Assembly (NCBI GenBank): GCA_021324825.1
Contig: JAJPII010000029.1
Coordinates: 15,825-79,824, forward strand
DNA from: Spartobacteria bacterium
Lineage (GTDB): Bacteria > Verrucomicrobiota > Verrucomicrobiia > Chthoniobacterales > Chthoniobacteraceae
Direction: 5' to 3'
Length of the DNA: 64,000 nucleotides
Part shown: positions 1-64,000 of the stretch, one piece after another
Numbering within the stretch: the stretch's first letter is position 1
How the letters are laid out: every line of letters begins with the position of its first letter
Program-made: the position numbers and the translations under genes
Notes under the pieces: generated by a model
Seen by the model: the letters and a program-made list of their open reading frames with translations, nothing else
The model's database searches: none
What the model was told of the DNA's origin: nothing

Positions 1-106
1 TCGCGGCGTCCCTGGCCGCGGAAGAAGCCCGGCTGGCGGGCGGCGAACTTCAATGGCGCCCGCGGGACTTCAGCGCGTGCGTGCTCCTTCTCACACAATA
101 AGCCCC

Positions 107-871
107 ATGGATATACTGCTCCACACCATCGCCCTGGAACCGGCCCGCTGGACCCCTCAACGCGTCTCGCGTCCCCTCGCCCAACTGCTCCCGGCAATCG
201 CCGAGCGCGGCTTCAAGCAACTGGAAATCTACGAGCCTCATTTGCGCGACGAGGCCGAATGGCCGGAGATCATCGCAACCCTCACCTCACTCGGCTTGAA
301 GGCTGAAATCCTAAGTTCGTATCTCGACTTGAAGACTTCGGAAAACTTCGACGACCTCAAACGCCGCCTCGACGCCTTCGGTTTTACAAAGGCGCGCATC
401 TTCCCGAGCGCGCCCGCCACCGAGGAAGGCATGAACACGCTGGCCGTCCGCCTGCGCCGCCTTTCCGCGCGCATTCCCGGCGTGGAGATCCTGCTGGAGA
501 CGCACGACGGCTCCCTGGCGGACGATCCGCCCCTGCTGGTCCGCATGATGGAAGAGCTTTCCCATCCCCGGATCGGGTTGCTTTATCAGCCGACCTTCTT
601 CGACGCGGAGCGCTCCCTGCGGCAATTCGAACTCGAGAAACCGTTCATCCGCCACCTCCATCTGCAAGGGCGCCGGGCCGATACTTCCTTCACCCGATTG
701 GAAGATGGCCTGGTCCCCTGGTCGCGGATCATCACGGAACTGAGCCCGGAGGTGAACGCCACGCTCGAATTCGTCCCGTGCGCGGTCTGCCCGCCGGAGC
801 AATTCGACCTGGCCGCCGCGTTGAGCGAGGCCCGCTCAGAAACGGACTACGCGCGCTTATTGGCGATGTAG
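107..871 (+). CDS. Sugar phosphate isomerase/epimerase (xylose isomerase-like TIM barrel family), tentative
   Basis: ORF 53..871. The likely start is the ATG at 107 (MDILLHTIALEP...), just after an upstream frame closes with TAA at 99-101. Size (~254 aa) and motifs (LEIYEPHL, LLETHDGSL, HLHLQG) fit the TIM-barrel family. The last codons and the TAG stop lie inside a REP element. Confidence 0.5.
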   Translation: MDILLHTIALEPARWTPQRVSRPLAQLLPAIAERGFKQLEIYEPHLRDEAEWPEIIATLTSLGLKAEILSSYLDLKTSENFDDLKRRLDAFGFTKARIFPSAPATEEGMNTLAVRLRRLSARIPGVEILLETHDGSLADDPPLLVRMMEELSHPRIGLLYQPTFFDAERSLRQFELEKPFIRHLHLQGRRADTSFTRLEDGLVPWSRIITELSPEVNATLEFVPCAVCPPEQFDLAAALSEARSETDYARLLAM

Positions 872-894
872 AGGCCGCTGTGCCAGCCGCCTGG
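867..894. repeat. REP hairpin unit (single, one stem mismatch)
   Basis: The sequence tgtagaggccgctgtgccagccgcctgg matches the consensus TGTAGAGGCGGCTGTGCCAGCCGCCTGG seen at the other loci. The shared flank ttggcgatgtagagg also occurs at 13261-13275. Confidence 0.8.
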
Positions 895-927
895 GTGGTT
901 CGCCGGGGGACCCCCTCTCGTGTACCA

Positions 928-1701
928 TCAAGGACGAACCGGACGGCGCATCGTAGCTTGAATTTGCTGGTTTTGGGCCGCAATCGCAGCTTGCGCATTG
1001 GCGGGAAAGGTCAGCATGATCCCGGCCTTCAACGGCTCGAATTTATAAGTCGTCGCTTCCTGGCCGACCGTCATCGCCACGGGCAGCCTTCTTTCCACTT
1101 CGATGCAGGCTACCGCCGGGATTTTCATCCCCTCGATATTCTCGCCAGCCTTGATCGCGGCGTTGATGTCTTCCTTGGTCCAACTCTCCAAACCACGAGG
1201 CAGGATTTTATCCTTGAAATACATGCACTCTCCATGGCCGGGCAACTTTTTGATCCCGGTGAAATTCGCCGCCGAAACCCAGGAGATATCCGTAAAGCGT
1301 TCATCAGCCGACCCCGGCGAAACGGCGGGCATTTTCCAGCCGGTGTTCATGATCACCTGGTAGGCGCCCTTCTGCCAGATTTCCATTTTGTTGCCGTTTC
1401 CGGAGAAGCTCACGAGGTGGATGATATCGCCCGTCTTCTGGCCTATGACCACGTTGGTGTAGTCCGGCTTGCCAGGCGCCGGCTTCGGCGCAGTAGAATC
1501 TTTGGTCAGACCTTTGTGAACGATCGTCCATTGGTAGAAATCAGGAATGGGATTTAAAAGGGGACCCGGCGGCAAAGGCGGAGGCGATGACTCGGATGTC
1601 TGGGCAGGCGGGGATGAAGGCGGGGGGGACGATGCCGGTGCTTGCTGCGCGGCAGCCGCCGCTGCCGTCAAACCAAGCGCGAAGAGGAGCAGGAATTTCA
1701 T
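928..1701 (-). CDS. Secreted hypothetical protein (signal peptide plus Pro/Ser-rich linker)
   Basis: 257-aa ORF. The N-terminus MKFLLLFALGLTAAAAAAQQ looks like a signal peptide and is followed by SSPPPSSPPAQTSESSPPPLPP. Its ATG overlaps the TGA of the upstream giant gene (ATGA at 1698-1701). I do not recognise the family. Confidence 0.55.
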   Translation of the reverse strand: MKFLLLFALGLTAAAAAAQQAPASSPPPSSPPAQTSESSPPPLPPGPLLNPIPDFYQWTIVHKGLTKDSTAPKPAPGKPDYTNVVIGQKTGDIIHLVSFSGNGNKMEIWQKGAYQVIMNTGWKMPAVSPGSADERFTDISWVSAANFTGIKKLPGHGECMYFKDKILPRGLESWTKEDINAAIKAGENIEGMKIPAVACIEVERRLPVAMTVGQEATTYKFEPLKAGIMLTFPANAQAAIAAQNQQIQATMRRPVRP

Positions 1702-4700
1702 TCTTTTACGACTTCGATTTGTTTGTCTACGACCTGGCCAGTGTAGCGATCAATCGCCACGTGGATCCAGCAACGTTGTTCTCCCTCGACAACGAAATTG
1801 TCGAGACTCGTTGCCGACTGCGGGTAACGTCCTGCCTGCGCCACCACGTCAATCATCAGGTTCCATATGCGCGTCTCCCCGCACGCGGCCAGCGCGCGCA
1901 GGGGCGCATTGCGCACGCGTCCGATATTGCTGTCATCGTTTTGTGCGCCATTGGCGTTGGCAGGGGGGCCGCTGTTGAAGGTGCCGCTGAGGAGCACGCT
2001 CGTAAGGTCGGCGCTGAAACCATCGTACGAGGTAGGCCCATACGGTGGACTGTTGGTGGGTTGCGGGGTTTGCACGCTATAGCCAGAGGGTGGGGCGGTA
2101 GCGTTGATTGGCTCGATGTCCACCGGCGATTTCCATTTTCCCACCAACTCCGCGATGTTTTGCAGCGGCCCTTTGCCCGCGGTCGCCAGATTGGTGGTGC
2201 GGTTGACCAGAGCGGCAGCGATGGCGGCGGCCAAACTGCCCGAAAGCACGGTCGACGAAGATCCCGAAACAATGGAAGTGCCGGAAAGCGCCAACTCATC
2301 CCTGTAAGCGCCGGAGATGATGGCTTGCAGGACGGGGAGTTGTCGCGTGTTCAGATTCACCTTTCCGGCCACAAGGCCGCTGGGATCGCCGGTATCGTTT
2401 ACGCAAAAGACATCCAGCAATGCCGAGTCGCCGCTCTCCGGCATTTCGAAATTCAGGTTCTTCCACGGCGTGCCCGAAAATGTGTAGCCGAGCTCGCCCA
2501 CGGAACGGAATGGCCGATTCAAAATCATTGGCCGGCTTTCCGTTTGCAAAGGCAAGGATGCATTGGGGGGGTAGGTCAAATTGACATCGACTTTCTTGAG
2601 TTGATTGCCGGTTGCGGGATCGATGACGTGCGCCCTGCGCATGGGAAGCCCCAGTTTCTCGAGTTGACTGCCCGTGTCGGCAAAAGGCGTCGACACCCAC
2701 CCTCCCATCGCGCGGCGCACCACTCCATCCGCATCGGCATACACCTGGGGCTGTGTATCTATGGGGCTTGGAGTCATTGAGAAATAAGTCGGACTCCCCG
2801 TGTCGCCGAGTGGACCATTTGACCATCGCTCAAAAGGAGTGTTCTGCGAGAACAGACCGGTATAAAGCGCCTCAGAAAAATTATTCCATGTCCAGGTAGG
2901 TTGGCCGGGATAGAATCCCAATTGCTTCAGGAAGGGTTGCATACCGCCAACTGTCGATATCTCGAGGTTGGCTCCGGGTTCGTAGCCGCTGCGCAGGGAG
3001 ACCATGATGCCTTCGGATATGCTAATCCAGGAGTCGTTATAAACGGTCATGTTCGGGTCGCCCGACATTGGCACGGATCTAAAAAAATTGGCGTTGGTCG
3101 GCCCCGTCGCGTAGCCAGTTCCAGGATTGCCCGAATCCTCGAAGTTAAAACGGCTCGTCCGGGGATCCATGACAAAAGAATATTTGTCTCCTATACATCT
3201 GTTCTGCAGAAATCCACTCCATGTCTGGACCATGGGCCGGGCGATATTACCCCAGTCTTCCGCAGCGTTGCTGACCATCGCATGTTTTTCATCGTAGGTC
3301 ACCCAATTACCGCTGCCGGCAGGATTCTCATATTGAAGGTAGTAGCCAAACTCTCCTGCCGGAGACAACTTGACGGCATTAGCCCTGTTGACTGTCGCCG
3401 GTGGTGATGACCCTGCATTTATCCAGACGAGAGGAACGGTGCCGAGGTAGAAACCGATGTAACTCTGGTTCGCTTCAGGAGGAGAACCGCCCATGCCGGA
3501 AAAGATAATTCCCCCGTTTGAAAAGAGGGTGCCCGAACTTGCAAGAACGCCAAGGTTGTTTTGGACCGCGGGATCCCACGCCAACTGCGACCCGGAAGGA
3601 TGCTGCGGTTTATAGAGCACCGTCGGCTCCCGGAAGAGCTGCGCCCCCATCGCGCTCTTGCTGATCTGGAACGTCATCGCGGTGTTGGCCGCGGTCAGGA
3701 TGCGCTGCTCTCCCGCCGGGGGAAAACCTTTCGTAATGAAGTCGGGCGATACGGTGCCCGACGTGCTGATATTGCCGTAGTAATTGTTTTTGGAACCGTC
3801 AGTGGGGTTGGAGGTTATGACGGTTATGGGCGAGCTCGACGAAGACAGGGCATAGATGCGGAAGCTGGTGGGGCCGGCGACCCCCAGTGTCCGGTCAAGA
3901 TTCGTAGCGTCCCAATCATGCGGATTCCATAGCGTCGGCAGGAGCATCGTGACTCCCAGCCCCGTATCAAGCACTGTGTTCACGGTGGCGGGAGCTGTGT
4001 TTGCGGAATTGGAGGCGTTAACGGAGCCGCCGTAACTAGTAAATAGCTGGCCGTTATTATTCGTGTTGGGCGCGACCGCTTTCAACACCACCGGATCCAC
4101 CCGGTAAAGGTAGGGAAGATTCTCGATGCCGCGAAACTCCACCGCGCCGCTGCCATCGTCGAAGTAGATTCGCGTTGGAAAGTTATCCAGATCAAACTGA
4201 TCGATGATATTTGCTCCGATCTGGATAATGGCGTCATCCACACGGCTGTCCGTGTTATATTGGCTTACCCAATCGGGATAATAGCCGGCTGGAGGGGTCG
4301 AGGGAGGAAGGTACGCGGCCTTGGCAATCGATCCCACATTGATCGTCGCTTTCAGCAATTCAAAGAAATCCGGCTCACGGTTGGCTCCCACTACATCCTT
4401 CCCGCTGTCCCCCGAATAGCTGAGCTTGCGGATCGGGCCGGTCGCTCCGTTCTGGTTGTGAATATTGTAAAGCCAACGATTATTCGCGGAATCCCAGCTT
4501 AGTCCAAAGTATTGTTGAATGTTCGACGCCGATCCTTGCTTCAGAAACGCGTCGGTGAACCCGTAGGTATTTTCGAGGGCGGTAATGATCGTCGCCACCC
4601 CGGGGTCGCTGGTGGGATTCAGCGAACTGCCGGTAGAGATGGGCCCCGCATAAGTCAGCCACGCGAGGCGATTGAGGGAAAATCGCTTCTTCACGAGCGG

Positions 4701-6050
4701 CTCGCCCGCCAACGCCGTCGAGCCGTCGTTTCTTATCATTGAAGTTCCGCTCACCTGAACCGCCAGGAAGCTGGGGTTGATGGCGGTGTCCAACTGCGCC
4801 CCTGCCAGATCGGGCGCGGCGTTGTTGCCGCCGCTTCCGGAGAGCAACAAACTTGGCGCTGTGGAGTTGTAGCCCAGCGTCGTCGAAGAGATGGATTGGG
4901 TGCGGATGAACGACGGTTGGTTGAGGTCGCGGCTGAACGTGCCAAAGTAGTTGAGCACATTGAGGTTCGTCCCGGAAATGCCGAGTCCGTTCTTGAAAAA
5001 CTGGATCAACTCCTGGCGACTGCCAAACGCCTTGTCCGTCTGGTTGCCGTAGGTTCCGCTAACGGTCAAAAATCCCGTCGTATTTGAGATAACGTAGTTG
5101 AAATAATTGGACCCCGAAACCGACGTGAAGCCGGGGTTTGGAAATGCCCCCGTCACTTGCCCTGATCCCGACGTCGAAGCGTAGTTGCGCCAGCCCACCA
5201 GCGTATCCACCATCGACCCGCTCATCCCGGGGAGCTGCGTCAGGTCGGCATAGGCCAGCGCCGATTTGTAGGCGTCGTTGGGGATGACCGCGGCTGAACC
5301 GCTGCCGACGGGATAGCCCGCCACGTTCGCATCGAGCACCCCGCCTTCGTCGTAAACGACGTAGGCGTAGCGGCCGATGATCGCGCCCGTCCCGGAGGCC
5401 AAATACTGGGCGTTCGACCCGCTGAAGACGGCGGTGCCGCTCAACGCCGGAGTCGCGCCGCTGCGAGACACTAAAATCCAATTCGGCGCGGTGAACGCCG
5501 CGCTGCCCGTCATCAGCGGCGTCATGCTGGCGTCCGTGCCGGTGAGGAAACACGGCTTGTTCCAGCGGGCCAGGGATATGTAGCGCCCATTTTGCGAGGT
5601 GCCCGTGGTGAGCGCCGAGGAGGCGCGCGCAGGCCCGGCAACCGTCCAGGTGGAGCTGGAGACCAGTGGATAGAAGCTCGATCCGGACAGACTGATCTCC
5701 ACGACGTTGGGAGGCGCGCCGGGTCCCGTCATCCGGTATGGCGCCGCCGTGGCGGAGTTGGGAGAGTAGAGGCGTGTCGTGCCGGAGAGGTAGAGGTACG
5801 GGGTGATGGCGGGCGACCAGCCAGATGAATCCACGATCTCCTGCTTGAAATCTCCAATAATTTGGTCCGCGGCGCCTATCGCGAATATGGCCGCCTTTTG
5901 CTGGCCGGCGCTGCTGTTGGAAACCTGGCGATCAATAACGGTGCGCGAAAAGAAGGCGACGATGAGCCCGGTGACCAGGACGATGAACGCCAGGACGATC
6001 ACCAGGGCCACGCCGCGCTTGGGGGCGCGCGGGTGTCTGGAGGGAGTCAT
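1698..6050 (-). CDS. Giant pseudopilin-like surface protein resembling Verru_Chthon cassette protein A (family call tentative)
   Basis: 1450-aa ORF. The N-terminus KRGVALVIVLAFIVLVTGLIVAFFSR is a GspK/PilX-like hydrophobic helix. The rest is a long Ser/Thr/Gly/Asn-rich extracellular-type sequence. Size and N-terminus match my recollection of TIGR02600. Confidence 0.6.
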   Translation of the reverse strand: MTPSRHPRAPKRGVALVIVLAFIVLVTGLIVAFFSRTVIDRQVSNSSAGQQKAAIFAIGAADQIIGDFKQEIVDSSGWSPAITPYLYLSGTTRLYSPNSATAAPYRMTGPGAPPNVVEISLSGSSFYPLVSSSTWTVAGPARASSALTTGTSQNGRYISLARWNKPCFLTGTDASMTPLMTGSAAFTAPNWILVSRSGATPALSGTAVFSGSNAQYLASGTGAIIGRYAYVVYDEGGVLDANVAGYPVGSGSAAVIPNDAYKSALAYADLTQLPGMSGSMVDTLVGWRNYASTSGSGQVTGAFPNPGFTSVSGSNYFNYVISNTTGFLTVSGTYGNQTDKAFGSRQELIQFFKNGLGISGTNLNVLNYFGTFSRDLNQPSFIRTQSISSTTLGYNSTAPSLLLSGSGGNNAAPDLAGAQLDTAINPSFLAVQVSGTSMIRNDGSTALAGEPLVKKRFSLNRLAWLTYAGPISTGSSLNPTSDPGVATIITALENTYGFTDAFLKQGSASNIQQYFGLSWDSANNRWLYNIHNQNGATGPIRKLSYSGDSGKDVVGANREPDFFELLKATINVGSIAKAAYLPPSTPPAGYYPDWVSQYNTDSRVDDAIIQIGANIIDQFDLDNFPTRIYFDDGSGAVEFRGIENLPYLYRVDPVVLKAVAPNTNNNGQLFTSYGGSVNASNSANTAPATVNTVLDTGLGVTMLLPTLWNPHDWDATNLDRTLGVAGPTSFRIYALSSSSSPITVITSNPTDGSKNNYYGNISTSGTVSPDFITKGFPPAGEQRILTAANTAMTFQISKSAMGAQLFREPTVLYKPQHPSGSQLAWDPAVQNNLGVLASSGTLFSNGGIIFSGMGGSPPEANQSYIGFYLGTVPLVWINAGSSPPATVNRANAVKLSPAGEFGYYLQYENPAGSGNWVTYDEKHAMVSNAAEDWGNIARPMVQTWSGFLQNRCIGDKYSFVMDPRTSRFNFEDSGNPGTGYATGPTNANFFRSVPMSGDPNMTVYNDSWISISEGIMVSLRSGYEPGANLEISTVGGMQPFLKQLGFYPGQPTWTWNNFSEALYTGLFSQNTPFERWSNGPLGDTGSPTYFSMTPSPIDTQPQVYADADGVVRRAMGGWVSTPFADTGSQLEKLGLPMRRAHVIDPATGNQLKKVDVNLTYPPNASLPLQTESRPMILNRPFRSVGELGYTFSGTPWKNLNFEMPESGDSALLDVFCVNDTGDPSGLVAGKVNLNTRQLPVLQAIISGAYRDELALSGTSIVSGSSSTVLSGSLAAAIAAALVNRTTNLATAGKGPLQNIAELVGKWKSPVDIEPINATAPPSGYSVQTPQPTNSPPYGPTSYDGFSADLTSVLLSGTFNSGPPANANGAQNDDSNIGRVRNAPLRALAACGETRIWNLMIDVVAQAGRYPQSATSLDNFVVEGEQRCWIHVAIDRYTGQVVDKQIEVVKE

Positions 6051-6054
6051 GGAG

Positions 6055-6120
6055 TCAACGTTAAATAATTACCATGTAAATACAAGCAATATTTTTTGGT
6101 TGCGTCATTTGATGTAGGGG
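6055..6120 (-). promoter_or_regulatory. AT-rich candidate promoter/leader for the pseudopilin-like giant gene
   Basis: A locally AT-rich stretch (taaataattaccatgtaaatacaagcaatattttttggttgcgtcatttgatg) lies immediately upstream of the start at 6050. It sits downstream of a terminator hairpin and a REPIN. No consensus boxes were assigned. Confidence 0.3.
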
Positions 6121-6135
6121 GCCGGGGAAGGTTTG

Positions 6136-6217
6136 TTGTAGAGGCGGCTGTGTCAGCCGCCTGGAGCGCGGGGGGCGGGGAAGGTTCGACAGGCGTTTGG
6201 CACAAACGCCTCTACAA
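6136..6217. repeat. REPIN (inverted REP doublet)
   Basis: Left unit ttgtagaggcggctgtgtcagccgcctgg. Right unit gacaggcgtttggcacaaacgcctctacaac, in inverted orientation. The outer TGTAGAGG/CCTCTACA arms are inverted repeats. Confidence 0.8.
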
Positions 6218-6234
6218 CGAGGGGTGATAAACTA

Positions 6235-6262
6235 AGAAGGGGCGGCAATTGCCGCCCCTTCT
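6235..6262 (-). terminator. Intrinsic-terminator-like hairpin downstream of the adhesin gene
   Basis: Perfect 12-bp GC-rich stem agaaggggcggc / gccgccccttct with loop aatt, about 34 nt after the stop at 6296. The U-tract is weak. Confidence 0.5.
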
Positions 6263-6295
6263 GGTTGAATTCGTCACGGTTCGTCCCGCGCGGTG

Positions 6296-9200
6296 TCAGA
6301 CTTTTTTCGCGACGAGGCGGGATCGCATCCCGATGAGCCGCTTCCGTTCGCGGTAGCCTAGCAGGCCGACCAGCAGCACGCCCGCGAGGATGGTCGTCGG
6401 CTCGGGCACGGCGGTTACTTCGTAGAAGTTGCTGCCATTGCCCAATTGGATTTCCACGGCTCCCTGAACGCCATTGAAGCTGATGTCGTTGAGTTGGGTT
6501 GTGGTCAAACCGCCCGCTATATTGAAGATGAGCCGATCATCGGTTCCATCAACGCCGGATGACGTGTAACCCGAGGAGAGCGCCGTGGTATTCGAGTAGT
6601 TGATGACGTTCAAGAGCTTGCCGTTGTCGGTGTAGCCGTTGAAAACGACCGTCTCCGCAGTGTTCTTGAAGTCTATCGTCGAATTGGCCGTCAATGTGAG
6701 CGCGCCAATGCCGTTTAACGACGCGCCCGTCGTGACGGTGCTGCCCGTGGAAACGGAAGTGCCGGAGAGGAGGCCGCCGGTATTTTGGAAACCGCTAAAC
6801 GTATTTCCCGTCACACTTGCGCCCGCGCCCTCGTTCTTGGAAAGGGCAAGAGTGCCGCTCGCCAAGGTCATTGTGCTGCCCGTGCCGATCGCACTGGAAG
6901 CCGAGACGAGCAAAGTGCCGCCCGTGTTGACGGTGATCGGCGTGGAACCACCCAGGGTGCCGCCAGCGGCATTTCCCGCAACGCCAGCCCTGCCCAAGGC
7001 CAAAGTGCCGCCATTGACGGTGGTCGCTCCCGTATAGGTGCTTGAACCCGTCAGCGACATGACGCCCAAACCGCTTTTGATCAGGCCGGCGGCCGTCGAA
7101 GTGCTTTGGGAATTAAGCAGCGCCGTCGAGACGGTCAAATCCGGCCCCACCGCCCCGGTGGATGCCACATTGAAAGTGATCTGTCCGCCGGTGGCGGTAA
7201 GCTCCACTCCATTCGACCCGGACGTTGATCCCGAAAAGTTCTGGATGACGGAGGCGGTCGAACCACCAACCGTGACAGTGCCGTAGAGGGCCAGACCTTG
7301 AAAATTGGTATTGTTCGCCCCGGTGCCCACGTTGACCGTTCCGCCGTTCAGAGTCAGCGGGCCGACTAGATTCCAGAAGCCGCCGGCGCCGGTCTGCGAG
7401 CCGGTCGAAAACGTGCCCCCATTCAGGATGATAGCCGTCAGCGGAACCGTGGTGCTGCCACCCGTGCCCAACTCGTTAGCGGCGAGCAGCGCGAGCGTTG
7501 CACCACTATTGACGGTCACCGTGCGGCTTGCCGTGTTCAAACTGCCGATGCCGCTGGTCGTACCGTTGACTCCGGCAGCGACAGTGTTGATTGCCACCGT
7601 CCCCGAGTTGATGACCATGTTGCCGGTGAAGGTGTTAAGGGCGGCGAGCGTCGTCGTGCCGCTGCCCGACTGGATGAAGACGCCCGCCCCGCTGATGACT
7701 CCGCCCAGGGTATTCGAGATGCCGACGGTCTCGATCGCGGCGACCGTGCCGCTGTCCGCGATAGTCCCGGTATAGCTAGTGTTGTTAGCCATGTCGAAGG
7801 CCAGAGTCGCGCCCGCCGCCACCGTGGATGCACTGCTGTTACTAATCGAACCGGAAACGCCGTTGCCGATTTGCAGCGCGCCCGCGCTGACCGTGGTCGC
7901 GCCAGTGTAGCTGTTCGAGCCGGTAAGCGTGGTCGTGCCCGATCCCAACTGGGTGAAACCACCGCCGCCGGTGATAGTGTTGTTAAAGTCGACGCCTTGC
8001 GTGACCGCGTTGTTGCGGTCGATAATGAAAGCGCCGTTGTCCACAATGGCGCTGCTGGAGGAGAGCGCTCCCGTCGCGCCGCCGTTGCCGAGTTGCAACG
8101 CGCTCGTGCTGTTGATAGTCGTAGTGCCGGCGTAAGTGTTCGTGCCTGTGAGAGTGAGTGTGCCGCTGGCCGTAGCCGTGCCGGAACTTGTGGTCAAGCC
8201 GCCGACGCCGGAAATCCCAGAGCTGATCGTGCCATTTATTTGGGCGCCGTAGTTATACCAATCGCGCAGGCCAATCGTTACGTTGGCGTTCAGGGTGATC
8301 GGACCGGCGTAGTTGCCGCCGTTGCCATTTTCGAAGCTCAAAACGCTGTTGGTACCGCCATTAACGATGATTGTGTTGAGAAGTGTCGTCGCTGGGCTTC
8401 CCTGAAGGGCCAGTTCACCGTTATTATTGATGAAGAATGTGCCGCTGGAGGCTATGGCTCCCGTGGTGCCGGACTCGAAGATACCGCCGCTTTGGAGCAC
8501 CACATTGCCGCTGAAGGTGTTGGTTTGGTCAACGCGCAGATTGCCGGTGTTCGCGGTCAACGTGCCCGCGCCTGTGACCGTCAACGTCCCGCTGCCGAGC
8601 AGGGTATTTGCAGTATGGAAGTAGTATTGCCCCGTGGTGGTCACGTCGATCGTGCCGCCCGAGGGGCCGATGGTGAATGCGTGCGTGTCCGTAATGCCGG
8701 CGGTGGTCGCCACCGCGCCGCCATTCAATGTAACCGCTGAAGCGGTGGCCCCGAGATTGGGATCGGCGGAGATCGACACCGTGCCGCCGGTAATCGCGTT
8801 GCCGCCGGTATAGGTATTCGTGGCCGTCAATATCGTCGTGCCAGCGCCGCTCTGCGCGAAGCCGCCCGACCCGCTGATGACTCCGCCCAGAGTGTTCGTG
8901 ATGCCGGCAGTCTCGATGCCGGCGACGGTGCCGCTGTTGGCGATGGCGATCTTCCCGCCATAGCTTCCGCTGGTGGCCATATCAAAGGCCAAGGTCGCGC
9001 CCGCCGCCACCGTGGATGTGCCCGTGTTGCTAATCGAACCGGAAACGCCGTTGCCGATCTGCAGCAAGCCGGCGGTGACGGCCGTTGTGCCGGTATAGGA
9101 ATCGGAGCCGGTGAGAGTGAGCGTGCCGGAGCCCGCCTGGATCACGCCCCCGGAGCCAGCAATGTTTCCACTGATAGTGGTAGCGCCCGCGCCCGAACCC

Positions 9201-12200
9201 GTGAGCGTGAATGCGCCCAGGCTCACAGAGCCTGAGACTGTCAGCGACGAGCTGGTCGAATTGTTCGTCCATGTCTGGGACTGGTTTAGAGCCACATTGG
9301 CTCCGATCGTCACCGGGCCTGCGTTGCTGTTCACAGTCAGACCGCCGGCTTCCAGGGTCAGCGTATTGCCATCGGCGTTGATGGTCACCGCGTTGGTTCC
9401 GGTAATCGCCGCGTTTGTGCCGCCGAATACCACGCCGGCAACGTCGAATCCCTGGCCGAGGGTATTGGTAAAGTTCGTGGCGTTGCTGCCCGAGAAGATA
9501 ACGGTGGTGTTCGCCTGCGGATACTCTTGCAGGAATTGAGTTCCGGCGACATCCGACGTGAAATTGGCTCCATTGCCGTTGGTCGCACTCCATGTGGTTC
9601 CCGCCGCGCCCGACCAGTAAGCTATGGCGGGGGCGGTGGCGCCGGAGGTAACCAGGAGCACGCTGGATCCGGTCACGGTCAGGGTGCCGCCCACGCCGAA
9701 GCTCAGGTTGTTCGCGTTATTGAGGGTGAGCGCACCTTCGGTAGCGCTCCCGCTCCCTGTTGAGAAGCCCGTTCCCGCGCCGGCGCCGAAGGTCATCAGG
9801 GTGTAAGTCGTGTTCGAGACGAGGCCAAAGTTCGTAATGTTGATCAGGCCGCCGCCGCTGTTCTCGGTGAACGTGCCGGTGATCGCGATCCGATCGGCAT
9901 TGTTGCTTTTGACCCCGAAATCCAGGATCGACTGGCCGGTCGAGCCGTCGCCGATGGTAAGGTTCCCAAGGGTGAGAACACTGGTTCCGCCATTAACCAC
10001 ATTGACAGTGCCTTGCGCCGGGGCGGTCGCGCCGCCCGCCACGGTGACCGTGCCGGCGATTTTGCCGCCGTTGGCGCCCAAAAGCGTTCCGCCGCCATTT
10101 ATGGCAACACTCGTGCCGGCGCCCAAAGTGCCGCTGACAAGGAGCGCTCCGCCGTTGACGGTGGTAGCGCCGGTATAACTGTTTGAACCCGACAGTGTGG
10201 TTGTCCCGGACGTATTGGTGACCGAGGATGTGCCGGTAATAACGCCGGAGGCGCTTTCCGTGAACGTCGCCGCATTGCTGATGGCGGTGCCGCCTCCGAC
10301 CCCGGAACCGAGAGTGCCCGTGAGGCTGAGCGTGCCGCCGTTGACGGTGGTCGCGCCGGTATAAGTATTTGAGCCTGACAGTGTGGTTGTGCCGCTGCCC
10401 GACTGGATGAAGACGCCCGTCCCGCTGATGATGCCGCTGAGCGTATTCGTGATGCCGGCGCCCTCGACCCCCGAGACAGTGCCGCTGTCGGCGATGGCGC
10501 CGCTATAGTTTCCGCTCGTGACCATGTCGAATGCCAGAGTAGCGCCCGCCGCCACCGTGGATGCGCTGATGGATGCAGTCGTGCTGGTCAGCAGGCCGAC
10601 GCCGTTGCCGATTTGCAGCGTTCCCGCGTTCACGGTGGTCGCGCCAGTGTAAAAGTTCGTACCCGAAAGAATCAACGTTCCGGTGCCCACCTTGGTCAGC
10701 GCGAGCTGATTCAAGGCAGCGAGGTCGTTGTTGTTAAGGGGGTCGCCGGAGTTGAGGTTATCTTTTATCACGCCTCCATAAGTCGTGCTGGTATTTAGCG
10801 CACCAACGCTAAGCGTCTGGACCTTCGTCGTCGACGTTTGCTGAAAGTGTCCCGCAATTTCTCCTGTGCCGGACAGCGAGCCGAGGTTGAACGTATTAGT
10901 CCCCGTCACGTCCGTTGAGAAGCCGCCGTTGATTACCCATGCCGCGCTCGCGCTGCCGGCACTAGCCGATGCCAACCTGACGTTGCCACCTGTGACCGTA
11001 ATGGTTCCGGTATAGCCGGAATTGTTTCCCCCCAACTCGAAACCGTTGGTGCCGACAGTTGCGGATAGGCCAAGAGCGCCACTCCCGGTAATATTGCCGT
11101 TTAGAACCAAGTTGCTGCCTCCAGCAGCGCCCGAAACGATCGAGGAAGCTCCGTTTACAGCGATGGCATTTGCCAGGGTGCTGTTCGCGGTGGTCGCTCC
11201 AGCACTGGTCAAAGTGCCGCCATTCATCGTCAGCGTGCCACTGCCGAGAGCTGTGGCATTGCCAACCGCTAACGTGCCGGAATCAAGGAAAGTGCCGCCG
11301 CTATAAGTGTTTGCGCCAGCTAGTATCACGGTGCTCGTGCCGGTAGTGGTTAACGCGGATGCAGTGCTGCCGTTGTTTGATATAATGTTATTAATCGTGA
11401 TTCCCGCAGTCTCCGCCGCGAGAACGAGTTCGCTGTTGGTCCCAATCTGCACATTAAGGGCGAACCCTCCTCCCCCAATTACGAGCGTCCCGGTCCCGGC
11501 ATTCATGATGCCATTGGCAATTAATAAAGTACCAGAGGTATTCGCTTGTTGGATCATTCCCGATCCCGTGTAGCGTATAGTATTGACGTTGCGCTGAAGT
11601 CCGGTAACGCCAAGCGTACCGGAGACGCTGATATCATAATTTACCGTAGGATTGTTCCCACTTGGAAGGCCGCCCCAAGCACTTCCGGCGGTCGACTCGG
11701 AAGTTGCGCCTGTATAGGCGATGATATTCGAGCCACCGGTCACTGTGGCATAGGTATAGCCGTTTGCCGAGTTGTTCGCGGCGGCGCCTGTGCCGCTGAC
11801 AATGGCCCACGGCCCCAGAATACTGTTCGTATTCGTCGTACCTGTAAGGATGCCGTTCGAGGCGCTCTGCGTGCCGGTGGGCAGAGTGAATACAACCGTG
11901 CCTCCCGTGTTGCGCGTGATCGCGCCCAGGTTCAGCGAGAGCGGGTTGGCTGTCGCGTTCGCATTCAGAGTGATGGCCGAGCCGCCGGAGTTGAAGGTCG
12001 CGCCGTTGAACCGCTGGCTGTTGGTGGCGTTGGCGCTCCCGGTCAGCTTCAGCGTGCCGCCGCCCATGACGAGGGCCGAACTGTTCGCGCCGTTATTGAT
12101 GATGTTGGTCGCGGGAGCGCCCGCGGCGGCGAAGTTCAGGTTCACCGTGCCGGCGTTGATCGTCGTTGCGCCGGTGTAGACGTCACTGCCGGAGAGCGTC

Positions 12201-12730
12201 AGCGTGCCACCGCCCGTCAAGGTCAAACCGTTGGCGCCGGAGATAACGGAGGCGATGTTCGCCGCGCCGGCGATATCAAGGTTGCCGCTGGCGCCGAGAA
12301 CGAGGCCCAGGGCGCCGACGCCATTTTGGATGGTCAGCGTTCCCCCGGATGCCACATAGAGAAGATCAGCCGCGTTGGGAGCCACGGAATTGCTTCCGCC
12401 ATTGAGGGTGATGGTTCCAGCCGCCGCATTGGAGTTTGTGATGACAAGGGATTGAGTGGCATCCAGGTCATTGAGTGTGGCGAAAACCAGCCCCGCGCCG
12501 TTGTCGTCCAAAGTGGTGGAAGTGTAGGCTCCCGAGAGGATGACATCCGTCCCGCTGGCGGCCGTGGGAGTGATGGCAGGCGAGTAGTTCGCGCCATTTG
12601 AAAGATCGGTTGCGGAGTTCGAGAATGTCGTCGCGGTATCCGCAGCCAATATCAGGCGCGGGGCGAAGAACGCGGCCACGATTGCGAGGAGGAAGGCGAG
12701 GCTCTTCGTCAGAGGGGTGAACTTGTTCAT
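6296..12730 (-). CDS. Giant autotransporter-associated beta-strand (PATR) repeat adhesin with C-terminal PEP-CTERM sorting signal
   Basis: 2144-aa ORF. Signal peptide MNKFTPLTKSLAFLLAIVAAFFAPRLILAADT. Dozens of repeats of the type GxGTLxLSGSNTYTGATTVNGGTL. C-terminal VPEPTTILAGVLLVGLLGYRERKRL gives the PEP motif, a TM helix and a basic tail. Confidence 0.85.
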   Translation of the reverse strand: MNKFTPLTKSLAFLLAIVAAFFAPRLILAADTATTFSNSATDLSNGANYSPAITPTAASGTDVILSGAYTSTTLDDNGAGLVFATLNDLDATQSLVITNSNAAAGTITLNGGSNSVAPNAADLLYVASGGTLTIQNGVGALGLVLGASGNLDIAGAANIASVISGANGLTLTGGGTLTLSGSDVYTGATTINAGTVNLNFAAAGAPATNIINNGANSSALVMGGGTLKLTGSANATNSQRFNGATFNSGGSAITLNANATANPLSLNLGAITRNTGGTVVFTLPTGTQSASNGILTGTTNTNSILGPWAIVSGTGAAANNSANGYTYATVTGGSNIIAYTGATSESTAGSAWGGLPSGNNPTVNYDISVSGTLGVTGLQRNVNTIRYTGSGMIQQANTSGTLLIANGIMNAGTGTLVIGGGGFALNVQIGTNSELVLAAETAGITINNIISNNGSTASALTTTGTSTVILAGANTYSGGTFLDSGTLAVGNATALGSGTLTMNGGTLTSAGATTANSTLANAIAVNGASSIVSGAAGGSNLVLNGNITGSGALGLSATVGTNGFELGGNNSGYTGTITVTGGNVRLASASAGSASAAWVINGGFSTDVTGTNTFNLGSLSGTGEIAGHFQQTSTTKVQTLSVGALNTSTTYGGVIKDNLNSGDPLNNNDLAALNQLALTKVGTGTLILSGTNFYTGATTVNAGTLQIGNGVGLLTSTTASISASTVAAGATLAFDMVTSGNYSGAIADSGTVSGVEGAGITNTLSGIISGTGVFIQSGSGTTTLSGSNTYTGATTVNGGTLSLTGTLGSGVGGGTAISNAATFTESASGVITGTSSVTNTSGTTTLSGSNSYTGATTVNGGALLVSGTLGAGTSVAINGGGTLLGANGGKIAGTVTVAGGATAPAQGTVNVVNGGTSVLTLGNLTIGDGSTGQSILDFGVKSNNADRIAITGTFTENSGGGLINITNFGLVSNTTYTLMTFGAGAGTGFSTGSGSATEGALTLNNANNLSFGVGGTLTVTGSSVLLVTSGATAPAIAYWSGAAGTTWSATNGNGANFTSDVAGTQFLQEYPQANTTVIFSGSNATNFTNTLGQGFDVAGVVFGGTNAAITGTNAVTINADGNTLTLEAGGLTVNSNAGPVTIGANVALNQSQTWTNNSTSSSLTVSGSVSLGAFTLTGSGAGATTISGNIAGSGGVIQAGSGTLTLTGSDSYTGTTAVTAGLLQIGNGVSGSISNTGTSTVAAGATLAFDMATSGSYGGKIAIANSGTVAGIETAGITNTLGGVISGSGGFAQSGAGTTILTATNTYTGGNAITGGTVSISADPNLGATASAVTLNGGAVATTAGITDTHAFTIGPSGGTIDVTTTGQYYFHTANTLLGSGTLTVTGAGTLTANTGNLRVDQTNTFSGNVVLQSGGIFESGTTGAIASSGTFFINNNGELALQGSPATTLLNTIIVNGGTNSVLSFENGNGGNYAGPITLNANVTIGLRDWYNYGAQINGTISSGISGVGGLTTSSGTATASGTLTLTGTNTYAGTTTINSTSALQLGNGGATGALSSSSAIVDNGAFIIDRNNAVTQGVDFNNTITGGGGFTQLGSGTTTLTGSNSYTGATTVSAGALQIGNGVSGSISNSSASTVAAGATLAFDMANNTSYTGTIADSGTVAAIETVGISNTLGGVISGAGVFIQSGSGTTTLAALNTFTGNMVINSGTVAINTVAAGVNGTTSGIGSLNTASRTVTVNSGATLALLAANELGTGGSTTVPLTAIILNGGTFSTGSQTGAGGFWNLVGPLTLNGGTVNVGTGANNTNFQGLALYGTVTVGGSTASVIQNFSGSTSGSNGVELTATGGQITFNVASTGAVGPDLTVSTALLNSQSTSTAAGLIKSGLGVMSLTGSSTYTGATTVNGGTLALGRAGVAGNAAGGTLGGSTPITVNTGGTLLVSASSAIGTGSTMTLASGTLALSKNEGAGASVTGNTFSGFQNTGGLLSGTSVSTGSTVTTGASLNGIGALTLTANSTIDFKNTAETVVFNGYTDNGKLLNVINYSNTTALSSGYTSSGVDGTDDRLIFNIAGGLTTTQLNDISFNGVQGAVEIQLGNGSNFYEVTAVPEPTTILAGVLLVGLLGYRERKRLIGMRSRLVAKKV

Positions 12731-13267
12731 GGGTATACTCCGGGAGGGCTGGGTTCTGGGCGGGTGGCGGTTACAATCGGGTAAAAAATTGGGCGGAATG
12801 GTGGTTCAACCTTGGACAAATACACGGGAGGGGAAAGGCTGTCAAATAAAAAAATTAAATTTACGGTGTTTTTTTGAACGAAATGCGGGTCGGGTGAATC
12901 GCCCTTTCTTTTATGAATGCGAAGGGAGGGGATTTCTCCTGGGGGAGCCATGGTTGAGAACTGGAGAAGCGGAGGTTTTTCGACATGGTTTTTATATATC
13001 TTGTTTATGATAAGAGAGTTGTGAGATTTATGGCGGATGCGGCGCGGGTGGTTTGGCGGCGCGCCCTCCATTTATGTCATTCCGTGTTAGTTCTTTGTTA
13101 AAATCGTGTTAAACGAGGGGGTCGTTGGCCGCTTGGAGGGAGGGTGTCTGAGGGGAAGTCGGACGTTCGGATCTTTCGGCTCAGGTGGATAAAAAATAAC
13201 AGGGGGATTATTTTATCGCCCGGAAAAGGAGGAGATTGGTTAATTGGGTTGATAATCAGGTTGGCGA

Positions 13268-13329
13268 TGTAGAGGCGCTTGTGCCAAGCGCCTTTTTTTG
13301 GATAGGCGGCTGGCACAGCCGCCTCTACA
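13268..13329. repeat. REPIN doublet immediately 5' of the RAYT gene
   Basis: tgtagaggcgcttgtgccaagcgcct + T7 spacer + aggcggctggcacagccgcctctaca. Nearly identical to the doublet at 13858-13920. Confidence 0.85.
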
Positions 13330-13400
13330 ATGGTGGGGCGTTGTGGAATGGCCGAGGAAGGGCTCGCTTTGGCGTTCCCGGAGTGGCAGGTTTGTTGACG

Positions 13401-13853
13401 ATGGCTAACCGCCCGTTACGTCTCGACCGGGTTTTTCAGACGCATGGGGAGGCTTTGTTTTTCGTGACGTTCAATACGCATAGGCGCGCGGCCATTCTGG
13501 CATGCGAGGCGGTCCATGCCCGCTTTGTCGCTTTCGCGCGGGAGTCGGAGGGGCGGAATATCGCGGTGGGGCGCTATGTGATCATGCCGGATCACGTGCA
13601 TTTGTTCGTGCAGGGCGGGGCGGGGTTCGTCCTTTCCGGCTGGATTCGGATGCTGAAACGCAGTCTCTCACAGGCAATCGCCGCCGGACCGCCCCACTGG
13701 CAGGAGGGGTTTTTCGATCACCTGGTGCGCCACGATGAGAGTTACGCCCGGAAATGGGATTACGTGCGGGATAACCCGAGGCGCGCGAAGCTGGTGCGGG
13801 AGGAGGAGGAGTGGCGGTACCAAGGTGAGGTCGTTGTTATTGACCGGGCGTGA
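13401..13853 (+). CDS. REP-associated tyrosine transposase (RAYT, IS200/IS605-like Y1 HUH transposase family)
   Basis: ORF 13236..13853. The 5' part of that ORF translates the REPIN, so the ATG at 13401 (MANRPLRLDRVF...) is preferred. HUH motif PDHVHLFV (cac gtg cat at 13593-13601). C-terminal WDYVRDNPRRAKL carries the Tyr motif. REP doublets flank both sides. Confidence 0.8.
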   Translation: MANRPLRLDRVFQTHGEALFFVTFNTHRRAAILACEAVHARFVAFARESEGRNIAVGRYVIMPDHVHLFVQGGAGFVLSGWIRMLKRSLSQAIAAGPPHWQEGFFDHLVRHDESYARKWDYVRDNPRRAKLVREEEEWRYQGEVVVIDRA

Positions 13854-13857
13854 TGGT

Positions 13858-13972
13858 TGTAGAGGCGCTTGTGCCAAGCGCCTTTTTTTGGGATAGGCGG
13901 CTGGCACAGCCGCCTCTACAACCGGGGATAGGCGGCTGGCACAGCCGCCTCTACAACCGGCCTCTACAATGC
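13858..13972. repeat. REPIN doublet plus a perfect 35-bp tandem duplication of the right REP unit
   Basis: tgtagaggcgcttgtgccaagcgcct, then ggataggcggctggcacagccgcctctacaaccgg twice in tandem (13891-13925 and 13926-13960), then a partial third copy cctctacaatg. Confidence 0.85.
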
Positions 13973-14482
13973 TTCGGTTAGCCGGATGGCTGTCGCGGCG
14001 AGGTTTTCGATGCGGGTTCTGACTTCGGCGTTGATTTCGTCGCCGGCGAAGTCGGCGCCGGAGCCGTAGACGTACCGGGGGATGATGACGCATTCGAAGT
14101 CGAGCATGAGGCTGTTGGCCAGGGGCATGGCGGACATGTAGCTGCGGTGGCCGCCCGCGGCGCAGAGGAAGCCGACGATTTTGTCGTTCCAGGCTTCGCC
14201 GGTGAGTTCGATGAGGTTTTTGGCGAAGCCGCTGGTGGAGTAGTTGTAGATGGGGACGGCGAGGATGACGCACCGGGCGGCGGCTATGCGGGCCTGGAGG
14301 GGGGCGACGAGGGGATGCCCGTAGGCTTCGGCGGCGTCGCAGAAGGGGAGGGGCAGGCGGCGGGCGTCGATGTACTCGGCTTGGACCCGGGTGAGGAGGC
14401 GCTCGTGCAGGGCGAGGGCGAGGGCGCGGCTGCGGCTGGCGGGGCTGAGGCTGCAACTGATGATGAGGAAGTCGCCTTTCAC
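13964..14482 (-). CDS. NAD(P)H-dependent FMN reductase family protein
   Basis: 172-aa ORF. LIISCSLSPASRSR at the N-terminus and AVPIYNYSTSGFAKN are typical of the FMN_red family. The stop codon TAG is supplied by REP-derived sequence (cattgtagagg). Confidence 0.75.
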   Translation of the reverse strand: MKGDFLIISCSLSPASRSRALALALHERLLTRVQAEYIDARRLPLPFCDAAEAYGHPLVAPLQARIAAARCVILAVPIYNYSTSGFAKNLIELTGEAWNDKIVGFLCAAGGHRSYMSAMPLANSLMLDFECVIIPRYVYGSGADFAGDEINAEVRTRIENLAATAIRLTEAL

Positions 14483-14573
14483 AGGGGGGAAGGGTAAAGA
14501 AGAGGGGGCGGGATGGGAAGGGCATTTTCCCGTGGCGCGTGGCGCGCATCTAGCTCACTTTTGTGGCTCATTA

Positions 14574-15815
14574 ATGAGAGGAGCGCGTTCATCCCAGACA
14601 AGCCCGGCGGTTCCCATTCCGATCCTGCTCATCGAGGATAACCTGGAGTTCGCGGGGTTGGTGGAGGCCATCCTCGGGACGGGGAGCATCGCTTTCAAGG
14701 TGCATTGCGCGGATAAGCTCCAGGCGGGGCTGGAGATCCTGGCGACGGAGGAGATCGCGCTGGTGTTGTGCGATTTGACGCTGGAGGATTCTTCGGGCCG
14801 GGAGACGTTTGACAGGGTGCGGACGGCGGCGCCGGGGGTGCCGGTGATCGTTCTCAGCGGGTTGGACGATGAGTCGCTGGCGGTGGAGACGGTGCGGCTG
14901 GGGGCGCAGGATTACCTTGTAAAAGGGCAGTTTGATACGCAGAGTCTGGCCCGCGCGGTGCGCTACGGCCTGGAACGGAATGCCCTGGAGTCCCAATTGG
15001 CGGCGTATGCGGAGGAACTGCGCCGGAAAAACGCCGAGATGGAGGCTGAATTGAAGATGGCGAGGGAGCTCCAGCGGGCTTATCTGCCGGAGCAGCACCG
15101 GCGTTTCCCGGCGGCTGGGAGGGCTGGTTCGGAGATCCATCTTTCGTACCGTTACCAGCCGGCTTCGAAGATCGGCGGGGATTTTTTCGACATCGTGGAG
15201 ATTTCCGAGACGGAGATCGGGGTCTTCATCTGCGATGTGATGGGGCACGGGGTGCGGGCGGCGCTGGTGTCGGCGATCCTGCGCGGGCTGGTGGAGGAGT
15301 TGAAGCCGGTGGCGGGGAACGCGGGGGCATTCCTGTCGGCGGTGAATCGCGGGTTGCTGTCGAGCCTCGCGCATGCGGAAGACCAGATTTTCGCGACGGG
15401 TTTTTATATGGTGTTGGACCTGGCGCGGCAGGAGTTGCACTTCGCGAACGCTGGGCACCCGAGTCCGCTCTGTCTGAACCGCGCCACGGGGACGGCGACG
15501 CCGATCCGCCCTCCCAACCGGGGTTGCGGGCCGGTGCTGGGGATGTTCGGGGGGGCGCGCTACGAGGTGTTTCACAAGGCGCTGGGCCCGGAGGATTTGC
15601 TGGTTCTGTTCACGGACGGCTTGTATGAGGTCGAGGATGGCAACCGGGAGCCGTACAGCATGGAGTCGCTGCCGGCGGCGCTGGAACGGCGGAGTCTGCT
15701 CGAGCCCGCGGAGTTATTCGACGACCTGCTTGCGGAGATACAGGAGTTCTCGGCGAATCACGAATTTGAGGATGACGTTTGCCTGGTGGGTTTGGAAGTG
15801 AAGTCCGGGGGATGA
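14574..15815 (+). CDS. Response regulator receiver fused to PP2C/SpoIIE-type phosphatase (RsbU-like)
   Basis: ORF 14370..15815. The upstream part is antisense to the FMN reductase gene, so the ATG at 14574 is preferred. Receiver motifs ILLIEDN...LVLCDLTL...VIVLSG...DYLVKG. A coiled linker is followed by SpoIIE-type GGDFFD...CDVMGHG...FTDGLYE. Confidence 0.8.
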   Translation: MRGARSSQTSPAVPIPILLIEDNLEFAGLVEAILGTGSIAFKVHCADKLQAGLEILATEEIALVLCDLTLEDSSGRETFDRVRTAAPGVPVIVLSGLDDESLAVETVRLGAQDYLVKGQFDTQSLARAVRYGLERNALESQLAAYAEELRRKNAEMEAELKMARELQRAYLPEQHRRFPAAGRAGSEIHLSYRYQPASKIGGDFFDIVEISETEIGVFICDVMGHGVRAALVSAILRGLVEELKPVAGNAGAFLSAVNRGLLSSLAHAEDQIFATGFYMVLDLARQELHFANAGHPSPLCLNRATGTATPIRPPNRGCGPVLGMFGGARYEVFHKALGPEDLLVLFTDGLYEVEDGNREPYSMESLPAALERRSLLEPAELFDDLLAEIQEFSANHEFEDDVCLVGLEVKSGG

Positions 15816-16846
15816 GGGTTCTTTTCGGCCCGGATTTCCGGCATCTGGTTCAGTACCAGCAACTGCTGGCGGACGCGCTGGGGGCGGGAGGGGTTGACGT
15901 CGAGTTTTTGCAGGGGTATCGGCGGCTCCTGCCGATGACCCGCGGGGTGCGGGCGGCGCGGCCGGATGTGTTCCACCTCCACTTCCCGGTGCACTACATT
16001 CGCTGCAACGGGAAGCTGGACGAGGCGAGGAAGTATCGCTTTTTCGCGGATGTCTGGCTGGCGGCGAGGGCGGCGCGTCTTGTTTATACGGTTCACGATC
16101 TTTACCCGACCAGCTACGCGCAGGATAAGGCCGGCAACGCGGGGCAGCATTATCTGCTGCGGCGGGCGGCGGGGCTGATCGTCCATTCGGAGGAGGCTCT
16201 GAAGCAAGTTCTGGAGATTGGGGGCGTTCCGGCGGAGAAATGCACGGTCATCCCGCATGGCGATCTTTCGGCGCCGATGGGGCAGCCCATCCCCCGCGCG
16301 CTGGCACGCGCGCAGGCGGGGTTCCAGGAGGGGGAACGCATCTGCCTCGCGCCGGGGATAGTGACGCCCAACAAGGGGCTGGAGGAATTGATCGCTTACT
16401 GGAAACGGGAGAAGCCGGATGCCATCCTCCTGATCGCCGGGCACGCCCACGACGGCGGCTACGGCCAGCGGCTGAACATGCTCGCCTCCGGGGTTGCGAA
16501 TGTCCGCCTGCGGCTCGGGTTCGTCTCCGACTACGATCTGAAGGTGCTCTTCTGCGCGGCGGATTGCGTGGTCATCAATTACCGGACGATCTTCACCTCG
16601 GGCGTGGCGAGTCTGGCGCGTTCCTTCGGGACGCCCCTGCTGCTGCCGGAACGGCTGAAGACGGTGCATCTGCTGGAGCCGCATCCTTCGGTGGTGCGAT
16701 TTGGCGAAGGGGACTTCGGGGTGAAGCTGGCGGAGACTCTTTCGCTCACGACGGATTACGCCGCCGCGGAGGAATGGCGGAATGCGACCGCCTGGGACAA
16801 GGTCGCCGCCAGGACGCGGGCGGTCTATGAATCCGTGACTTCGTAA
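15812..16846 (+). CDS. GT-B fold glycosyltransferase (GT1/GT4-like)
   Basis: ORF 15779..16846. The start at 15812 (MRVLFGPDF) overlaps the upstream stop (ATGA). The C-terminal half (PNKGLEELI...LLIAGH...FCAADCVVINY) is typical of retaining GT-B enzymes. Its 3' end overlaps the convergent PPTase gene by 22 nt. Confidence 0.6.
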   Translation: MRVLFGPDFRHLVQYQQLLADALGAGGVDVEFLQGYRRLLPMTRGVRAARPDVFHLHFPVHYIRCNGKLDEARKYRFFADVWLAARAARLVYTVHDLYPTSYAQDKAGNAGQHYLLRRAAGLIVHSEEALKQVLEIGGVPAEKCTVIPHGDLSAPMGQPIPRALARAQAGFQEGERICLAPGIVTPNKGLEELIAYWKREKPDAILLIAGHAHDGGYGQRLNMLASGVANVRLRLGFVSDYDLKVLFCAADCVVINYRTIFTSGVASLARSFGTPLLLPERLKTVHLLEPHPSVVRFGEGDFGVKLAETLSLTTDYAAAEEWRNATAWDKVAARTRAVYESVTS

Positions 16847-17454
16847 GAGCGAACGGCGAGCGGTTTTCCCGCGACGACCACGGCGGCGGCGTAGCGGGCT
16901 CCGAGTTCGGGTTCGAAGAGCGACCACCGGGCTTCCTCGAGCGCGGAAGCGACGTCGATTTCCTCCGGGGGAAGGGAAAAGCCTTTGCCGACAGCCTTGA
17001 GGTAGGCCTCCTTGCGCGTCCATAGCTTGAAAAAATCCTCGCCTTCGGAAAGCAGGGCGCGCTCCCGGGGCGCAAAGACATTTTCCAGGGCGGGGAAGCC
17101 GGGCCTTCGAAATTCCACGTCGGCGCCAAGTTCCATTTCCCGGGAGAACGCGAAGAGGGCGAGGCTTTCGGAATGGGACATATTGAACTTCAAGGTCCCG
17201 CCGTCCAAGGCCGGTTTGCCATAAGGCGAACGGATGAAAAGCGGCTCCGCGCCCAGCCAGGATGCGAGCAGGAACCGCAACCACCCGTGCGCGGCGATGA
17301 AGCGCGCCCGGTGACCGGGAAAGCGGAAGCGCGACGCGCGGGCGGCTTCCCCGGAGTCAAGCGTGCGCTCGAATCTCCGCAGGGCGTCTTCCTCGAGGTC
17401 GAGGCGGGCGTGGACGACGTGGACTTCGCCGTCCGCGAGTTGCGGCGGAGTCAC
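16825..17454 (-). CDS. 4'-phosphopantetheinyl transferase, Sfp type
   Basis: 209-aa ORF. Motifs FNMSHSESLALFAFS, GADVE and WTRKEAYLKAVGKG. The GTG start overlaps the upstream stop (GTGA at 17451-17454). It is the last gene of the NRPS-PKS operon. Confidence 0.8.
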   Translation of the reverse strand: MTPPQLADGEVHVVHARLDLEEDALRRFERTLDSGEAARASRFRFPGHRARFIAAHGWLRFLLASWLGAEPLFIRSPYGKPALDGGTLKFNMSHSESLALFAFSREMELGADVEFRRPGFPALENVFAPRERALLSEGEDFFKLWTRKEAYLKAVGKGFSLPPEEIDVASALEEARWSLFEPELGARYAAAVVVAGKPLAVRSYEVTDS

Positions 17455-19967
17455 GCGGAGGCGTCCAGGCAGGCTTGCAGACGCTCCGTCAGGACGGTGA
17501 GATTCGAATAAACGGTGATCGCGGTGAAATGCCCGCCCGGCACCACGTGGACGGTCAGGCGCCTTACCACCGTTTTCCAGTTGAAGGTCGGATCCTCGCA
17601 GCGGATGCCGGGGTCCGGCTCGCTTTGCCGCAGGAGAAAGACCTTCCCGTCATAACGCCGGGGGATGTAGGCGCAGACCGCTTCGCGATACGTCCGCGAA
17701 ACGTCGAACTTCTGTTCCACCGGCTCCCCGGGGGCTTCGCCCGCCGGACGCGGGGCGAACAGCCTGCCGATGCGCCGGAGAATGCGCCCGGTTTTCCTCC
17801 GGATGCGGGCGAAGGCCGTGGCGGCGTCCGATTGCACGATATCGCGCAGGGCGGCCATGTGGTGGCGGAAGGAGGCGTTCGCGAAGATGCACGCCTGGCG
17901 CCATTTCAGGAAGAGCAACTGGCGGGAGCGGTCATTCATCCGGTGCATGCCGCCCCAGAGAGCCACGGCGGTGAGAAGCGGCTTGAACTGGATGTTGATC
18001 GCATCCACCAGGACGAGGATTAGGCAGGCGACTTTCTTTCCCTGCGCCTCCAGTTGCCGCGCCATCTCGAAGGCCACCAGGCCGCCGTTGCAGTAACCGC
18101 CCAGGTAGTACGGGCCGTCCTTCTGCATCTCGAACAGGATTTTCAGCCGGGAAGCGGCCATCGCCTCTATCGTCTCGGGCGCGGGCCGTCCGTCCCAGCC
18201 GTGGGGGTCGATCTTGTAGAAAGGGCGGTCTTTCCTCATGCGGCGGGCCAGGTTTATACAGTAGAGGCCGCCGTCCAGGAAATCGCCGTGCAAAAAGAAA
18301 AACGGCGGCTTCGTCCCCTCGGCCTGCACCTTGGTCACGGCGAAGAACTCCGAAAGGTGCTCGATGGTCGCGCCGTGGGACAACGCATCGGGCGTCAATT
18401 TGCGGCCGATGATCTTCTCGACCCGCGCGCACATCGTGGCGGCCAGGGCCGGGCTGCCTCCCAATTGGAAAAAATCGTCGGTTATCCCAACGGGGCGCGC
18501 GTGGAGGAGGTCTTCCCATATCTCGACGAGACGCTCCTGCATCCAGCCTTGCGGCGGGATGCAGGGGCGGTCGCGCGGCGGGGTTCCGTCGGCCTCGCCC
18601 GGAGCAAGGCGGCGTCCCCTGCCCGTCACGAGAAGCGGCAGTTCGGAAAGGCGGGCGTGCGGCGCGGCGACGACGGCTTCCAGCAAGCCGTTGAAATGCG
18701 TGCCGATGAGCCGGATGCGCTCGGCGTCAAAGATGTCGGTATTGTAGTTGAGGGCGCCGTCGATCCCGTCGGCGCGTTCGGAGAGCGAGAGCGTCAATTC
18801 GTATTTCGCCACGGGGCTGTCGATGGAGACGGGAGAGAGGGTCAGGTTTCCCATGGGCCGGCCGGAACGCGGCGCCGCGCGCAGGGAAAAGAGCGCACGG
18901 CAGGGCGGGATGGAATCGGCTTCCTCCAGGAGCATCTCGCACGGAAGGTCCTGGTTATCGTAAGCGCCCTGGACGGTGTCGCGCACCCGGCCAAGGAAGT
19001 CGGCGAAGCGGGGATCGCCCGCAAGGCTCGTCCTGAGCAGCAGGGTGTTTTCAAAGAGCCCGATGAGACCTTCCACGCCCGGCTGCGACCGGTTCGCCAC
19101 GGGCGAGCCGACGACGATGTCCTCCTGGCCGCTGTACCGGGAGAGGAGAGAATAGAACGCCGCCAGGAGCAGGGAAAACAACGTGACCCCCTGCTCTCTT
19201 CCCAGCGCGCGCAAGTCCTCCACCAGGGCCGCGGTCAGATCGAACCGCTCCGTAGCGCCCTGGAAATCCCGCTGGACGGGACGCGGGTGATCGGAAGGCA
19301 ACTGGAGCGCGGGCGCGCCGCGCAGGCGTTCTTTCCACCAGGCGAGTTGCCTGGTTATCTCCTCGTTCTGCACCGCGGCGCGCTGCCATTCCGCGAAATC
19401 CCCGTATTGGATCGGGAGTTCCGGCAGCGGGGAAGGCAGGCCCGCGTCGAACGCCTCGTAGAGCGCGGCCAGCTCGCGTTCCAGGACTTCGCGCGAAGCC
19501 GCGTCGGTAATGATCTGGCTGCTGTTGACCAGGAGGATGTGTTCGCGCTCGTCCAGGCAGAGGAGCCGCGCCCGGAACAACGGCGCCTCCCGCAGGTCGA
19601 ACGGGGTCTGCACTTCCTCGTCAATGAGCCGCTCGGCCTCGGCGCGCCGCTTTCCGGCGTCGAGGATGCGCAGATCGACGGCGGGCAGGAGAAGGGGCTT
19701 CGGCGGGAAGACGAGTTGAACCGGCCTCCCCTCGACGGAATTGAAGGCGGTGCGGAGGATTTCATGCCGGCGCGCGATTTCGGAGATCGTCTTCTCAAGG
19801 GCCGGGACGTTCAGCGGCCCTTCGAGGCGGAAGGCTTCCGGCATGTTGAAGGGAGCCGACCAGAGGCGCTGCTGCGGGTAGGAGGCGGCGAAGACAAAAA
19901 TGTCCTCGGTGTTCGCGTCGGCCACTCCGCCCGTCCATTGATGGGACGAAAGATCGGGGCGGCTCAT
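17451..19967 (-). CDS. NRPS release protein: degenerate condensation-like domain, degenerate carrier-like domain, thioesterase with Cys nucleophile
   Basis: 838 aa.
- C-like domain, aa 20-445 (nt 18633-19910): C1 motif YPQQRLW is present, but the C3 motif reads SQIITDAAS (nt 19494-19520) instead of HHxxxDG.
- Carrier-like domain, aa 475-545 (nt 18333-18545): DDFFQLGGSPALAA, so Pro sits at the canonical Ser position.
- Alpha/beta TE, aa 553-830 (nt 17478-18311): FFFLHG, nucleophile elbow GYCNG (Cys626 = TGC at 18090-18092), GGHFT His813. Confidence 0.85.
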   Translation of the reverse strand: MSRPDLSSHQWTGGVADANTEDIFVFAASYPQQRLWSAPFNMPEAFRLEGPLNVPALEKTISEIARRHEILRTAFNSVEGRPVQLVFPPKPLLLPAVDLRILDAGKRRAEAERLIDEEVQTPFDLREAPLFRARLLCLDEREHILLVNSSQIITDAASREVLERELAALYEAFDAGLPSPLPELPIQYGDFAEWQRAAVQNEEITRQLAWWKERLRGAPALQLPSDHPRPVQRDFQGATERFDLTAALVEDLRALGREQGVTLFSLLLAAFYSLLSRYSGQEDIVVGSPVANRSQPGVEGLIGLFENTLLLRTSLAGDPRFADFLGRVRDTVQGAYDNQDLPCEMLLEEADSIPPCRALFSLRAAPRSGRPMGNLTLSPVSIDSPVAKYELTLSLSERADGIDGALNYNTDIFDAERIRLIGTHFNGLLEAVVAAPHARLSELPLLVTGRGRRLAPGEADGTPPRDRPCIPPQGWMQERLVEIWEDLLHARPVGITDDFFQLGGSPALAATMCARVEKIIGRKLTPDALSHGATIEHLSEFFAVTKVQAEGTKPPFFFLHGDFLDGGLYCINLARRMRKDRPFYKIDPHGWDGRPAPETIEAMAASRLKILFEMQKDGPYYLGGYCNGGLVAFEMARQLEAQGKKVACLILVLVDAINIQFKPLLTAVALWGGMHRMNDRSRQLLFLKWRQACIFANASFRHHMAALRDIVQSDAATAFARIRRKTGRILRRIGRLFAPRPAGEAPGEPVEQKFDVSRTYREAVCAYIPRRYDGKVFLLRQSEPDPGIRCEDPTFNWKTVVRRLTVHVVPGGHFTAITVYSNLTVLTERLQACLDASA

Positions 19968-22900
19968 AGAGTCGCCCGCGTGACGCGCCTTGCCGCGCGC
20001 GAGATTCCCACGATGGGCGGAAGCGCCTTGCGTCCGCCGGCGGTTTCCGGCTTCGCGGCAAACGGGTTCTCATAACCGAACTCGGAGGCCATGTTCCAGG
20101 TGGCGGCGCTTAGGAAGTCTTCCGCGTATTCGGCCTTCCATTGGTCGGCGACGTCGGGGCGGACTTCGTTGAACTTCAGGAAATTATGATCCCCCACTTG
20201 CGGCGAGAGCGGATGTATCCCGTCGGTCATCTTCTTCTGCTTGTCCTTGTACGGCTCGATCATCCCCGGGTGAAACGCGATTCCCAGGAACCGGCAGACG
20301 GCTTCCATCGCCGGCCGCGGGTCGCCCACGATGTCTTCAAACCGCACCCGATGCCGCCGCTGCGCCGGGATGCCCGAAAGAAACTCGCGGATGTTTTGAT
20401 GGGAGATCAGCCAGGTCAGCTCGCCCAGCCGCCGGGCGGAGAAATTCTGTTTATGCCGGTACGGAGATTCGAGGATGAACCGCCCTTTCTCATAGGAACG
20501 GATCATGCCCAGCGGGTGGCGAAGCAGGTGGATGTAGAGCGCGTCGTCGAACCACTCCTCGGCGCGCCGGAGGACGTCGAGGTCCATGGCGTAGTCGGGC
20601 GATTTGTCCACCAGAACCTTCGGGGCCACCCACTCCTGCATCTGCCGGTAGAACTCCTGCACGGAAGAGCCCGCGTTTTCCAGTTCCTCCATGATCCTGC
20701 CCGCCTCGTCCATGTCGCACCCCTTTATCTCCATGACGGCGCGCAGGACGCCCTCGAGCATGTATTTGTCGTAGCCGGTATAGACCTTCTTGCGCGTCGC
20801 GAGGTTCTGGAACCCCAGGAGCTGCAATTCCGGCGGGGCGAACAACGCCGGGTTGCCCGCGAGCATTATCCTGCACAGGGTCGAGCCGGAACGCATCGGG
20901 CTGAGAATGAAGACGGCGCGCGGATTTTTCCTCTTCGCGGGGACGGCGGCGGATTCGACCGGGCGGACGGACTGGACGATGAGGCGCAACTTCTCTTCAT
21001 CCCCTCCCCCGGCGGACTCGGGCGCTTTCGTCTCCGGCGCGGTTCCGAAAACCCGGCGGACGCTCTTCTCGTAATTCGTCTCCAACAAGCCGGAAAGCTC
21101 CGCGAGCGTCGGCGCTTCGAAAAGGACGACCAGGGCGACGTGTTCATCCAGCAAAGCCTGGAGCTTTTGGACGAACCGCAATCCAAGGAGGGAGTTGCCC
21201 CCCATCTCGAAGAAGTTTTCATGTAATCCTATGCGGTCCAGGCCGAGGTTCTCTTTCCACATCTCCGCGAGCTTCGCCTGGAGCGGGGTCAGCGCCGCTT
21301 CCGCGGTCTCCCGGAAGACGGCGGCCGCGGGCGCGGGCAGGGACCGGCGATCCACCTTGCCGTTGGCGGTCAGCGGCAGCGCCTTTAGCGAGACGAAGGC
21401 GGAGGGGATCATGTATTCGGGGAGATGATGCTTGAGGGCGCTCCTCAAAGCGGTCGAGAGGTCTTCTCCTTCGTTTTTCGGGACGACGTACGCCACGATC
21501 CGCTTGTCCCCCACCCTGTCCTCGCGGGCGAGGACGACCGAGTCCTTGACCAAGGGCTGCCGCTCGAGCGCGGCGTTGATCTCGTCCAGCTCGATCCGGA
21601 ACCCGCGGACCTTTACCTGGAAGTCGATGCGCCCCATGTAAAGGATGTTGCCGTCCGTTGTCCACTTCGCGAGATCGCCCGTGCGATAAAGCCGGCCTCC
21701 GGGGCTGAACGGATCGGGGATGAATTTCTCGTTCGTCAGTTCGGGCCTGCCCCAGTAACCGCGCGCGAGGCCCGCGCCTCCTATATATAACTCCCCCGCC
21801 ACGCCCACCGGCACGGGCTGAAGCCTGCCGTCGAGCAGATAGATGGCGGTGTTGGCTATGGGCCGCCCTATGGGCACGACTTCCGATTCCCGCCTGCAAG
21901 TCCAGTGCGTGACGTCGACAGAGGCCTCCGTCGGGCCATAAAGGTTGTGAAGCCGGGCGCGCAGGACGGAGAAAAACCGTTCCTGAAGATCATGGGAAAG
22001 CGCTTCGCCGCTGCAGATGACATCGCGCAGGGCGGCGCATTTCCCCGCGTCCCGCGCTTCGAGGAAAACGGCCAGCATGGGCGGGACGAAGTGGATGACG
22101 GTTATCCCCTCCCCCATGATCGTCGCGGCGAGGTAATCGCTGTCCTGGTGGCCGCCGGGCTTCGCCATGACCAGCCGCGCCCCCGCGAGCAAAGGCCAGA
22201 AGAACTCCCATACCGAAACGTCGAAACTGAACGGCGTCTTCTGAAGGACGCGGTCTTCCGCGCCGAGGCGGTACGCGTCCTGCATCCAGAGAAGGCGGTT
22301 GCAGATGCCGGAGTGCGTGTTCATGGCGCCCTTCGGCTTGCCGGTGGAACCCGAGGTGTAGATGACGTACGCCAGGTTCTCCGGCCTGGTTGCGGAGGTT
22401 GGCGCTTCGGTTGATTCGCGCGCGATGGCGGACCAGCCCGCGTCCAGGCAGACGACCTCCGCGGAGTGCGGGGGCAGGCTGAGGCGCTCCTGCGTCAGGA
22501 GAACGGGGATGCGCGCGTCGGCGATCATGAAGGCCAGGCGCTCCGGCGGGTAACCGGGGTCGAGCGGCACGTAAGCGCCCCCGGCCTTCAGGATGCCGAG
22601 CAGGCCGGTCACCATCTCCAGGGAGCGTTCCATGCAGACGCCGACCGGCGAATCGGGGCCGATCCCCTTCCCTTGCAGGTAACGCGCCAGCTGATTCGCC
22701 CGGCGGTCCAGCTCCCGGTACGTGAGGCTCTTCTTTTCGAAAACGACGGCCACGGCGTCCGGCGTCCGCCTCGCCTGTTCCTCGATGAGGCGGTGCAGGA
22801 GCGCGTCCTTGGGATAATCGACGCAGGTGTCGTTCCACCGGACGAGGATCTGGTTGCGCTCGACCTCGTTCAGGAGCGGGAGATCGCGCACGTCGCGCGC

Positions 22901-25900
22901 GGCGTCGGCGACGACTCCTTCGAGGATCGTCTTGAAATGGCCCAGCCAGCGCAGGACGGTTTCGGGGTCGTAAAGGTCGCTGTTGTGGTCGCACTCGATG
23001 TCGAGCGCGCCGTCCTTCTCGGCGGCGTTCAGGTAAAGCTCGGCCATCGCGGTCGTGGCGGGGCCGCGATACGGCACGTGGCGGGTCAGCAATTCGACGT
23101 GGAGGCCGTCGAGGTTCTTGCGGAACTCCCCGCTTTCGAAGTTGAAGATGGTCGAGAAAATCGGCGCGCGGGCGGGGTCGCGCGGCAGGCGCATCGCATC
23201 GAGCAGCCGCCCGAAGAAGTAGTTCTGGCGCTCGGAAGCGCCGAGCACGAGATTCTTCATGCCGGTCATGTAATCGGCGAACGGCGCCTTCCCGTCGATG
23301 CGGCTCCGTATCGGCAGGACGTTGGTCGTGTTCGCGAACAGGGACGGCCCGCCCTCGAGCGTGCGGACGTCATCCTCGAACGGAACGCCGATGACCACGT
23401 CATCCTGCCCGCTGAGGCGATGCAGCAGGACGCCGAACGCCGCGAGGAGCACGTTGAAAAGCGAACAGCGCCGCGCGGCGGCGGCATGCCTCAAAGCGCG
23501 CGTGAACTCCGCGTCGAGCGTCAGCGTCTGCCGCTGCCCGCGGAACGTCAGGAAGTTCGGGCGGGGACGGTCGGCGGGCAGTTCCAGGACGGGGACGCCG
23601 CCCTTGAATTGCGCCAGCCAGTACGCTTCCGCCTCGGCGGCGTCCTCGCGGCGCCGGGCGTCCCGCGCGATGAATTCGCTCAACTGCATCGCGGGCGGCA
23701 GCGTCTTCACGCCGGAGTAAAGCGCGCAGAGTTCCTCCAGGAAAACCCAGTAGGAAGGGCCGTTCCCCATAACGTGATGGAAGGTCAGCAGGAGCAAATG
23801 CTCCTTCTCGTTGACGTTCAAAAGAGCCGCGCGGAAAAACGGCCCTTTCAGCTTCTCGAAAAGTTCGTTCTCGATCGGGAAAAGAGCCTCGGGCTCTCCC
23901 GAAAGTTCGCGGAAATCGACTGTTCCGGCAGGAGCGATGTTCTGGGAGGAACCGTCCTCCGAAATCGTGGCGCGCAACGCTTCGTGGCGACCCGCCAGCG
24001 CCTGCAGGGCCGCGCGCAAAGCCGCGACATCCAGCGGGCCGCGAAGGCTGAGCGTAACCGATTCGTGATAGGCCCGCGCCGCCTGGTCATCCATGCCGGA
24101 AATCCATAAGCCCTGTTGCGCGGGCGTCAAAGGCAATGTGCGCGCGGCGGGGGTCTTCTCGTAGCGGCTCTTCAGTTCGCTTAGGGTTGTAAGGCTTTGC
24201 AGGACGGAACGAGTATCAATTCCGAAGTCGATGAAGCACCCCACCTCGTCCACTCCGATTCCCGCCAGGCGATCCATGACGCGCGCGCAGGAATCGGGCG
24301 TGCCGATCAGCGCCTTGCCCTCGACGTAATCCGTGAACGCAGTATCCAGGAGGTATTCGATGTCCGCGGGATCGACCTCGACCTGGCCGCCTTCGCTCTC
24401 CATTTTCTTGCGGCTGTTGTCCAGGAACGAACGGAGATATTCGCGGAGCGGCCCCCGCGCGGTCTCGCGGGCCGCCGCGAGGTCCGGGCCGACAAACGTG
24501 TGCAGGAGGATCGTCACATGGCCGGCGGCCGGGTCGTGCCCGTGCCGGACGAGGGAGTCGCGGTACAGGGCGATCTTTTCCGCGACCTCCTCCACCTTCT
24601 GGTTCATGAGGTAGCCGAGAACGCCGACGCCCATCTCGCCCGCCTTGACGAACGAGTCCGGGTGGATGCATGTGAGCCATATCGGAAGGTCCTTCCGCAT
24701 CGGCAGCGGGTGGAGCTTCACCTGCACGTCGTTGCCCGCGCCGCCCTTCATCGGGACGGCCTCCCCTCGCCAGAGCTTCCTGACCGTTTCCAGACCTTCG
24801 AAACAAAGCTCGCGCCGCCGGTCGAACGCCGCGGGAGCGAAGATGAAGTCGTTCGGATGCCAGCCCGAGGCGATGGAAAGCCCGGTGCGGCCCTTCGAGA
24901 GATTATCGACGACCGACCACTCCTCCGCGATGCGCGCGGGATGGTGCAGCGGGAAGACCACGCTGCCGCCCCGAAGCTGGATTTGCCCGGTCTCCCGCGC
25001 AAGGGCGGCGGCCAGCACGGAGGGATTCGGCGAAAACCCGCCCACCGCGTGGAAATGGCGTTCCGGCAGCCAGACGGCGGTGAACCCATGTTTGTCCGCG
25101 AATTTGGTTGCTTCAAAGAGGAGGTCGTATTTATCCGGCTGGAAGCCCGCCTCATAGTTGCCGAAGAAATAGAGGCTGAACTGCACCCCGGACTTCGCGG
25201 GTCCGGGTCTCGGAACGGGAGGAGCGACAGGAACCGGCTCCAGGCGAGGCGGAGGAGCGGGAGGGGTTTCCGATTCTTCGCCGGGAAGAAAACCTCCCGC
25301 CTTCATTTCCAGCACGCTCTCCTTGAACGCGCGGATGACGAACTCGACATCGGCCTCCGTATGCGCGGTCGAGAGGAAGCAGGGGCGGCCTTCCCAGACG
25401 TGGACGCCTTTTTCGCGCAGATGGAAGAAGAGCAGGCTCGGATACTTTATCTCCGGGCTGAAATCGAAATAGAAGAGGGAGCGGAACCAGATGATCCGCA
25501 GCGGCGCCTGCCGCTCCGCGAAGAAGGCGTTCAGCGTCCCGGCGAAACGCGCGGTTCGCGCGGCGAGTTCCTCCTGAAGGCCGGGGCCGGATTTCTTCAA
25601 ATGTTCGAGGATGGCGGACGCGGCGGCCATCGCGAGCGGATGGCGCACATAGGTGCCCGCGAAGAACGTCACGCCGACCTCGGGGAACGAGGCGTCGCCG
25701 TAATCCCACGCGCCGCCGTCCAGGGCGTCCATGTATTCCGCGCTGCCGCAGAGCGCGCCGATGGGCATGCCGCCGCCGATGATCTTCCCGTAGGTCGCCA
25801 GGTCGGCCCGGATGCCAAAGAGCGCCTGCGCCCCGCCCGGATGCGAACGGAACCCGGTGATGACCTCGTCGAAAATGAGCGCCGTTCCCGCTTCCTTCGT

Positions 25901-28900
25901 GATGCGCCGGACTTCCCTGAGAAAATCGACCGGCTGGATGTCGGGATGCCTGCTCTGCACCGGCTCGACAAGCACCGCCGCCAGTTCTCCCACGACCGAC
26001 TTCAATACCTCCAGCGAATGCGCGGCGCCCCATTCCAGGATGCAGACCTCGCTCACCGCGTGCGCCGGGATGCCGGGCGCGATCGGAACCGCGCGGTTGT
26101 CCGCGGCGGGGCGGACGAGAACCTCGTCGCAAATACCGTGGAAGGCGCCGGACATCGTGGCGATCTTCGTGCGGCCCGTGACGGTGCGGGCCAGCCGTAT
26201 CGCCGCGAGCACCGCTTCCGACCCGGTGTTGCAAAACGCGGCCCGCTCCATGCCGGTCAACTCGCACATCAGTTTGGCGACCTTCCCAGCGACGGACGAT
26301 TGCGGCCCGACCTCCACGCCGCGGTCAAGCTGCTCGCGGATGGCGTCCGTGACGAACGACGGCGAATGCCCGAGGATGTTGGTGCCGAACCCCATCGTGA
26401 CATCGACGTATTCGTTGCCGTCCACGTCCCACAGCCGCGCGCCCGACGAGCGGGTCGCCACAACCGGGTAAACCATCTCCTTCCAGAACGGCCGGAACCC
26501 CGCGACGGTGCGCGGATCGGCGAAGTGGCGGCGGTTCTCCTTGGTATAGCGCTTCGACCCCGGGGTGCGCTTCACGTAACGCGCGACGAGCGCGTCGAGA
26601 TGCGCCTGCTGGCGCGGCGTGAACCCCGCGCCCGCCGTCTTGTCGATCGGCTTGTAAGGGCCGAAGAACTTCGGTTTCTCAGGCTGGGAGGGATGCGCGG
26701 CGGGGACTTTAGGGGGAGGTTGTCCGCCGCGCATCGCCTCAATCTGTTTCGTCATCTCCTGCAACTGCCGGGCCATGCCGTCGAGCGCCGATTCCGCGGG
26801 CGCGGCGGGCGCGGGCGCCTGCTCGCGCGGCAACTGGGCGTCGAGGAAGTCCGCGATCGCGTCCAGTGAGGAGAGTTCTTCCAACAGTTGCCGGAAGGTT
26901 ATCTTGACGTTGAATTTTTTACGGAACGCCTGCGCCGCCTGCGTGAGGAAGAGCGAGTCGAATCCCAGTTCGAAAAAGCTCGCGGCGGGGTCCAGTTCGG
27001 AGCGGTCGCGGCCCGAGATATCCTTGAGGACATCCGTGAGCGTCGAGACGATCCCCTCCTTGCGGCCTGCCGTCGAGACGGCGGCTGCCGGTCCGGGCGC
27101 GCCCGGTTTTTCCACCGGCGCGGACGCATTCGGCGGCTCGACGTAATGTCGCGTCCTCTCAAAGGAATACGCGGGGAGATGAACCCGCCGCCGTTGTTCG
27201 CGCGCATGGAAACCGGCCCAATCCACCTGCGCGCCGTTCAGCCAAAGCTGGCCGAGGGCGCCCAGCATGGAAGCGGTCTCCCCGGACGCCGCGAGCGACG
27301 GGATGACAGCCTGCTCCTTCTTTTTGGCGGGATGCTGCCGGGCGAACGTCGCCAGCGACTGGCCCGGCCCCACTTCGAGAAGGACGCGCTCCGGCTCGCG
27401 GACGAGGGTTCCCATGCCGTCGAAAAAGCGGACCGTTTCGCGCAGATGACGCGCCCAATAGGCGGGGCTGGTCGCCTGCTCCGGCGTTATCCAGTCCGCG
27501 GTGAGATTCGAGATATACGGGATCGCGGGCGCGTGAAGGGGCGTCTTCCTCACCAGTTCGGTGAACGGCTCGAGGATGGGATCGAGCATGGCCGAATGGA
27601 ACGCGTGGGACGTGCACAACGGCTTGGAAGCGACGCCCGCCTCCTCCAGCTTCATCCGCAACGCCGCGAGGCGCGTTTCCGGGCCGGAAACGACGCAAAG
27701 CGAAGGGCCGTTCACGGCGGCTACCGCGACATCCTCCGCGAGCCAGGGACCGAGCTTCCCCTCTTCCAGCCGGACGGCGAGCATCGCGCCCGAGGGCAAT
27801 TCCTGCATGAGCCGCGCGCGCCGGGCAAGCAGGACGAGGCCGTCCTCGAGTGAAAAGACGCCCGCGAGGCAGGCGGCGACGTATTCGCCGACGCTGTGGC
27901 CGATCATGGCCTTGGGGCGGATGCCCCACGACATCCAGAGGGTCGCGAGCGCGTATTCCACGGTGAAAAGCGCGGGCTGCGTCACGGAGGTCTGGCCCAG
28001 CCGTTGCGCGGCTTCCGTCTCCGCGCCCTCGACAGGGAAAAGCGCCTCGCGCGGATCCGCGCCAAGGCTCTCGATGAGAATGCGGGAACAGCGGTCGATG
28101 GCTTCGCGGAAGACCGACTCGGTCCGGTAAAGCTCGCGGCCCATATTGACGTACTGGGTCCCCTGCCCCGGAAACAGGAAAACGACGGGCGGCTCGGCGG
28201 AAGGAGCCGTCTTCGTCATCCACTTCTCCGGGATCGCCGTGGAATTGGCGACAACCGCCCTGCGATGCGGAAATGCCTGCCGGCCCGTTTGCAACGTCCA
28301 CGCGGCATCCGCCAGGTTGGTTTCCGGATTGGCTTTCATGTAGCCGGTGAGATTCGCCGCGGCCCGGTCGAGCGCCGCTTCGCTCTTGGCCGAAAGGAGC
28401 AATAGCTGCGAGGAGCGCGAATGTGTCGCGGGGCCGGGATCGGGCGCTTCCTCCAGGACGACGTGGGCGTTCGTGCCCCCCACCCCGAACGAACTGACGC
28501 CCGCGCGGCGCGGCGTCGGGCCGGCCTTCCATTCGGCCAGCTTGCGGTTGACGTAGAACGGGCTGTTCGCGAAGTCGATGCGGGGATTCGGGGCCTCGAA
28601 ATGGAGGCTGGGCGGTATGAGCTTGTGGCGCAGCGAGAGCGCCATCTTTATAAGCCCGCAGACCCCGGCGGCGACTTCAAGATGGCCGACGTTCGTCTTG
28701 ACCGAGCCGATGGCGCAATGGCTCCCGCCGCGCGACCGGAACGCCTGGGTCAGCCCGGCGATCTCGATGGGGTCGCCCATCGGCGTGGCGGTGCCGTGCG
28801 CCTCGACGCAAGTGATCGACTCGGGCTGGAACCCCGCCATCTCCTGCGCCAGGGCTATCACCTCCGCCTGCCCCGAAGCGCTCGGCGCGGTGTAGCCGAC

Positions 28901-29770
28901 CTTGGCCGAACCGTCGTTGTTCAGGGCGAACCCTTTTATGACCGCGTAGATGCTGTCGCGGCCGGCGAGCGCATCCTCCAGGCGCTTCAGGACGACGACG
29001 CCCGCGCCGTCGCCGAAGACCGTTCCCGACGCCCGGGCGTCGAACGCGCGGCACTTGCCGTCGGCGGAAGCGAGGCTCCCTTCCTGGTGGAGATAGCCGC
29101 GATGCCGCGGAAACGAAATGGAAACGGCCCCCGCCAGCGCCGCGTCGCACTGGTAGTTCAGGAGGCTCTGGCACGCCTGGCTCACGACCACGAGCGAGGT
29201 CGAGCACGCCGACTGGATGGTCATGCTCGGCCCGCGCAGGTCGAGCTTGTAAGAAACCCGCGTGGAGAGGTAGTCCTTGTCGTTGCCGAGAAGATATTCG
29301 TACCCGGTGACCTGGTGGCCGCCGACGAGTTCCTCGATGAATTTCCTGTCCGCGCACAGATTCGCCAGCAGGTAAGTGTTCAGGCTCACCCCCGCATAAA
29401 CGCCGATGGAGCCATGGAAGCGCGCGGGGTCGCACCCCGCATCCTCCAGCGCCTGCCACGCCGTTTCGAGAAAGACGCGGTGCTGGGGATCGGTCAGGTC
29501 GGCCTCGCGCGGATTGTATCCGAAAAAGGCGGAGTCGAAGCACTCGGGGTCGCGGAAGAGAGAGCGCGCGCGGACGTAGCCTGGGTTGTCGAGAAGGGCC
29601 TGGCTGACGCCCGCCGCGCGCAGATCCGCTTCCGAGAAATGCGAGATGGCATCGACTCCCTCGCACAAATTCCGCCAGAACTGCCCGATGTCGTCCGCGC
29701 CGGGGAAACGGCCGGCCATTCCCACGATGGCAATGCCTTCCTGGGACTCTGCTTTTGGAACATCACTCAT
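19964..29770 (-). CDS. Hybrid PKS-NRPS megasynthase: KS-AT-ACP-aminotransferase-LLM monooxygenase-C-A-PCP-sulfotransferase
   Basis: 3268 aa, with ATGA overlaps to both neighbours. Motif-based domain map (aa / nt):
- KS 12-440 / 28451-29737: TIQSACSTS Cys189, EAHGTAT, KTNVGHLE.
- AT 528-850 / 27221-28189: GHSVGE, HAFH (malonyl type).
- ACP 905-980 / 26831-27058: LGFDSL.
- Class III PLP aminotransferase 1040-1490 / 25301-26653: NTGSEAV, YGKIIGGG.
- Luciferase-like monooxygenase 1528-1870 / 24161-25189: FSLYFFGNY, WLPERHF.
- C 1878-2300 / 22871-24139: HHVMGNG.
- A 2320-2815 / 21326-22813: YTSGSTGKPKG, FDVSVWEFF, NLYGPTEASVDV, YRTGD, VKVRGFRIEL.
- PCP 2826-2895 / 21086-21295: GGNSL.
- Sulfotransferase 2948-3215 / 20126-20929: SPMRSGSTL at nt 20876-20902. 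Confidence 0.95.
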   Translation of the reverse strand: MSDVPKAESQEGIAIVGMAGRFPGADDIGQFWRNLCEGVDAISHFSEADLRAAGVSQALLDNPGYVRARSLFRDPECFDSAFFGYNPREADLTDPQHRVFLETAWQALEDAGCDPARFHGSIGVYAGVSLNTYLLANLCADRKFIEELVGGHQVTGYEYLLGNDKDYLSTRVSYKLDLRGPSMTIQSACSTSLVVVSQACQSLLNYQCDAALAGAVSISFPRHRGYLHQEGSLASADGKCRAFDARASGTVFGDGAGVVVLKRLEDALAGRDSIYAVIKGFALNNDGSAKVGYTAPSASGQAEVIALAQEMAGFQPESITCVEAHGTATPMGDPIEIAGLTQAFRSRGGSHCAIGSVKTNVGHLEVAAGVCGLIKMALSLRHKLIPPSLHFEAPNPRIDFANSPFYVNRKLAEWKAGPTPRRAGVSSFGVGGTNAHVVLEEAPDPGPATHSRSSQLLLLSAKSEAALDRAAANLTGYMKANPETNLADAAWTLQTGRQAFPHRRAVVANSTAIPEKWMTKTAPSAEPPVVFLFPGQGTQYVNMGRELYRTESVFREAIDRCSRILIESLGADPREALFPVEGAETEAAQRLGQTSVTQPALFTVEYALATLWMSWGIRPKAMIGHSVGEYVAACLAGVFSLEDGLVLLARRARLMQELPSGAMLAVRLEEGKLGPWLAEDVAVAAVNGPSLCVVSGPETRLAALRMKLEEAGVASKPLCTSHAFHSAMLDPILEPFTELVRKTPLHAPAIPYISNLTADWITPEQATSPAYWARHLRETVRFFDGMGTLVREPERVLLEVGPGQSLATFARQHPAKKKEQAVIPSLAASGETASMLGALGQLWLNGAQVDWAGFHAREQRRRVHLPAYSFERTRHYVEPPNASAPVEKPGAPGPAAAVSTAGRKEGIVSTLTDVLKDISGRDRSELDPAASFFELGFDSLFLTQAAQAFRKKFNVKITFRQLLEELSSLDAIADFLDAQLPREQAPAPAAPAESALDGMARQLQEMTKQIEAMRGGQPPPKVPAAHPSQPEKPKFFGPYKPIDKTAGAGFTPRQQAHLDALVARYVKRTPGSKRYTKENRRHFADPRTVAGFRPFWKEMVYPVVATRSSGARLWDVDGNEYVDVTMGFGTNILGHSPSFVTDAIREQLDRGVEVGPQSSVAGKVAKLMCELTGMERAAFCNTGSEAVLAAIRLARTVTGRTKIATMSGAFHGICDEVLVRPAADNRAVPIAPGIPAHAVSEVCILEWGAAHSLEVLKSVVGELAAVLVEPVQSRHPDIQPVDFLREVRRITKEAGTALIFDEVITGFRSHPGGAQALFGIRADLATYGKIIGGGMPIGALCGSAEYMDALDGGAWDYGDASFPEVGVTFFAGTYVRHPLAMAAASAILEHLKKSGPGLQEELAARTARFAGTLNAFFAERQAPLRIIWFRSLFYFDFSPEIKYPSLLFFHLREKGVHVWEGRPCFLSTAHTEADVEFVIRAFKESVLEMKAGGFLPGEESETPPAPPPRLEPVPVAPPVPRPGPAKSGVQFSLYFFGNYEAGFQPDKYDLLFEATKFADKHGFTAVWLPERHFHAVGGFSPNPSVLAAALARETGQIQLRGGSVVFPLHHPARIAEEWSVVDNLSKGRTGLSIASGWHPNDFIFAPAAFDRRRELCFEGLETVRKLWRGEAVPMKGGAGNDVQVKLHPLPMRKDLPIWLTCIHPDSFVKAGEMGVGVLGYLMNQKVEEVAEKIALYRDSLVRHGHDPAAGHVTILLHTFVGPDLAAARETARGPLREYLRSFLDNSRKKMESEGGQVEVDPADIEYLLDTAFTDYVEGKALIGTPDSCARVMDRLAGIGVDEVGCFIDFGIDTRSVLQSLTTLSELKSRYEKTPAARTLPLTPAQQGLWISGMDDQAARAYHESVTLSLRGPLDVAALRAALQALAGRHEALRATISEDGSSQNIAPAGTVDFRELSGEPEALFPIENELFEKLKGPFFRAALLNVNEKEHLLLLTFHHVMGNGPSYWVFLEELCALYSGVKTLPPAMQLSEFIARDARRREDAAEAEAYWLAQFKGGVPVLELPADRPRPNFLTFRGQRQTLTLDAEFTRALRHAAAARRCSLFNVLLAAFGVLLHRLSGQDDVVIGVPFEDDVRTLEGGPSLFANTTNVLPIRSRIDGKAPFADYMTGMKNLVLGASERQNYFFGRLLDAMRLPRDPARAPIFSTIFNFESGEFRKNLDGLHVELLTRHVPYRGPATTAMAELYLNAAEKDGALDIECDHNSDLYDPETVLRWLGHFKTILEGVVADAARDVRDLPLLNEVERNQILVRWNDTCVDYPKDALLHRLIEEQARRTPDAVAVVFEKKSLTYRELDRRANQLARYLQGKGIGPDSPVGVCMERSLEMVTGLLGILKAGGAYVPLDPGYPPERLAFMIADARIPVLLTQERLSLPPHSAEVVCLDAGWSAIARESTEAPTSATRPENLAYVIYTSGSTGKPKGAMNTHSGICNRLLWMQDAYRLGAEDRVLQKTPFSFDVSVWEFFWPLLAGARLVMAKPGGHQDSDYLAATIMGEGITVIHFVPPMLAVFLEARDAGKCAALRDVICSGEALSHDLQERFFSVLRARLHNLYGPTEASVDVTHWTCRRESEVVPIGRPIANTAIYLLDGRLQPVPVGVAGELYIGGAGLARGYWGRPELTNEKFIPDPFSPGGRLYRTGDLAKWTTDGNILYMGRIDFQVKVRGFRIELDEINAALERQPLVKDSVVLAREDRVGDKRIVAYVVPKNEGEDLSTALRSALKHHLPEYMIPSAFVSLKALPLTANGKVDRRSLPAPAAAVFRETAEAALTPLQAKLAEMWKENLGLDRIGLHENFFEMGGNSLLGLRFVQKLQALLDEHVALVVLFEAPTLAELSGLLETNYEKSVRRVFGTAPETKAPESAGGGDEEKLRLIVQSVRPVESAAVPAKRKNPRAVFILSPMRSGSTLCRIMLAGNPALFAPPELQLLGFQNLATRKKVYTGYDKYMLEGVLRAVMEIKGCDMDEAGRIMEELENAGSSVQEFYRQMQEWVAPKVLVDKSPDYAMDLDVLRRAEEWFDDALYIHLLRHPLGMIRSYEKGRFILESPYRHKQNFSARRLGELTWLISHQNIREFLSGIPAQRRHRVRFEDIVGDPRPAMEAVCRFLGIAFHPGMIEPYKDKQKKMTDGIHPLSPQVGDHNFLKFNEVRPDVADQWKAEYAEDFLSAATWNMASEFGYENPFAAKPETAGGRKALPPIVGISRAARRVTRATL

Positions 29771-31539
29771 GCCATTGAACGAGACAGCCGTTTTCGCGCC
29801 AAAACCGCCTTTTGTTTTTGCGCGCGTTCACTGATGGCGGCGGACAACTGGGGCGCCTCCGAATCCGGCGCGAGAAAGGCGGCCAGCGCCCGGATTGTCG
29901 TGTGTTCGAAAAGCGCCGTGACGGGGAAATCCCCACCGAATGCCGCGAGCAGTTTGCGGTGGACCTCGTTGACGCGCAGGGAATCGCCGCCCACGTCGAA
30001 AAAGTTGTCGTCCCGGCCCGGCGCGGCGCCGATGACCTCCTGCCAGATGGCGGCGATCCCGCGCTCGCGTTCGGACTCGAAATGAACCGGCGCATGGGAG
30101 ACGCGCGGGACGGGCAGGGCGAGGGGGTCGATCTTCCCGCTGGGGGTGAGCGGCAGGCGTTCGAGAAAGGTAAATGTGGAAGGAATGAAATGCTCGGGCA
30201 GCGCTTCGCGGAGATGCCGGCGCAATTCCTCGGCGGACGGCGCATCGGCGCGGGGCTTTATATACGCCGCGAGCCGCCCGTCGCGAACGACGACGACCAC
30301 CTCGCCGACCGCCGGGTGATGGGCGAGGCGCGTCTCGATCTCCCCCAACTCGACCCGGACGCCGCGGATCTTGACCTGGTCGTCCGAACGCCCCAGGTAC
30401 TCGATATTTCCATCGGGGAGAAACCGCGCCAGGTCGCCCGTCTTATAAAGAAGCGAAGGCGGCGGTTCGAAGGGATTCGGGATGAACCTGGCGGCCGTCA
30501 TCTCGGGGCGGTACAGATACCCGCGGCAGAGACTCTCCCCGGCGACGTGGAGTTCGCCTTCCAGGAGATGGATGCGCGTGTTCGCGATCGGGCGCCCTAT
30601 GGAAGGAAGCGGCGGCCAGCCCGCGGGCGGGCCCTGCAAGGTGTAAGCGGTGACGACATGCGTCTCGGACGGGCCGTAATGATTATGCAGCGAACAGCCC
30701 GGGAGCTTCTCGAAAAACTCGACGATGCGGGGGGTTATGCGCAATTGCTCGCCCGCGGTGATAACGTCGCGCAAGCTCTCCGGGACGGGGCCGGCGGCCT
30801 CCGCCAGTTGCTGAAGCGCGACAAATGGCAGGAAGAGCCGCTCGATCCGCCGGCTCGCCAGCAGGCTTAACAAACGCGCGGGATCACGCCGGTCGGCGTC
30901 CGCGATCAACACGAGTTCCCCTCCCCCGCGCCAGGTGGAAAACATCTCCTGAAAGGAAACGTCGAAACTCAGCGGGGCGAACTGGAGCGTCCGCGCAGGC
31001 CCGGGCAGTACGGATTCCTGCCAGGCGAGAAGATTCAGCAGGGGCCGGTGCGGCATCGCGACCCCCTTCGGCTTCCCCGTCGAGCCGGAGGTGTAGATGA
31101 CGTACGCGAGATCCTCGGGGTCGCTGGAAACGCCGGTCGGAACGCCCGGTTGCACCGGCAGATCGGCGTCGATCAAAAGGGAGGCGCGCGAATCCTCGAT
31201 CATGAAATCCAGCCGTTCCTTCGGGTAGGCGGGGTCCAGCGGCAGATAAGCGCCGCCCGCCTTCAGAATCCCGAGCGCCGCGACCATCGCCGGAACGCCC
31301 CGCTCCAGCCGGATGCCCGCCACGCCGTCCCGTCCGAGTCCCCTGGATCGCAAATAAGCGGCGAGACTGTCCGCCCTGGCGTTCAATTCACCGTAAGTCA
31401 GCCGTTCGTCTCCAAAGGAGACGGCGATAGAGTCCGGCGTCTTCGCGGCTTGTTCTTCAAACAGGCCGTGAACACTTTTTTTGCTGGCTAAACTCAAGTA
31501 TTCCTCCCCTCCCACGTTCGGCAGCAATAACCCTGCCAC
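29767..31539 (-). CDS. Stand-alone NRPS loading didomain (adenylation plus PCP)
   Basis: 590 aa with a GTG start at 31539. A-domain cores LTYGELN, YTSGSTGKPKG, FDVSFQEMF, TAGEQL, NHYGPSETHV, YKTGD, VKIRGVRVELGEIE. PCP motif FFDVGGDSL. The stop overlaps the ATG of the megasynthase (ATGA at 29767-29770). Substrate not assignable by eye. Confidence 0.9.
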   Translation of the reverse strand: MAGLLLPNVGGEEYLSLASKKSVHGLFEEQAAKTPDSIAVSFGDERLTYGELNARADSLAAYLRSRGLGRDGVAGIRLERGVPAMVAALGILKAGGAYLPLDPAYPKERLDFMIEDSRASLLIDADLPVQPGVPTGVSSDPEDLAYVIYTSGSTGKPKGVAMPHRPLLNLLAWQESVLPGPARTLQFAPLSFDVSFQEMFSTWRGGGELVLIADADRRDPARLLSLLASRRIERLFLPFVALQQLAEAAGPVPESLRDVITAGEQLRITPRIVEFFEKLPGCSLHNHYGPSETHVVTAYTLQGPPAGWPPLPSIGRPIANTRIHLLEGELHVAGESLCRGYLYRPEMTAARFIPNPFEPPPSLLYKTGDLARFLPDGNIEYLGRSDDQVKIRGVRVELGEIETRLAHHPAVGEVVVVVRDGRLAAYIKPRADAPSAEELRRHLREALPEHFIPSTFTFLERLPLTPSGKIDPLALPVPRVSHAPVHFESERERGIAAIWQEVIGAAPGRDDNFFDVGGDSLRVNEVHRKLLAAFGGDFPVTALFEHTTIRALAAFLAPDSEAPQLSAAISERAQKQKAVLARKRLSRSMA

Positions 31540-31554
31540 AGGATTTGCCCTTTG

Positions 31555-32631
31555 TTAAGCGCCAAGCGGAGGCCAGTCGCGGATATGCAAGTCGCGCTGC
31601 GGGTACGGAAGCTCGATTTTCGCTTCGCGGAAGGCGCGTTCGATGGCGAAGTTCATCTCGCTCTTGAACGCGCGCGGCCGGTAGCTCATCTCCTCGCTCC
31701 AGACGACCAGCTCGAAGTTGTAAGTGAAGTCCCCGAACGATTCAAAGAAGACGCCCGGCGCGGGTTCCTTTAGCGCCTCCGGATGCGCGCGCGCGACGCC
31801 CAGGAGTATCTCCTTCACCTTCTCGACATCGCTCGTCTGCGCCACCCCCACCGGGATGCGGAACCGCACCCGCGCGTCCTCATGGCTCCAGTTGACGACC
31901 TTCTGTTCGATGAACCGCGAGTTCGGAACGATGATCGCGATGTTGTCATTCGTCATCACGGTCGTGCTCCGTATGCGTATGTTGCGCACCCGCCCGGCGA
32001 CGCCGTCGACCTCCACCCGGTCGCCTATCTTGATCGGGCGTTCGGCCAGGATGACGAGACCGCTGATGAAGTTGCTCGCGATGTTCTGCAGGCCGAATCC
32101 CAACCCCACGCCCACCGCTCCCGCGAACACGGTGAGCGTGGAAAGGTTCATCCCCGCGTTCTCCAGCGCGATCAGGATGCCGGTCACGAGCACCACGTAG
32201 CCGAATATCTGGCCCACGGTGTATTGCAGCGCCTTGTCCATGCCGCTGCGGGCCAGGAAGCGCTCCACCAGGAATTTCTTCCCCCGCGAGGAAAGCCAGA
32301 AGATGACGGCCACGAGCACGACGAGCCGCAGCAAGCCGCTGAAGCTGACGCCGACGCCAGGGATCGGCGCCTCCCACGGGATTGGCAGGCCCGCGCCGTT
32401 CAACCCCGCCATGGTGAAAGCGAGGAACACGCCCAGCCCCAGCATGGCCGTGACGAACGCCACGAAGTGTTCCTCCAAACCGAAGCGCTTCAGGAAACCC
32501 CGCACCGCGTCGCTTTGGAGAAAACGCGAGACCGCCAATCCCGCCACGACGCAGCATCCAAAAGCGATGAATCCCGCGATGGAAAGGAAACGCCCGAAGA
32601 CCGGGTACTTCTGGTCAAAGAACCAGTCCAT
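31555..32631 (-). CDS. Mechanosensitive ion channel, MscS family
   Basis: 358 aa with N-terminal TM helices. The conserved MscS beta-domain reads LAERPIKIGDRVEVDGVAGRVRNIRIRSTTVMTNDNIAIIVPNSRF. Its stop lies only 15 nt upstream of the NRPS loading gene on the same strand. Confidence 0.85.
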   Translation of the reverse strand: MDWFFDQKYPVFGRFLSIAGFIAFGCCVVAGLAVSRFLQSDAVRGFLKRFGLEEHFVAFVTAMLGLGVFLAFTMAGLNGAGLPIPWEAPIPGVGVSFSGLLRLVVLVAVIFWLSSRGKKFLVERFLARSGMDKALQYTVGQIFGYVVLVTGILIALENAGMNLSTLTVFAGAVGVGLGFGLQNIASNFISGLVILAERPIKIGDRVEVDGVAGRVRNIRIRSTTVMTNDNIAIIVPNSRFIEQKVVNWSHEDARVRFRIPVGVAQTSDVEKVKEILLGVARAHPEALKEPAPGVFFESFGDFTYNFELVVWSEEMSYRPRAFKSEMNFAIERAFREAKIELPYPQRDLHIRDWPPLGA

Positions 32632-32645
32632 GAAGAAGAAATTTA

Positions 32646-32696
32646 ACCACGGATAACACGGATAGCACGGATGAAGGGCTCGTTCTTATCCGTGGT
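32646..32696 (-). terminator. Intrinsic terminator of fic with a triplicated 9-mer arm
   Basis: On the minus-strand RNA, ACCACGGAUAA...UUAUCCGUGGU is followed by UAAAUUUCUUCUUC. The plus strand shows cacggataa cacggatag cacggatga in tandem (32648-32674) facing the inverted ttatccgtgg (32687-32696). Confidence 0.55.
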
Positions 32697-32706
32697 CTCC
32701 TAACTC

Positions 32707-33750
32707 TCACGCCTTCCTCCAGAGCGCGTCGCGGCCGCCTTTCACGCAGCGAATCTCGCCCGCCTTGCGCATCTCCGCCAGCGCGCGGTTCATGGTGGGG
32801 CGGCTTATTCCGGGCGAGAGGCGCTCGACGTCGGCGAAACGGAACTCGGCGGGCAGCCGGTGGATCACGTCCATGATCATCTCGCGCTTCGCGCCGCGCG
32901 TAACGGTCACGGCGCCGACACGGCTGGCAAATTCCCGGTAGGCCCCAAGGAGGATTACGCCAAGGAAATACTCCGTCCACGGGGTCAGGTCGTGCTGGCG
33001 CCCGTGCCATCTTTGCGACGAGGCGTGGAGGGTGTCGTAGTAGGAGTTCTTGGTGCGCTCGATCAATTGCTCCAGGCTGATGAATCGCCCGACCTCGTAC
33101 CCGGCCTTGTATAGGAGGAGCAGGGTCAGCAGGCGCGCGGTGCGCCCGTTCCCGTCCAGGAAGGGGTGGATGCAGAGGAAGTCCAGGACGTAAGCAGGGA
33201 TGACCAGGAGCGGCTCAAAGGTTCCCGCGTTCCAAAGGGCGTCGAATTCGCCATGCAGCGAATCCATCGCGCCCGGCGTTTCGTCGGCGGGAACAGGTTT
33301 GAACCGGAGGATTTTCCTGCCGTCCGCGAGCGTCTCGGTTATTTCGTTGTCCTTCGCCTTCCAGGCGCCGCCTTCGACCGCCGAAAACCGATGGATGTCC
33401 CGGTGCAACGCAAGCACGGTCGTTACGTCGAAACGAAGATGCCCGTGGCCGGTATGGATGAGGTTCAGCGCGTCCCGGTAACCCGCGATCTCCTGTTCGG
33501 GACGGTTCTTCGGCTCGCTCCGTTTGGCCACGAGGTCGGCGATCCGTTCGTGGGGCGCCGTGATGCCCTCCAGCCGGTTCGACGACTCTGTGCTCTCGAT
33601 GACAGACCCCTGGCGAAGCGTTTCGAGCACTTGCGGCGATTGCGCGCGGAAAAGTTCCTGCTTCCCCTTGAATTCGCCCAGGAGCCGGATGGTTTGCAAC
33701 AACCCGTGAGAGACGTGCATCTCGCGGAGGGAATCGGCAAATCGCGCCAT
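32707..33750 (-). CDS. Fic family protein (class II; N-terminal inhibitory helix, C-terminal winged-helix-like domain)
   Basis: 347 aa. Fic active-site motif HPFLDGNGRTARLL. N-terminal SSNRLEGI fits the [ST]xxxE[GN] auto-inhibition motif. The C-terminal ~70 aa resemble a wHTH (SRPTMNRALAEMRKAGEI). Confidence 0.9.
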   Translation of the reverse strand: MARFADSLREMHVSHGLLQTIRLLGEFKGKQELFRAQSPQVLETLRQGSVIESTESSNRLEGITAPHERIADLVAKRSEPKNRPEQEIAGYRDALNLIHTGHGHLRFDVTTVLALHRDIHRFSAVEGGAWKAKDNEITETLADGRKILRFKPVPADETPGAMDSLHGEFDALWNAGTFEPLLVIPAYVLDFLCIHPFLDGNGRTARLLTLLLLYKAGYEVGRFISLEQLIERTKNSYYDTLHASSQRWHGRQHDLTPWTEYFLGVILLGAYREFASRVGAVTVTRGAKREMIMDVIHRLPAEFRFADVERLSPGISRPTMNRALAEMRKAGEIRCVKGGRDALWRKA

Positions 33751-33779
33751 TTCTCTATGTATATCACCAATTCATTTAG

Positions 33780-33830
33780 TGATCAAGTTAAAAGCGTTTG
33801 ATCATTATCATGAATTTTCCATTTGATCAT
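33780..33830. promoter_or_regulatory. Candidate fic promoter/operator with three TGATCA palindromes
   Basis: The 82-bp AT-rich intergenic region has TGATCA at 33780-33785 and TTTGATCAT at both 33797-33805 and 33822-33830, upstream of the fic start at 33750. Confidence 0.4.
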
Positions 33831-33832
33831 GT

Positions 33833-34597
33833 TTACTGCGTGTGATGAGTATGTTCCACGACGCCGAGGTAGTTTCGCACCGCGCTGATCTCCGGAATGT
33901 AATAAGGCTTCGGCTCGTCCGAAATCCACAGACCCGACGAGGCGCCGCCATCAAGATTCAGCGCCCTCGCGATCTTGATTTCACCGAAGAGGTCCGGCGT
34001 GGCGAGCATCTCGGCCGTCTCGGCCAGCGTCGCCGGCCCGGTTACCACCAACGCGCAAAGATCGCGCCCATTGGAAAGAACAACCGTTCGCACGGCCTGC
34101 CGTTGGGAATTGAGGCCCGCGACCGCCTTTCCGCGATCCACGAGGAACGGCCCGGCTTGCAGCGCCTGGGTTATGCGGGCGCCCGGCCTGTACTCCTCGG
34201 TGCGAAGAAGAGCCAGGCTGTTCGGCGTGGCGGCCAGCACGCCGCTGAGAAGCCGCGCCTTTTGCACGGGATGGATGACCTGTCCGTTGCTGATGACCAG
34301 GCCCAGCGGCGTGCGGTCCGGTTGGAAATAATTGCCGTTCACGCCCGCGAGGCAATGGTTCGCCCGCATGGCGGACGAGAGATCGCCGCCATCGACAAAG
34401 GGATGATCGATGACCTCGACGCCGCATTTCTTTGTATCGAAGAGGACAAGATGAAGCGGCACGGGGCGATTCCCGCGCGCCACTTTTTCAATGTGCGTCA
34501 CGAGGGAGCGCGCGCCGCCGGCGTCGTGGGACGACTCCAGAGTCCACGCCGCGCGGGCGGAGGCGCAGCAAAGCAGAAGCAGGCAACCCCACTTCAT
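33833..34597 (-). CDS. Phosphodiester glycosidase family protein (DUF2233/NAGPA-like), secreted
   Basis: ORF 33833..35071, trimmed to the ATG at 34597 (MKWGCLLLLCCASARA signal peptide). Motifs AGVNGNYF, PLGLVISNG, ALNLDGGASS. The start overlaps the stop of the M50 gene (ATGA). Confidence 0.7.
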   Translation of the reverse strand: MKWGCLLLLCCASARAAWTLESSHDAGGARSLVTHIEKVARGNRPVPLHLVLFDTKKCGVEVIDHPFVDGGDLSSAMRANHCLAGVNGNYFQPDRTPLGLVISNGQVIHPVQKARLLSGVLAATPNSLALLRTEEYRPGARITQALQAGPFLVDRGKAVAGLNSQRQAVRTVVLSNGRDLCALVVTGPATLAETAEMLATPDLFGEIKIARALNLDGGASSGLWISDEPKPYYIPEISAVRNYLGVVEHTHHTQ

Positions 34598-35259
34598 GAA
34601 GTCACGAGGGTTCTGGCCCGTTTGAACGCGTTCCAGCACCTGCCGGCCATGTAAAGCGCGATGACACCCAGCCAGACGGACTGTAGCCACACGGCGAGCG
34701 CCACGATCAAACCGGCGCCGAGAATCCCCAGGAGGGATGCGACCAGAAGGCTGCGCCTCATCCCGATCCAGAACCAGAGCAGCGCCCGGAGGATTTGGCC
34801 GCCGTCCAGGGGATAAATCGGCAGCAGGTTGAAAATAAGCAGCCCGAGATTGATCCTCCAAAGCATGCGGAAAAGATGGTGGACATCGTAAGCGGCCCCC
34901 GCCGTGGCATGCCCAAGCAGCCAGAGCACGGGAACGAGCGCGACGTTCACGAGCGGACCGGCGGCTATCGTCCAGAGCAACGCCCCGGGCCACGGCGGAG
35001 GGGTGACGTAAGCCACACCGCCGAGAGGCCACAGCACGATGCGGTTCGCGACGCCGCCTACCTGCCTGCAAGCCGAGGCGTGGCCGAACTCGTGCAGCAA
35101 CACCATGAGGAAGAGGGAGAGATACTCCGCGGCGTTCCAGGCAGGCGAAGTGTAGTTCCGCCCGCGGCTCTGAATCTCGTACAACGCGACCAGGAACCAG
35201 CTCGGGTGGAGAAAGACGTCGATGCCTGCGATCCGGAAAATCCGAAGGTTGCGAAACAT
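34594..35259 (-). CDS. Site-2 protease family (M50) membrane metalloprotease
   Basis: ORF 34594..36525, trimmed to the ATG at 35259 (MFRNLRIFRIAG...). Motifs HEFGH and NLLPIYPLDGG, with multiple TM helices. The longer ORF is antisense-frame read-through into the helicase gene. Confidence 0.8.
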   Translation of the reverse strand: MFRNLRIFRIAGIDVFLHPSWFLVALYEIQSRGRNYTSPAWNAAEYLSLFLMVLLHEFGHASACRQVGGVANRIVLWPLGGVAYVTPPPWPGALLWTIAAGPLVNVALVPVLWLLGHATAGAAYDVHHLFRMLWRINLGLLIFNLLPIYPLDGGQILRALLWFWIGMRRSLLVASLLGILGAGLIVALAVWLQSVWLGVIALYMAGRCWNAFKRARTLVTS

Positions 35260-35273
35260 GAAGGGCGCAGTCT

Positions 35274-38200
35274 TTACTCCATGAGGAGAAAGTTCAAGTC
35301 CTCCAGCGTAAGCGTTTTCGCGAAGCCCTTGTCTCCGAGGACGGCGTCCACGAGCTGCTTCTTCTTTTCCTGGAGCACGCGGATTTTCTCCTCGATGCTT
35401 TCTTTCACCACCAGCCGGTAAGCGAAGACGTTCTGCGTCTGGCCTATGCGGTGCGTCCGGTCGATGGCTTGCGCTTCGACGGCCGGATTCCACCACGGGT
35501 CGTACAGGATGACGTATGGCGCGGAAGTGAGGTTGAGGCCCGCGCCCGCCGCTTTGAGCGAGAGCAGGAAGATCATCGGCCCCTGCGCTTCCTGGAACTT
35601 CTCGACCAGCGCGCCGCGTTTCTCCGTCTGGCCCGTGAGGTACAGGTATTCCCAATCGCGGGCGGCGAGTTCCTCGCGCAGGATGTCGAGCATCGTGACG
35701 AACTGGCTGAAAACCAGCGCCTTGCCGCCTTCCGCGCGGATTGTCTCCAGCAGGTCGAACAGCGCGCCCATCTTCGCGCTCTCCTCCTTGCGGTGGTCCG
35801 CATCCACCAGCGCGGGGTGGCAGCAAATCTGCCGCAGCCGGATGAGGCTTTGCAGGATGCTGAAGCGTTCCCGGTTCAATTCGCCCGCGGTCTTCACCCG
35901 CAACAACAGGGCGCGCGCCCGCTTCAACTCGGCGCCGTAGAGTTTCAATTGGAGGCCTTCCATCTCGCAACCGACGTCTTCCTCGATCCTGCTGGGAAGC
36001 TCTGGCGCCACCTGCTCTTTCGTCCGCCTCAAAAGGAAGGGCCGCAGCCGCGCGGAGAGCCGCATGCGGGTGAAGCCGTCCTCGCTCCTGTCGAATCGCT
36101 TCGAGAAGGAACGTCTGCCGCCGAGCACGCCGGGCATCGCGAACGCCATGAGGCTCCAGAGGTCCAGGAGACGGTTCTCGATGGGCGTGCCCGTCAGGAC
36201 GAGGCGGTGCTCGGACTTCAGTTCGCGGGCCATGCGCGCCGTCTGCGATTCCGGGTTCTTGATGTTCTGCCCTTCGTCGAGGATGACCGCCAGCCATGGG
36301 ATGCCCTCCAAGGCCGCGCCGACGATCCGCAACTGGGCGTAATTGACGACAAGGAGGTCGATCCCCGCGAGCATCTCCTCCGAGGGATTGGTTTCCGGCT
36401 TGGCGAGGCGGTGCAAGCGCAACGTGGGAGCAAACTTCTCCGCCTCCTTCATCCAGACATCCATGACGCTCTTCGGGCAGACCACGAGGCTCGGCTTGCG
36501 TTTCGCCGCGCCTTCCAGCAGCCACTGGAGCCAGGTGAGCGTTTGCAATGTTTTCCCCAGGCCCATGTCATCCGCCAGGATCCCGCCAAAGTGGTTCTCC
36601 GCCAGGTACGCTAGGAAGTGGAAGCCCTCCAGTTGATAGGGCCGCAGCCCGGCGGTGACGCTGGCGGGCGGCGCCGGGGTCGCGCGCGTCTTTATCCCGC
36701 GGGCGCGCTCGCAAATCTCCGCCCACGCCTTGGCGCCAAACTCCTTCTCCGCCGCGCCGTCCGCCAATTGCAGGACGTGGAGCCGTTGGGGTTCGCCGGA
36801 GAAATCGAGGGGATCGAGTCCGAGCCGCGAGAGGCGTTCGGCTTTTTCCTGGTCGAGATCGAAGTCGAGGCGCCGCCAGCCCTTCCCTTTCAGGCGGACG
36901 AAGCCGCCGCGCGCTTTCAGCAACAGGTCGAGTTCCTCGCGGGTGAAATCGAGATCGGGCGCGCGGAGGCGGACGCGGAGATCGAACCAATCGATCGCCC
37001 CCGGCTCGGCCTCGAACTCGACGGAGGCCTTGACGGCGGGCTGCAACAGCGTGGCCAGTTCGCCCCCGGCCAGCACCTCCATACCGCCGGGAATCGTCGC
37101 GGCCCACGCGACGAACTCCTCCGGGAAAGAGCGGTTGACCCGGCGCACCCATTTCTCCTGGCCGGCGTCGGGAACCAACCGGAGCGCTTGCAGCAGGCCG
37201 GGAACCGCCGCGAGGCTCTCGCGTTCCACCAGGAGGAGGTCATCCCCGTTCACCTGGGCGGCTTCCCAGCCGCCGCCGCGGTACTCCTCCACCAGTTCGC
37301 CGCCGGGGGAAGAGGCCCGCACTCTCATTTCGAAACGCTCCCGCTTCCCGAAGACATCGGCCTTCAACTGGCAGAGCAGGGAAACCCGCATCGGAAGCCG
37401 CCGCACCCGCCTTTCCATCGCCTCGGGCAGAGGAGAACCCGCGCGACGGAGAGCTTCGACCCCTTCCTGCGTTTCGAGCGCCTCCGCGGGCACGCTGTGG
37501 CTGAGACCGGTCTCGCCCGGAACGAACGGCCCCGGTCCGGGGTAAACGGCGTCCTCCGTCACGTAAAACCACGGGTTTCCGGGCAGGATGAGGACGTTCC
37601 CCTTCAAGAGACGGCCGGAAGCCGTGACCAGTTCCACCTCATAGCCGCCTTCGCGCCCTTCCGCGCGCCAGGCCAGCGGCTGCTCTTCCCGGTGAAACAC
37701 GTCCCCCACCCCGTTCACAAGAAAGGACCGCAGGGCGTCCTCGCGAAAAAGTTGGTGCAGCAAGCGGCGCTCAGCCTCCTGCTCGGGCCCGAGGTGGGCT
37801 TCGAACCAGGCGGGCGACATCTTCTCGAAGACCATCCAGATATAATTCGACGGACCGGTCAGGGGGAAGGAGCCGTCCCGCACCCCCTGTTGCAGCCGGC
37901 GCCAATCCGTCTGGCGCAGGCTCTTGTATCTCGCGGCGCCGGGGAGGCGCCATTCCAGCCGGGCCGCTTTGGCGGTGACAAGCATCCGAAGCGCGGTCTC
38001 CGCATCGAGCGGCGGGGCGGCGGCTTTCAGTCGGTCCTTCCATACTTCGATCTCGACCTCGCTCCTGAATTTCCCGACCTTCGCGCGCAATTCCTCCGAA
38101 TCGACGAACGGGTCGACGAAATTCAGCCGCGGCAGCTTCTTTTCCACGAAGCGCATCGCGATGTGGCCGCAGAAATCGCCGAAACTTTCGACGCCGGGCG

Positions 38201-38408
38201 GCGCCGAGAATGGCGGAATGTAAAAATGAAACGGGGGGACGGGAATCCTGAAGGAGAACTGCGCGGCTTGTTCGTGCCCATTCCGGCAATAGGCCTCGTA
38301 CGCGACGTACAGCTGGTCGACCATGCTGCGGTCGCCAGGCTTCACGGCGCGGCGCATCGCGGTATAAGCGTCCCTGGCTCCCTTGGTTCCGGCGGTAGAG
38401 AAGTTCAC
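35274..38408 (-). CDS. SNF2-family DEAD/DEAH helicase with a long N-terminal accessory region
   Basis: 1044 aa. Motifs LADDMGLGKTLQTL (motif I), ILDEGQNIKNP (DExx), the helicase-C block KALVFSQF...LSLKAGGAGLNLT, and QAIDRTHRIGQ. Confidence 0.9.
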   Translation of the reverse strand: MNFSTAGTKGARDAYTAMRRAVKPGDRSMVDQLYVAYEAYCRNGHEQAAQFSFRIPVPPFHFYIPPFSAPPGVESFGDFCGHIAMRFVEKKLPRLNFVDPFVDSEELRAKVGKFRSEVEIEVWKDRLKAAAPPLDAETALRMLVTAKAARLEWRLPGAARYKSLRQTDWRRLQQGVRDGSFPLTGPSNYIWMVFEKMSPAWFEAHLGPEQEAERRLLHQLFREDALRSFLVNGVGDVFHREEQPLAWRAEGREGGYEVELVTASGRLLKGNVLILPGNPWFYVTEDAVYPGPGPFVPGETGLSHSVPAEALETQEGVEALRRAGSPLPEAMERRVRRLPMRVSLLCQLKADVFGKRERFEMRVRASSPGGELVEEYRGGGWEAAQVNGDDLLLVERESLAAVPGLLQALRLVPDAGQEKWVRRVNRSFPEEFVAWAATIPGGMEVLAGGELATLLQPAVKASVEFEAEPGAIDWFDLRVRLRAPDLDFTREELDLLLKARGGFVRLKGKGWRRLDFDLDQEKAERLSRLGLDPLDFSGEPQRLHVLQLADGAAEKEFGAKAWAEICERARGIKTRATPAPPASVTAGLRPYQLEGFHFLAYLAENHFGGILADDMGLGKTLQTLTWLQWLLEGAAKRKPSLVVCPKSVMDVWMKEAEKFAPTLRLHRLAKPETNPSEEMLAGIDLLVVNYAQLRIVGAALEGIPWLAVILDEGQNIKNPESQTARMARELKSEHRLVLTGTPIENRLLDLWSLMAFAMPGVLGGRRSFSKRFDRSEDGFTRMRLSARLRPFLLRRTKEQVAPELPSRIEEDVGCEMEGLQLKLYGAELKRARALLLRVKTAGELNRERFSILQSLIRLRQICCHPALVDADHRKEESAKMGALFDLLETIRAEGGKALVFSQFVTMLDILREELAARDWEYLYLTGQTEKRGALVEKFQEAQGPMIFLLSLKAAGAGLNLTSAPYVILYDPWWNPAVEAQAIDRTHRIGQTQNVFAYRLVVKESIEEKIRVLQEKKKQLVDAVLGDKGFAKTLTLEDLNFLLME

Positions 38409-38513
38409 CTCAAAGAGGGGAACCTACGCCCCAGTATGGCAGGGACGCAAACGCGGGCGGCAATTTATAGAGCGAGTCCTGCACCGTTCGCCCTGAAGCG
38501 GCGTCGTCCGTTG

Positions 38514-38542
38514 TTGTAGAAGCGGTTGTCCCAGCCGCCTGG
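38514..38542. repeat. Degenerate REP unit
   Basis: tgtagaagcggttgtcccagccgcctgg has 3 mismatches to the consensus. It lies in the helicase/LysR intergenic region, at the left edge of the lower-GC block. Confidence 0.6.
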
Positions 38543-38803
38543 GGAGCGGAAGGCAAACGCCAAAGCGCCAAGCCCGTTCCGGGTCTCTTAATTAAGGCTG
38601 CGGTGATGGCAATAGTCCGCTCGGTCGGGAATGGAACCGAATGAGCAGGTTGAGAAGGTTTTGGCCGAGGAATCGGAACCTTTTGAGGTTCGTGCTCAAA
38701 AATTGCGCCGCGCAGCATTGGAGGACGCCGCGCAAGGATTCGTTTTCAAAAGCCTGCCGTGCCTCTCGCCCGTTTACTCAAGCCCCATCAAGACTGCCGA
38801 CCT

Positions 38804-39742
38804 TTATCCACTCTTATTCGCTTGCGCGGCAAAGGTTTCCGATACGGACTTGCAAAGGCCGACAAAGGTTTCATCGAGCAAACTCAGCTTTCGGCTTCTC
38901 CAGTGCAAAATTCCCCACTGCCTCCGCAACTTTCTTTTTCCCAATGGCAGAGCGACGAGCGACCGCTGCGCGAGTTCGTTTTTGGCGATCCATGGAGCGA
39001 AAATGCTGACCCCGAGACCGGCTTTCACAAGCTCTTTGATCGCCTCCATGCTGCCCAATTCGATGGAGGTGTGAAGGGCGATGCCTGCGGCAGCGAAGTA
39101 GCGATCTATCATTCGGAATGTGAAGCTCGCCTTGTCATAAAGGATGTAATTTTGCCGCGCGATCTCGGCCTGGACCACTTTGCCCGCCTTCACCCAGGGA
39201 TGCAGCGGGCTGACGATGAATCGCAATTCATCGGTGAAAAGCGGGCGAAAGTGGAACTGCGGTTCGTGCTTCGGCTGAAGGCTGATGGCGAAGTCGATCT
39301 GGTTGGCGCGCAGCAATTCGAGCGTCTCGGGACCGTCTCCGGGCTGGATGGTGATGACGCATTGCGGATAGCTTTCCTTAAACTCACGAAGGACCGCGGG
39401 AATCAAGTGCTGGCACGCCGTGGTGCTCGCGCCGAAGCGCAGATGGCCGTGCCCCCATTTCCCCAGGTGTTCGATCTCTTCGCGCATGAGCCGCATCTCA
39501 TTCACTACTCTTTTGGCGCGGACGAGAAGCGCTTCACCGGCCTCGGTGAGTGTAACTTTTTTGCCAGTCCTGTCTAAAAGGCGACAACCGACGTCGCTTT
39601 CCAAGGCCTTCATCGCGTGGCTGACCGCGGATTGCGTCACGGAAAGCGCCCGCGCGGCACCGGTAAAACTGCCGCTGCTGGCGAGGGCGCAGAACGCGCG
39701 AAGCTGTCTGGAATCCAGTGGAATGCTCACTATTAATAGCAT
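38804..39742 (-). CDS. LysR-family transcriptional regulator
   Basis: 312 aa. N-terminal HTH LRAFCALASSGSFTGAARALSVTQSAVSHAMKALE and a typical LysR substrate-binding domain. An alternative GTG start at 39730 (VSIPLDSRQLRAF) is possible. It is divergent from the nitrate array. Confidence 0.85.
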   Translation of the reverse strand: MLLIVSIPLDSRQLRAFCALASSGSFTGAARALSVTQSAVSHAMKALESDVGCRLLDRTGKKVTLTEAGEALLVRAKRVVNEMRLMREEIEHLGKWGHGHLRFGASTTACQHLIPAVLREFKESYPQCVITIQPGDGPETLELLRANQIDFAISLQPKHEPQFHFRPLFTDELRFIVSPLHPWVKAGKVVQAEIARQNYILYDKASFTFRMIDRYFAAAGIALHTSIELGSMEAIKELVKAGLGVSIFAPWIAKNELAQRSLVALPLGKRKLRRQWGILHWRSRKLSLLDETFVGLCKSVSETFAAQANKSG

Positions 39743-39760
39743 TCATAGTTGATATTAATA
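39731..39760. promoter_or_regulatory. Two palindromic TATTAATA boxes in the divergent LysR/nitrate-array control region
   Basis: TATTAATA at 39731-39738 and at 39753-39760, 22 bp centre to centre. Located at the extreme 5' end of, or just upstream of, the LysR gene. Confidence 0.4.
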
Positions 39761-39841
39761 ACTTTCGCAACGTTCATGGCGGCCTTTGGGCGCAGGTGGC
39801 ATGGCCCTAGCTTATTGCGCCGGAAACAGTTTATCCGGCCC

Positions 39842-40900
39842 ATGATCAAAAAACCGCTTTCTCAATTTACGCAGGCTGGCGGGCTATTGCGCATCGGCTT
39901 CGTTCCTTTGAACGACTGCGCCCCCCTGGTCATGGCGCAGGAGTTGAAGCTGTTTCTCAAATACGGTTTGCAAGTCGAACTCATCCGCGAAGTTGGCTGG
40001 GCCACGATCCGCGACAAGATTATCTACGGAGAACTCGAAGCGGCACACGCCGTCGCAGGCCTGGTTTATGCATGTAATTTAGGACTCGGCTGCATTCAGA
40101 AAGATTGTCTGACCGCGCTGGTCCTAAACTTGCACGGAAACGCCATCACGCTTTCGGGGAGACTGCGCGCGCGCGGTGTAAGGGATGCGGCGACTCTGAA
40201 CGTGGAAGTGCAGCGAACGAGAGGGAGCCGCACGTTAACATTCGGCGTCGCTTCACAGGTTTCCTCGCATCCAGTTTTGATGCGCCGCTGGCTGCTCACG
40301 GGCGGCATCAATCCCGACAAAGACGTGCGCATCGTCGTTGTTCCGCCGCCGCAGATGTTCTGGAATCTCAAGGGTGGCCACATCGACGGTTACTGCGTCG
40401 GCGAGCCGTGGAATTCCGTCGCGGTCATGCGCGACGTAGGTTGGTGCGTGGCGACGAGCGAAGAACTCGCTCCGCTGCATCCGGAGAAGATTTTATTGGT
40501 GCAAAAGCGCTTTGCCGAAACAAGGGAGGCGGAACATCTCGCGCTGATCGCCGCGATACTCGAAGCGTGCGCGTTTTGTGATCGCCCGGAAAATCGCGAG
40601 CGCATCGTGGAAATGCTTGCGCAGCCCCAATACGTGGGAGCGCCGATTGAATCGCTGCGGATGAGCATGATGGGGCGGTTTCATTTCAGCCGCAGCCGAA
40701 TCGAGAAAATGCCAAACTTCAATGTTTTCGCCCGCCTCGATGCGAACACGCCCACTATCGAGAAAGCGGAGTGGATCTTGAGCGAACTGCTCGCCAGCGG
40801 AGTCCTCATCGATCCCCTCGTTCCGCCAAACGCGGCTCGCAAAGCTTTTCGCAATGACATTTTTCAACAAGCCACCCAGTTGATGCAATCAAACACCTAA
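39842..40900 (+). CDS. NrtA/NasS-like nitrate/nitrite-binding protein without a signal peptide
   Basis: ORF 39749..40900. The ATG at 39842 (MIKKPLSQF) is preferred. LRIGFVPLNDCAPLVMAQE...GYCVGEPWNS is typical of the NMT1/NrtA periplasmic-binding fold. No hydrophobic leader is present. Confidence 0.6.
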   Translation: MIKKPLSQFTQAGGLLRIGFVPLNDCAPLVMAQELKLFLKYGLQVELIREVGWATIRDKIIYGELEAAHAVAGLVYACNLGLGCIQKDCLTALVLNLHGNAITLSGRLRARGVRDAATLNVEVQRTRGSRTLTFGVASQVSSHPVLMRRWLLTGGINPDKDVRIVVVPPPQMFWNLKGGHIDGYCVGEPWNSVAVMRDVGWCVATSEELAPLHPEKILLVQKRFAETREAEHLALIAAILEACAFCDRPENRERIVEMLAQPQYVGAPIESLRMSMMGRFHFSRSRIEKMPNFNVFARLDANTPTIEKAEWILSELLASGVLIDPLVPPNAARKAFRNDIFQQATQLMQSNT

Positions 40901-42106
40901 ATGAAAATCAGCGACCTCAAAAAATCCGGCCATTGGCCTACCTTACTCACTGCGTTCCTGTACTTCGATTTCAGCTTCACGGCGTGGACGCTGCTCGGCC
41001 CGCTCGGCGTGCAAATCGGCGAGGCGTTGCATCTTTCGGCGCAGCAAAAGGGACTTATGGTCGCGGTTCCCATTCTATCCGGCGCGGCACTCCGTATCCT
41101 CCTCGGTCTGCTCGTGGACCGTATAGGAGCCAAAAATGCGGGCGTCATAGCGCAGATCGTTGTCATTTGCGGACTCGCGGCCGCTTGGCTGATCGGTCTA
41201 AAAAACTTCGAGGCCACACTGCTTATGGGTGCGGTGCTCGGCTTTGCGGGTGCGAGCTTTGCGGTTGCGCTGCCGCAAGCCGGCCGCTGGTATCCTCCGA
41301 ATATGCAAGGGGTGGTCATGGGCCTCGCTGGGGCGGGGAATGTTGGCACCGTTCTTGACGCGCTCTTCGCTCCGCGCATCGCGGCTGCTTACGGCTGGCG
41401 CAACGTCTTCGGCCTCGCCCTCATCCCCGCGGTGCTTGTGCTTCTCGTTTATGTGATCTTCTCGCGTGAAGCGCCGGTCGATGTGAAGAAGAAGAACCTT
41501 GGCGACTATCTGAATCTGCTCCGGCAGACCGATGCGCATTGGTTTTGCTTCTACTACACGGTGAGTTTCGGCGGCTTCGTCGGCCTCGCCAGTTCCTATG
41601 TCCTTTATTTTAAGAGCGAGTTCGGTTTGCCGGCCGTACACGCGGGTGATTTCGCCGCTATCTGCACCGCGAGCGGCGCGTTGCTGCGGCCTGTCGGCGG
41701 CGCGGTCGCGGATCGCATCGGCGGCATCCGCGCGCTCTATCGCCTTTACATCACGGCCGCCCTGGCCTTGGTCGCGGCAGGGTTTGCGCACAGCTTATAT
41801 CTGAACCTCGCTATCCTGCTCGTCGCTTCCGGCGCGCTCGGCATGGCGAATGGCGCTGTGTTTCAACTTCTCCCTCAGCGCTTCGGCAAGGACATCGGCG
41901 TGATGACCGGCCTGGTTGGCGCGGGCGGCGGCGTCGGCGGGTTCTATCTCGCGAGTTCGCTTGGTCTTTCCAAAGGCCTCACCAACTCCTATTTCACCGG
42001 CTTCCTGATCTTCGCGGGCCTCTGCGTGCTCGCGGTGCTGGGCCTCACCCTCGTGAAAACCCGCTGGCGCACGACCTGGGGCGCGCTCGCGCAAGCCCGC
42101 ATCTGA
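40901..42106 (+). CDS. narK: MFS nitrate/nitrite transporter (NarK/NasA family)
   Basis: 401 aa with about 12 TM helices. Motifs FDFSFTAWTLLGPLGV, GLLVDRIGAKNAG and GAGNVGT match the NNP family. The start abuts the upstream stop. Confidence 0.85.
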   Translation: MKISDLKKSGHWPTLLTAFLYFDFSFTAWTLLGPLGVQIGEALHLSAQQKGLMVAVPILSGAALRILLGLLVDRIGAKNAGVIAQIVVICGLAAAWLIGLKNFEATLLMGAVLGFAGASFAVALPQAGRWYPPNMQGVVMGLAGAGNVGTVLDALFAPRIAAAYGWRNVFGLALIPAVLVLLVYVIFSREAPVDVKKKNLGDYLNLLRQTDAHWFCFYYTVSFGGFVGLASSYVLYFKSEFGLPAVHAGDFAAICTASGALLRPVGGAVADRIGGIRALYRLYITAALALVAAGFAHSLYLNLAILLVASGALGMANGAVFQLLPQRFGKDIGVMTGLVGAGGGVGGFYLASSLGLSKGLTNSYFTGFLIFAGLCVLAVLGLTLVKTRWRTTWGALAQARI

Positions 42107-42107
42107 T

Positions 42108-43766
42108 TTGCTAACTTTGAAAGTCAACGTCACCAGCTTCGGCATGCCACGTTCACAACAAGCAGTTTCGCACGATGCCTTCGCCGTGCAGGCGCGAGAT
42201 GAAACGGTAATCGCCGTTCTCGCGGATGGCGCGGGCGAGGCGAATGAAGCGGGCGAGGCATCGCAAAAAATCGTGCAAGCGCTGATGACGAATTACCCCG
42301 CGCGTCCCGGGACATGGCCGCCGCAAAGAGCGCTCGCGGAATTCACAAAGCTCATCAATCGCACGCTGTATCACGACTCGATCGCGCGCTTCGGCGCTCC
42401 CGAGTTGGTCTCGACGCTGTCTGTCGCGGTGATCGAGGGCGATAAGCTTTATGGGCTGAACGTGGGCGACTCGCGCGTGTATCTCGCGCGCGGCGGCGAG
42501 CTTTCTCAGCTCTCCGCGGATCACGTTGCGGGCGGAAGCGGATACCGGCATATCCTGAACCGTGCAATCGGCCTCGCGCCCGAGGTTGAGCCGCATTGCT
42601 TTGAAATGGATCTCGCTGACGGCGACGTAGCGCTGCTTTGCTCCGACGGTATCTCGAATGTGCTGGACGACGCACTGCTCAAAACCAAGCTGGATCGCCG
42701 TTGCGCTGCCCGCGTGATCGTTTCCACCGCTTGCGAGAAAGCTACGCCCGAAACGCTCGATGACATGAGCGCCATCGTGCTCGACATTGCGGAAACGGGG
42801 AAACTGAAAGCTGTGAGCGAACTGCCGCTCTCCATTCCGTCGTCTTTAAGAAAGGGCGATGTCATCGATGGCTTTACCCTGCTGAAGTCTTTCCAGCAGA
42901 GCGACCGCGTCTGGCTCGCTGCGCGAGGCGGGCAACGCTTCACACTGAAATTTGCGCCGATCGAAGCGCTCGACAACGAGGCGGTGCTCAATCAATTCGT
43001 GAAAGAAACATGGAATGCCACGCGTCTCGACGCCGACTTTTTCGTGAAAGCGTTCATCCCGGAAGATGTTACGGTGCGCTGTTACGCGATGGAGTTCATC
43101 GAAGCGCCAAGCTTGAAGATGCTTCTGCGTTCGCGTCGCCTCGCTGTCGATGAAGGCGTCGCGCTCGGCAAGTTCTTGCTCAACGCAGCTCAATATCTGC
43201 TGCGGTTCGATCTTGTTCACGGCGACATCAAGCCGGAAAATATCCTCGTCCTCAGCGGTTACGATTCCGTGCTTTTCAAGCTCGTGGATTTCGGCAGCGC
43301 CACGGAAATTTTTTCGACCACCACGCGCGCGGGAACCGCGAGCTACCTTGCTCCCGAGCGATTTCACGAGGCTCCGATCGCGGAGCGGACCGAAGTTTTC
43401 GCTATTGGCGTGACGCTGTTTGAAGCGCTTACAAAGACCTTTCCCTACGGCGAAATCGAGCGTTTTCAGACCCCGCACTTCCACGCTCCGAAACGGACGG
43501 CGACGCTGAACGCTAATATCCCGCCCTGGCTCGATGCGGTGCTTTTACGCGCGGTATGCGCCAATCCGCGGTTGCGCTACCAGAACTATTCGGAGTTCCT
43601 CTTCGATCTTGAACATCCCGACAAAGTCGCGCCGTTTCATTATGCCGGTTCGACGTGGATCGAGCGCAACCCGCTTCGCTTCTACAAAACAGCCTTTTTC
43701 ATCGCGCTCGGGATCGTGATCTACCTTGCGATTAAACTGCTGAGCGCGGGCGCACGTTTTCCCTGA
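42108..43766 (+). CDS. PP2C phosphatase / Ser-Thr protein kinase fusion with a C-terminal TM helix
   Basis: 552 aa with a TTG start at 42108 (alternative ATG at 42144). PP2C-like N-terminal half (VLADGAGE...GDSRVY...CSDGISN). Kinase half (HGDIKPENIL, DFG, APE). C-terminal FFIALGIVIYLAIKLL is a TM helix. Confidence 0.8.
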   Translation: MLTLKVNVTSFGMPRSQQAVSHDAFAVQARDETVIAVLADGAGEANEAGEASQKIVQALMTNYPARPGTWPPQRALAEFTKLINRTLYHDSIARFGAPELVSTLSVAVIEGDKLYGLNVGDSRVYLARGGELSQLSADHVAGGSGYRHILNRAIGLAPEVEPHCFEMDLADGDVALLCSDGISNVLDDALLKTKLDRRCAARVIVSTACEKATPETLDDMSAIVLDIAETGKLKAVSELPLSIPSSLRKGDVIDGFTLLKSFQQSDRVWLAARGGQRFTLKFAPIEALDNEAVLNQFVKETWNATRLDADFFVKAFIPEDVTVRCYAMEFIEAPSLKMLLRSRRLAVDEGVALGKFLLNAAQYLLRFDLVHGDIKPENILVLSGYDSVLFKLVDFGSATEIFSTTTRAGTASYLAPERFHEAPIAERTEVFAIGVTLFEALTKTFPYGEIERFQTPHFHAPKRTATLNANIPPWLDAVLLRAVCANPRLRYQNYSEFLFDLEHPDKVAPFHYAGSTWIERNPLRFYKTAFFIALGIVIYLAIKLLSAGARFP

Positions 43767-43794
43767 CTCTCCTCAACCAACAAAACCAACAACC

Positions 43795-44529
43795 ATGAAA
43801 GAAAGAACCATGACCAACCTGGCCGCAAAGCCAAAAAAAATCCGAGGGTTGCTTGCGGCAACCCTCCTTATCGCCACGATTCCATCTGCCTTTTGCGGGG
43901 ACGCGACGGACGTGTCGAAATCTGTAAACACAACCAATCTACTCCAAGAGGCGGCGGCTGCAAATCCGCTCTGCTTCTTGGACGGCCAACTCTGCTTCGA
44001 CCTGCAGGAGCGGGTGAGGTTCGAAATACGCGAAGATAATTACAGCTTCAACGACAGCGTCACGTCGCCCAACGACGGCTCGTGGCTGCTCCAGCGATTT
44101 CGCATCGGAGCCGTTCTTAAGCCGGTGGATTGGTTGACCGTTTACGCGCAGGGACAGGACTCGCCGGAAGCAGGCTCCGCACGGGCGAAGATTCCGGGCG
44201 CGCTCGGCGCGGAAGGCAATGATCCTCCAATCTGCGCCAGGCCTACATCGAGCTGGGGAACTACAAACTGTTTCCGGTCACTCTGAAAGTGGGCCGGCAG
44301 ATCCTCAGCTATGGCGATGAGCGGCTCGTCGGCGCCTTCGATTGGAACAACTTTGAGCGCACATTCGACGTGGTGAAGCTGCGCCTGGAGCAGCCAAATT
44401 GGTCCCTGGATGCGTTCACTTCAACTTCCAGGCCGGTTACAGCCATTCTTCGCGGGGGACTACCTGCGCGACACGGGACCGCACAGCGATGCGGATTTCG
44501 GCTACGTGATGGCCACGGTGAACTTCTAA
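43795..44529 (+). pseudogene. Decayed alginate-export-family outer-membrane porin gene
   Basis: Signal peptide plus first strands run in frame 1 to about 44220. LRQAYIELGNYKLFPVTLKVGRQILSYGDERLVGAFDWNNFERTFD is in a second frame. HFNFQAGYS and then FFAGDYLRDTGPHSDADFGYVMATVNF* (a typical beta-barrel C-terminal Phe) are in two further frames. The total of ~245 codons compares with >400 expected. Confidence 0.6.
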
Positions 44530-44574
44530 CGATGAGCTGAAACCCAAACCGACCGCGGCACAATCCGCGTTTTG

Positions 44575-46359
44575 ATGAAAACCATGAGCGCAGAAATCCT
44601 ATCCGAAAACGACTCGTTCAATCCCGAGCAGAAAGAATATCTCCAAGGGTTCTTTGCGGGTCTGGAAGCGGTCAGGGCATTGCCATTCGTAGGACACACC
44701 GCTGATGGCAGAATCACCAACGTATCCGCCGCGGGGTTGCCAAACTCCGCGGCGGCCCAGGAGGAGGATACCGTCTTCGGGACGCCGGTCGCGGATTTGT
44801 GCGAGCAGGAAATCTGGAAACTCGAAAAGAACGGCCTTGATTTCTGGGACGAGATGCTGAAATACGCCGAGGAGGATAAGTTTCCCGATAAGCGGGACAC
44901 GTTCCTGTTTCGGTACCAAGGGCTGTTCTACGTGGCTCCGACGCAAAACTCGTTCATGCTGCGCGGACGGGTTCCCGCCGGAGAACTGAGGGCGGAGCAG
45001 TTGCGAGGACTGGCGGGCATTGCAGACGAATGGGGCGGCGGGTACATCGATCTTACGACGCGGGCGAATTTCCAGATTCGCGAGATCATGCCGCGCAATT
45101 GCATCAAGGTGCTGCTGCGCCTCCAGGAGCTGGGTCTTACCGCGCGCGGCTCCGGCGTCGATAACGTGCGCAACATCACCGCCTCGCCCACCGCCGGCAT
45201 TGACCCCGCGGAACTGATCGACACGCGCCCCATGGCCAAGGGCGTACACTATTATATATTGAACAACCGCGACCTGTACGGTCTGCCGCGCAAGTTCAAC
45301 ATCGCGTTCGACGGGGGCGGCTCGATCAGCGCCGCTGCGGACACGAACGACATCGGCTTCATCGCCGTGCGCGTCGGCGAAGGGCGCGGCGTTGAACCGG
45401 GCATTTATTTTCGCGCCGAACTGGCTGGCATCACAGGGCATCAGCAGTTCGCGCAAGACGCGGGCATTCTGCTGCGACCCAGCGAATCAGTCGCGGTCGC
45501 GGCTGCGATGCTTCGCGTATTCAACGAAAATGGCGACCGCACCAACCGCAAGAAGGCGCGCCTAAAATATCTCATTGACAAGTGGGGCTGCGATAAATTC
45601 GTGGATGAGACGGAGAAGAAACTCGCCTTTCCACTCACGCGGCTTCCGAGGGACAAATGCATCCCGCGCCATCCGGCAATCCCGCATGGGCACATCGGCG
45701 TGTACAAACAAGCCCAGCGGGGCCTCAACTACATCGGCGCGGTCATTACCGTTGGGCGCATAAAAACAAAACAAATGCGACGCCTCGCGGACATCGCCCA
45801 GCACTATGGATCGGGCGAAGTCAGGCTGACCGTCTGGCAAAATCTCATCATCCCGAACGTGCCCGACGCATTCGTGGAGACGGTGAAAAAGAATCTCGTG
45901 AAAATGGGATTTCATTATGAAACCACCGCGATCTCCGGCGGCCTCGTCGCCTGCACCGGCAATGCCGGTTGCAAATGGTCGTCGACGAACACCAAAGCGC
46001 AGGCAGTCATGCTCGCGCGGCATTTGGAAAAAAAACTCACGCTCGATCAGCCGCTCAACATTCACCTCACCGGCTGTCCGAACTCATGCGCGCAACACTA
46101 TATGGGCGACATCGGCCTTCTCGGAACGAAGGTCGGCAAGGAGAACAGCGAGGGCTATCACGTCTTTTTTGGCGGCGGCTTCGGCGAGCAGCAAGCGGTC
46201 GCGCGCGAAATTTTTCACGGCATTCCTTTCGACGAGTTGCCCGGCTTGCTCGAGCATGTGTTGAAAATCTATCTCGACCGGCGGAACCGCGGCGAAAGCT
46301 TCGCCGCCTTTACTCGCCGCCACGAAGTGAAGCAATTACAGGAGCTGTTCTCGGAGTAA
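44575..46359 (+). CDS. nirA: Siroheme/[4Fe-4S] nitrite (or sulfite) reductase hemoprotein, NirA-like
   Basis: About 594 aa (TTG at 44572, ATG at 44575). Motifs FRYQGLF, LRGRVPAGEL, TTRANFQIREI, cluster cysteines CTGNAGCKWS and TGCPNSCAQHY. The nitrite assignment is by context. Confidence 0.75.
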   Translation: MKTMSAEILSENDSFNPEQKEYLQGFFAGLEAVRALPFVGHTADGRITNVSAAGLPNSAAAQEEDTVFGTPVADLCEQEIWKLEKNGLDFWDEMLKYAEEDKFPDKRDTFLFRYQGLFYVAPTQNSFMLRGRVPAGELRAEQLRGLAGIADEWGGGYIDLTTRANFQIREIMPRNCIKVLLRLQELGLTARGSGVDNVRNITASPTAGIDPAELIDTRPMAKGVHYYILNNRDLYGLPRKFNIAFDGGGSISAAADTNDIGFIAVRVGEGRGVEPGIYFRAELAGITGHQQFAQDAGILLRPSESVAVAAAMLRVFNENGDRTNRKKARLKYLIDKWGCDKFVDETEKKLAFPLTRLPRDKCIPRHPAIPHGHIGVYKQAQRGLNYIGAVITVGRIKTKQMRRLADIAQHYGSGEVRLTVWQNLIIPNVPDAFVETVKKNLVKMGFHYETTAISGGLVACTGNAGCKWSSTNTKAQAVMLARHLEKKLTLDQPLNIHLTGCPNSCAQHYMGDIGLLGTKVGKENSEGYHVFFGGGFGEQQAVAREIFHGIPFDELPGLLEHVLKIYLDRRNRGESFAAFTRRHEVKQLQELFSE

Positions 46360-46363
46360 ATCC

Positions 46364-48184
46364 ATGGATAAGACATCGTTGACGACCAGCACCCCAGTTA
46401 GCGCGCCATTCATTCCCGACCATGCTCCGTTCACGCCCGCGCAGCGCGCGTGGTTGAATGGCTTTCTCGCCGCGATATTTTCCGCGCCCCGCGCCGGGGC
46501 GGCCGCGCCCGCGCCGCCGCCCGCGGCGACCAAAGTCAAAGTGTGCGTGCTCTTCGGGTCCGAAAGCGGGAACTGTGAAGCGCTCGCAAAGCGTTTGGCA
46601 AAAGTCGCGCAAGGCAAAGGCTACGACGCGGCGGCGAAAGGCCTGGACAAAATCAAGCTCCACGATCTCGCGAAGGAAAAGTACGCGCTCTTCGTTGCGA
46701 GCACATTCGGCGATGGGGAACCGCCGGAAAACGCGAAGGAGTTTCACGCCGCGCTGCTCGGGGGCGGCGCGCCGCGTTTGGAAAATCTCAGTTTCTCCAT
46801 CTGCGCGCTCGGCGACACGAATTACGAGAAGTTCTGCCAGTGTGGGAAAGACTTTGACGCCGGGCTGCATGCGCTGGGAGCTAAGCGGATTTTCGAGCGG
46901 GCGGATTGCAACGTCGACTTCGAGGAAACATTTCAGCAGTGGCAGGAGGGCGTCTTCAGCGTGCTGGACGCCATGGCGAAATCGGAAGGCGTGGCTCCCG
47001 CTTCAGCAAATGGCGCATCGCCGAAACTGGAGCCAGAACAGGCGCCGGAAGCCGCGGCAACGCTCGCTTATTCTCGCAAGAATCCGTTCCTCGCGACGCT
47101 GCTTACCAATCGCAAGCTTACGTCCGGCGACTCCGCGAAAGAAACACGCCATTATGAAATCTCGCTCGAAGGCTCTGGGCTGACTTACGAGGCCGGCGAC
47201 GCGCTCGGAGTTTTCCCCACGAATTGCCCCGCTCTTGTTGAGGATGTTTTGCGCGCGCTTAACTGCGACGGCGAGGAAGCGGTGCCGGCGCCCGACGGCA
47301 GCGAAGCGCCGTTGCGCATCGCGCTCACAAGGCATTACGAGATCAACAAAGCTCCTCCGCCCCTGCTTCAGACAATCGCCGAACGCAGCGCCGATAAGAC
47401 ATTGCGTGACATGCTTGATCCCTCGGCGAAGGACGCATTGAAGCATTATTTATGGGGCCGCGAGGTTGTCGATCTGCTGGTCGATTTCGCCTCTGCCAAA
47501 CTCAGCGCGGTCGAATTCGTCGGGTTGCTCAAGAGTTTGCAGCCTCGTCTCTACTCGATTTCGTCGAGCCTCAAAGCGTTTCCGAACCAGGTGCATCTAA
47601 CCGTGGCCGCCGTGCGCTATGAGAGCTTCGGACGCAAGCGCAAGGGCGTCTGCTCGACGTTTCTCGCGGATCGGGCAAACGGCGCGGTCCCGGTCTTCAT
47701 CCAAACCTCGCACAGCTTCCGTACGCCGCGGGACGGCGGCACGCCGATGATCATGGTCGGCCCCGGCACCGGCGTGGCGCCGTTCCGCGCGTTCCTGCAT
47801 GACCGGCGCGCGACCGGGGCGAAAGGCGTCAACTGGCTTTTCTTCGGGGAGCAGCGGGCGGCGACAGACTTTTTCTACCGGGACGAATTCGACGCGATGC
47901 TCGCGGACGGACATCTCACAAAACTCAGCACGGCGTTTTCCCGCGACCAGGCGGAGAAGGTTTACGTGCAGCATCGGATGCTGGAACATGCTGCGGATCT
48001 CTGGAAATGGTTGCAGGACGGCGCCCACTTTTATGTGTGCGGAGACGCCACCCGCATGGCGAAGGACGTGGACGCCGCATTGCACAGCGTCATCGAAACC
48101 GCAGGCGGCCTGAGCAGGGATGACGCGGAGGCTTACGTGCAAAAATTGAAGACCGACAAGCGCTACCAACGGGACGTTTACTAA
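46364..48184 (+). CDS. CysJ-like diflavin reductase (flavodoxin plus FAD/NADPH ferredoxin-reductase modules)
   Basis: 606 aa. Flavodoxin VCVLFGSESGNCEALA...STFGDGEPP. FAD RLYSISSS. NADPH GPGTGVAPFRAF. C-terminal YQRDVY. Confidence 0.85.
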   Translation: MDKTSLTTSTPVSAPFIPDHAPFTPAQRAWLNGFLAAIFSAPRAGAAAPAPPPAATKVKVCVLFGSESGNCEALAKRLAKVAQGKGYDAAAKGLDKIKLHDLAKEKYALFVASTFGDGEPPENAKEFHAALLGGGAPRLENLSFSICALGDTNYEKFCQCGKDFDAGLHALGAKRIFERADCNVDFEETFQQWQEGVFSVLDAMAKSEGVAPASANGASPKLEPEQAPEAAATLAYSRKNPFLATLLTNRKLTSGDSAKETRHYEISLEGSGLTYEAGDALGVFPTNCPALVEDVLRALNCDGEEAVPAPDGSEAPLRIALTRHYEINKAPPPLLQTIAERSADKTLRDMLDPSAKDALKHYLWGREVVDLLVDFASAKLSAVEFVGLLKSLQPRLYSISSSLKAFPNQVHLTVAAVRYESFGRKRKGVCSTFLADRANGAVPVFIQTSHSFRTPRDGGTPMIMVGPGTGVAPFRAFLHDRRATGAKGVNWLFFGEQRAATDFFYRDEFDAMLADGHLTKLSTAFSRDQAEKVYVQHRMLEHAADLWKWLQDGAHFYVCGDATRMAKDVDAALHSVIETAGGLSRDDAEAYVQKLKTDKRYQRDVY

Positions 48185-48186
48185 CG

Positions 48187-49875
48187 GTGCCTGCCACACA
48201 AGATTTCAGCGAATCGCGCACGCTCATCGACGACCTGCTGGCCGAGCAGCAGACAATGACGGCGGCGGCTAAATTCTCGCGTTTGCACGAACGTCATCAG
48301 CTCCCCGCGCAAGCCAGATACTACCGCGACCTCATCCCGCTGGAGCGTCCGCGCGACGGGGAGCAGTATGCCTTTGCGGTCGATCTGGATGGCTGCACGG
48401 GGTGCAAGGCGTGCGTCACGGCATGCCATAATTTGAACGGCCTCGACGATGACGAGACATGGCGCGAAGTAGGCGTCCTTTTTGGAGGGACGGTTCTCGA
48501 ACCGGTGCAGCAGACGGTGACGACGGCGTGCCACCACTGCGTTGACCCGGCGTGCATGAACGGCTGCCCGGTGCTCGCGTACGAAAAGGATCCCGTGACC
48601 GGCATCGTGCGGCATTTGGACGACCAGTGCATCGGCTGTCAATACTGCATTTTGAAATGCCCCTACGATGTGCCGAAGTATTCCAAAAAACGCGGCATCG
48701 TGCGGAAGTGCGACATGTGTTCCTCTCGGCTGGCGGTCAACGAAGCGCCCGCCTGCGTGCAGGCATGCCCGAACGAGGCGATCCGAATCGAAGTCGTGAA
48801 CAAAGCGGAGATGGTGCGGGAAGCGGCGCTCGGGAAATTTCTGCCCGACTCGCCGGACCCGGCTTACACAAAGCCGACTACACTTTATCGAACCAAAAGA
48901 AAATTCCCGGCAAACATGCAGGGGGGCGATTATTTCCACGTGAAGCCGGAGCACTCGCATCCGGCGCTTGTGGTGATGCTGGTGCTCACGCAATTATCGG
49001 TCGGCGCGTTCGGCATGGCGGTGCTTTTGCGAACGGTGTTTTCCGCGCCGCTGGTGGCGCGGTTCACGCCCTTTCACTCGCTGGTCGCGCTCGCGCTCGG
49101 GCTTCTGGCGCTGGGCGCGAGCACGATGCATCTGGGCCGGCCCCTCTACGCTTGGAGGGCTTTTGTGGGATTGCGCACATCGTGGTTGAGCCGCGAGATC
49201 ATGGCTTTCGGCGGTTTCGCGGCACTGGCGAGCCTCTATGCGGGGTCCTTCTGGCTCTCGCTCTTCGCGAAAACCGCGGGCCTTGCCATTCCCGGCATGT
49301 GGGCTTTGCCGATCGCGCAGCGAGCATCGGGGATACTTGTCGTCTTCAGTGGGATTATCGGCATCGCTTGTTCCGCGATGATTTATCATGATACCCAGCG
49401 GAAGTTTTGGTCGGACGCGAGGACATTCCTGAAATTCTTCGGAACCGCGGCGCTGCTCGGACCCGCGACAATCCTCTTCACTATGACGGCGCAGACGCTG
49501 TGGTTCACGACTGCCCGGCATGACCCGGCCTTTCGCGAAATCTGTTCCTTGCTCGCAGCGGCCGTCCTGGCAGTAAGCGCCATGAAGCTGGCATGGGAGC
49601 TTTCGATCTTTGTGCATCTGCGCGACCCTGAGTTCTCGCTGATGAAGCGTACGGCGCTTTTGATGCGAGGCGAACTGAAAGCGATAACGCTGGCGCGGTT
49701 TATCTTTGCCTTTATGGGGGGCATGGCTCTGCCGCTGGCCGTCCTGCTTGGCATGACGGAGCCTGCGTTCGCGCTGGCCGTCATGCCGCTCTGTTTGCTC
49801 GGGGAGTTGCTGGAGCGCTCTCTGTTTTTCACGGCGGTTATTCCGCCGAAGATGCCTGGCGGGGTGGCTGCATGA
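48187..49875 (+). CDS. Fusion of a 4Fe-4S dicluster ferredoxin (DmsB-like) to a DmsC-like polytopic membrane anchor
   Basis: 562 aa with a GTG start. Cys clusters [37 protein letters not shown] and CDMCSSRL...CVQACP. These are followed by about 8 TM helices containing [24 protein letters not shown] (DmsC-type). The stop overlaps the ATG of the molybdoenzyme (ATGA at 49872-49875). Confidence 0.7.
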
Positions 49876-52115
49876 AAGATCATCCGCTCATAAAAAAGAT
49901 CGGCTCGTTGATTCGCGCGCACGATGGCGCGCTGACGCAAGACCTTGTGCAGCATCCAGGCGAATTCGGCCTGGGCAAAGTCCCGGCCCGGCTGATGCCC
50001 GACGACACCACCACGACGATCTGCGGCTTCTGTTCGACCGGTTGCGGATTGAACGTTCATCTCAAGAATGGAGAAGCGATCAATCTCACCCCGACGACGG
50101 ATTATCCGGTAAACCTCGGCATGGCTTGCCCGAAAGGGTGGGAGGCGTTGACGCCCTTGCGCTCAGCGGACCGGGCGACGACGCCCTATCTTCGAAATAC
50201 GAGCGGAACGCTGGAGCCTGTGGATTGGGACACGGCGCTTCAAGTTTTCACGGTTCGGTTCAAGGCGATCCAGGACCAGCATGGCAAGGAGTCCATCGCA
50301 TTCTTGAGCACTGGGCAGATTTGCACCGAAGAGATGGCGCTTCTTGGCGCGCTCGCCAAATTCGGCATGGGGATGCTGCACGGCGACGGGAATACGCGGC
50401 AGTGCATGGCCACGGCGGTAACGGCCTATAAACAGTCCTTCGGCTTTGACGCTCCCCCTTATACCTACGCGGATTTCGAAGAGTCGGACGTGCTCGTCTT
50501 CGTCGGCTCGAACCTCTGCATCGCGCACCCAATCATGTGGGAGCGTGTCTGCCGGAACAAAAATAATCCCGAAATCATCGTCGTCGATCCCCGTAAAACG
50601 GAAACGGCGATGGCGGCGACGCAACATTACGCAATAACGCCGAAGTCCGATCTCACGCTGCTTTACGGGCTCGCAAATATTCTCATCGCGAGTGGCTGGA
50701 TCGATCTGGATTATATTGAAAAACATACAAGCGGATTCGAGGAATTCGTCCGATTCGTCACGCGGTTTACATCCGATACCGTAAGCGCGGCGACAGGGAT
50801 CAGTGTCGAAAATCTGTGGCGTTTCGCCGATACGATTCATCGGGGGAAACGGGTCTCGTTTTGGTGGACGATGGGTGTGAATCAGGGGCACGAGGCCACA
50901 CGCACGGCGCAGGCGATCATCAATCTCGCCCTGATGACGGGAAACCTCGGACGTCCCGGCACGGGCGCCAATTCCGTCACGGGCCAGTGCAACGCGATGG
51001 GCTCCCGCCTCTTCAGCAACACGACGAATATGCTCGGCGGTCACGATTTTCTGAATGAAGCGCATCGGAAAAAGGTCGCGGCGGTGCTGGGCATCGACGT
51101 GGGTTGTGTGCCCTCGCAAAACTCATGGGCGTATGACCAGATCATCGATGGAATCGAAAGCGACAAGATCAAGGGGCTGTGGATCATCGCAACGAATACT
51201 TCGCATTCGTGGATCAATCAGCGATCATTCAACGAACTGACGAAGAAGCTCGATTTTCTTGTCGTGCAGGATATGTATTACACGACCGAAACGGCGCAGC
51301 GCGCGCACCTTGTGTTGCCCGCGGCCGGGTGGGGTGAGAAGGAGGGGACATTCATCAACTCGGAACGGCGTCATGGTTTGGTCAAAAAGGTTTCGCGGGC
51401 GCCGGGGCAGGCGCTGTCGGACTTTAACATCTTCAAACTCGTTGCTCAGTATTGGGGCTGCGGCGACATGTTTGCGCGCTGGTCTTCGCCTGAGGAGGCA
51501 TTCCAGATCATGAAAGAGCTTTCGCGGGGGCAGCCCTGCGATATCACCGGCATCGACGACTATCTCATGCTGGACCGCGCCGGCGGCGTGCAATGGCCGT
51601 GGAGCGGCGAATCCACTTCCGCAAATGCCGGGGCCGTAAACGAGGAGCGGGCGCTCCCAGGACAGGAACGGCGGCTCTTTGAGGACGGCGCCTACTTCCA
51701 TGCGGATGCCAGGGCACGGTTTCTCTTCTCCGAGCCATGCGAGGCGCCGGAGCCGGTCGACGATGAATATCCCTTTACGCTGCTCACGGGACGCGGCACT
51801 TCCTCCCAGTGGCACACGCAGACGCGCACTGCGAAATCGGCGGTGTTGCGGAAGCTCTACCCCGAGAACGCCTACGTCGAAATCAATCCCCTGGACGCGG
51901 AGCGGCTGGGCATCGCTTCCGGCACGCTGGTGGCCGTCGTGTCGCGGCGGGCGCGCGTCGAAGCGAGTGCTTTTATTGCAATGACCGTCCAAAAGGGCCA
52001 GGTTTTCATGCCGATGCACTATGCCGTGACCAATGAACTCACGTTTCCATCGTTCGATCCGTTCTCGCGCCAGCCCAACTACAAAGCCTGCGCGGTGCGG
52101 GTAGAAAAAGCGTGA
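49872..52115 (+). CDS. nasA: Molybdopterin oxidoreductase, assimilatory nitrate reductase type (NasA/NasC/NarB family)
   Basis: 747 aa. N-terminal 4Fe-4S motif CGFCSTGCG...[20 protein letters not shown] carries the Cys Mo ligand. MGD-binding blocks are present. There is no twin-arginine leader. Confidence 0.85.
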
Positions 52116-52130
52116 CGCCCAAACGCCCGC

Positions 52131-53123
52131 ATGCATAACTCCCCCGCCCCTCTTGATGCTGTTTCGCGTCCCGTGGATTACCTGCGTATTTCCATCACGG
52201 ATCGGTGCAATGAGCGGTGCCTTTATTGCCTGCCAGAGGGTTTCACGGCATGGACGGAGCGCGAGGAAATCCTAACCTATGAGGAATTGCTGCACGTTGC
52301 GCGGGCCGCGACGGCGCTCGGTTTCCGCAAATTCCGCGTCACCGGCGGCGAGCCGTTGGTGCGGCGAAACGCGAGTGACTTCCTGGCCGCCCTGATCGCG
52401 CAGCCGGGAGTCGAACACGTCGGCCTCTCGACCAATGGCATCCGGCTTTCCGCCTCTGCGCGTGCGCTCGCTGAAGCCGGGTTGCGCAGCGCGAACATCA
52501 GCCTCGACGCGGTTGAGCCGGCGATTTATCGGCGCATTACAGGCGGCAATGTGCGAGAAGTCATCGCCGGCATCGAAGCGGCGCAGGCCGCCGGTATTTC
52601 GACGATCAAGCTGAACGCCGTGCTCATTCGTGGTGTAAATGAAAATCAAATCTGGCCGCTCGTGCAATTTGCCGCGAGCCGCGAGTTGATTCTGCGCTTC
52701 ATCGAATTGATGCCGGTCAGTCTTACAAGCGTGCTGAACGAGGAAAACTTTTTCCCGGTCGGCGAAGCAAAGAAAGCCGTCGCCAGCCGGACGGCGATGA
52801 TTCCGGACCTCACGCGCCATGGAAACGGCCCCGCGGCCTACTACCGGCTGCCGGAATTATCGGCGACAGTCGGTTTTATCGGCGCGCTCACCGATCTTCA
52901 TTTTTGTGAAACGTGCAATAAAATGCGCCTCACTGCGGATGGAAGCATTCGCCCATGCCTCGGGAATCACGGAGAGATCGACCTCAAGCCGGCGTTGCGA
53001 CCTCGCGCGGATGCAGCACGGCTGCGGAAGTTATTTTTGCAAGCGTTGCGCGACAAGCCGCGCGAGCATAGTTTTCGAGACCGGTATCAGCCGAACCGGG
53101 TAATGACGGCCATCGGCGGCTGA
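52131..53123 (+). CDS. moaA: GTP 3',8-cyclase MoaA (radical SAM)
   Basis: 330 aa. Motifs YLRISITDRCNERCLYCLPEG and the C-terminal cluster CETCNKMRLTADG. Confidence 0.9.
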   Translation: MHNSPAPLDAVSRPVDYLRISITDRCNERCLYCLPEGFTAWTEREEILTYEELLHVARAATALGFRKFRVTGGEPLVRRNASDFLAALIAQPGVEHVGLSTNGIRLSASARALAEAGLRSANISLDAVEPAIYRRITGGNVREVIAGIEAAQAAGISTIKLNAVLIRGVNENQIWPLVQFAASRELILRFIELMPVSLTSVLNEENFFPVGEAKKAVASRTAMIPDLTRHGNGPAAYYRLPELSATVGFIGALTDLHFCETCNKMRLTADGSIRPCLGNHGEIDLKPALRPRADAARLRKLFLQALRDKPREHSFRDRYQPNRVMTAIGG

Positions 53124-53136
53124 CGAATCATTTTTT

Positions 53137-53376
53137 ATGAAGGTCAAGTTTTTTGCCCAACTGCGTACAGTCACGGGTCTGGATGAATGCGATTTGGCGG
53201 TACGCGAACCGCTGAACGCCGAGCAATTGTGGAAGCTGCTCGATTCAAAATTTCCGGGCTTGTCGCGATGGCAAGCAGCGACACGGATTGCACGCAACAT
53301 GACTTACGTCGATGAAGGAACCCATCTGCATGATGGCGATGAAATCGCGCTGATCCCGCCCGTCTCCGGTGGCTGA
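53137..53376 (+). CDS. moaD: Molybdopterin synthase sulfur-carrier subunit MoaD
   Basis: 79 aa, ubiquitin-like, ending in ...PPVSGG. Located between moaA and moaE. Confidence 0.75.
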   Translation: MKVKFFAQLRTVTGLDECDLAVREPLNAEQLWKLLDSKFPGLSRWQAATRIARNMTYVDEGTHLHDGDEIALIPPVSGG

Positions 53377-53378
53377 AG

Positions 53379-53783
53379 ATGATGCCTCGTATATCCATTG
53401 AAATAAAAAATCGTCCCCTCGGATCGGCTCCCGCGCCCGTCGGCGACTGCGGAGCTGTCGTGGATTTCCGCGGCGTAGTGCGCGGCGAGGAAGATGGGAA
53501 GCCGATCTCCGCTCTCGAGTATCACGCTTATCAACCAATGGCCGAACGTGAGATGAACCGGATCGTGCGCGAATTGACGGACGAGTTTGCGTGCTTCGAT
53601 GTTTACATCGCGCATCGCGTCGGTATTGTGCCGGCCGGCGAAGCGGCGATCCTCGTGCGAGTTGCAGCCCGGCACCGCGGACCGGCATTTTGCTTCCTTC
53701 CAGAGTTTATGGACCGCCTCAAAATCGACGTGCCGATTTGGAAGGTTCGCTCCATCCCCGCAGGGGTGGTCTCCCCAACATGA
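53379..53783 (+). CDS. moaE: Molybdopterin synthase catalytic subunit MoaE
   Basis: 134 aa. GAVVDFRGVVRGE...LEYHAYQPMAE is typical of MoaE. The stop overlaps the moeA ATG (ATGA). Confidence 0.75.
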   Translation: MMPRISIEIKNRPLGSAPAPVGDCGAVVDFRGVVRGEEDGKPISALEYHAYQPMAEREMNRIVRELTDEFACFDVYIAHRVGIVPAGEAAILVRVAARHRGPAFCFLPEFMDRLKIDVPIWKVRSIPAGVVSPT

Positions 53784-54961
53784 TTTCCGTTGCGGAGACC
53801 GCGACGCTCATTCTATCGAAAGCCTTGGCGCTGGATGTGGAACGAGTCCCGCTCGCTTCGGCGCTTCACCGCGTTTTGCGCGAAGACATCGTGGCGGATT
53901 TGGACTCGCCGCGCTTCGACTGCTCGGCAATGGACGGTTACGCTCTCCGAACTGTCGATATGGCCGGACGCTTGAGGATTACCGGTGAGATTCCGGCGGG
54001 GCACGACAGCGATTTAAGGATCGGCAGCGGCGAATGCGCGCGCATATTCACCGGCGGGCGAGTTCCATCCGGCGCGGATCGCGTGGTGATGCAGGAGGAT
54101 GTCGAGGTCGAAGGGGAATTCATTCGCATCAAAGGCGGGAGCATCGCTACGCATGTGCGCCGAAAAGGCGAGAATTACAGGGGGGGCGATGTGCTCGTGC
54201 GCGCCGGACAGCGCCTGCGCGCGGCGGAACTCGCGACGCTGGCAAATTGCGGCGTCTCCGTTCCGCTTGTGACGCGGCGGGCGCGCGTCGTCCACTTCGT
54301 CACCGGAGACGAAGTGGTCGCCCCCGAACAGACGCCAACAGGCGCACAGGTGCGGGACTGCAATTCGATCCTGATTTCCTCGTTGCTGGCTGAACAGGGC
54401 GCCCGGCTTGTCGTGCAGCAGCTCCTTGGCGATTCCCTCGAAGAGCAACACGATGCGCTCGCAGCCCAGGATTTCGATGTGGCGTTCATCTCAGGCGGAG
54501 CCAGCGTGGGAGACTACGATTTTACACGTCCCGTGCTGAAGGCAGCCGGTTTCTCGATCCATGCGGAGAAGGTGAATCTGCGTCCCGGCAAACCGCTTGT
54601 GTTCGCCACGCGCGGCAGGCAACTCGCGTTCGGGCTGCCAGGAAATCCCGTTTCGCACTGGGTCATCTTCCAGCTTTTTCTTGTACCGCTCTTCGAGAAA
54701 TTGCGCGGGTGCATCGCGAGAAACGCCTGGCGGCGGGGCCGTTTCCAAAAGGACTTCGCGGCTGCTCCGAATGCGCGCGAAACGTATTGGCCGGCCTCGG
54801 CAGAATTCGAGGAGGGGGAATACAGACTGCGACCGCTGCGGTTTGTGAGCTCGGGGGACATCGCCGGGCTTGCCGGGGCGAATGCGCTCGTTAAGATCGC
54901 GCCGAACCGCGAGTGTATCGGCGAGACGGAAACGGCGGACTTTTTATTGTGCGAACCATGA
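53780..54961 (+). CDS. moeA: Molybdopterin molybdotransferase MoeA
   Basis: ORF 53591..54961, trimmed to the ATG at 53780 ([12 protein letters not shown]). Motifs [20 protein letters not shown] and LPGNPVS. Confidence 0.85.
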
Positions 54962-55434
54962 AGACATCCGGTGGAAAGACGGGCAAGGCCGGGTTCTCCC
55001 ATCTCACGGCTTCGGGCGAGGCGCGCATGGTGAATGTCGCGCATAAGCCGGAGCAGCTTCGCCGCGCGGTGGCGACCGGGTTTCTCCGCTGCGGGAGCGC
55101 GACGATTTCGTTATTATTAAAGAAGCGCTCGCTGCCGAAAGGCGACGTGTTGACCGTCGCGAAGATCGCCGGCATCCAGGCGGCGAAGAGCACGAGTGTG
55201 CTGATCCCCCTTTGCCACCCATTGGCGCTGCACTGGGTCGAAGTTGCTTTTGAAATCGAAGCGGACGGTGTGCGGATCGAGGCAAGCGCGGAAACCACGG
55301 GCAAGACAGGTGTTGAAATGGAAGCCCTTACTGCGGTCTGCGTGGCGGCGCTGACGATCTATGACATGTGCAAAGCGGTGGATAAGTCGATGGTGATCGA
55401 AGCCGTGCGGCTTGCCAGCAAAACCAAGTCGTGA
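54958..55434 (+). CDS. moaC: Cyclic pyranopterin monophosphate synthase MoaC
   Basis: ORF 54913..55434, trimmed to the ATG at 54958 (overlaps the moeA stop). Motifs [42 protein letters not shown]. Confidence 0.85.
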
Positions 55435-55919
55435 AAATCGCGCGCGTCACCTTGAGCGATCGCGCCACGGAAGGCGTCTATGAAGACGCGAGCGGGCCTG
55501 AGATCGAGCGCGTCGTGCAGCAGCTTTTCGCGGACGACATCGAATGGCATCGGGCGCTGTTGAGGGACGAACGGCGGGACATTGAAGAGGCATTGCGCCG
55601 CTTTGCGGATGAAGTGCGGTGCCCGCTCATCCTGACGACGGGCGGGACGGGGCCGTCGACGCGCGATGTGACCCCGGAGGCTACCCGCGCGGTATTGGAA
55701 AAGGAGTTGCCGGGGTTTGGGGAACTGATGCGAATGCAGAGCTATGCCAAAGTGAAGACCGCGATTCTCTCTCGCGCGACGGCTGGCATTCGAGGCGCCA
55801 GCCTGATAATCAATCTTCCAGGACGCCCCAGCGCCATCGCGGAATGTCTGCCTTTGATCGCGCCCGCCATTTGCGAGGCAGTGGAACACCTGACAGGGGT
55901 GCGGCCGATTTTGAGATGA
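55431..55919 (+). CDS. mog: Molybdopterin adenylyltransferase, MogA/MoaB family
   Basis: 162 aa with a GTG start overlapping the moaC stop. Motifs [50 protein letters not shown]. Confidence 0.8.
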
Positions 55920-56671
55920 AGCGCTACGGACTGGGTTTGATTTTTATGTGCCTTGTCGCTGTTCCCCTCACGAATGCCGCTGAGCTGACCGTCTTTGCGG
56001 CGGCAAGCTTGATGGACGTGCTCCACGAAATCGGCGCGCGTTGGGAACAGGCCAGCGGTAACAAGGCGGTATTCAACTTCGCGAGTTCGAGCACGCTCGA
56101 GCGGCAGGTAAGCGCGGGCGCGCCGGCGGATGTTTTCCTGTCCGCGGACGAGGCGAAAATGGATCAACTCGCGAAGCAGGATTTGATACTGCCCGGCACG
56201 CGCGAAACCATTTTGTCGAATACACTGGTAGTCGTCGTGCGCAAGAAGAGCCTGCTTTCACTCACGAAGGCCGCCGATATCGCCCAAGTTTCCTCACTGG
56301 CTCTCGCCGAGCCGGAGACGGTGCCCGCGGGCATCTATGCGCGGGAATATCTCGAAAAAATCGGCTTCTGGGACGCCTTGAAGAGCAAGGTCATTCCCAC
56401 TGAGAACGTGCGGGCCGCGCTCGCGGCGGTGGAGGCCGGGAATGCGGACGCGGGGATCGTTTACAAGACCGACGAAGAAACCTCCAAAGACTTGAAGATC
56501 GCCTGGGAAGTGCCCGCGAGCGAAGGCCCGAAGATTTCCTACGCCGTCGCGATCATGCGGGCGACCAGCCAGCCCGAACTGGCGAGAAAATTTCTCGCCT
56601 GGCTCTCTTCACCTGGGGCGAAGGAATCGTTTAGAAAATACGGATTCCTTCTGCCGGGCGGGCATGATTAG
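55916..56671 (+). CDS. modA: Molybdate ABC transporter substrate-binding protein ModA
   Basis: ORF 55619..56671, trimmed to the ATG at 55916 ([21 protein letters not shown] signal peptide). Motifs VFAAASL, FASSSTL, ADVFLSAD, GIVYKTD. Confidence 0.85.
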   Translation: MKRYGLGLIFMCLVAVPLTNAAELTVFAAASLMDVLHEIGARWEQASGNKAVFNFASSSTLERQVSAGAPADVFLSADEAKMDQLAKQDLILPGTRETILSNTLVVVVRKKSLLSLTKAADIAQVSSLALAEPETVPAGIYAREYLEKIGFWDALKSKVIPTENVRAALAAVEAGNADAGIVYKTDEETSKDLKIAWEVPASEGPKISYAVAIMRATSQPELARKFLAWLSSPGAKESFRKYGFLLPGGHD

Positions 56672-57344
56672 GCCTGACGAATGGCAGGTCCTCCGCCTCA
56701 CGGTGGTGCTGGCGGCGCTGAGCAACCTGCTGATTCTCGCGCCGGGACTGGCGCTCGCATGGGTGCTGGCGCGAGGAGATTGGCGCGGGAAATCGGTGGT
56801 CGAAACGATCGTGACGCTCCCGCTTGCCATGCCGCCGGTGGCCACGGGATTGATATTGCTGAAGCTGCTGGGGCGGCGGGGAATGATCGGCGAATTTCTG
56901 CACGAAATCGTTCATTTCGACATCGCGTTCACCTGGCGCGCGGTGGTGATCGCCATGGCCGTGATGTCGTTCCCCCTGCTCGTTCGCACATGTCGCACCG
57001 CCTTTGCGCAGGTAGATCCGCGTCTGGAGCAAATCGCGCGCACGCTGGGAGCGAGTGATCCGCGCGTTTTTTTCACGATAACGCTGCCGCTCGCCCGGCG
57101 TGGAGTCGTGGCGGGAAGCCTGCTGGCCTTTGCCCGGGCGCTTGGAGAATTCGGCGCGACCATCATGGTGGCCGGCAACATTCCAGGTCGCACTTCCACG
57201 CTGCCGCTTGCGATCTATCACCTCGTGCAATTGGGGCAGGACGCACAGGCTTATCGCATGATGCTGATCTCGATTCTGATCACTTTCGCCGCCGTATGGT
57301 TCGGCGAAAAACTTGTCCCGCGCGGGAAAGAAGCCGGGCCATGA
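56664..57344 (+). CDS. modB: Molybdate ABC transporter permease ModB
   Basis: 226 aa with 5 TM helices. EAA-type loop ARTLGASDPRVFFTITLPLARRG. Overlaps modA by 8 nt. Confidence 0.85.
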   Translation: MIRPDEWQVLRLTVVLAALSNLLILAPGLALAWVLARGDWRGKSVVETIVTLPLAMPPVATGLILLKLLGRRGMIGEFLHEIVHFDIAFTWRAVVIAMAVMSFPLLVRTCRTAFAQVDPRLEQIARTLGASDPRVFFTITLPLARRGVVAGSLLAFARALGEFGATIMVAGNIPGRTSTLPLAIYHLVQLGQDAQAYRMMLISILITFAAVWFGEKLVPRGKEAGP

Positions 57345-58045
57345 GCCTAGTCGTGAAAGTCGATGCGGCATGGCCGGGATTCCGTTTGCGGATCGATTTC
57401 GCGGCTGAGCACGGGATGACCGGAGTTTTCGGACGCTCGGGCGCCGGGAAGACTTCGTTGCTTGATGTGGTCGCGGGCATCCGCAAGCCGTTGCAGGCAT
57501 TCGTAAAGCTGAATGGGTATGTGCTTACCGATACCGCCGGGGGAATCTTTGTTCCGGTGCGGCGAAGGCGAATCGGGTACGTGTCGCAGAATCTCTCGCT
57601 CTTCCCGCATTTGTCGGTGCGGCGGAACTTGCTCTACGGCTCTTCCGACGGAGAGGGCGGGGAGCCTTTCTCGCTGGCCCACGTCACAAAACTGCTCGAA
57701 ATCGCGCCGCTCATCGAGCGTGAGATCACTCATCTCTCCGGCGGTGAATTGCAGCGCGTGGCGCTGGCGCGAGTGCTCTTGAGCCGGCCGCGTTTGCTCC
57801 TGCTCGATGAGCCGCTCGCCAACCTGGATGCAGGTTTGAAGGCGAAGATCATTCCTTTTTTGCGCGGGATCCGGGACGAGTTCGGAATTCCGACTCTCTA
57901 CGTTTCTCATGATCCGATGGAGATGGTAGCGCTTTGCCAGAACGTGCTCGTCATCGAGCGCGGCGAAGGCTGGCAACTCCGCACGCCAGAGGAAATGTTC
58001 GAACAGCGCACAGAGACGGTTTATCGGCTCCGTGGGGATTTATAA
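57341..58045 (+). CDS. modC: Molybdate ABC transporter ATPase ModC (short form, no TOBE domain)
   Basis: ORF 57296..58045, trimmed to the ATG at 57341 (ATGA overlap). Walker A GRSGAGKTS, signature LSGGELQR, Walker B LLLLDEP. At 234 aa it ends soon after the H-loop. Confidence 0.85.
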   Translation: MSLVVKVDAAWPGFRLRIDFAAEHGMTGVFGRSGAGKTSLLDVVAGIRKPLQAFVKLNGYVLTDTAGGIFVPVRRRRIGYVSQNLSLFPHLSVRRNLLYGSSDGEGGEPFSLAHVTKLLEIAPLIEREITHLSGGELQRVALARVLLSRPRLLLLDEPLANLDAGLKAKIIPFLRGIRDEFGIPTLYVSHDPMEMVALCQNVLVIERGEGWQLRTPEEMFEQRTETVYRLRGDL

Positions 58046-58618
58046 CGCCCTAAATCCGGCGAGATCGGCAGGAGTGTTGACGTTGAAAAAAAGTGCGCGC
58101 TCGCCAGCCGCCATCAGCCGCTCCCGCACGAGACCGCTCGCGACAGCACGCGAGACGAATCCTTGCAACGAGCGAGCGCGTTGGGCGAGGCACTCCTCCG
58201 CAAGGGCCAGCGCAGCCGCGGGATAGGCCGCCGCCAGCGGCTCATACCGTTCGCCGATTTTCGGCACGACGCCGGTGTCCGCTCCCGCGGATTCGACAAG
58301 CATCCTCAGAAAAGCGGATGTCATCGACGGCATGTCCACGGCTAGCACCACGATGAGCGGGTACGTAGCGCGGCGCAGGACTGAAACAAGACCGCCGAGC
58401 GGCCCGCAAGCAGGCCGCTCGTCTTCGACGACGACCAAACCGGCGTCACGCCAGTCCGGGCGGTCCGGTCCTGAAACAATGACTTCATCCACCCCTGTCT
58501 TGCGCAGAATCGCGATTTGCCTTTGCCAAAGCGACTCTCCGCCCACGAGCATGTCCGCTTTATCCAAACCCATCCGGCGCGACTGTCCACCCGCGAGAAG
58601 TGCGCCGCTGCATTTCAT
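58040..58618 (-). CDS. mobA: Molybdenum cofactor guanylyltransferase MobA
   Basis: ORF 58040..58681, trimmed to the ATG at 58618 (MKCSGALLAGGQSRRMGLDK). The LAGGxSxRMG motif is present. Its 3' end overlaps modC convergently by 6 nt. Confidence 0.8.
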   Translation of the reverse strand: MKCSGALLAGGQSRRMGLDKADMLVGGESLWQRQIAILRKTGVDEVIVSGPDRPDWRDAGLVVVEDERPACGPLGGLVSVLRRATYPLIVVLAVDMPSMTSAFLRMLVESAGADTGVVPKIGERYEPLAAAYPAAALALAEECLAQRARSLQGFVSRAVASGLVRERLMAAGERALFFNVNTPADLAGFRAL

Positions 58619-59121
58619 CGAACTTCGAGTATGCCGTCCGTAAGGATTTGCGCGCGCAACCCGCCGAGGCCCATCAGCCACTCCTCCGCGCCGGGACAGA
58701 CGGCTTCATTCATCCAATAGCACGGGGTGCATTCACCCGTGCCTTGGAACCGCACGCCGCCGATTTCGAACGGGACGCCGATCCATTCGTTTAAATCGAC
58801 GCCGCTGAGGATCACGTTGCGGCGGAAAACGCTCGGTGGTTTCTCCTCTTTTGGAAGGTTGAACTCAGTGAGCAAGCGTTCGTAAACTTCCGCTGAAAAA
58901 AACGTGATCTGCCCTTTGTAATCCTTTTTGAAATCAAAAAAACGATCGCCCTTGATTCCCAGTCCTGCAAGGCACTCGATGCGGTCCATTTCAACCATGG
59001 GCACCTCTCCAGGGGGCAGGCCATGATGTCCAAAAAAATTGTGCGCTGGAGAAATGTAGAGATGGCGAATTTGGATCACGGGATTTGATTTTGAACACGC
59101 TGGATGAGAGGACAAAAACAA
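58615..59121 (-). CDS. MOSC domain-containing protein
   Basis: 168 aa (alternative GTG start at 59079). Contains RNVILSGVDLNEW...FQGTGECTPCYWMNE, with the conserved Cys typical of MOSC. The stop overlaps the mobA ATG (ATGA). Confidence 0.7.
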   Translation of the reverse strand: MFLSSHPACSKSNPVIQIRHLYISPAHNFFGHHGLPPGEVPMVEMDRIECLAGLGIKGDRFFDFKKDYKGQITFFSAEVYERLLTEFNLPKEEKPPSVFRRNVILSGVDLNEWIGVPFEIGGVRFQGTGECTPCYWMNEAVCPGAEEWLMGLGGLRAQILTDGILEVR

Positions 59122-59498
59122 TGGTACGTTATATCACTTCGGATAGAACGATCAAGATTCAGCCGCGCCAATCTGAAATACCGCCTGCCCCCGCAGAGAC
59201 GGAGGGCGTGATGGCTCATTATCGCTTTGATCTCTTCAATCCTGCTTCTTGGTCATGGTTCCTTTCGGTTTTTAGGCTTCTTGGTCGAAACCACCCGAAT
59301 ACCATGACCCTTTCTTTTTGCAGAGAATTTAGGACACTACCTTTGCGGCGGCCCCGAAGCGTATGGTGGAACCCGGCCAACCGAAAGACCGCCGCGGTTC
59401 CGCGCCACCGCGAGATCAAATCCCACAGCATGGGCTGTTTGCAAGGCGCTGGAGATTTTGAAGCCTTGAGATGCGCAACAGTCGGAATCGACTCCCTT

Positions 59499-59822
59499 TT
59501 ACGCCGCGAGTTGCAGCAGGAGAATGCCTGAACCGATGAGGGTGATGGCGAACCACTGCCAGGATGTAAGCGTCGATTTGAAAAGGACGCACGAGAACAA
59601 TTGAAGGAAGAAGAACCCGCCTCCGAAACAGAGCGCGTAGATGATGTTCGGGTTGTTATTCCTGAGGGCAAGCGTCAGGAAAACGGTGCAGAAAAATCCG
59701 ATGACATTGCCGGCAATGAACCAGCCGAGGCTCGGGGCGGACCGGCCCTCGACCATCTTGAAACAAAGGTTCGCGCTCACCTGAGCGAGCACGAAGCCGA
59801 GGCAAAGAAGCGTGGTTCTCAA
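59499..59822 (-). CDS. Small 4-TM membrane protein, DMT/SMR-like (start uncertain)
   Basis: ORF 59499..59969, but its first 49 codons translate a REPIN. The first plausible start is the TTG at 59822. About 107 aa with four hydrophobic helices. Confidence 0.35.
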   Translation of the reverse strand: MRTTLLCLGFVLAQVSANLCFKMVEGRSAPSLGWFIAGNVIGFFCTVFLTLALRNNNPNIIYALCFGGGFFFLQLFSCVLFKSTLTSWQWFAITLIGSGILLLQLAA

Positions 59823-59861
59823 GAACTGGAGCGTGTCATGAACTTTTGGCCCGCTCTTGGT

Positions 59862-59936
59862 TGTAGAGGCGGCTGTGCCAGCCGCCTGGAGCGCGGGTAG
59901 GAAAGTCGGTAGGCGGCTGGCACAGCCGCCTCTACA
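59862..59936. repeat. REPIN (inverted REP doublet, consensus copies)
   Basis: tgtagaggcggctgtgccagccgcctgg + 20-nt spacer + aggcggctggcacagccgcctctaca. It shares the cctggagcgcggg extension with the 6136 copy. Confidence 0.85.
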
Positions 59937-59984
59937 ACGACAACGACGTCGCTCAGGGAGAGCGGCCAAAAGTGCATGACCCCT

Positions 59985-61439
59985 CTAGGAAGCCGCGAGC
60001 GGCTCGCCTTTGCGCGAACGCATGAACTGGAAGAACTCGAGGCCTTCGCGCAGACGGCGCTGCATCACGTGGGCGTCCTGGAGCATCGTCCAGAGGATGC
60101 GCGCGATGGGGCGCGGACGGAAGTAGTAGGACTTGTAGAACTTCTCGACGTATTCGAATATCTGGTCGCGGTCCAAGCCGTCGTATTGCAGGACGGCGGT
60201 CTGCTGGCCCCTGGCGTCGGTCAATTCGACGGGGCCGCTGAACCAGTTGTTCTCTTTCGCCTGCTTGTAAAGCTCCGTGCCGGGATACGGCGCGGCCAGG
60301 CTCACTTGAAGCGAGAACGGGTCGATCTCCTTGGCGTACTCGATGGTCTCGCGGATCGTCTGGTGCGTTTCGCCCGGCAGCCCGAGGATGAACGTCCCGT
60401 GGATGGCGATGCCGAGCTTCTTGCAGTTCTTCGTGAACTCGCGGGCTTGCTCCAGCCGGACGCCCTTCTTGATGTTGTCGAGTATTTTCTGGTTGCCGCT
60501 CTCGTAGCCGACCAGGAGGAGGCGCAGGCCGTTGTCGCGCATGACCTTGAGGGTCTCGTAGCTGACATTGGCGCGGGCGTTGCAACTCCACATGATGCCG
60601 AGTTGCCCGAGCTTCACCGCGATCTCGCGGGTGCGGACGGGGTAGGCCGTGAAGGTGTCGTCGTCGAAAAAGAATTCCTGCACCTGCGGGAAGAGCGACT
60701 TGGCGTGTGCCATCTCGCGGTAAACGGCGTCGGCCGATTTGGCGCGGTACTTGTGCCCGCCGACCGTCTGCGGCCAGAGGCAGAAGGTGCATTGCGCGGG
60801 GCAGCCCCGCCCCGTGTAGTGCGAGACGTACGGGTATTTCAGATACCCGATGACGTAGTTCTCGACGGTCAGGTCGCGCTTGTAGACATCCATCACGCTC
60901 GGCAGGTCGTCGAAGCTCTGGATGAGCTGGCGCTCCTGGTTATGGACGAATTTCCCCTCGCGGCGATACGAGACGCCGTCGACGGATTCCAGGGGTTTCC
61001 CCTCGGCGAGTTCCTTGCAGGTAAAGTCAAATTCCTTGCGGCATACGAAGTCGATGGCTTCCGAGGCGCCAAGCGTCTCTTCGGGAAGGACGGCGGCATG
61101 GGCGCCGACGAAGCCGACCGCGGTATCCGGCGACTGGTTCTTGATCGCTTCCGCCAGCATGGCGTCGCCGTGCAGGGTCGGGCTGCTCGTGTGGATGACG
61201 ACAAGTTCGTAGTCGCGCGCAATCTTCAAGACATCGTCCACGGACAGGCCGTCCGGGGGCGCATCAACGAGCCGGCTTCCCTCCACGAGCGCAGCCGGCT
61301 GTGCGAGCCACGTCGGATACCAGAATGAGCGGATTTCCCGCTTCGCCTGGTACCGCGAACCCGCCCCGCCATCGAAGCCCTGCCACGAAGGCGGGTTGAG
61401 GAATAAAGTCTTTTTGTTTTGCACGGGGTTCTTTTGCAC
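59985..61439 (-). CDS. hpnJ: B12-binding radical SAM protein, HpnJ-like (hopanoid-associated)
   Basis: 484 aa. LFLNPPSWQGFDGGAGSRYQAKREIRSFWYPTWLAQPAAL, radical SAM motif YTGRGCPAQCTFCLWPQ and LLVGYESGNQKIL match my recollection of HpnJ (TIGR03471). Confidence 0.75.
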   Translation of the reverse strand: MQKNPVQNKKTLFLNPPSWQGFDGGAGSRYQAKREIRSFWYPTWLAQPAALVEGSRLVDAPPDGLSVDDVLKIARDYELVVIHTSSPTLHGDAMLAEAIKNQSPDTAVGFVGAHAAVLPEETLGASEAIDFVCRKEFDFTCKELAEGKPLESVDGVSYRREGKFVHNQERQLIQSFDDLPSVMDVYKRDLTVENYVIGYLKYPYVSHYTGRGCPAQCTFCLWPQTVGGHKYRAKSADAVYREMAHAKSLFPQVQEFFFDDDTFTAYPVRTREIAVKLGQLGIMWSCNARANVSYETLKVMRDNGLRLLLVGYESGNQKILDNIKKGVRLEQAREFTKNCKKLGIAIHGTFILGLPGETHQTIRETIEYAKEIDPFSLQVSLAAPYPGTELYKQAKENNWFSGPVELTDARGQQTAVLQYDGLDRDQIFEYVEKFYKSYYFRPRPIARILWTMLQDAHVMQRRLREGLEFFQFMRSRKGEPLAAS

Positions 61440-61576
61440 TCTGCCATGGGGCGCGTCAAGTCCTTTCGGACCCTGGCGAGCCGTTCCTAAGGGGTGTCAT
61501 GCATTTTTTGTCCGCAGGGATGCGTTCTCGTTGCCTGAAGACTGGGAACGGTCCGGCGCTTTGGTATTGCCTCCCT

Positions 61577-61604
61577 CCAGGCGGCTGGCACAGCCGCCTC
61601 TTCA
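61577..61604. repeat. REP unit (single, reverse orientation)
   Basis: ccaggcggctggcacagccgcctcttca, with one mismatch in the outer arm. Confidence 0.75.
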
Positions 61605-61629
61605 ACCCAACCCAAGAGCGGGCAAAGTT

Positions 61630-62844
61630 CTAGGTGGAGGGCCGCTTGCAGAGATCGGCGTACAAGGCGTGGGTCTGCGCGGCGATGGCCGACCAGCTGA
61701 ACTTTTCCACGGCGCGCTTTCTGCCCGCTTTGCCGAACCGCTCGCCGAGCGCGGGGTCGGCCATGACCTGGTTGACGCGGGCGGCAAGGTCGCGCGCGAA
61801 CTGGTCGGGGTTGGTCGGCTCGAAGGGGCTTTCTTTCATCTGCTCGACCGGGACGAGGAACCCGGTCTCCCCGTCGACGACGACTTCCTTTATGCCGCCC
61901 ACGGCGCTGGCGACGACCGCCGTCTCGCAAGCCATCGCTTCCAGGTTGATGATGCCGAACGGCTCGTAGATCGAGGGGCAGCAAAACACCGAGGCGTGCG
62001 AGTAGAACTCGTAGACGGTCTTTTTGTCGACCATCTCCTCGATCCAGAGGATGTCGGGCCGGACTTTGCGGGCGGCCTCGACGGCGGCGGCCATCTCGCG
62101 GGCGATCTCCGGCGTATCCGGCGCGCCGGCGCAGAGGACGACCCGGAAGCCGGGGTTCATGTAACGGACGGCGTTGACGAGGTGGACGATGCCCTTCTGC
62201 CGGGTGATGCGCCCGACGAACAGGAGAAACGGTACGTTCGGGTCGATGCCGTATCTGGCGAGCGCCGCCGTGGATTCGACCTTTTGGTATTCGGAGAGGT
62301 CGATTCCGTTGTGGATGATCTTGATCCGCTCCTCCGGTACGTCGAAAAGCCGGAGCACGTCGGCCTTCGTGTCATTGGAGACGGCGATGACGGCGTCGGC
62401 CATCTCGATGGCGGTCTTCTCCAGCCAGCAGGTGAAGTCGTAGCCGCCCGCGAGTTGTTCCCGTTTCCAGGGCCGGAGCGGTTCCAGGGAGTGGACGGTG
62501 AGCGCCATCGGGATGCCGTAATTCAACTTCGCGAGGATGCCTCCGAAATGGCTGTACCACGTATGGCAATGGACGACATCGGCGTCGATGGCCGTCGTGT
62601 TGAAATCGACGCACCGCCGGATCGCGCCGAAGACCGAGCGCAACGGCTTGGGACAGGTGAAGCCGCCCGCATCCAGGGGAAAGCCCTGGACTTTGAGGTT
62701 TTCCAGCGCCTGGGACTGGTCGCCGAACGCGCGGACTTCCACGTCCATGATCTTCGCCAACTCCCGGCTGAGGTAATCGACATGGACGCCCGCGCCGCCA
62801 TAGACGTGGGGAGGATATTCGTTGGTTAGAAACAAGGTTTTCAT
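61630..62844 (-). CDS. glgA: GT4 glycosyltransferase, glycogen synthase (Corynebacterium-type GlgA)-like
   Basis: 404 aa. Motifs LTNEYPPHVYGGAGVHVDYL, HCHTWYS, FVGRITRQKG, PSIYEPFGIINLEAMA. Confidence 0.7.
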   Translation of the reverse strand: MKTLFLTNEYPPHVYGGAGVHVDYLSRELAKIMDVEVRAFGDQSQALENLKVQGFPLDAGGFTCPKPLRSVFGAIRRCVDFNTTAIDADVVHCHTWYSHFGGILAKLNYGIPMALTVHSLEPLRPWKREQLAGGYDFTCWLEKTAIEMADAVIAVSNDTKADVLRLFDVPEERIKIIHNGIDLSEYQKVESTAALARYGIDPNVPFLLFVGRITRQKGIVHLVNAVRYMNPGFRVVLCAGAPDTPEIAREMAAAVEAARKVRPDILWIEEMVDKKTVYEFYSHASVFCCPSIYEPFGIINLEAMACETAVVASAVGGIKEVVVDGETGFLVPVEQMKESPFEPTNPDQFARDLAARVNQVMADPALGERFGKAGRKRAVEKFSWSAIAAQTHALYADLCKRPST

Positions 62845-64000
62845 CAGGAGTGTTGGATCCAGAATTTAATGAATATGGGGATGATGAGGATGGCGACGAT
62901 GTTGACGACCTTGATCATGGGATTGATGGCGGGGCCGGCGGTGTCCTTGTACGGGTCGCCCACCGTGTCGCCCGTGACGGAAGCCGCGTGCGCGGGCGAT
63001 CCTTTGCCGCCGTGGTTGCCTTCCTCGATGTATTTCTTCGCGTTATCCCAGGCGCCGCCGCTCGATGTCATGGCGATGGCGACGAAAAGGCCCGTGACGA
63101 TGGTGCCCACCAGCACCCCGCCCAGCACCACCGGCCCCAGCGCGGGAATGGCCGCGACCGCGAGGACAAACGCCACCGGCAACAGCGCGGGGACGATCAT
63201 CTCGCGCAGGGCGGCCTTGGTGACGATGTCCACGCAGGCGCCGTAATCGGGAATATCGTCTCCCGTCAGGATGCCGGGCTTCATCTGAAGCTGGCGGCGC
63301 ACTTCGCGCACGACCGCGCCCGCGGCCTTGCCGACGGCGTCCATGCTGAAGGCCGTGAAGATAAAGGGAAGTAACCCGCCGATGAAGAGGCCGATGACGA
63401 CCTCCGGCTGGGTAAGCGAGAACTCCAGCGGCGGGGATACGGCATGCTGCCCGCGGGCGTAGAAGGACTTCAACTCCTCGACATAGGAGCCGAAGAGCAC
63501 CAGCGCGGCGAGGCCCGCGGAAGCGATGGCATACCCTTTGGTGACGGCCTTCATGGTGTTGCCGACGGCGTCCAACTCGTCGGTGATCGCCCGGACGCTT
63601 TTTGGCAAACCGCTCATGACGGCGATGCCGCCCGCGTTGTCCGTGATTGGGCCGAACGCATCCAGGGAGATGATGATGCCCGCCATGGAAAGCATGCTGG
63701 TGACGGCGATCGCTATGCCGTAGAGCCCGGCAAAATTGAAACTGAGGAGGATGGCGATGCCGATGAACCCGACCGGGAGGGCCGTGGCGTGCTGCCCGAG
63801 CGCCAGCCCGGCGATGATGTTCGTGGCGTGCCCCGTCTCCGAAGCCTTGGCGATATTCCGCACGGGAGAAAAGCTCGTGGAGGTGTAGTAGTTGGTGATG
63901 ATGACGACAACGCCCGTCATGACCAACCCGACGACGGACGCCTTATAGAGATCGTAGGCGGTGCGCTCGACGCCCGAGATCACGACCGGGTGCGGGAAGA
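62844..64000 (-). CDS. hppA: Membrane-bound proton/sodium-translocating pyrophosphatase, C-terminal part (gene runs off the window)
   Basis: The ORF is open to the window edge. Motifs [51 protein letters not shown]. Its stop shares 1 nt with the glgA-like start. Confidence 0.9.

Follow-up and report, generated by a model that had tools for sequence, protein, structure and literature searches.

A probable REP/RAYT system in a Chthoniobacterales genome: one transposase gene, special flanking doublets and an expanded hairpin repeat

The RAYT gene and its flanking repeats

We analysed a 64-kb stretch of DNA (hereafter the window; C44:15825-79824) from a 47-contig draft genome of 3.30 Mb with a GC content of 62.6%, in which a short transposase-like gene is enclosed on both sides by inverted pairs of a hairpin repeat. 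In window coordinates, the features of this locus are as follows:

13268-13329, unstranded: 5' flanking REP heterodimer, consisting of REP_A at 13268-13292 (+), the spacer TTTTTTTGGATA and an inverted REP_B at 13305-13329
13401-13853, + strand: RAYT gene, 150 aa, single-copy, with the HUH motif H65-V-H67 and with Y121 aligned to the catalytic Y115 of E. coli TnpArep
13858-13920, unstranded: 3' flanking REP heterodimer, consisting of REP_A at 13858-13882, the spacer TTTTTTTGGGATA and an inverted REP_B at 13896-13920
13891-13960, unstranded: perfect 35-bp tandem duplication (13891-13925 = 13926-13960 in the draft assembly), with a second inverted REP_B at 13931-13955
13960-13971, unstranded: 12-nt partial REP tail GCCTCTACAATG, after the tandem duplication

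An earlier note on this DNA had read 13401-13853 as a REP-associated tyrosine transposase (RAYT) gene, and family model, catalytic residues and fold all bear this out. The protein scores 86.1 bits against the NCBIfam equivalog model NF047646 ("REP-associated tyrosine transposase", REP_Tyr_transpos; cut-off 80) and contains a Pfam Y1_Tnp domain that is barely over threshold. Its closest PDB entry by sequence is 4ER8, the TnpArep of E. coli (E = 5e-8), with the HUH motif and the tyrosine aligned, such that H65/H67 and Y121 correspond to H59/H61 and Y115 of 4ER8. Y115 is the catalytic residue of TnpArep, for which GTAG is required in both binding and cleavage (PMC3479197). In an alignment of 24 homologues, H65, H67, Y115 and Y121 of the RAYT are invariant. 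In the comparison with TnpArep, A129 is found at the position of the metal ligand H123. An AlphaFold model of the protein (pLDDT 86) likewise has 4ER8 as its top fold match (TM 0.70, rmsd 2.4 Å), with the transposases of IS608 and ISDra2 next. The ATG start is right, as the homologues measure 149-152 aa compared to 150 aa here. The gene is single-copy: in the 94.5%-complete draft genome, the models NF047646 and PF01797 each have just one match. A promoter scan detected no sigma-70-like site upstream of it.

Nearly the same inverted doublet of about 62-63 bp, in one orientation, had been described on both sides of the RAYT, and its coordinates were confirmed; the 3' doublet begins only 4 nt past the RAYT stop codon. 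In both doublets REP_A (TGTAGAGGCGCTTGTGCCAAGCGCC, +) is followed by a T-rich spacer of 12-13 nt and then by an inverted REP_B (GGCGGCTGGCACAGCCGCCTCTACA), the master unit of REP_B being TGTAGAGGCGGCTGTGCCAGCCGCC. The REP unit is composed of T-GTAG-AG, an 8-bp stem and a 3-nt loop (dG = -10.4 kcal/mol, z = -4.7). REP_A and REP_B differ at two stem positions, and since the partner bases are changed too, the perfect 8-bp stem is kept in both. Folded as single-stranded DNA, the doublets flanking the RAYT reach z-scores of -7 to -8. The only Rfam match, to a miRNA model, falls on the hairpin array; it is below threshold and due to chance.

Exact copies of REP_A occur in the genome only at the two places flanking the RAYT, with one degenerate relative at C23:20095. 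As a special and conserved form, the doublets next to the RAYT are distinct from the dispersed elements described below because they are REP_A/REP_B heterodimers, have a short T-rich spacer and are devoid of outer modules. The earlier description of the RAYT as bracketed by REPINs is thus correct in so far as REP doublets lie on both sides, but these T7-spaced heterodimers are a different entity from the dispersed REPIN. REP_A together with T7 reads as a predicted intrinsic terminator on the + strand; the terminator scan flags the 5' copy, and the 3' copy, which has the same hairpin and T-run, falls slightly under the T-count rule of the scan. Such terminator-like copies both 5' and 3' of the RAYT probably insulate the gene and keep its expression low.

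REP units in the window and across the genome

The window contains 12 REP units at seven loci, and five of the 12 belong to the RAYT cluster. The other units are located as follows:

867-891, + strand: single REP_B with 1 mismatch to the master
6137-6216, unstranded: inverted doublet of REP_B and a third stem variant (GGCGTTTG/CAAACGCC), with units at 6137 and 6192 and a 30-nt spacer
38515-38539, + strand: degenerate single REP with 3 mismatches, accompanied by the Y module and spacer
59826-59988, unstranded: complete 163-bp composite with outer inverted repeats, REP_B at 59862-59886, a 25-nt spacer and an inverted REP_B at 59912-59936
61580-61604, - strand: single REP_B with 1 mismatch, in a composite element without partner REP

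The earlier note had counted about 12 units at seven loci, and every position that it named holds units. Its assertion of a high local density went somewhat too far: the density is only modestly raised, with 12 units in the window compared to 4.2 expected per 64 kb and, counted as loci, seven versus 3.3 expected (P = 0.05).

For the genome as a whole, an exhaustive Hamming scan with the master 25-mer (up to five mismatches, palindromic double counts removed) yielded about 215 units in all, among which are 100 exact copies of the REP_B 25-mer and 77 copies with one mismatch. A shuffled genome gave three matches, every one at five mismatches, and the REP is the dominant repeat of this genome. 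Among all 16-mers of the genome, those from the REP rank first in abundance (142 copies), and they are present in both extragenic flanks of the RAYT. The 215 units are distributed over 171 loci, namely 128 singles, 41 inverted doublets and 2 tandem arrays; in all 41 doublets the GTAG tails point outward, and the usual separation is 46-50 nt. Open frames spanning a REP have a median length of 573 nt, compared to 1635 nt at random positions; by this open-frame measure, the REPs are mostly extragenic. Single REPs showed no significant replication-strand bias when set against the local GC skew (17/38 versus 27/35, P = 0.18), in a genome whose GC skew is weak. Contig ends are enriched in REPs, with 14 units located within 300 nt of an end, and in a draft of 47 contigs the REP counts given here are therefore lower bounds.

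Outside the RAYT locus, REP_B is usually embedded in composite palindromic elements resembling BIMEs or MITEs. These dispersed elements are REP_B/REP_B pairs with spacers of 46-50 nt, set inside composite palindromes of roughly 160 bp, in which the REPs are bordered on the outside by the conserved module TAGAGCGTGTCATGCACTTTT and then by GCCCGCTCTTGGT or CTGAGCGGCGTCGTTGTCGT; the outer modules occur in mosaic combinations. At one orthologous site, the 163-bp composite at 59826-59988 is replaced by only 11 nt in a closed genome of the same genus (G001). This is the sole empty-site comparison, the region 61467-61666 being too diverged from G001 to define another, and the unit inserted there is the 163-bp composite, in a genome with 128 single units versus 41 doublets.

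REPs are also found where gene order changes and where genes end. A 24-kb block from about 14019 to 38375 is syntenic with G001; the RAYT/REP cluster bounds it at the left edge, the REP at 38515 at the right edge. In G001, an FMN-reductase-like gene and an oxidoreductase gene are immediate, convergent neighbours; the oxidoreductase gene is located on another contig here, with a REP element directly behind it (C27:59075-59200). REPs were thus present at all three synteny breakpoints examined. The FMN-reductase-like gene itself (13964-14482, - strand) is convergent with the RAYT, and its TAG stop codon (CTA at 13964-13966) lies within the partial REP tail; on reading the G001 sequence, its C-terminus is shorter than that of the G001 orthologue. 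Similarly, an hpnJ-like gene ends in a stop codon contributed by the terminal CTAG of the 59826-59988 composite.

Age of the repeats and traces at their boundaries

The dispersed REP population is not young: its cores have hardly changed, but drift is evident in the spacers and outer arms. Among 28 aligned doublets, the REP arms are 96-98% identical to the consensus, the spacer 83% and the outer modules 64-72%. Pairs of dispersed elements have a median identity of 81%. Once both tandem arrays and a larger, unrelated repeat are set aside, no pair exceeds 95% identity over at least 75 nt. Among the REP 25-mers, 46% are unchanged, compared to about 1% expected if they had decayed like the spacer (0.83^25). 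The choice of units by their similarity to the master cannot explain these unchanged cores, as units with 0-1 mismatches outnumber those with 3-5 mismatches by about 7:1. What we observe is hence an expanded population whose hairpins have been maintained, with no sign of recent copying of whole elements. The earlier note had proposed a recently active REPIN population, which is unsupported given the divergence among the dispersed elements.

Elements seem to be lost by deletion and not by point decay. Some dispersed doublets have spacers shortened to 25-35 nt, and 13 hairpins that carry a GTAG tail at both sides are collapsed doublets. In about 21 single REPs the partner REP is missing at one of two junctions, GGC/AAC or GGCGGC/AAC (the stroke marks the junction); the stretch that is gone, GTAGAGGCGGCTGTGCCA(GCC), starts at the G of GTAG, and the junction shows 1 nt of microhomology. 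Spacers of the loci with this junction are as similar to one another (0.70) as they are to the spacers of doublets (likewise 0.70), which lends no support to a recent shared origin of these loci.

The 35-bp duplication that had been taken as a mark of recent activity is perfect and is followed by a partial third unit after the 3' doublet, both exactly where the earlier note had placed them. It is a tandem event confined to the place where the locus adjoins its neighbouring gene. We consider the chances evenly balanced that the duplication and the partial unit were produced by replication slippage, by unequal exchange at the hairpin array or in the course of assembly, and are thus no sign of RAYT or population activity. 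An origin of this kind would agree with the local, head-to-tail nature of the event, with a comparable 33-bp tandem at C20:91356-91413 and with the absence of dispersed identical copies. It accounts less readily for the recurrence of similar structures elsewhere: GTAG-tail duplications with units of 8-12 nt are situated directly 5' of at least eight REPs (13960-13971 among these), a 21-nt GTAG-tail duplication adjoins the RAYT of another genome, and the common junction at the G of GTAG is shared by the approximately 21 loci that have lost a REP. The recurrent tail duplications and the common junction hint at a site-specific process over random slippage. Tentatively, the GTAG-tail stutters and the REP-loss junctions may be read as marks left in vivo when the RAYT cleaved and transferred strands; we regard this reading as rather unlikely. 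If it were true, the genome would represent a natural map of the cut sites of a non-proteobacterial RAYT; the RAYT would excise single REP hairpins and would keep the cores homogeneous while the rest drifts; and the unit controlled by the enzyme would be the hairpin, not the whole REPIN.

REPs and RAYTs in relatives and in known systems

The same-genus genome G001 encodes no RAYT homologue and contains two weak REP matches, compared to 217 here. Among 40 relatives, this REP was carried only by G019 (57% identity) and G037 (53-58%), the two genomes whose RAYT homologues match best. In G019 a REP directly flanks the RAYT homologue, and both genomes contain more than one copy of the homologue, or fragments of it. 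The closest homologues in a large protein collection share 78% and, in a metagenome-assembled genome of Chthoniobacter sp., 70% identity with the RAYT; they are located in unrelated gene neighbourhoods, and both have REP_A-type and REP_B-type hairpins on both sides. More distant RAYT homologues are accompanied by their own, different hairpin repeats, several of which are GTAG-tagged. The exact REP_B 25-mer is found in many Chthoniobacterales records, including Chthoniobacter flavus Ellin428, Ca. Udaeobacter and Terrimicrobiaceae, yet its copies number only 3-18 where they were counted (six genomes and G019). The REP/RAYT pair is therefore widespread in the Chthoniobacterales, and the REP expansion in the genome studied here is unusual and lineage-specific. 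Across genomes the REP distribution tracks the RAYT clade, with two low-copy exceptions: a Udaeobacter genome (G338) with seven REP matches and no RAYT homologue at E <= 1e-15, and Chthoniobacter flavus with four REP matches and a RAYT homologue of only 41% identity. In Verrucomicrobiota as a whole, RAYT-family genes of the NF047646 type were detected in 167 of 301 sampled genomes, often as several distinct copies.

At the distances covered by these relatives, from the same genus outward, a conserved position of the RAYT was not seen, the gene being absent from G001 and located elsewhere in the genomes with the 78% and 70% homologues. The lack of synteny in the closest homologues and the missing gene in G001 give no support to long-term vertical co-inheritance. 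The earlier description of the RAYT as domesticated consequently holds for its single-copy, domesticated type and not for vertical inheritance, which was unseen.

Taken together, the locus very likely represents a "REPtron", the RAYT gene and the REPs on either side of it, belonging to a REP/RAYT system in what is most likely a Chthoniobacterales genome. By analogy with E. coli TnpArep, the enzyme would bind the hairpin and its 5' GTAG in single-stranded DNA, would cleave via a 5'-phosphotyrosine link at Y121 with the metal held by H65/H67, and would then rejoin the strands; in this way the RAYT might disperse the repeats, maintain them, or both.

It is improbable, in our view, that the REPs are instead kept by the host as terminators, mRNA stabilisers or protein-binding sites and spread or persist independently of the RAYT, which would then be inactive or an incidental neighbour. 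The gradient of conservation from cores through spacers to outer arms does look like constraint on the hairpin, REP_A with T7 scores as an intrinsic terminator, elements are situated at gene ends where they even provide stop codons, and a few REP copies exist in genomes without a close RAYT homologue. However, the RAYT has an intact reading frame and invariant catalytic residues, the REP_A/REP_B pair accompanies the gene into differing neighbourhoods in other genomes, gene and REPs are both missing from the same-genus genome, and most dispersed REPs are devoid of the T-run. Host use of the REPs and their dependence on the RAYT are, moreover, not mutually exclusive. An ordinary autonomous IS200/IS605 insertion sequence, which the Y1_Tnp domain, the hairpins on either side of the gene, the break of G001 synteny exactly at the RAYT locus and the multiple copies or fragments in G019 and G037 might suggest, is rejected as highly improbable, because the gene is single-copy here and not one of multiple copies with terminal inverted repeats, the ORF list of the locus contains no adjoining tnpB-like ORF, the protein reaches only 21 bits with the IS200 NCBIfam model (cut-off 55) while passing the RAYT model, its flanks are a short repeat found more than 200 times without the gene, and its fold is nearer to TnpArep than to the TnpA of IS608 or ISDra2.

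As a REP/RAYT system, the locus can be compared with several known examples. The E. coli REPtron, reportedly described by Ton-Hoang and colleagues in 2012, consists of tnpA_REP with flanking REP/BIME elements. Shared with the REPtron (Messing et al. 2012, PMC3479197) are the single-copy Y1/HUH enzyme, for which TnpArep is the best match in sequence and fold, the flanking of the gene by REPs with a 5' GTAG beside a GC-rich hairpin, and the mosaic structure of the dispersed repeats, which is that of BIMEs. In contrast to E. coli TnpArep, with which it shares about 22% identity and which has a cleavage specificity for CT, the RAYT described here does not conserve the C-terminal tail and the H123 ligand. 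The repeats also differ from E. coli REPs in their perfect 8-bp stem with a 3-nt loop and in flanks that are heterodimers, joining two stem variants across a T7 spacer.

The REPIN-RAYT systems of Pseudomonas and Enterobacteria (Bertels and Rainey 2011; PMC5581495; RAREFAN) are likewise characterised by inverted REP doublets with a less conserved spacer and by a master sequence surrounded by a mutant cloud. Presence of the most abundant 16-mer in the RAYT flanks is considered diagnostic, and the 142 copies of the top 16-mer found in the flanks here, compared purely as a number, are close to the average of 140 for Group 3 RAYTs (Bertels et al. 2017, PMC5581495). The present system belongs to another phylum, and it differs from these systems in that 128 of its 171 loci are single REPs, that the unit inserted is a composite of about 160 bp with extra outer inverted repeats, and that the vertical, syntenic conservation of their RAYTs was not found. 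Apart from this conserved position, the system shows the testable defining features of the E. coli REPtron and of the REPIN-RAYT systems in Pseudomonas, and would work in the same way.

Closer in taxonomy are the GTAG REPs and RAYTs reported in Opitutus terrae, a member of the Verrucomicrobia (Di Nocera et al. 2013, PMC3733652). They belong to the same phylum and are described as GTAG-tagged hairpins; they also form head-to-head and tail-to-tail dimers, and include REPs touching coding regions. They differ in order, with Opitutales there and Chthoniobacterales here. IS608 and ISDra2 of the IS200/IS605 family share the HUH/Y1 fold and the recognition of hairpins in single-stranded DNA with a guide tetranucleotide 5' of the hairpin (predicted for the RAYT studied here), but are multi-copy and autonomous, with distinct left-end and right-end hairpins and often a tnpB, none of which applies to the RAYT locus.

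To our knowledge, work on REP/RAYT systems has been confined almost entirely to Gammaproteobacteria, and a literature search retrieved no paper that mentions both REPs and Chthoniobacter. The earlier statement that such systems are barely described in Verrucomicrobiota is nevertheless only half true in view of the report on Opitutus terrae (PMC3733652) and of the many RAYT-family genes in the sampled genomes of the phylum. The REP/RAYT system described here is genuine but ordinary; since systems of this kind were known, and had been reported from the phylum as well, its discovery is incremental. It nonetheless provides a clean and compact example from soil Verrucomicrobia, with one RAYT and one dominant REP in more than 200 copies in 3.3 Mb, where relatives have 3-18. 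Of specialist interest are the composite unit, the terminator-like heterodimers at the flanks, the expansion in this lineage and the junctions that recur at the GTAG boundary. The system could serve to test outside the Proteobacteria the REPIN model, in which the doublet is the replicator and is vertically co-inherited, and to find out if single hairpins are homogenised or excised by RAYTs. It could also show how REPs shape genome structure through synteny breakpoints and supplied stop codons, and for the annotation of these genomes it is of value that REPs explain assembly breaks and odd gene ends.

Stop codons, synteny breakpoints and contig ends

Repeat elements supply the stop codons of two genes in the window:
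13964-14482, - strand: FMN-reductase-like gene, the convergent neighbour of the RAYT gene, whose TAG stop codon (13964-13966) comes from the GTAG tail of a REP
59826-59988: 163-bp copy of the composite, a dispersed palindromic element holding REPs, whose terminal CTAG terminates an hpnJ-like gene (59985-59987)

Synteny between the window and G001, a closed genome of the same genus that lacks a RAYT, is confined to a block from ~14019 to 38375, and REP elements are located at both edges of this block (window 13964-14019 and 38375-38539). The gene neighbouring the FMN-reductase-like gene in G001 is found on a separate contig in the genome holding the window, G000, with a REP directly after it (C27:59075-59200). 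In total, REPs were present at 3 of 3 breakpoints examined between the two genomes.

Within 300 nt of a contig end, G000 contains 14 REP units compared to approximately 2 estimated by chance. The assembly is evidently broken by REP repeats; the real REP copy number must therefore be higher than the count, which represents a lower bound.

Partner loss, tail duplications and a second hairpin variant

Genome-wide, approximately 21 single REPs without a partner REP share a common junction, GGC/AAC or GGCGGC/AAC (the slash marking the break). The first base lost is the G of GTAG, microhomology amounts to just 1 nt, and cases are seen for both arms of the element. In addition, the GTAG tail is tandemly duplicated in short units of 8-12 nt immediately 5' of several REPs, and in a Chthoniobacter MAG a 21-nt GTAG-tail duplication directly follows the stop codon of a 70%-identical RAYT (record L025, 6454-6520). 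A second hairpin variant, TGTAG(G/C)GGCGGTTGTGTCAACCGCC, is embedded in a longer repeat. Copies of this longer repeat at two contig ends are 98% identical along 104 nt; the repeat may therefore mark the border of a larger element present in multiple copies.

Sites in G000
Partner loss (examples):
C13:20080
C38:7978
C15:177300
C47:83406
GTAG-tail duplication:
C8:35063
C17:67305
C20:77883
C34:28064
C27:94036
TGTAG(G/C)GGCGGTTGTGTCAACCGCC variant:
C15:270719
C15:272091
C3:240261
C20:32680

RAYT genes in relatives and in the phylum

In G019, a relative with a RAYT homologue, an internally deleted RAYT is present in two copies 2.4 kb apart (C23:64900-67760). Both lack residues ~36-92, and REP doublets of the GGCGGTTG variant lie on either side of each copy.

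Genes resembling NF047646, the NCBIfam model for RAYT, were detected in 167 of the 301 genomes of a phylum-wide sample (95 above the curated cut-off), with at least 12 matches in some genomes. RAYT-like genes are therefore common and often multi-copy in the phylum.

Follow-up and report, generated by a model that had tools for sequence, protein, structure and literature searches.

A four-gene assembly line on the minus strand

The window (the whole 64,000-nucleotide stretch of DNA analyzed here) carries four minus-strand open reading frames at 16825-31539: 29767-31539 (590 aa), 19964-29770 (3268 aa), 17451-19967 (838 aa) and 16825-17454 (209 aa). Successive genes overlap by 4 nt at their start and stop codons (minus strand: ATGA 29770-29767, ATGA 19967-19964 and GTGA 17454-17451), and on rereading the four-gene operon of the original prediction holds. 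Profile HMMs confirm the order A-T / KS-AT-ACP-AMT-LLM-C-A-T-ST / C*-T*-TE(Cys) / PPTase, where AMT is an aminotransferase, LLM a luciferase-like monooxygenase, ST a sulfotransferase, and C* and T* are degenerate condensation and carrier folds. Together with the catalytic motifs, they uphold every earlier domain call, including AMT, LLM, ST, C*, T* and the thioesterase (TE) with a Cys nucleophile.

In Pfam, gene 1 matches AMP-binding (8e-69) and PP-binding. Gene 2 matches ketoacyl-synt (2e-70) and Acyl_transf_1 (3e-51) in its PKS part, Aminotran_3 (5e-49) and Bac_luciferase (8e-45) in the middle, and Condensation (1e-71), AMP-binding (5e-98) and Sulfotransfer_3 (4e-25) in its NRPS part, with two PP-binding matches in the whole gene. 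Gene 3 matches Condensation (4e-84), PP-binding (4e-07) and Thioesterase (8e-21), while gene 4 (16825-17454) is an Sfp/HetI-type phosphopantetheinyl transferase by Pfam (ACPS, 8e-12) and NCBIfam. With these ORF lengths and E-values the line cannot be a product of chance, and with no frameshift or stop across the 14.7 kb of the operon, the four-gene assembly line is real and intact. Pfam returned no KR, DH or ER domain in the operon, whose linkers are too short to house one, and no MbtH, transporter or regulator gene lies inside it, as had been predicted. The A-T gene may begin at a TTG near 31498, with GGAGGGGAGG just upstream, instead of at the GTG at 31539.

For the line as a whole, the nearest relatives come from Chthoniobacterales, Chthoniobacteraceae and Verrucomicrobiae metagenome-assembled genomes (MAGs), in agreement with the Verrucomicrobiota-like origin first proposed, and the operon is one of a family that occurs in Chthoniobacterales and in further Verrucomicrobiota MAGs. 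A Pro-type first adenylation domain (A1), the AMT, the LLM and the ST are constant in all members of this clade. The second adenylation domain (A2) carries a Ser-type code at eight loci (partial in one), a Gln-like code in L005 and L014, DVPF[TN]SLVE in L011 and L012, and a Val/Ile-like code in L018. Domain identities, motif states, homologies and the comparative pattern are what the sequences show.

A proline-type loader and a PuwE/RmyA-type module

The loading protein consists of A1 (30133-31398; code DVQFIAHV(V)) and the carrier T1 (29872-30057; GGDSL). The A1 code is Pro-type in every clade member displaying it, Val236/Gln239 being the Pro signature of A domains (PMC12283262). In gene 2, the KS (28595-29740) retains its Cys-His-His triad, with Cys in SACSTS and His in EAHGTATP and NVGHLE. 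The AT (27293-28183) combines GHSVGE with HAFHS, whose HAFH motif marks a malonyl-type AT, and is followed by an ACP (26843-27043; GFDSL). The intact KS, malonyl-type AT and missing reductive domains of the original prediction are thus all borne out by motifs and Pfam. The AMT (25304-26488) matches NCBIfam models of GSA-aminomutase-like class III aminotransferases and carries its PLP lysine in TYGKIIGGG, of which TYGK is conserved across the clade. Directly adjoining it is the LLM (24170-25180), an FMN-dependent luciferase-like monooxygenase domain matching the natural-product model TIGR04020 over its full length (466 bits; cut-off 244). The condensation domain (22844-24142) has the motif HHVMGNG, in which Asp is replaced by Asn as throughout the clade. 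A2 (21356-22783) displays the code DVW(H)ISLVD, close to the Ser codes DVWH[LM]SLVDK (PMC12283262) and bearing out the earlier Ser-like assignment, and precedes the carrier T2 (21092-21295; GGNSL).

The order KS-AT-ACP-AMT-LLM-C-A-T within one polypeptide, with no reductive domain in Pfam, is that of a known module type. PuwE of puwainaphycin has the architecture KS-AT-ACP-AMT-monooxygenase-C-A-T and is assigned to 3-amino-2-hydroxy acid formation (PMC4219810), and the AMT-LLM pair is also present in RmyA of ralsolamycin (PMC4989320). Like these, gene 2 fuses a non-reducing PKS module to an aminotransferase of class III, a flavin/luciferase-like monooxygenase and a single NRPS module within one protein. 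The AMT-LLM didomain is common, with more than 100 representative clusters aligning over both domains. The earlier claim that this order has no counterpart in any characterized pathway is therefore not supported; we found no characterized pathway with the same overall combination, and the individual parts all have known relatives. Compared by description, PuwE and RmyA are FAAL-primed with a fatty acid and make lipopeptides, whereas the loader here is an NRPS A-T with a Pro-type code and no fatty-acyl FAAL/ACP starter, and the line adds only two building blocks to its starter before ending in an ST. Taken together, gene 2 up to T2 is a module of the PuwE/RmyA type, primed by a Pro-type A-T loader.

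The pathway that we infer would begin with the phosphopantetheinyl transferase priming T1, ACP and T2 (T* not being primable). A proline-type amino acid would be loaded by A1-T1 and extended with one malonate by KS-AT-ACP to a β-keto thioester, as no KR is present, and the aminotransferase would turn the ketone into a β-amine. Judging from the product structures of analogues, C2 hydroxylation by the LLM is likely; following PuwE logic, this would give a 3-amino-2-hydroxy-3-(pyrrolidin-2-yl)propanoyl unit, which C-A2-T2 would couple to serine.

The sulfotransferase domain and the fate of its sulfate

The ST (20057-20962) lies directly behind the NRPS carrier T2. After it comes a short basic C-terminal tail, which extends as far as the stop codon at 19964-19966, within the ATGA at 19964-19967. 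It matches the ST of CurM (4gbm; 4e-63) and of Ols (4gox; 1e-52), and every column that is invariant in 17 NRPS-linked relatives is retained, the PAPS loop (SPMRSGSTL) and the Glu of PPE (here PPEL) among them; the position of CurM His62 is a Gln. To our knowledge, CurM and Ols are the only biochemically characterized members of this family, and both use the sulfate as a leaving group. The likeness extends to a PAPS loop and catalytic Glu in a homologous ST placed after a carrier at the end of a megasynthase. Here, however, there is no KR-made β-hydroxyl, and one could come only from the side chain of Ser; a Ser-type A loads the carrier, which is an NRPS T domain; and the gene stops after the ST, leaving the TE on a separate protein in which dead C and T domains precede it, with a Cys nucleophile and no likeness to the CurM TE.

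An embedded ST can also leave its sulfate in the product, as in cyanopeptolin OciA and dysinosin DysB (PMC2533009, PMC6520454). There, as here, an NRPS contains a T-ST pair with a C domain after it, but in OciA and DysB the line begins with an FkbH-like domain that loads glyceric acid, whereas the present ST stands at the end, behind an A domain; no FkbH-like glycerate loader with an FkbM methyltransferase was found in the window by Pfam. In Nostoc loci of the OciA/DysB type the ST is of this family too, at 45-50% identity. The FkbH-T-ST architecture is seen in one of these (L056), where Pfam places an FkbM methyltransferase domain upstream of T-ST and returned no FkbH match. The domain belongs to the CurM/Ols family, which also takes in the sulfate-retaining FkbH-T-ST modules of cyanopeptolin and dysinosin. 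Of the earlier reading of T-ST as CurM or olefin-synthase logic, the homology stands, but the fate of the sulfate does not follow from it, as OciA and DysB show.

In-line A-T-ST modules are widespread in Acidobacteriota and Chloroflexota. Of the A domains standing directly before T-ST, 29 of 51 are Ser/Thr/Tyr-type, versus 11 of 102 among the other A domains (Fisher p=2.8e-9; 78 loci, which are not phylogenetically independent), and ST subclades follow the specificity of the upstream A domain, a pattern pointing to a tethered residue that is O-sulfonated on its side chain. Ser-, Thr- and Tyr-ST modules occur together in single lines (L039, L045, L065 and L078), suggesting one common role, and in both NRPS contexts with a knowable outcome, Tyr-type modules (where elimination is impossible) and FkbH-T-ST modules, the sulfate is kept.

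The sulfate could instead be a leaving group on serine, a reading that we consider unlikely but take seriously. The ST would O-sulfonate T2-bound Ser, a β-hydroxy thioester like the CurM substrate, and the sulfate would then be expelled by β-elimination to dehydroalanine, by a decarboxylative elimination that follows TE hydrolysis and leaves an N-vinyl amide at the terminus, as if CurM chemistry were carried over to an amino acid, or by attack of an internal nucleophile to form a ring, exits that share that low probability between them. The close kinship to the CurM and Ols domains fits such a route, as does the position of the ST as the final catalytic domain ahead of the TE; a fused T-ST-TE in the CurM order even occurs in two relatives (L017 and L018) and in some ten lines from acidobacteria, but neither these fused TEs, nor others behind NRPS STs, nor the one studied here match the CurM TE. 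Ser and Thr account for 22 of the 29 hydroxy-amino-acid modules bearing an ST, yet sulfate must be retained where an ST of this family serves a Tyr-type or glycerate-type module, the sharing of single lines by Ser-, Thr- and Tyr-ST modules speaks for one role, and the ST is kept in relatives whose A2 is Gln- or Val-type. A 2023 review of dehydroamino acids has no NRPS sulfate route, so that one would go unnoticed. Sulfate chemistry at release, as originally proposed, is hence one option, weakened by the TE and by relatives with a further working module after the ST, so that release is not an inherent function of the ST.

The acceptor may also lie on the PKS-derived unit, which we regard as rather doubtful as an overall reading. 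The ST would sulfonate the LLM-made C2 hydroxyl, and the ester would either be retained, masking a warhead, or be displaced by the C3 amine (giving an aziridine) or by the pyrrolidine nitrogen. The Pro-type A1, AMT, LLM and ST are constant in the clade while A2 codes are Ser-, Gln-, Val-like or other, and this constancy favors a PKS-derived acceptor (C2 hydroxyl or amine) over serine; A2 is nevertheless Ser-type in the window and in most clade members. Verrucomicrobial STs form a branch of their own, distinct from those associated with Ser, Thr and Tyr, but in loci beyond the clade the ST follows the neighboring residue and its side chain. An enzymatic route to aziridines on carrier-bound intermediates, in which a neighboring amine attacks after O-sulfonation, was reportedly described by Kurosawa and colleagues in 2022, a paper cited as ref. 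89 of PMC9570651; no homologue of a dedicated ring-closing enzyme lies in or beside the operon, and the route needs the LLM truly to form the C2 hydroxyl.

A decayed termination module and the predicted product

Gene 3 begins with C* (18627-19850), a condensation fold in which SSQIITDA replaces HHxxxDG and both His are lost, and T* (18345-18536), a carrier fold in which GGSP replaces GG(H/D)S and Pro the phosphopantetheine Ser. The third module has no A domain, no HHxxxDG and no carrier Ser. Both folds are also dead in L001 and P0002, whereas relatives P0004, L013 and L014 keep HHxxxDG, A domain and carrier Ser; other relatives have C-A-T-TE, C-x-T-TE or a TE fused straight to the ST. C*-T* is thus a decayed third module.

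These losses could be read as a sign of pathway loss in a decaying, non-productive cluster, with C* lacking both His, T* its Ser and the third module its A domain. We consider this very unlikely: every other catalytic motif is intact, the reading frames of the operon are unbroken, and the same arrangement persists in a relative whose domains are 67-88% identical and in which C* and T* are at least as well conserved as working domains. L017, whose line ends in T-ST-TE and has no C-T at all, shows such a design to be viable. C* is 68% identical between the window and L001, as is the working C domain, which argues for a retained structural role. The X domain of glycopeptide lines is a condensation fold without the catalytic His that is retained in the termination region, apparently as a scaffold. 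C* shares the His-less fold, although no trans-acting partner is evident here, and its role is likely to dock the TE to the T2-ST terminus.

The type I TE (17454-18323) has the motif GGYCNGG, with Cys as nucleophile followed by Asn, a family-conserved Asp (residue 655) three residues after β6 in a pLDDT 92 model, and His in PGGHF. Its nearest structures are AB3403 (best in both sequence and fold), NocB, Pks13 and NRPS TEs. As in AB3403, ObiF and SulM, Cys replaces the usual Ser, and Cys-nucleophile TEs have been linked to unusual ring-forming release in ObiF and SulM. A short product, a sulfotransferase in the cluster and Cys followed by Asn might suggest a sulfazecin-like monobactam line, in which the ST would N-sulfonate an amine and the TE close a β-lactam. 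SulM, however, is marked by a Gln-Cys-Asn motif, a catalytic Asp relocated after β7 and a Dap-specific last A domain (PMC11298585). Here the motif is Y-C-N, the family-conserved Asp appears to sit in the conventional place after β6, unlike in ObiF and SulM, the last A domain is Ser-type with no Dap module, and SulG/SulH-like Dap genes are absent among the ORFs scanned across the window. The SulM, ObiF and CurM TEs do not appear in the sequence or fold match lists for this TE, GG[FY]CNGG TEs also occur on ordinary C-A-T-TE modules in ST-free clusters, and the β-amine is part of the next-to-last unit, the carbonyl of which has already gone into an amide. The A2 code, the missing Dap genes and the TE features largely refute this reading and leave it barely credible.

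Returning to a retained sulfate ester, we would have the ST, with PAPS, O-sulfonate a hydroxyl of the T2-bound pseudodipeptide, the Ser side chain being the favored acceptor in the window and the new C2 hydroxyl the alternative. The third protein would be a decayed termination module whose dead C* and T* only keep the Cys TE at the end of the line, and this TE would release the chain. The most likely product would accordingly be a small O-sulfated, bestatin-like α-hydroxy-β-amino acyl dipeptide, and we put the whole pathway with its sulfate retained at roughly 45%, with substrates, hydroxylation site, sulfate acceptor, sulfate fate and release mode as its inferred parts. Speaking against retention are the expulsion of sulfate by the characterized family members, the place of the ST at the end of the line, the two T-ST-TE relatives and a Cys TE as in ObiF and SulM. 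Of the aminoacyl, β-amino, possibly oxygenated and Ser-like scaffold sketched originally, the Ser-like residue stands; the sketch had overlooked the Pro-type loader, the likely α-hydroxylation and the decayed third module.

Finally, AMT, LLM and ST could together form an in-line aziridine-forming cassette, in which displacement of the C2 sulfate by the C3 amine on T2 yields an aziridine-2-carbonyl or another strained N-heterocycle of this kind. We think this quite improbable. If true, the cassette would be self-contained, embedded in the assembly line and conserved in a Verrucomicrobial family of biosynthetic gene clusters in which the next residue varies.

Gene order and surroundings of the operon

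The operon consists of four minus-strand open reading frames (29767-31539, 19964-29770, 17451-19967 and 16825-17454), as had been predicted, and reading the minus strand confirmed the 4-nt overlaps ATGA, ATGA and GTGA between them. Pfam and NCBIfam searches confirm each domain of the proposed order (A-T / KS-AT-ACP-Aminotran_3-Bac_luciferase-C-A-T-Sulfotransfer_3 / C-T-TE / ACPS) and the absence of KR, DH and ER domains from the four ORFs. In the translations, the catalytic motifs of the KS, AT, ACP, aminotransferase (AMT) and sulfotransferase (ST) are intact, as are those of the carriers T1, in the loader, and T2, before the ST. For the A-T gene, a TTG near 31498 that is preceded by a GGAGG-rich stretch is a possible alternative to the GTG start at 31539.

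The GC content of the operon (63-67%) exceeds that of its flanks (57-61%). Downstream lie a convergent GT4 glycosyltransferase gene and, beyond it, a response-regulator/SpoIIE phosphatase. Upstream, at 31555-33750, an MscS-type mechanosensitive channel gene ending 15 nt before the annotated A-T start is followed by Fic/DOC. We rejected the channel as an exporter and left it out of the cluster because the gene is missing upstream of L003, the sole relative showing that flank. Among the ORFs scanned across the window we found no PAPS-synthesis or Dap-synthesis genes for the cluster and no MbtH or transporter gene for it either; the original prediction had seen none of the latter two inside the operon. 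A scan of 16-34 kb returned no promoters or terminators exceeding shuffled expectation.

Elsewhere in the window, two giant minus-strand ORFs lie within 1698-13853, one of 1450 aa with no Pfam match and one of 2144 aa with 11 PATR autotransporter repeats, which mark large surface proteins; an IS200-like Y1 transposase ORF occupies 13236-13853. GC skew reaches +0.22 to +0.25 at 12001-16000, just downstream of the operon, compared with roughly -0.05 to +0.11 in the remaining window. On the minus strand at 34594-38408, a 643-aa M50-peptidase ORF and a 1044-aa SNF2-helicase ORF overlap by ~1.25 kb, so for one of the two the listed start codon has probably been set too far upstream. A nitrate-assimilation and molybdenum-cofactor block (38804-58681) encodes a LysR regulator, an NMT1-like binding protein, an MFS transporter, a PP2C-kinase fusion, a nitrite/sulfite reductase, a flavodoxin-type reductase, an Fe-S/DmsC-like protein, a molybdopterin oxidoreductase, MoaA, MoeA, a molybdate-type ABC transporter and MobA.

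An aminotransferase-monooxygenase line and its relatives

The loader adenylation domain, A1, carries the code DVQFIAHV, which recurs in every member of the Verrucomicrobial clade showing that code; Val236/Gln239 is the proline signature (PMC12283262). Because it is without reductive domains, the KS-AT-ACP that follows should yield a beta-keto thioester. The succession of an aminotransferase, a luciferase-like monooxygenase (LLM) and C-A-T is an already described module type, found in PuwE of the puwainaphycin pathway, where it is assigned to the formation of a 3-amino-2-hydroxy acyl unit (PMC4219810), and the AMT-monooxygenase pair also occurs in RmyA of ralsolamycin (PMC4989320). Here, the LLM matches the NCBIfam natural-product model TIGR04020 over its full length, and a search of 1.84 billion library representatives gave more than 100 megasynthase clusters that align over both AMT and LLM. 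Whereas the PuwE/RmyA type takes a fatty acid starter through a FAAL, the window's line takes an amino acid through its A-T protein, and it is this starter that is new. The working condensation domain (22844-24142), which is predicted to take the resulting amino-hydroxy acyl donor, reads HHxxxNG, with Asp replaced by Asn, as in the related locus L001 and nearly all of L010-L019 (NHxxxNG in L013).

Scanning GTDB species-representative genomes, a set that includes neither the window's own genome nor that of L001, with an ST alignment returned 568 relatives, the ten best being MAGs that carry the labels Chthoniobacterales, Chthoniobacteraceae or Verrucomicrobiae, plus one whose label is just 'uncultured bacterium'. 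Domain mapping by tblastn showed the same line in these best relatives (A-T, KS, (AT), ACP, AMT, LLM, C, A, T, ST), which supports, by inference, the proposed Verrucomicrobiota-like origin. The third protein of the operon, C*-T*-TE, with degenerate condensation and carrier domains, has two close homologues (69-70% identity), one of them at L001 on a 4.26-Mb contig. There, A-T and megasynthase form one protein of 4006 aa, and the locus is syntenic with the window since the genes that come next again encode the PPTase, the GT4 and the response regulator.

Family members differ in how the line ends: L003, L013 and L014 have an intact C-A-T-TE; L010, L015 and L016 a terminal protein with C, ~280 residues lacking a domain assignment and then T-TE; L005 and L011 C-T-TE; L017 and L018 a TE fused straight onto the ST; and the window, L001 and the homologue P0002 a decayed C*-T*-TE. 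In L010 (13169-21068), a gene resembling tryptophan halogenases and a separate adenylating enzyme of 455 aa, both downstream of the terminal protein, suggest that the last carrier is loaded in trans. The PKS modules of L003, L013, L014, L017 and L018 are missing the AT between KS and ACP, and the family therefore spans cis-AT and AT-less versions. At L004 (4291-9481), an independent ST protein of 565 aa, which also contains a partial second ST-like segment, precedes a C-x-T-TE(Cys) protein and adjoins BamA/OmpH genes, with no megasynthase in view at the locus.

Terminal protein and in-line sulfotransferase modules

In C*, both His of the HHxxxDG motif are gone (SSQIITDA), the second being Pro in L001, Asn in P0002 and Gln in L005, and T* has a Pro for the carrier Ser, a change shared by L001 and P0002; both motifs are intact in other relatives. 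One such relative, P0004 (63% identity), is a full C-A-T-TE module ending an unrelated NRPS without an ST, and the third protein is thus derived from a termination module whose A domain has been lost. Compared between the window and L001, C* and T* (68% and 67% identity) match the working C and T2 (68% and 73%) in conservation, which argues that they have been kept as a scaffold. The closest intact relative, at L006/L007 (3440-14149), ends a different NRPS (A-T, P450, C-A-T, C-A-T-TE with GGYCNGG) in which the A domain in the middle shares its Pro-type code with the window's A1.

The TE carries the motif GGYCNGG. Its nucleophile is Cys in every Verrucomicrobial member, including the ST-TE fusions, and Ser in acidobacterial ST-TE fusions; the GG[FY]CNGG clade is also found on ordinary termination modules. 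An AlphaFold model (pLDDT 92) has a standard type I core with a long helical lid and is closest in fold to AB3403, NocB, Pks13 and other TEs (TM ~0.55-0.59). In this model, the conserved Asp lies just after strand beta6, the conventional position. The TEs of SulM, ObiF and CurM were absent from both the best 50 fold matches and the sequence searches. We rejected a CurM-type TE, as the window's TE and the ST-fused TEs of L017 and L029 have no match to that of CurM, and likewise a sulfazecin-like monobactam line, given the A2 code, where the Asp lies in the model, the dissimilarity of the TE and the absence of Dap genes from the ORFs scanned.

A PDB search with the ST matched the CurM (4e-63) and Ols (1e-52) sulfotransferases and nothing else at E <= 0.01. 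All columns without variation in 17 NRPS-linked relatives are conserved in it. At the site of CurM His62, the window has Gln, and the family varies. Modules of the form C-A-T-ST-C-A-T are widespread in Acidobacteriota, Chloroflexota and Verrucomicrobiota, with loci L020-L087 (e.g., L039, L045, L065, L074 and L078) from MAGs of the first two groups and others; some assembly lines have two ST modules, and ~10 end in T-ST-TE. The A domain directly before T-ST has a Ser/Thr/Tyr-type code in 29 of 51 cases, compared with 11 of 102 other A domains from the same loci (Fisher p=2.8e-9), or 24/43 versus 8/90 without the Verrucomicrobial clade (p=1.1e-8), p-values that overstate the independence of the data because the loci are related to one another. 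In a neighbour-joining tree, ST subclades track the Ser-, Thr- or Tyr-type specificity upstream. Cyanobacterial loci differ, with an FkbM methyltransferase and a loader followed by T-ST-C-A-T, and match the published OciA/DysB modules, which make sulfated glyceric acid (PMC2533009; PMC6520454). Sulfate is thus retained in the two NRPS contexts where its fate can be known, since Tyr-type and glycerate-type modules both keep it.

Proposed product and fate of the sulfate

We propose that the line would load a Pro-type amino acid, extend it by one malonate, transaminate it, hydroxylate C2 and condense Ser onto the chain, which would be O-sulfonated on T2 in a PAPS-dependent step and released, as a sulfated, bestatin-like pseudodipeptide, by the Cys TE, which the dead C*-T* scaffold would keep in position. 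We give this pathway as a whole slightly less than an even chance (about 45%). For the sulfate acceptor, we favor the Ser side chain because of the general NRPS pattern and the Ser-type A2 code. The conserved C2 hydroxyl is an alternative against which the same two features count, but it is favored by the persistence of the ST in clade members where the A2 code is Gln-like, Val-like or unassigned.

The Tyr and glycerate precedents, together with a TE that is not of the CurM kind, also lead us to favor retention of the sulfate in the product. These same points speak against its possible use as a leaving group, a role that the CurM/Ols precedent, the terminal position of the ST and the T-ST-TE fusions in relatives would fit, and that could lead to dehydroalanine, to a decarboxylated N-vinyl amide, or to a ring, for instance an aziridine formed from the vicinal amino alcohol.

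The original prediction held that the domain order could not be mapped to any characterized pathway. This is only partly supported. Each part is of a known kind, namely the PuwE/RmyA AMT-monooxygenase module, the CurM/Ols/OciA ST family and the Cys-type TEs; in the literature searched, which covered few subscription papers, we found no described pathway joining AMT-monooxygenase, in-line ST and Cys TE, and no characterized A(Ser/Thr/Tyr)-T-ST module. Searches for serine O-sulfate or NRPS ST domains and for Chthoniobacter clusters gave no relevant result. Soil metagenomes commonly contain orphan clusters in which a single domain is unusual; to our knowledge, very few natural products have been characterized from Verrucomicrobiota.

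Taken together, the cluster is real, amenable to study and possibly a source of new chemistry. If our main reading is true, it makes a sulfated alpha-hydroxy-beta-amino acyl dipeptide, whose motif, when unsulfated, serves bestatin-type aminopeptidase inhibitors as their zinc-binding pharmacophore. With 14.7 kb, four genes and its own PPTase, the operon is compact enough for expression in one piece, and its short line is a convenient test case for in-line NRPS ST modules. Many soil Acidobacteriota, Chloroflexota and Verrucomicrobiota have CurM-family STs in line after NRPS modules of the Ser, Thr and Tyr types; establishing whether the outcome is a sulfated peptide, or whether sulfate serves to dehydrate or cyclize residues, would provide an annotation for an entire class of orphan clusters.

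Follow-up and report, generated by a model that had tools for sequence, protein, structure and literature searches.

How a chain is released from an assembly line whose last protein has neither the catalytic His of its condensation (C) domain nor the attachment Ser of its carrier (T) domain is the question raised by the locus described here. This locus belongs to a window of 64,000 nucleotides (the whole stretch of DNA analyzed) from a contig of a Spartobacteria bacterium. A sequence-only reading had proposed that this C*-T*-TE protein associates a thioesterase (TE) using a cysteine nucleophile with a degenerate C*-T* pair, possibly a docking scaffold, and had linked the Cys-TE and a sulfotransferase (ST) encoded upstream to strained-ring release. 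The explanation we favor, with a probability of about 0.6, is that the protein is the remnant of the canonical C-A-T-TE module that once terminated a PuwE-like lipopeptide line; C*-T* would serve as a scaffold while the TE would off-load the upstream T domain.

The release protein and its assembly line

The following features, all on the (-) strand, are considered here.

17451..19967 (-): C*-T*-TE release protein, 838 aa (ORF and motif reading)
18627..19886 (-): C* domain, condensation fold without catalytic His, aa 28-447 (Pfam, AF2, Foldseek)
19860-19880 (-): C1 motif YPQQRLW, aa 30-36 (sequence)
19494..19520 (-): degenerate C3 motif SQIITDAAS, aa 150-158 (sequence and alignment)
18339..18545 (-): T* domain, carrier fold without attachment Ser, aa 475-543 (PF00550, E 4.3e-07; AF2)
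18444..18464 (-): LGGSPAL motif, aa 502-508, Pro506 at the Ser position (sequence and alignment)
17454..18308 (-): type I thioesterase domain, Cys nucleophile, aa 554-838 (PF00975, AF2, Foldseek, phmmer)
18090..18092 (-): Cys626, TGC codon, in GYCNG, aa 624-628 (sequence; invariant in three alignments)
18003..18005 (-): Asp655, candidate triad acid ("position I", just past strand beta6) (alignment and model)
17619-17621 (-): Glu783, conserved, after beta7 ("position II"), candidate triad acid (alignment)
17529..17531 (-): catalytic His813 codon, in GGHFT, aa 811-815, 17523-17537
19964..29770 (-): PKS/NRPS of 3268 aa, KS-AT-ACP-AMT-LLM(oxygenase)-C-A(Ser)-T-ST plus conserved C-terminal tail (Pfam)
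20066..20914 (-): CurM/OLS-type ST domain, aa ~2953-3235 of the 3268-aa protein (PF13469, phmmer)
19967..20065 (-): conserved basic C-terminal tail of the 3268-aa protein (..LPPIVGISRAARRVTRATL), 76% identical to orthologs
29767..31539 (-): FAAL-ACP loading protein, 590 aa (Pfam AMP-binding, AMP-binding_C, PP-binding)
16825..17454 (-): Sfp/HetI-type PPTase, GTGA overlap with the TE gene (PF01648; NF042922 HetI)

Every motif and coordinate assigned by the sequence-only reading within the 838-aa open reading frame was reproduced, and alignment to relatives located the degenerate C3 and carrier motifs exactly where they had been placed. Pfam identified a Condensation domain (aa 40-447, E 3.5e-84), a weak PP-binding match (aa 478-541, E 4.3e-07) and a Thioesterase domain (PF00975) from aa 572 (E 7.9e-21), and C*, T* and TE were each folded confidently by AlphaFold2 (AF2). 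Cys626 is a genuine cysteine and not a sequencing error, as an identical copy of the protein is found on three contigs, in five sources, and the residue is invariant in all orthologs.

In C*, modeled with a pLDDT mostly >90, HHxxxDG is replaced by SSQIITD, with S150 and Q151 aligned to the two His residues; the C1, C2, C4, C5 and C6 motifs are intact. Its best PDB sequence matches are the C domains of Txo2, Txo1 and TycC6, and Foldseek alignments gave an rmsd of 3.4 A with TycC5-6 and of 2.3 A with DhbF. T* is modeled as four helices, helix II beginning at P506, the position of the carrier Ser. P506 aligns to the carrier Ser column and S505 to a column occupied by H, D or N in relatives, the motif being GGNP in orthologs and GGHS or GGDS in canonical relatives.

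As initially proposed, the ST and the TE are carried by consecutive, coupled proteins: their genes adjoin through a real ATGA overlap between the 3268-aa and the 838-aa ORFs, the ST being the C-terminal domain of the former. The PPTase ORF downstream overlaps through a GTGA, which is real as well. A PPTase gene follows the TE gene, directly or after one short ORF, in every related locus with a downstream gene on the contig, and the FAAL-ACP gene or a fused counterpart is also found in the orthologous loci L086 and L001. The architecture of the 3268-aa protein matches that of PuwE (KS-AT-ACP-AmT-Ox-C-A-PCP), a protein producing a 3-amino-2-hydroxy acyl unit (PMC4219810), and the A domain loading the last upstream carrier has, as read from sequence, the Stachelhaus code DVWHISLVDK, corresponding to Ser. 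The ST domain (PF13469, aa 2953-3167, E 3.8e-25) keeps the RSGST PAPS loop and the PPE motif, and matched the STs of CurM (4gbm, E 4.5e-63) and OLS (4gox, E 1.1e-52) in phmmer searches. In ST-containing clusters, the upstream proteins share the tail motif P-I-x-R-[LI]-[SA]-R-x-x-RRV, of which a looser version is present on a protein of the ST-less cluster L090. This tail is likely a docking element for the downstream C*.

Origin of the degenerate module

Two sister clusters, L088 (protein P0026) and L091 (P0015), have the organization KS-ACP-AMT-LLM-C-A-T-ST, C-A-T-TE and PPTase on successive proteins. Comparison of an A-less protein, P0051 (C*-T-TE), with the canonical P0026 (C-A-T-TE) revealed 72% identity over C and 80.5% over T-TE, residues 461-959 of P0026 being missing. 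The same pattern is found between P0121 and P0004 (62% and 78% identity). In simple neighbor-joining trees of the C and T-TE regions, built without support values, the A-less proteins form two clades which lie apart, each beside or within canonical modules, indicating that the A domain was lost separately in the two clades. In the T-TE tree, P0004 is nested inside the window clade, which suggests recombination.

Of the columns with a conservation of 85% or more across 17 canonical relatives, just two differ in the two A-less clades alike: that of the second His of HHxxxDG and that of an Arg in C7, a region where the alignment is poor. This His is present in 17/17 canonical relatives, and is replaced by Q/N/P/N in one A-less clade and by Q/Q in the other. 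The catalytic second His is thus the sole motif-level loss common to both clades. Proteins of the P0051/P0064 clade have kept the carrier Ser; their T domain may still be usable, for example when loaded in trans, and a pure scaffold function perhaps does not apply to all A-less forms.

Chain release and alternative explanations

From these comparisons, an adenylation domain of roughly 500 aa would have been deleted from an ancestral C-A-T-TE module. The catalytic His of the C domain would then have been lost because no acceptor amino acid remained to condense and, in the window clade, the carrier Ser would have been lost too, while purifying selection would have kept the C* and T* folds. The proposal that C*-T* has no catalytic function and acts as a scaffold for docking or positioning, not as a working module, is well supported by the sister C-A-T-TE modules, the loss of the His and Ser residues, the conservation of both domains and their confident folds. 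We infer that, by pairing with the conserved tail found on the T-ST protein, this scaffold keeps the TE within reach of the upstream carrier. The TE, with a complete Cys626/His813/acid triad, would accept the chain, an N-(3-amino-2-hydroxyacyl)-Ser, straight from the upstream T domain, on the 3268-aa protein, and free it through hydrolysis or simple cyclization. The CurM-type ST, in turn, most likely sulfonates the 2-hydroxyl that the luciferase-like oxygenase (LLM) domain would install. No dedicated partnership links the ST to the TE, since in L088 and L091 the ST is followed by a complete canonical C-A-T-TE module. As a point against this explanation, a chain handed over directly to the TE by a T domain of another polypeptide would have to bypass an ST and an inactive C-T pair, a demanding geometry.

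An unlikely alternative is a CurM-like eliminative release, in which the ST would sulfonate the beta-hydroxyl of the carrier-bound Ser and the TE would release the chain with sulfate loss, either by decarboxylation, leading to a terminal N-acyl enamide, or by beta-elimination, leading to dehydroalanine. The ST is plainly of the CurM/OLS type and such ST-TE off-loading logic has been documented in CurM and OLS (PMC11730487). With the last module lost, the TE is the next active domain past the ST, and, C*-T* being inactive, T-ST-(C*-T*)-TE would work in the same way as the CurM ACP-ST-TE. Moreover, the Ser code is found throughout the window clade, and the Ser hydroxyl mimics the CurM substrate by its position, which makes the ST target ambiguous in the window lineage and weighs against the remnant explanation. 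However, the ST and the tail also precede full C-A-T-TE modules, in a lineage where the aa1 code is that of Gln (DAWQFGLIDK), a residue without a hydroxyl. The ST co-occurs with the LLM domain, and neither with a hydroxy amino acid nor with the Cys-TE: ST and LLM are both present in the window, L001, L086, L088 and L091, and both absent from L090, a correlation based on just six clusters, which also tempers the main explanation. In addition, the TE is not of the CurM type, no CurM TE being among its sequence matches or the 50 fold matches listed and the nearest solved TE being the NRPS TE of AB3403, and it is 73-78% identical to the TE of P0004, which belongs to an ST-less cluster.

Less probable still is that C* has become a specialized tailoring domain with a new catalytic activity, acting on the chain bound to the upstream carrier by, for example, sulfate elimination, dehydration or ring closure. 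C* is conserved like an active C domain (69-73% identity to orthologs versus 67-72%), and this high conservation fits a new catalytic role as well as it fits the scaffold. The intact remaining C motifs, the loss of the second His in both A-less clades and the existence of non-canonical C-type domains, with AmbE and the X domain (fold matches 4tx2, 4tx3 and 6m7l) among the C* matches, would agree with such a role. Nevertheless, the His pair is replaced differently in the four close orthologs of the window clade (SQ, HN, HP and HN), and the variation at the second His position fits relaxed selection, not a new catalytic residue. Apart from this His, only the Arg of the C7 region is altered in the two clades among the conserved columns. 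C* also matches the dehydrating C domain of AmbE (E 1.7e-25) far less strongly than ordinary elongation-type C domains (E 3.2e-80).

Strained-ring release by a specialized Cys-TE, either a SulM-like, sulfonation-dependent beta-lactam formation or an ObiF-like beta-lactone formation from the terminal Ser, appears improbable. This idea draws on the Asn following the nucleophile (Y-C-N, as compared to Q-C-N in SulTE), the ST encoded in the cluster, the terminal beta-hydroxy amino acid, as in ObiF, and the conserved acidic Glu783, after beta7, at the "position II" which provides the acid in SulTE and ObiF (PMC11298585). In contrast, the A domain has a code for Ser and not for Dap, for which the SulM A3 code (D-V-W-E-M-N-A-D-D) requires Asp at positions 8 and 9 (PMC12042044), and the ST is a CurM-type domain. 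An Asp/Glu is also present at position I, where the triad Asp of AB3403 is located after beta6 (PMC11298585): the Asp655 column contains D or E in close relatives, the preceding strand ending at residue 652 in the TE model (mean pLDDT 91.1). Although Cys-TEs are indeed rare among characterized enzymes (PMC11298585), their presumed rarity did not hold in sequence space: of the nearest 50%-identity cluster representatives, 149 could be scored at this site and 139 have a Cys nucleophile, with His at the His813 column in 139/145 relatives scored there. A Cys-Asn pair is found in 108 of the 139 Cys-bearing representatives, whose lengths fit C-A-T-TE, A-T-TE, C-T-TE and stand-alone TE architectures; given this spread, it is not diagnostic of SulM/ObiF-type release. 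The best Foldseek match is the AB3403 TE (GGWCFGG, E 6e-14), which ranks second in a phmmer search against solved structures (E 1.8e-10), just behind 7r0x (E 1.4e-10). The SulM, ObiF1 and CurM TEs are absent from the phmmer matches (E<=1) and from the 50 Foldseek matches listed, which speaks against the placement of the TE with these enzymes. Same-clade Cys-TEs also occur in clusters without any ST (L090, L083). The Cys nucleophile has been inherited within a large clade of AB3403-like Cys-Asn TEs, and this intact Cys-TE, typical of a large family, is no indication of beta-lactam chemistry. The Ser code, the CurM-type ST, the sister modules and the clade-wide Cys oppose the strained-ring chemistry initially envisioned, a beta-lactone made from Ser keeping a low probability.

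Finally, decay of the protein into a relic, in whole or for C*-T* only, release being performed by something else, is the least probable explanation, since despite the deleted A domain and two domains without catalytic residues, the 838-codon frame is intact, C*, T* (62-73% versus 71-75% for the active T) and TE (core 82-91%, the highest range within the cluster) are 62-91% identical across orthologs, at or above active domains, the TE triad is invariant, gene order and 4-nt overlaps are kept in the two orthologous clusters recovered with context, and the AF2 models are confident.

Comparison with known systems

The TEs of SulM (sulfazecin) and ObiF1 (obafluorin) share a Cys nucleophile with the window TE; SulTE also has Asn after this Cys, and a sulfotransferase is encoded in the cluster. 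The window cluster differs by having no Dap-activating A domain, Y-C-N instead of Q-C-N, an ST of another type and placement, and no detectable specific similarity, Cys-Asn being clade-wide in its own TE clade. In CurM and olefin synthase ACP-ST-TE systems, a homologous ST directly follows a carrier and the TE is the next catalytically competent domain. Yet the window TE belongs to a different lineage and has Cys as its nucleophile, it is separated from the ST by an inactive C-T pair and by a protein boundary, the carrier-bound substrate is an acyl-amino acid, and sister clusters have a full NRPS module after the ST.

The X domain of glycopeptide NRPSs, an inactive C-type domain that lies after the last T and before the TE, also associates a C fold and a corrupted HHxxxDG with the function of a non-catalytic platform beside the TE. 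C* resembles an ordinary elongation C domain by sequence (Txo1/2, TycC6) and is not a relative of X domains, so the likeness concerns only how it may work; no P450 or other trans partner is encoded near the window protein. A-less C-T-TE modules loaded in trans are known from module 9 of SyrE, and intact C-T-TE proteins without A domain, all with a Cys-TE, were found here (P0136, P0173, L003 and L004). These keep HHxxxDG and the carrier Ser and can condense a trans-loaded residue, whereas the window protein cannot.

AB3403 (ABBFA_003403, Acinetobacter baumannii, PDB 4zxh/4zxi), whose product is described as uncharacterized (PMC11298585), has the same Cys nucleophile and type I NRPS TE fold. It is a complete C-A-T-TE protein with active C and T domains, its TE has only about 19% identity to the window TE in structural alignment, and Phe, instead of Asn, follows its Cys. 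The canonical proteins P0026 (L088), P0015 (L091) and P0004 (L083) belong to the same C and T-TE families, with 53-63% identity to the window protein and 62-80% to the other A-less forms. They keep the A domain (Val-like codes), HHxxxDG and GGHS, all three absent from the window protein, and all have a GG[YF]CNGG TE; P0026 and P0015 also occupy the same cluster position as the window protein, after ...T-ST and before the PPTase.

Gene cluster and composition of the release protein

The biosynthetic genes all lie on the minus strand, where a FAAL-ACP gene, a megasynthase gene, the gene of the 838-aa release protein and a phosphopantetheinyl transferase (PPTase) gene follow each other. Here, C* designates a condensation domain devoid of its catalytic histidine, T* a carrier domain devoid of its attachment serine, TE the cysteine thioesterase, ST the sulfotransferase domain, LLM the luciferase-like oxygenase domain and AMT the aminotransferase domain.

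Features of the cluster and motifs of the release protein (window positions unless given in aa of the 838-aa protein)
29767-31539, minus strand: FAAL-ACP (Pfam)
19964-29770, minus strand: 3268-aa protein, KS-AT-ACP-aminotransferase-luciferase-like oxygenase-C-A-T-sulfotransferase (Pfam)
17451-19967, minus strand: 838-aa protein, C*-T*-TE (ORF and Pfam)
aa 40-447, minus strand: condensation domain (Pfam, E 3.5e-84)
aa 478-541, minus strand: PP-binding domain (Pfam, E 4.3e-07, weak)
from aa 572, minus strand: thioesterase domain (Pfam, E 7.9e-21)
19860-19880, minus strand: YPQQRLW of C* (sequence)
19494-19520, minus strand: SQIITDAAS of C* (sequence)
18444-18464, minus strand: LGGSPAL of T* (sequence)
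18090-18092, minus strand: TGC codon of Cys626 in GYCNG of the TE (sequence)
within the 838-aa protein, minus strand: GGHFT of the TE, containing His813 (sequence)
16825-17454, minus strand: Sfp/HetI PPTase (Pfam/NCBIfam)

As had been proposed from the sequence alone, the ST and the Cys-TE sit on consecutive proteins, their genes overlapping by 4 nt (ATGA); the TE and PPTase genes overlap as well (GTGA). The gene downstream of the TE was rejected as the source of the ST, since it encodes the Sfp/HetI PPTase; the upstream protein carries the ST as its C-terminal domain. PuwE, from puwainaphycin biosynthesis, builds a 3-amino-2-hydroxy acyl unit with a KS-AT-ACP-AmT-Ox-C-A-PCP architecture (PMC4219810), which is matched by the front end of the 3268-aa protein. 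The specificity code read from the A domain of this protein is DVWHISLVDK, identical in both orthologous clusters. We take it to be a serine code, near that of EntF. In the related locus L086, the orthologous megasynthase (1452-10004) has lost its AMT (394 of 441 AMT residues gapped) and retains LLM and ST, the C*-T*-TE protein being kept as well. From this absence, the cluster family would make 3-amino and, presumably, 3-oxo variants.

The sequence motifs and coordinates of the sequence-only reading were each reproduced, and alignment to relatives confirmed their register by placing S150/Q151 in the two His columns of HHxxxDG and Pro506 in the phosphopantetheinyl-Ser column. In this alignment, C* reads SSQIITDA in place of the HHxxxDG active-site motif and lacks the second His of a catalytically competent NRPS condensation domain, a residue present in 17/17 canonical relatives and replaced here by Gln. 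The two-lobed condensation fold and the other core motifs are kept, as indicated by Pfam and by PDB sequence matches to Txo2, Txo1 and TycC6. Similarly, T* is predicted not to be a holo-competent peptidyl carrier, its GGSP sequence placing Pro506 at the Ser of GGxS, and its aligned orthologues read GGNP, with no Ser. The TE has the features of type I assembly-line thioesterases, i.e., the GYC626NG elbow, H813, conserved D655 and E783 and an alpha/beta-hydrolase fold. A sequencing error at Cys626 is excluded because this residue is invariant in the orthologues; in addition, the identical protein occurs on three contigs and in five sources.

Three minus-strand ORFs next to the cluster (15758-17284, 14589-15575 and 13668-14549) have no Pfam or NCBIfam match and are probably shadow ORFs. 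The genes actually located in this region are on the plus strand: a response-regulator/PP2C gene (SpoIIE, RssB-like; 14370-15815) and, between it and the PPTase gene in the window and L001 only, a GT4 glycosyltransferase gene (15779-16846). The former may be a regulator of the cluster, since it adjoins it in the window and in the related loci L001, L085 and L086. Elsewhere in the window, a nitrate/nitrite assimilation and molybdenum-cofactor block (39749-54961, plus strand), unrelated to the C*-T*-TE protein, encodes an NMT1-like binding protein, an MFS transporter, a PP2C-kinase fusion, a siroheme nitrite/sulfite reductase, a flavodoxin-FAD reductase, an Fe-S/DmsC-like protein, a molybdopterin oxidoreductase, MoaA and MoeA. 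The minus-strand ORF at 6296-12730 encodes 2144 aa with 10 PATR (passenger-associated transport) repeats and is adjoined by a 1450-aa ORF (1698-6050, minus strand) with no Pfam match.

Loss of the adenylation domain and fate of the C* and T* folds

Three close orthologues (P0002, P0003 and P0121) share 70% identity with the window protein and have H[NP]xxxD, GGNP and GGYCNGG in common. The cluster context, recovered for P0003 and P0121, matches that of the window, one version being without the AMT domain; close relatives of the source organism come from soil and peat metagenomes. A second clade without an adenylation domain (A-less), formed by P0051 and P0064 (~40% identity), is also C-T-TE and has HQxxxD, but has kept GGHS or GGDS. 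P0051 comes after a ...A-T-ST protein, and the contig of P0064 is too short for gene context.

Each A-less clade is most closely related to canonical C-A-T-TE modules, which carry the same Cys TE together with HHxxxD and GGHS. Identity between P0051 and P0026 is 72% for C and 80.5% for T-TE, and the ~500 residues of the A domain are absent from P0051; for P0121 and P0004, the values are 62% over C and 78% over T-TE. The clusters of the canonical proteins P0026 and P0015 (loci L088 and L091) are homologous to the window cluster and encode KS-ACP-AMT-LLM-C-A(MT)-T-ST, then C-A-T-TE, then the PPTase. Because the two A-less clades are separated in NJ trees, the A domain appears to have been lost at least twice. 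Of the columns conserved at ≥85% among 17 canonical relatives, both A-less clades depart at two, one holding the second His of HHxxxDG and the other an Arg in the poorly aligned C7 region. Within the window clade, the replacement of this His differs even between close orthologues (Q/N/P/N), a pattern expected under relaxed selection and not for a new catalytic residue. Since A-less C-T-TE proteins with all motifs intact also exist (P0136, P0173, L003 and L004), the relatives span four stages, namely C-A-T-TE, C-T-TE with intact motifs, C*(HQ)-T-TE and C*-T*-TE, and the window protein is, judging from its motifs, the most reduced member of this graded series.

Several related architectures were encountered alongside. 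Three cyanobacterial loci (L052, L032 and L069) were rejected as full-length matches, being divided between two ORFs or HSPs and having Ser TEs. P0007, P0012 and ~30 similar proteins of ~1300 aa have an A-less C-C-T-TE architecture and come mostly from Acidobacteriota-type metagenomes; the Cys TE of many of them reads GGYC[ML]GG. In the T-TE tree, P0004 (C-A-T-TE, L083:10001-14149, in a cluster without ST) nests in the window clade beside P0002 and P0121, but the C-domain tree makes it the sister of this clade. It shares its metagenome of origin with P0121, and these observations suggest that two clusters recently recombined at the level of domains. In the upstream proteins of the sister lineage (L087, L088 and L091), the A domain preceding the ST has a methyltransferase domain embedded in it and a Gln-type code (DAWQFGLIDK). 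The KS-ACP module of L088 and L091 has no Pfam AT match, suggesting trans-AT loading; L087 ends before that region.

The sequence-only reading had proposed that C*-T* may serve as a docking scaffold. This idea was supported and extended by the deletion of the A domain, the loss of the His in two clades and the selection acting on the dead folds. The full-length AlphaFold2 model has a mean pLDDT of 87.3, with values >90 across most of aa 21-447. Its C* superposes on the TycC and DhbF C domains with an rmsd of 2.3-3.4 Å, and T* forms a four-helix bundle in which Pro506 starts helix II. To measure conservation, each domain of the window proteins was compared with its orthologues by amino-acid identity, in preference to dN/dS, because synonymous sites are saturated at ~70% amino-acid identity. 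C* is 69-73% identical to its orthologues, versus 67-72% for the active C domain, and T* 62-73%, versus 71-75% for the active T domain; the TE core (82-91%) has the top range in the cluster. These values support that C* and T* are not junk and that both dead folds are under purifying selection. Furthermore, the upstream proteins of ST-containing clusters end in a basic tail, P-I-x-R-[LI]-[SA]-R-x-x-RRV, found in a looser form on the upstream protein of L090, which lacks an ST. Its conservation points to a docking element that would pair with the downstream C or C* domain. From the confident folds, the identity among orthologues and this conserved tail, C*-T* is therefore read as an architectural adaptor that was kept.

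Thioesterase clade and possible roles of the sulfotransferase

The TE alone was modeled with a mean pLDDT of 91.1. With its conserved Cys, it falls with the AB3403-like Cys-TEs: AB3403 is its best fold match (E 6e-14), ahead of NocB, Pks13, Skyxy and FAS TEs, and its second sequence match (E 1.8e-10, GGWCFGG), after the oocydin branching TE 7r0x (E 1.4e-10). According to PMC11298585, AB3403 is the one other Cys-bearing NRPS TE that has been characterised structurally. An exhaustive HMMER search delimited a family of 344 cluster representatives at E≤1e-30. The nucleophile is Cys in 139 of the 149 nearest scoreable representatives and is followed by Asn in 108 of these 139. Lengths run from <450 aa to >1500 aa; among ten members of 800-1000 aa checked by Pfam, eight are A-T-TE and two C-T-TE. 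These counts argue for Cys as the defining conserved state of a large TE clade and against a neutral variant, and they do not bear out the initial view of the Cys-TE as a rare specialisation.

The analogy with strained-ring release by SulM and ObiF, also drawn initially, was not supported. SulM-like TEs have been defined by: 1) a Gln-Cys-Asn motif, 2) a catalytic Asp at position II, after beta7, 3) positively charged residues in place of two of the three Arg of SulTE, 4) a Dap-specific last A domain, and 5) an ST in the cluster (PMC11298585). The window TE has Tyr-Cys-Asn, agreeing in Asn and differing in Gln, and its acidic residues at position I (D655) and at position II (E783) are each conserved. 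Its lid is rich in Arg/Lys, equally so in P0004, whose cluster has no ST. The A code, DVWHISLVDK, is of Ser and not of Dap type; the code residues of SulA3 are D-V-W-E-M-N-A-D-D (PMC12042044). An ST (PF13469) is present on the upstream protein, but it is of the CurM/OLS type. Finally, no SulM, ObiF1 or CurM TE was found among the phmmer matches (E≤1) or the 50 fold matches listed, and a PDB profile search with alignment A2 gave mainly C and A domain matches, none informative on the TE.

The ST, in which the RSGST PAPS loop is conserved, is homologous to the CurM ST (4gbm, E 4.5e-63) and to an olefin-synthase ST (4gox, E 1.1e-52). At ~20770-20790 (aa ~2993-2999), it reads PPELQLL versus PPELHLL in CurM/OLS, the Glu being kept; the CurM/OLS His is replaced by Gln or Met throughout the window's ST clade. 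Over six related clusters, the ST tracks the LLM oxygenase, both being present in the window, L001, L086, L088 and L091 and neither in L090. All six have the Cys-TE; as first amino acid, one lineage has Ser and the other a Gln code. Most parsimoniously, the ST would act on the 2-hydroxyl installed on the acyl chain by the oxygenase. The ancestral ST would work mid-line, ahead of another condensation.

Alternatively, the loss of the last module could have re-created a CurM-like T-ST-...-TE release on a peptide carrier, in which the Ser beta-OH is sulfonated, the Cys-TE releases the chain and sulfate is lost. We regard such an eliminative release as improbable, the sister clusters with a Gln code carrying the same ST and no CurM TE being among the phmmer matches (E≤1) or the 50 fold matches listed. 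It retains some plausibility because the beta-OH that the Ser code predicts on the carrier-bound residue would sit like the substrate hydroxyl of CurM and because, in the window lineage, the TE is the next active domain. The product would then be a terminal N-acyl enamide (decarboxylative) or a dehydroalanine/aziridine-type compound; acting as an adaptor, the dead C*-T* pair would enable this release. To our knowledge, sulfate-loss release as in CurM is undescribed for NRPS termination.

Significance and comparison with known systems

This protein family offers a natural, stepwise example of an NRPS termination module being dismantled. Decay in two separate clades separates the parts of the module that serve catalysis only from those kept as architecture, a distinction of use in the engineering of truncated assembly lines and the annotation of 'inactive' domains. 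In addition, the genome-mining rule that a Cys-TE plus a sulfotransferase signals monobactam-like chemistry appears misleading, as the occurrence of the large Cys-Asn TE clade is not tied to sulfotransferases. In literature searches, neither this cluster family nor an ST / C*-T*-TE cassette was found described, and the analysis flags an uncharacterised family of small PuwE-like lipo-amino-acid/lipodipeptide clusters with an in-line CurM-type ST.

As in the CurM/OLS cassettes, a CurM-type ST directly follows the last carrier (T-ST). In CurM/OLS, the TE is fused directly to the ST, whereas in the window it is located on the next protein, after C*-T*, and has a Cys nucleophile. For C* itself, the closest functional analogue would be the X domain of glycopeptide NRPSs, likewise a dead C-type domain adjoining the TE; the comparison is one of analogy only, because the sequence of C* is that of an ordinary elongation C domain.
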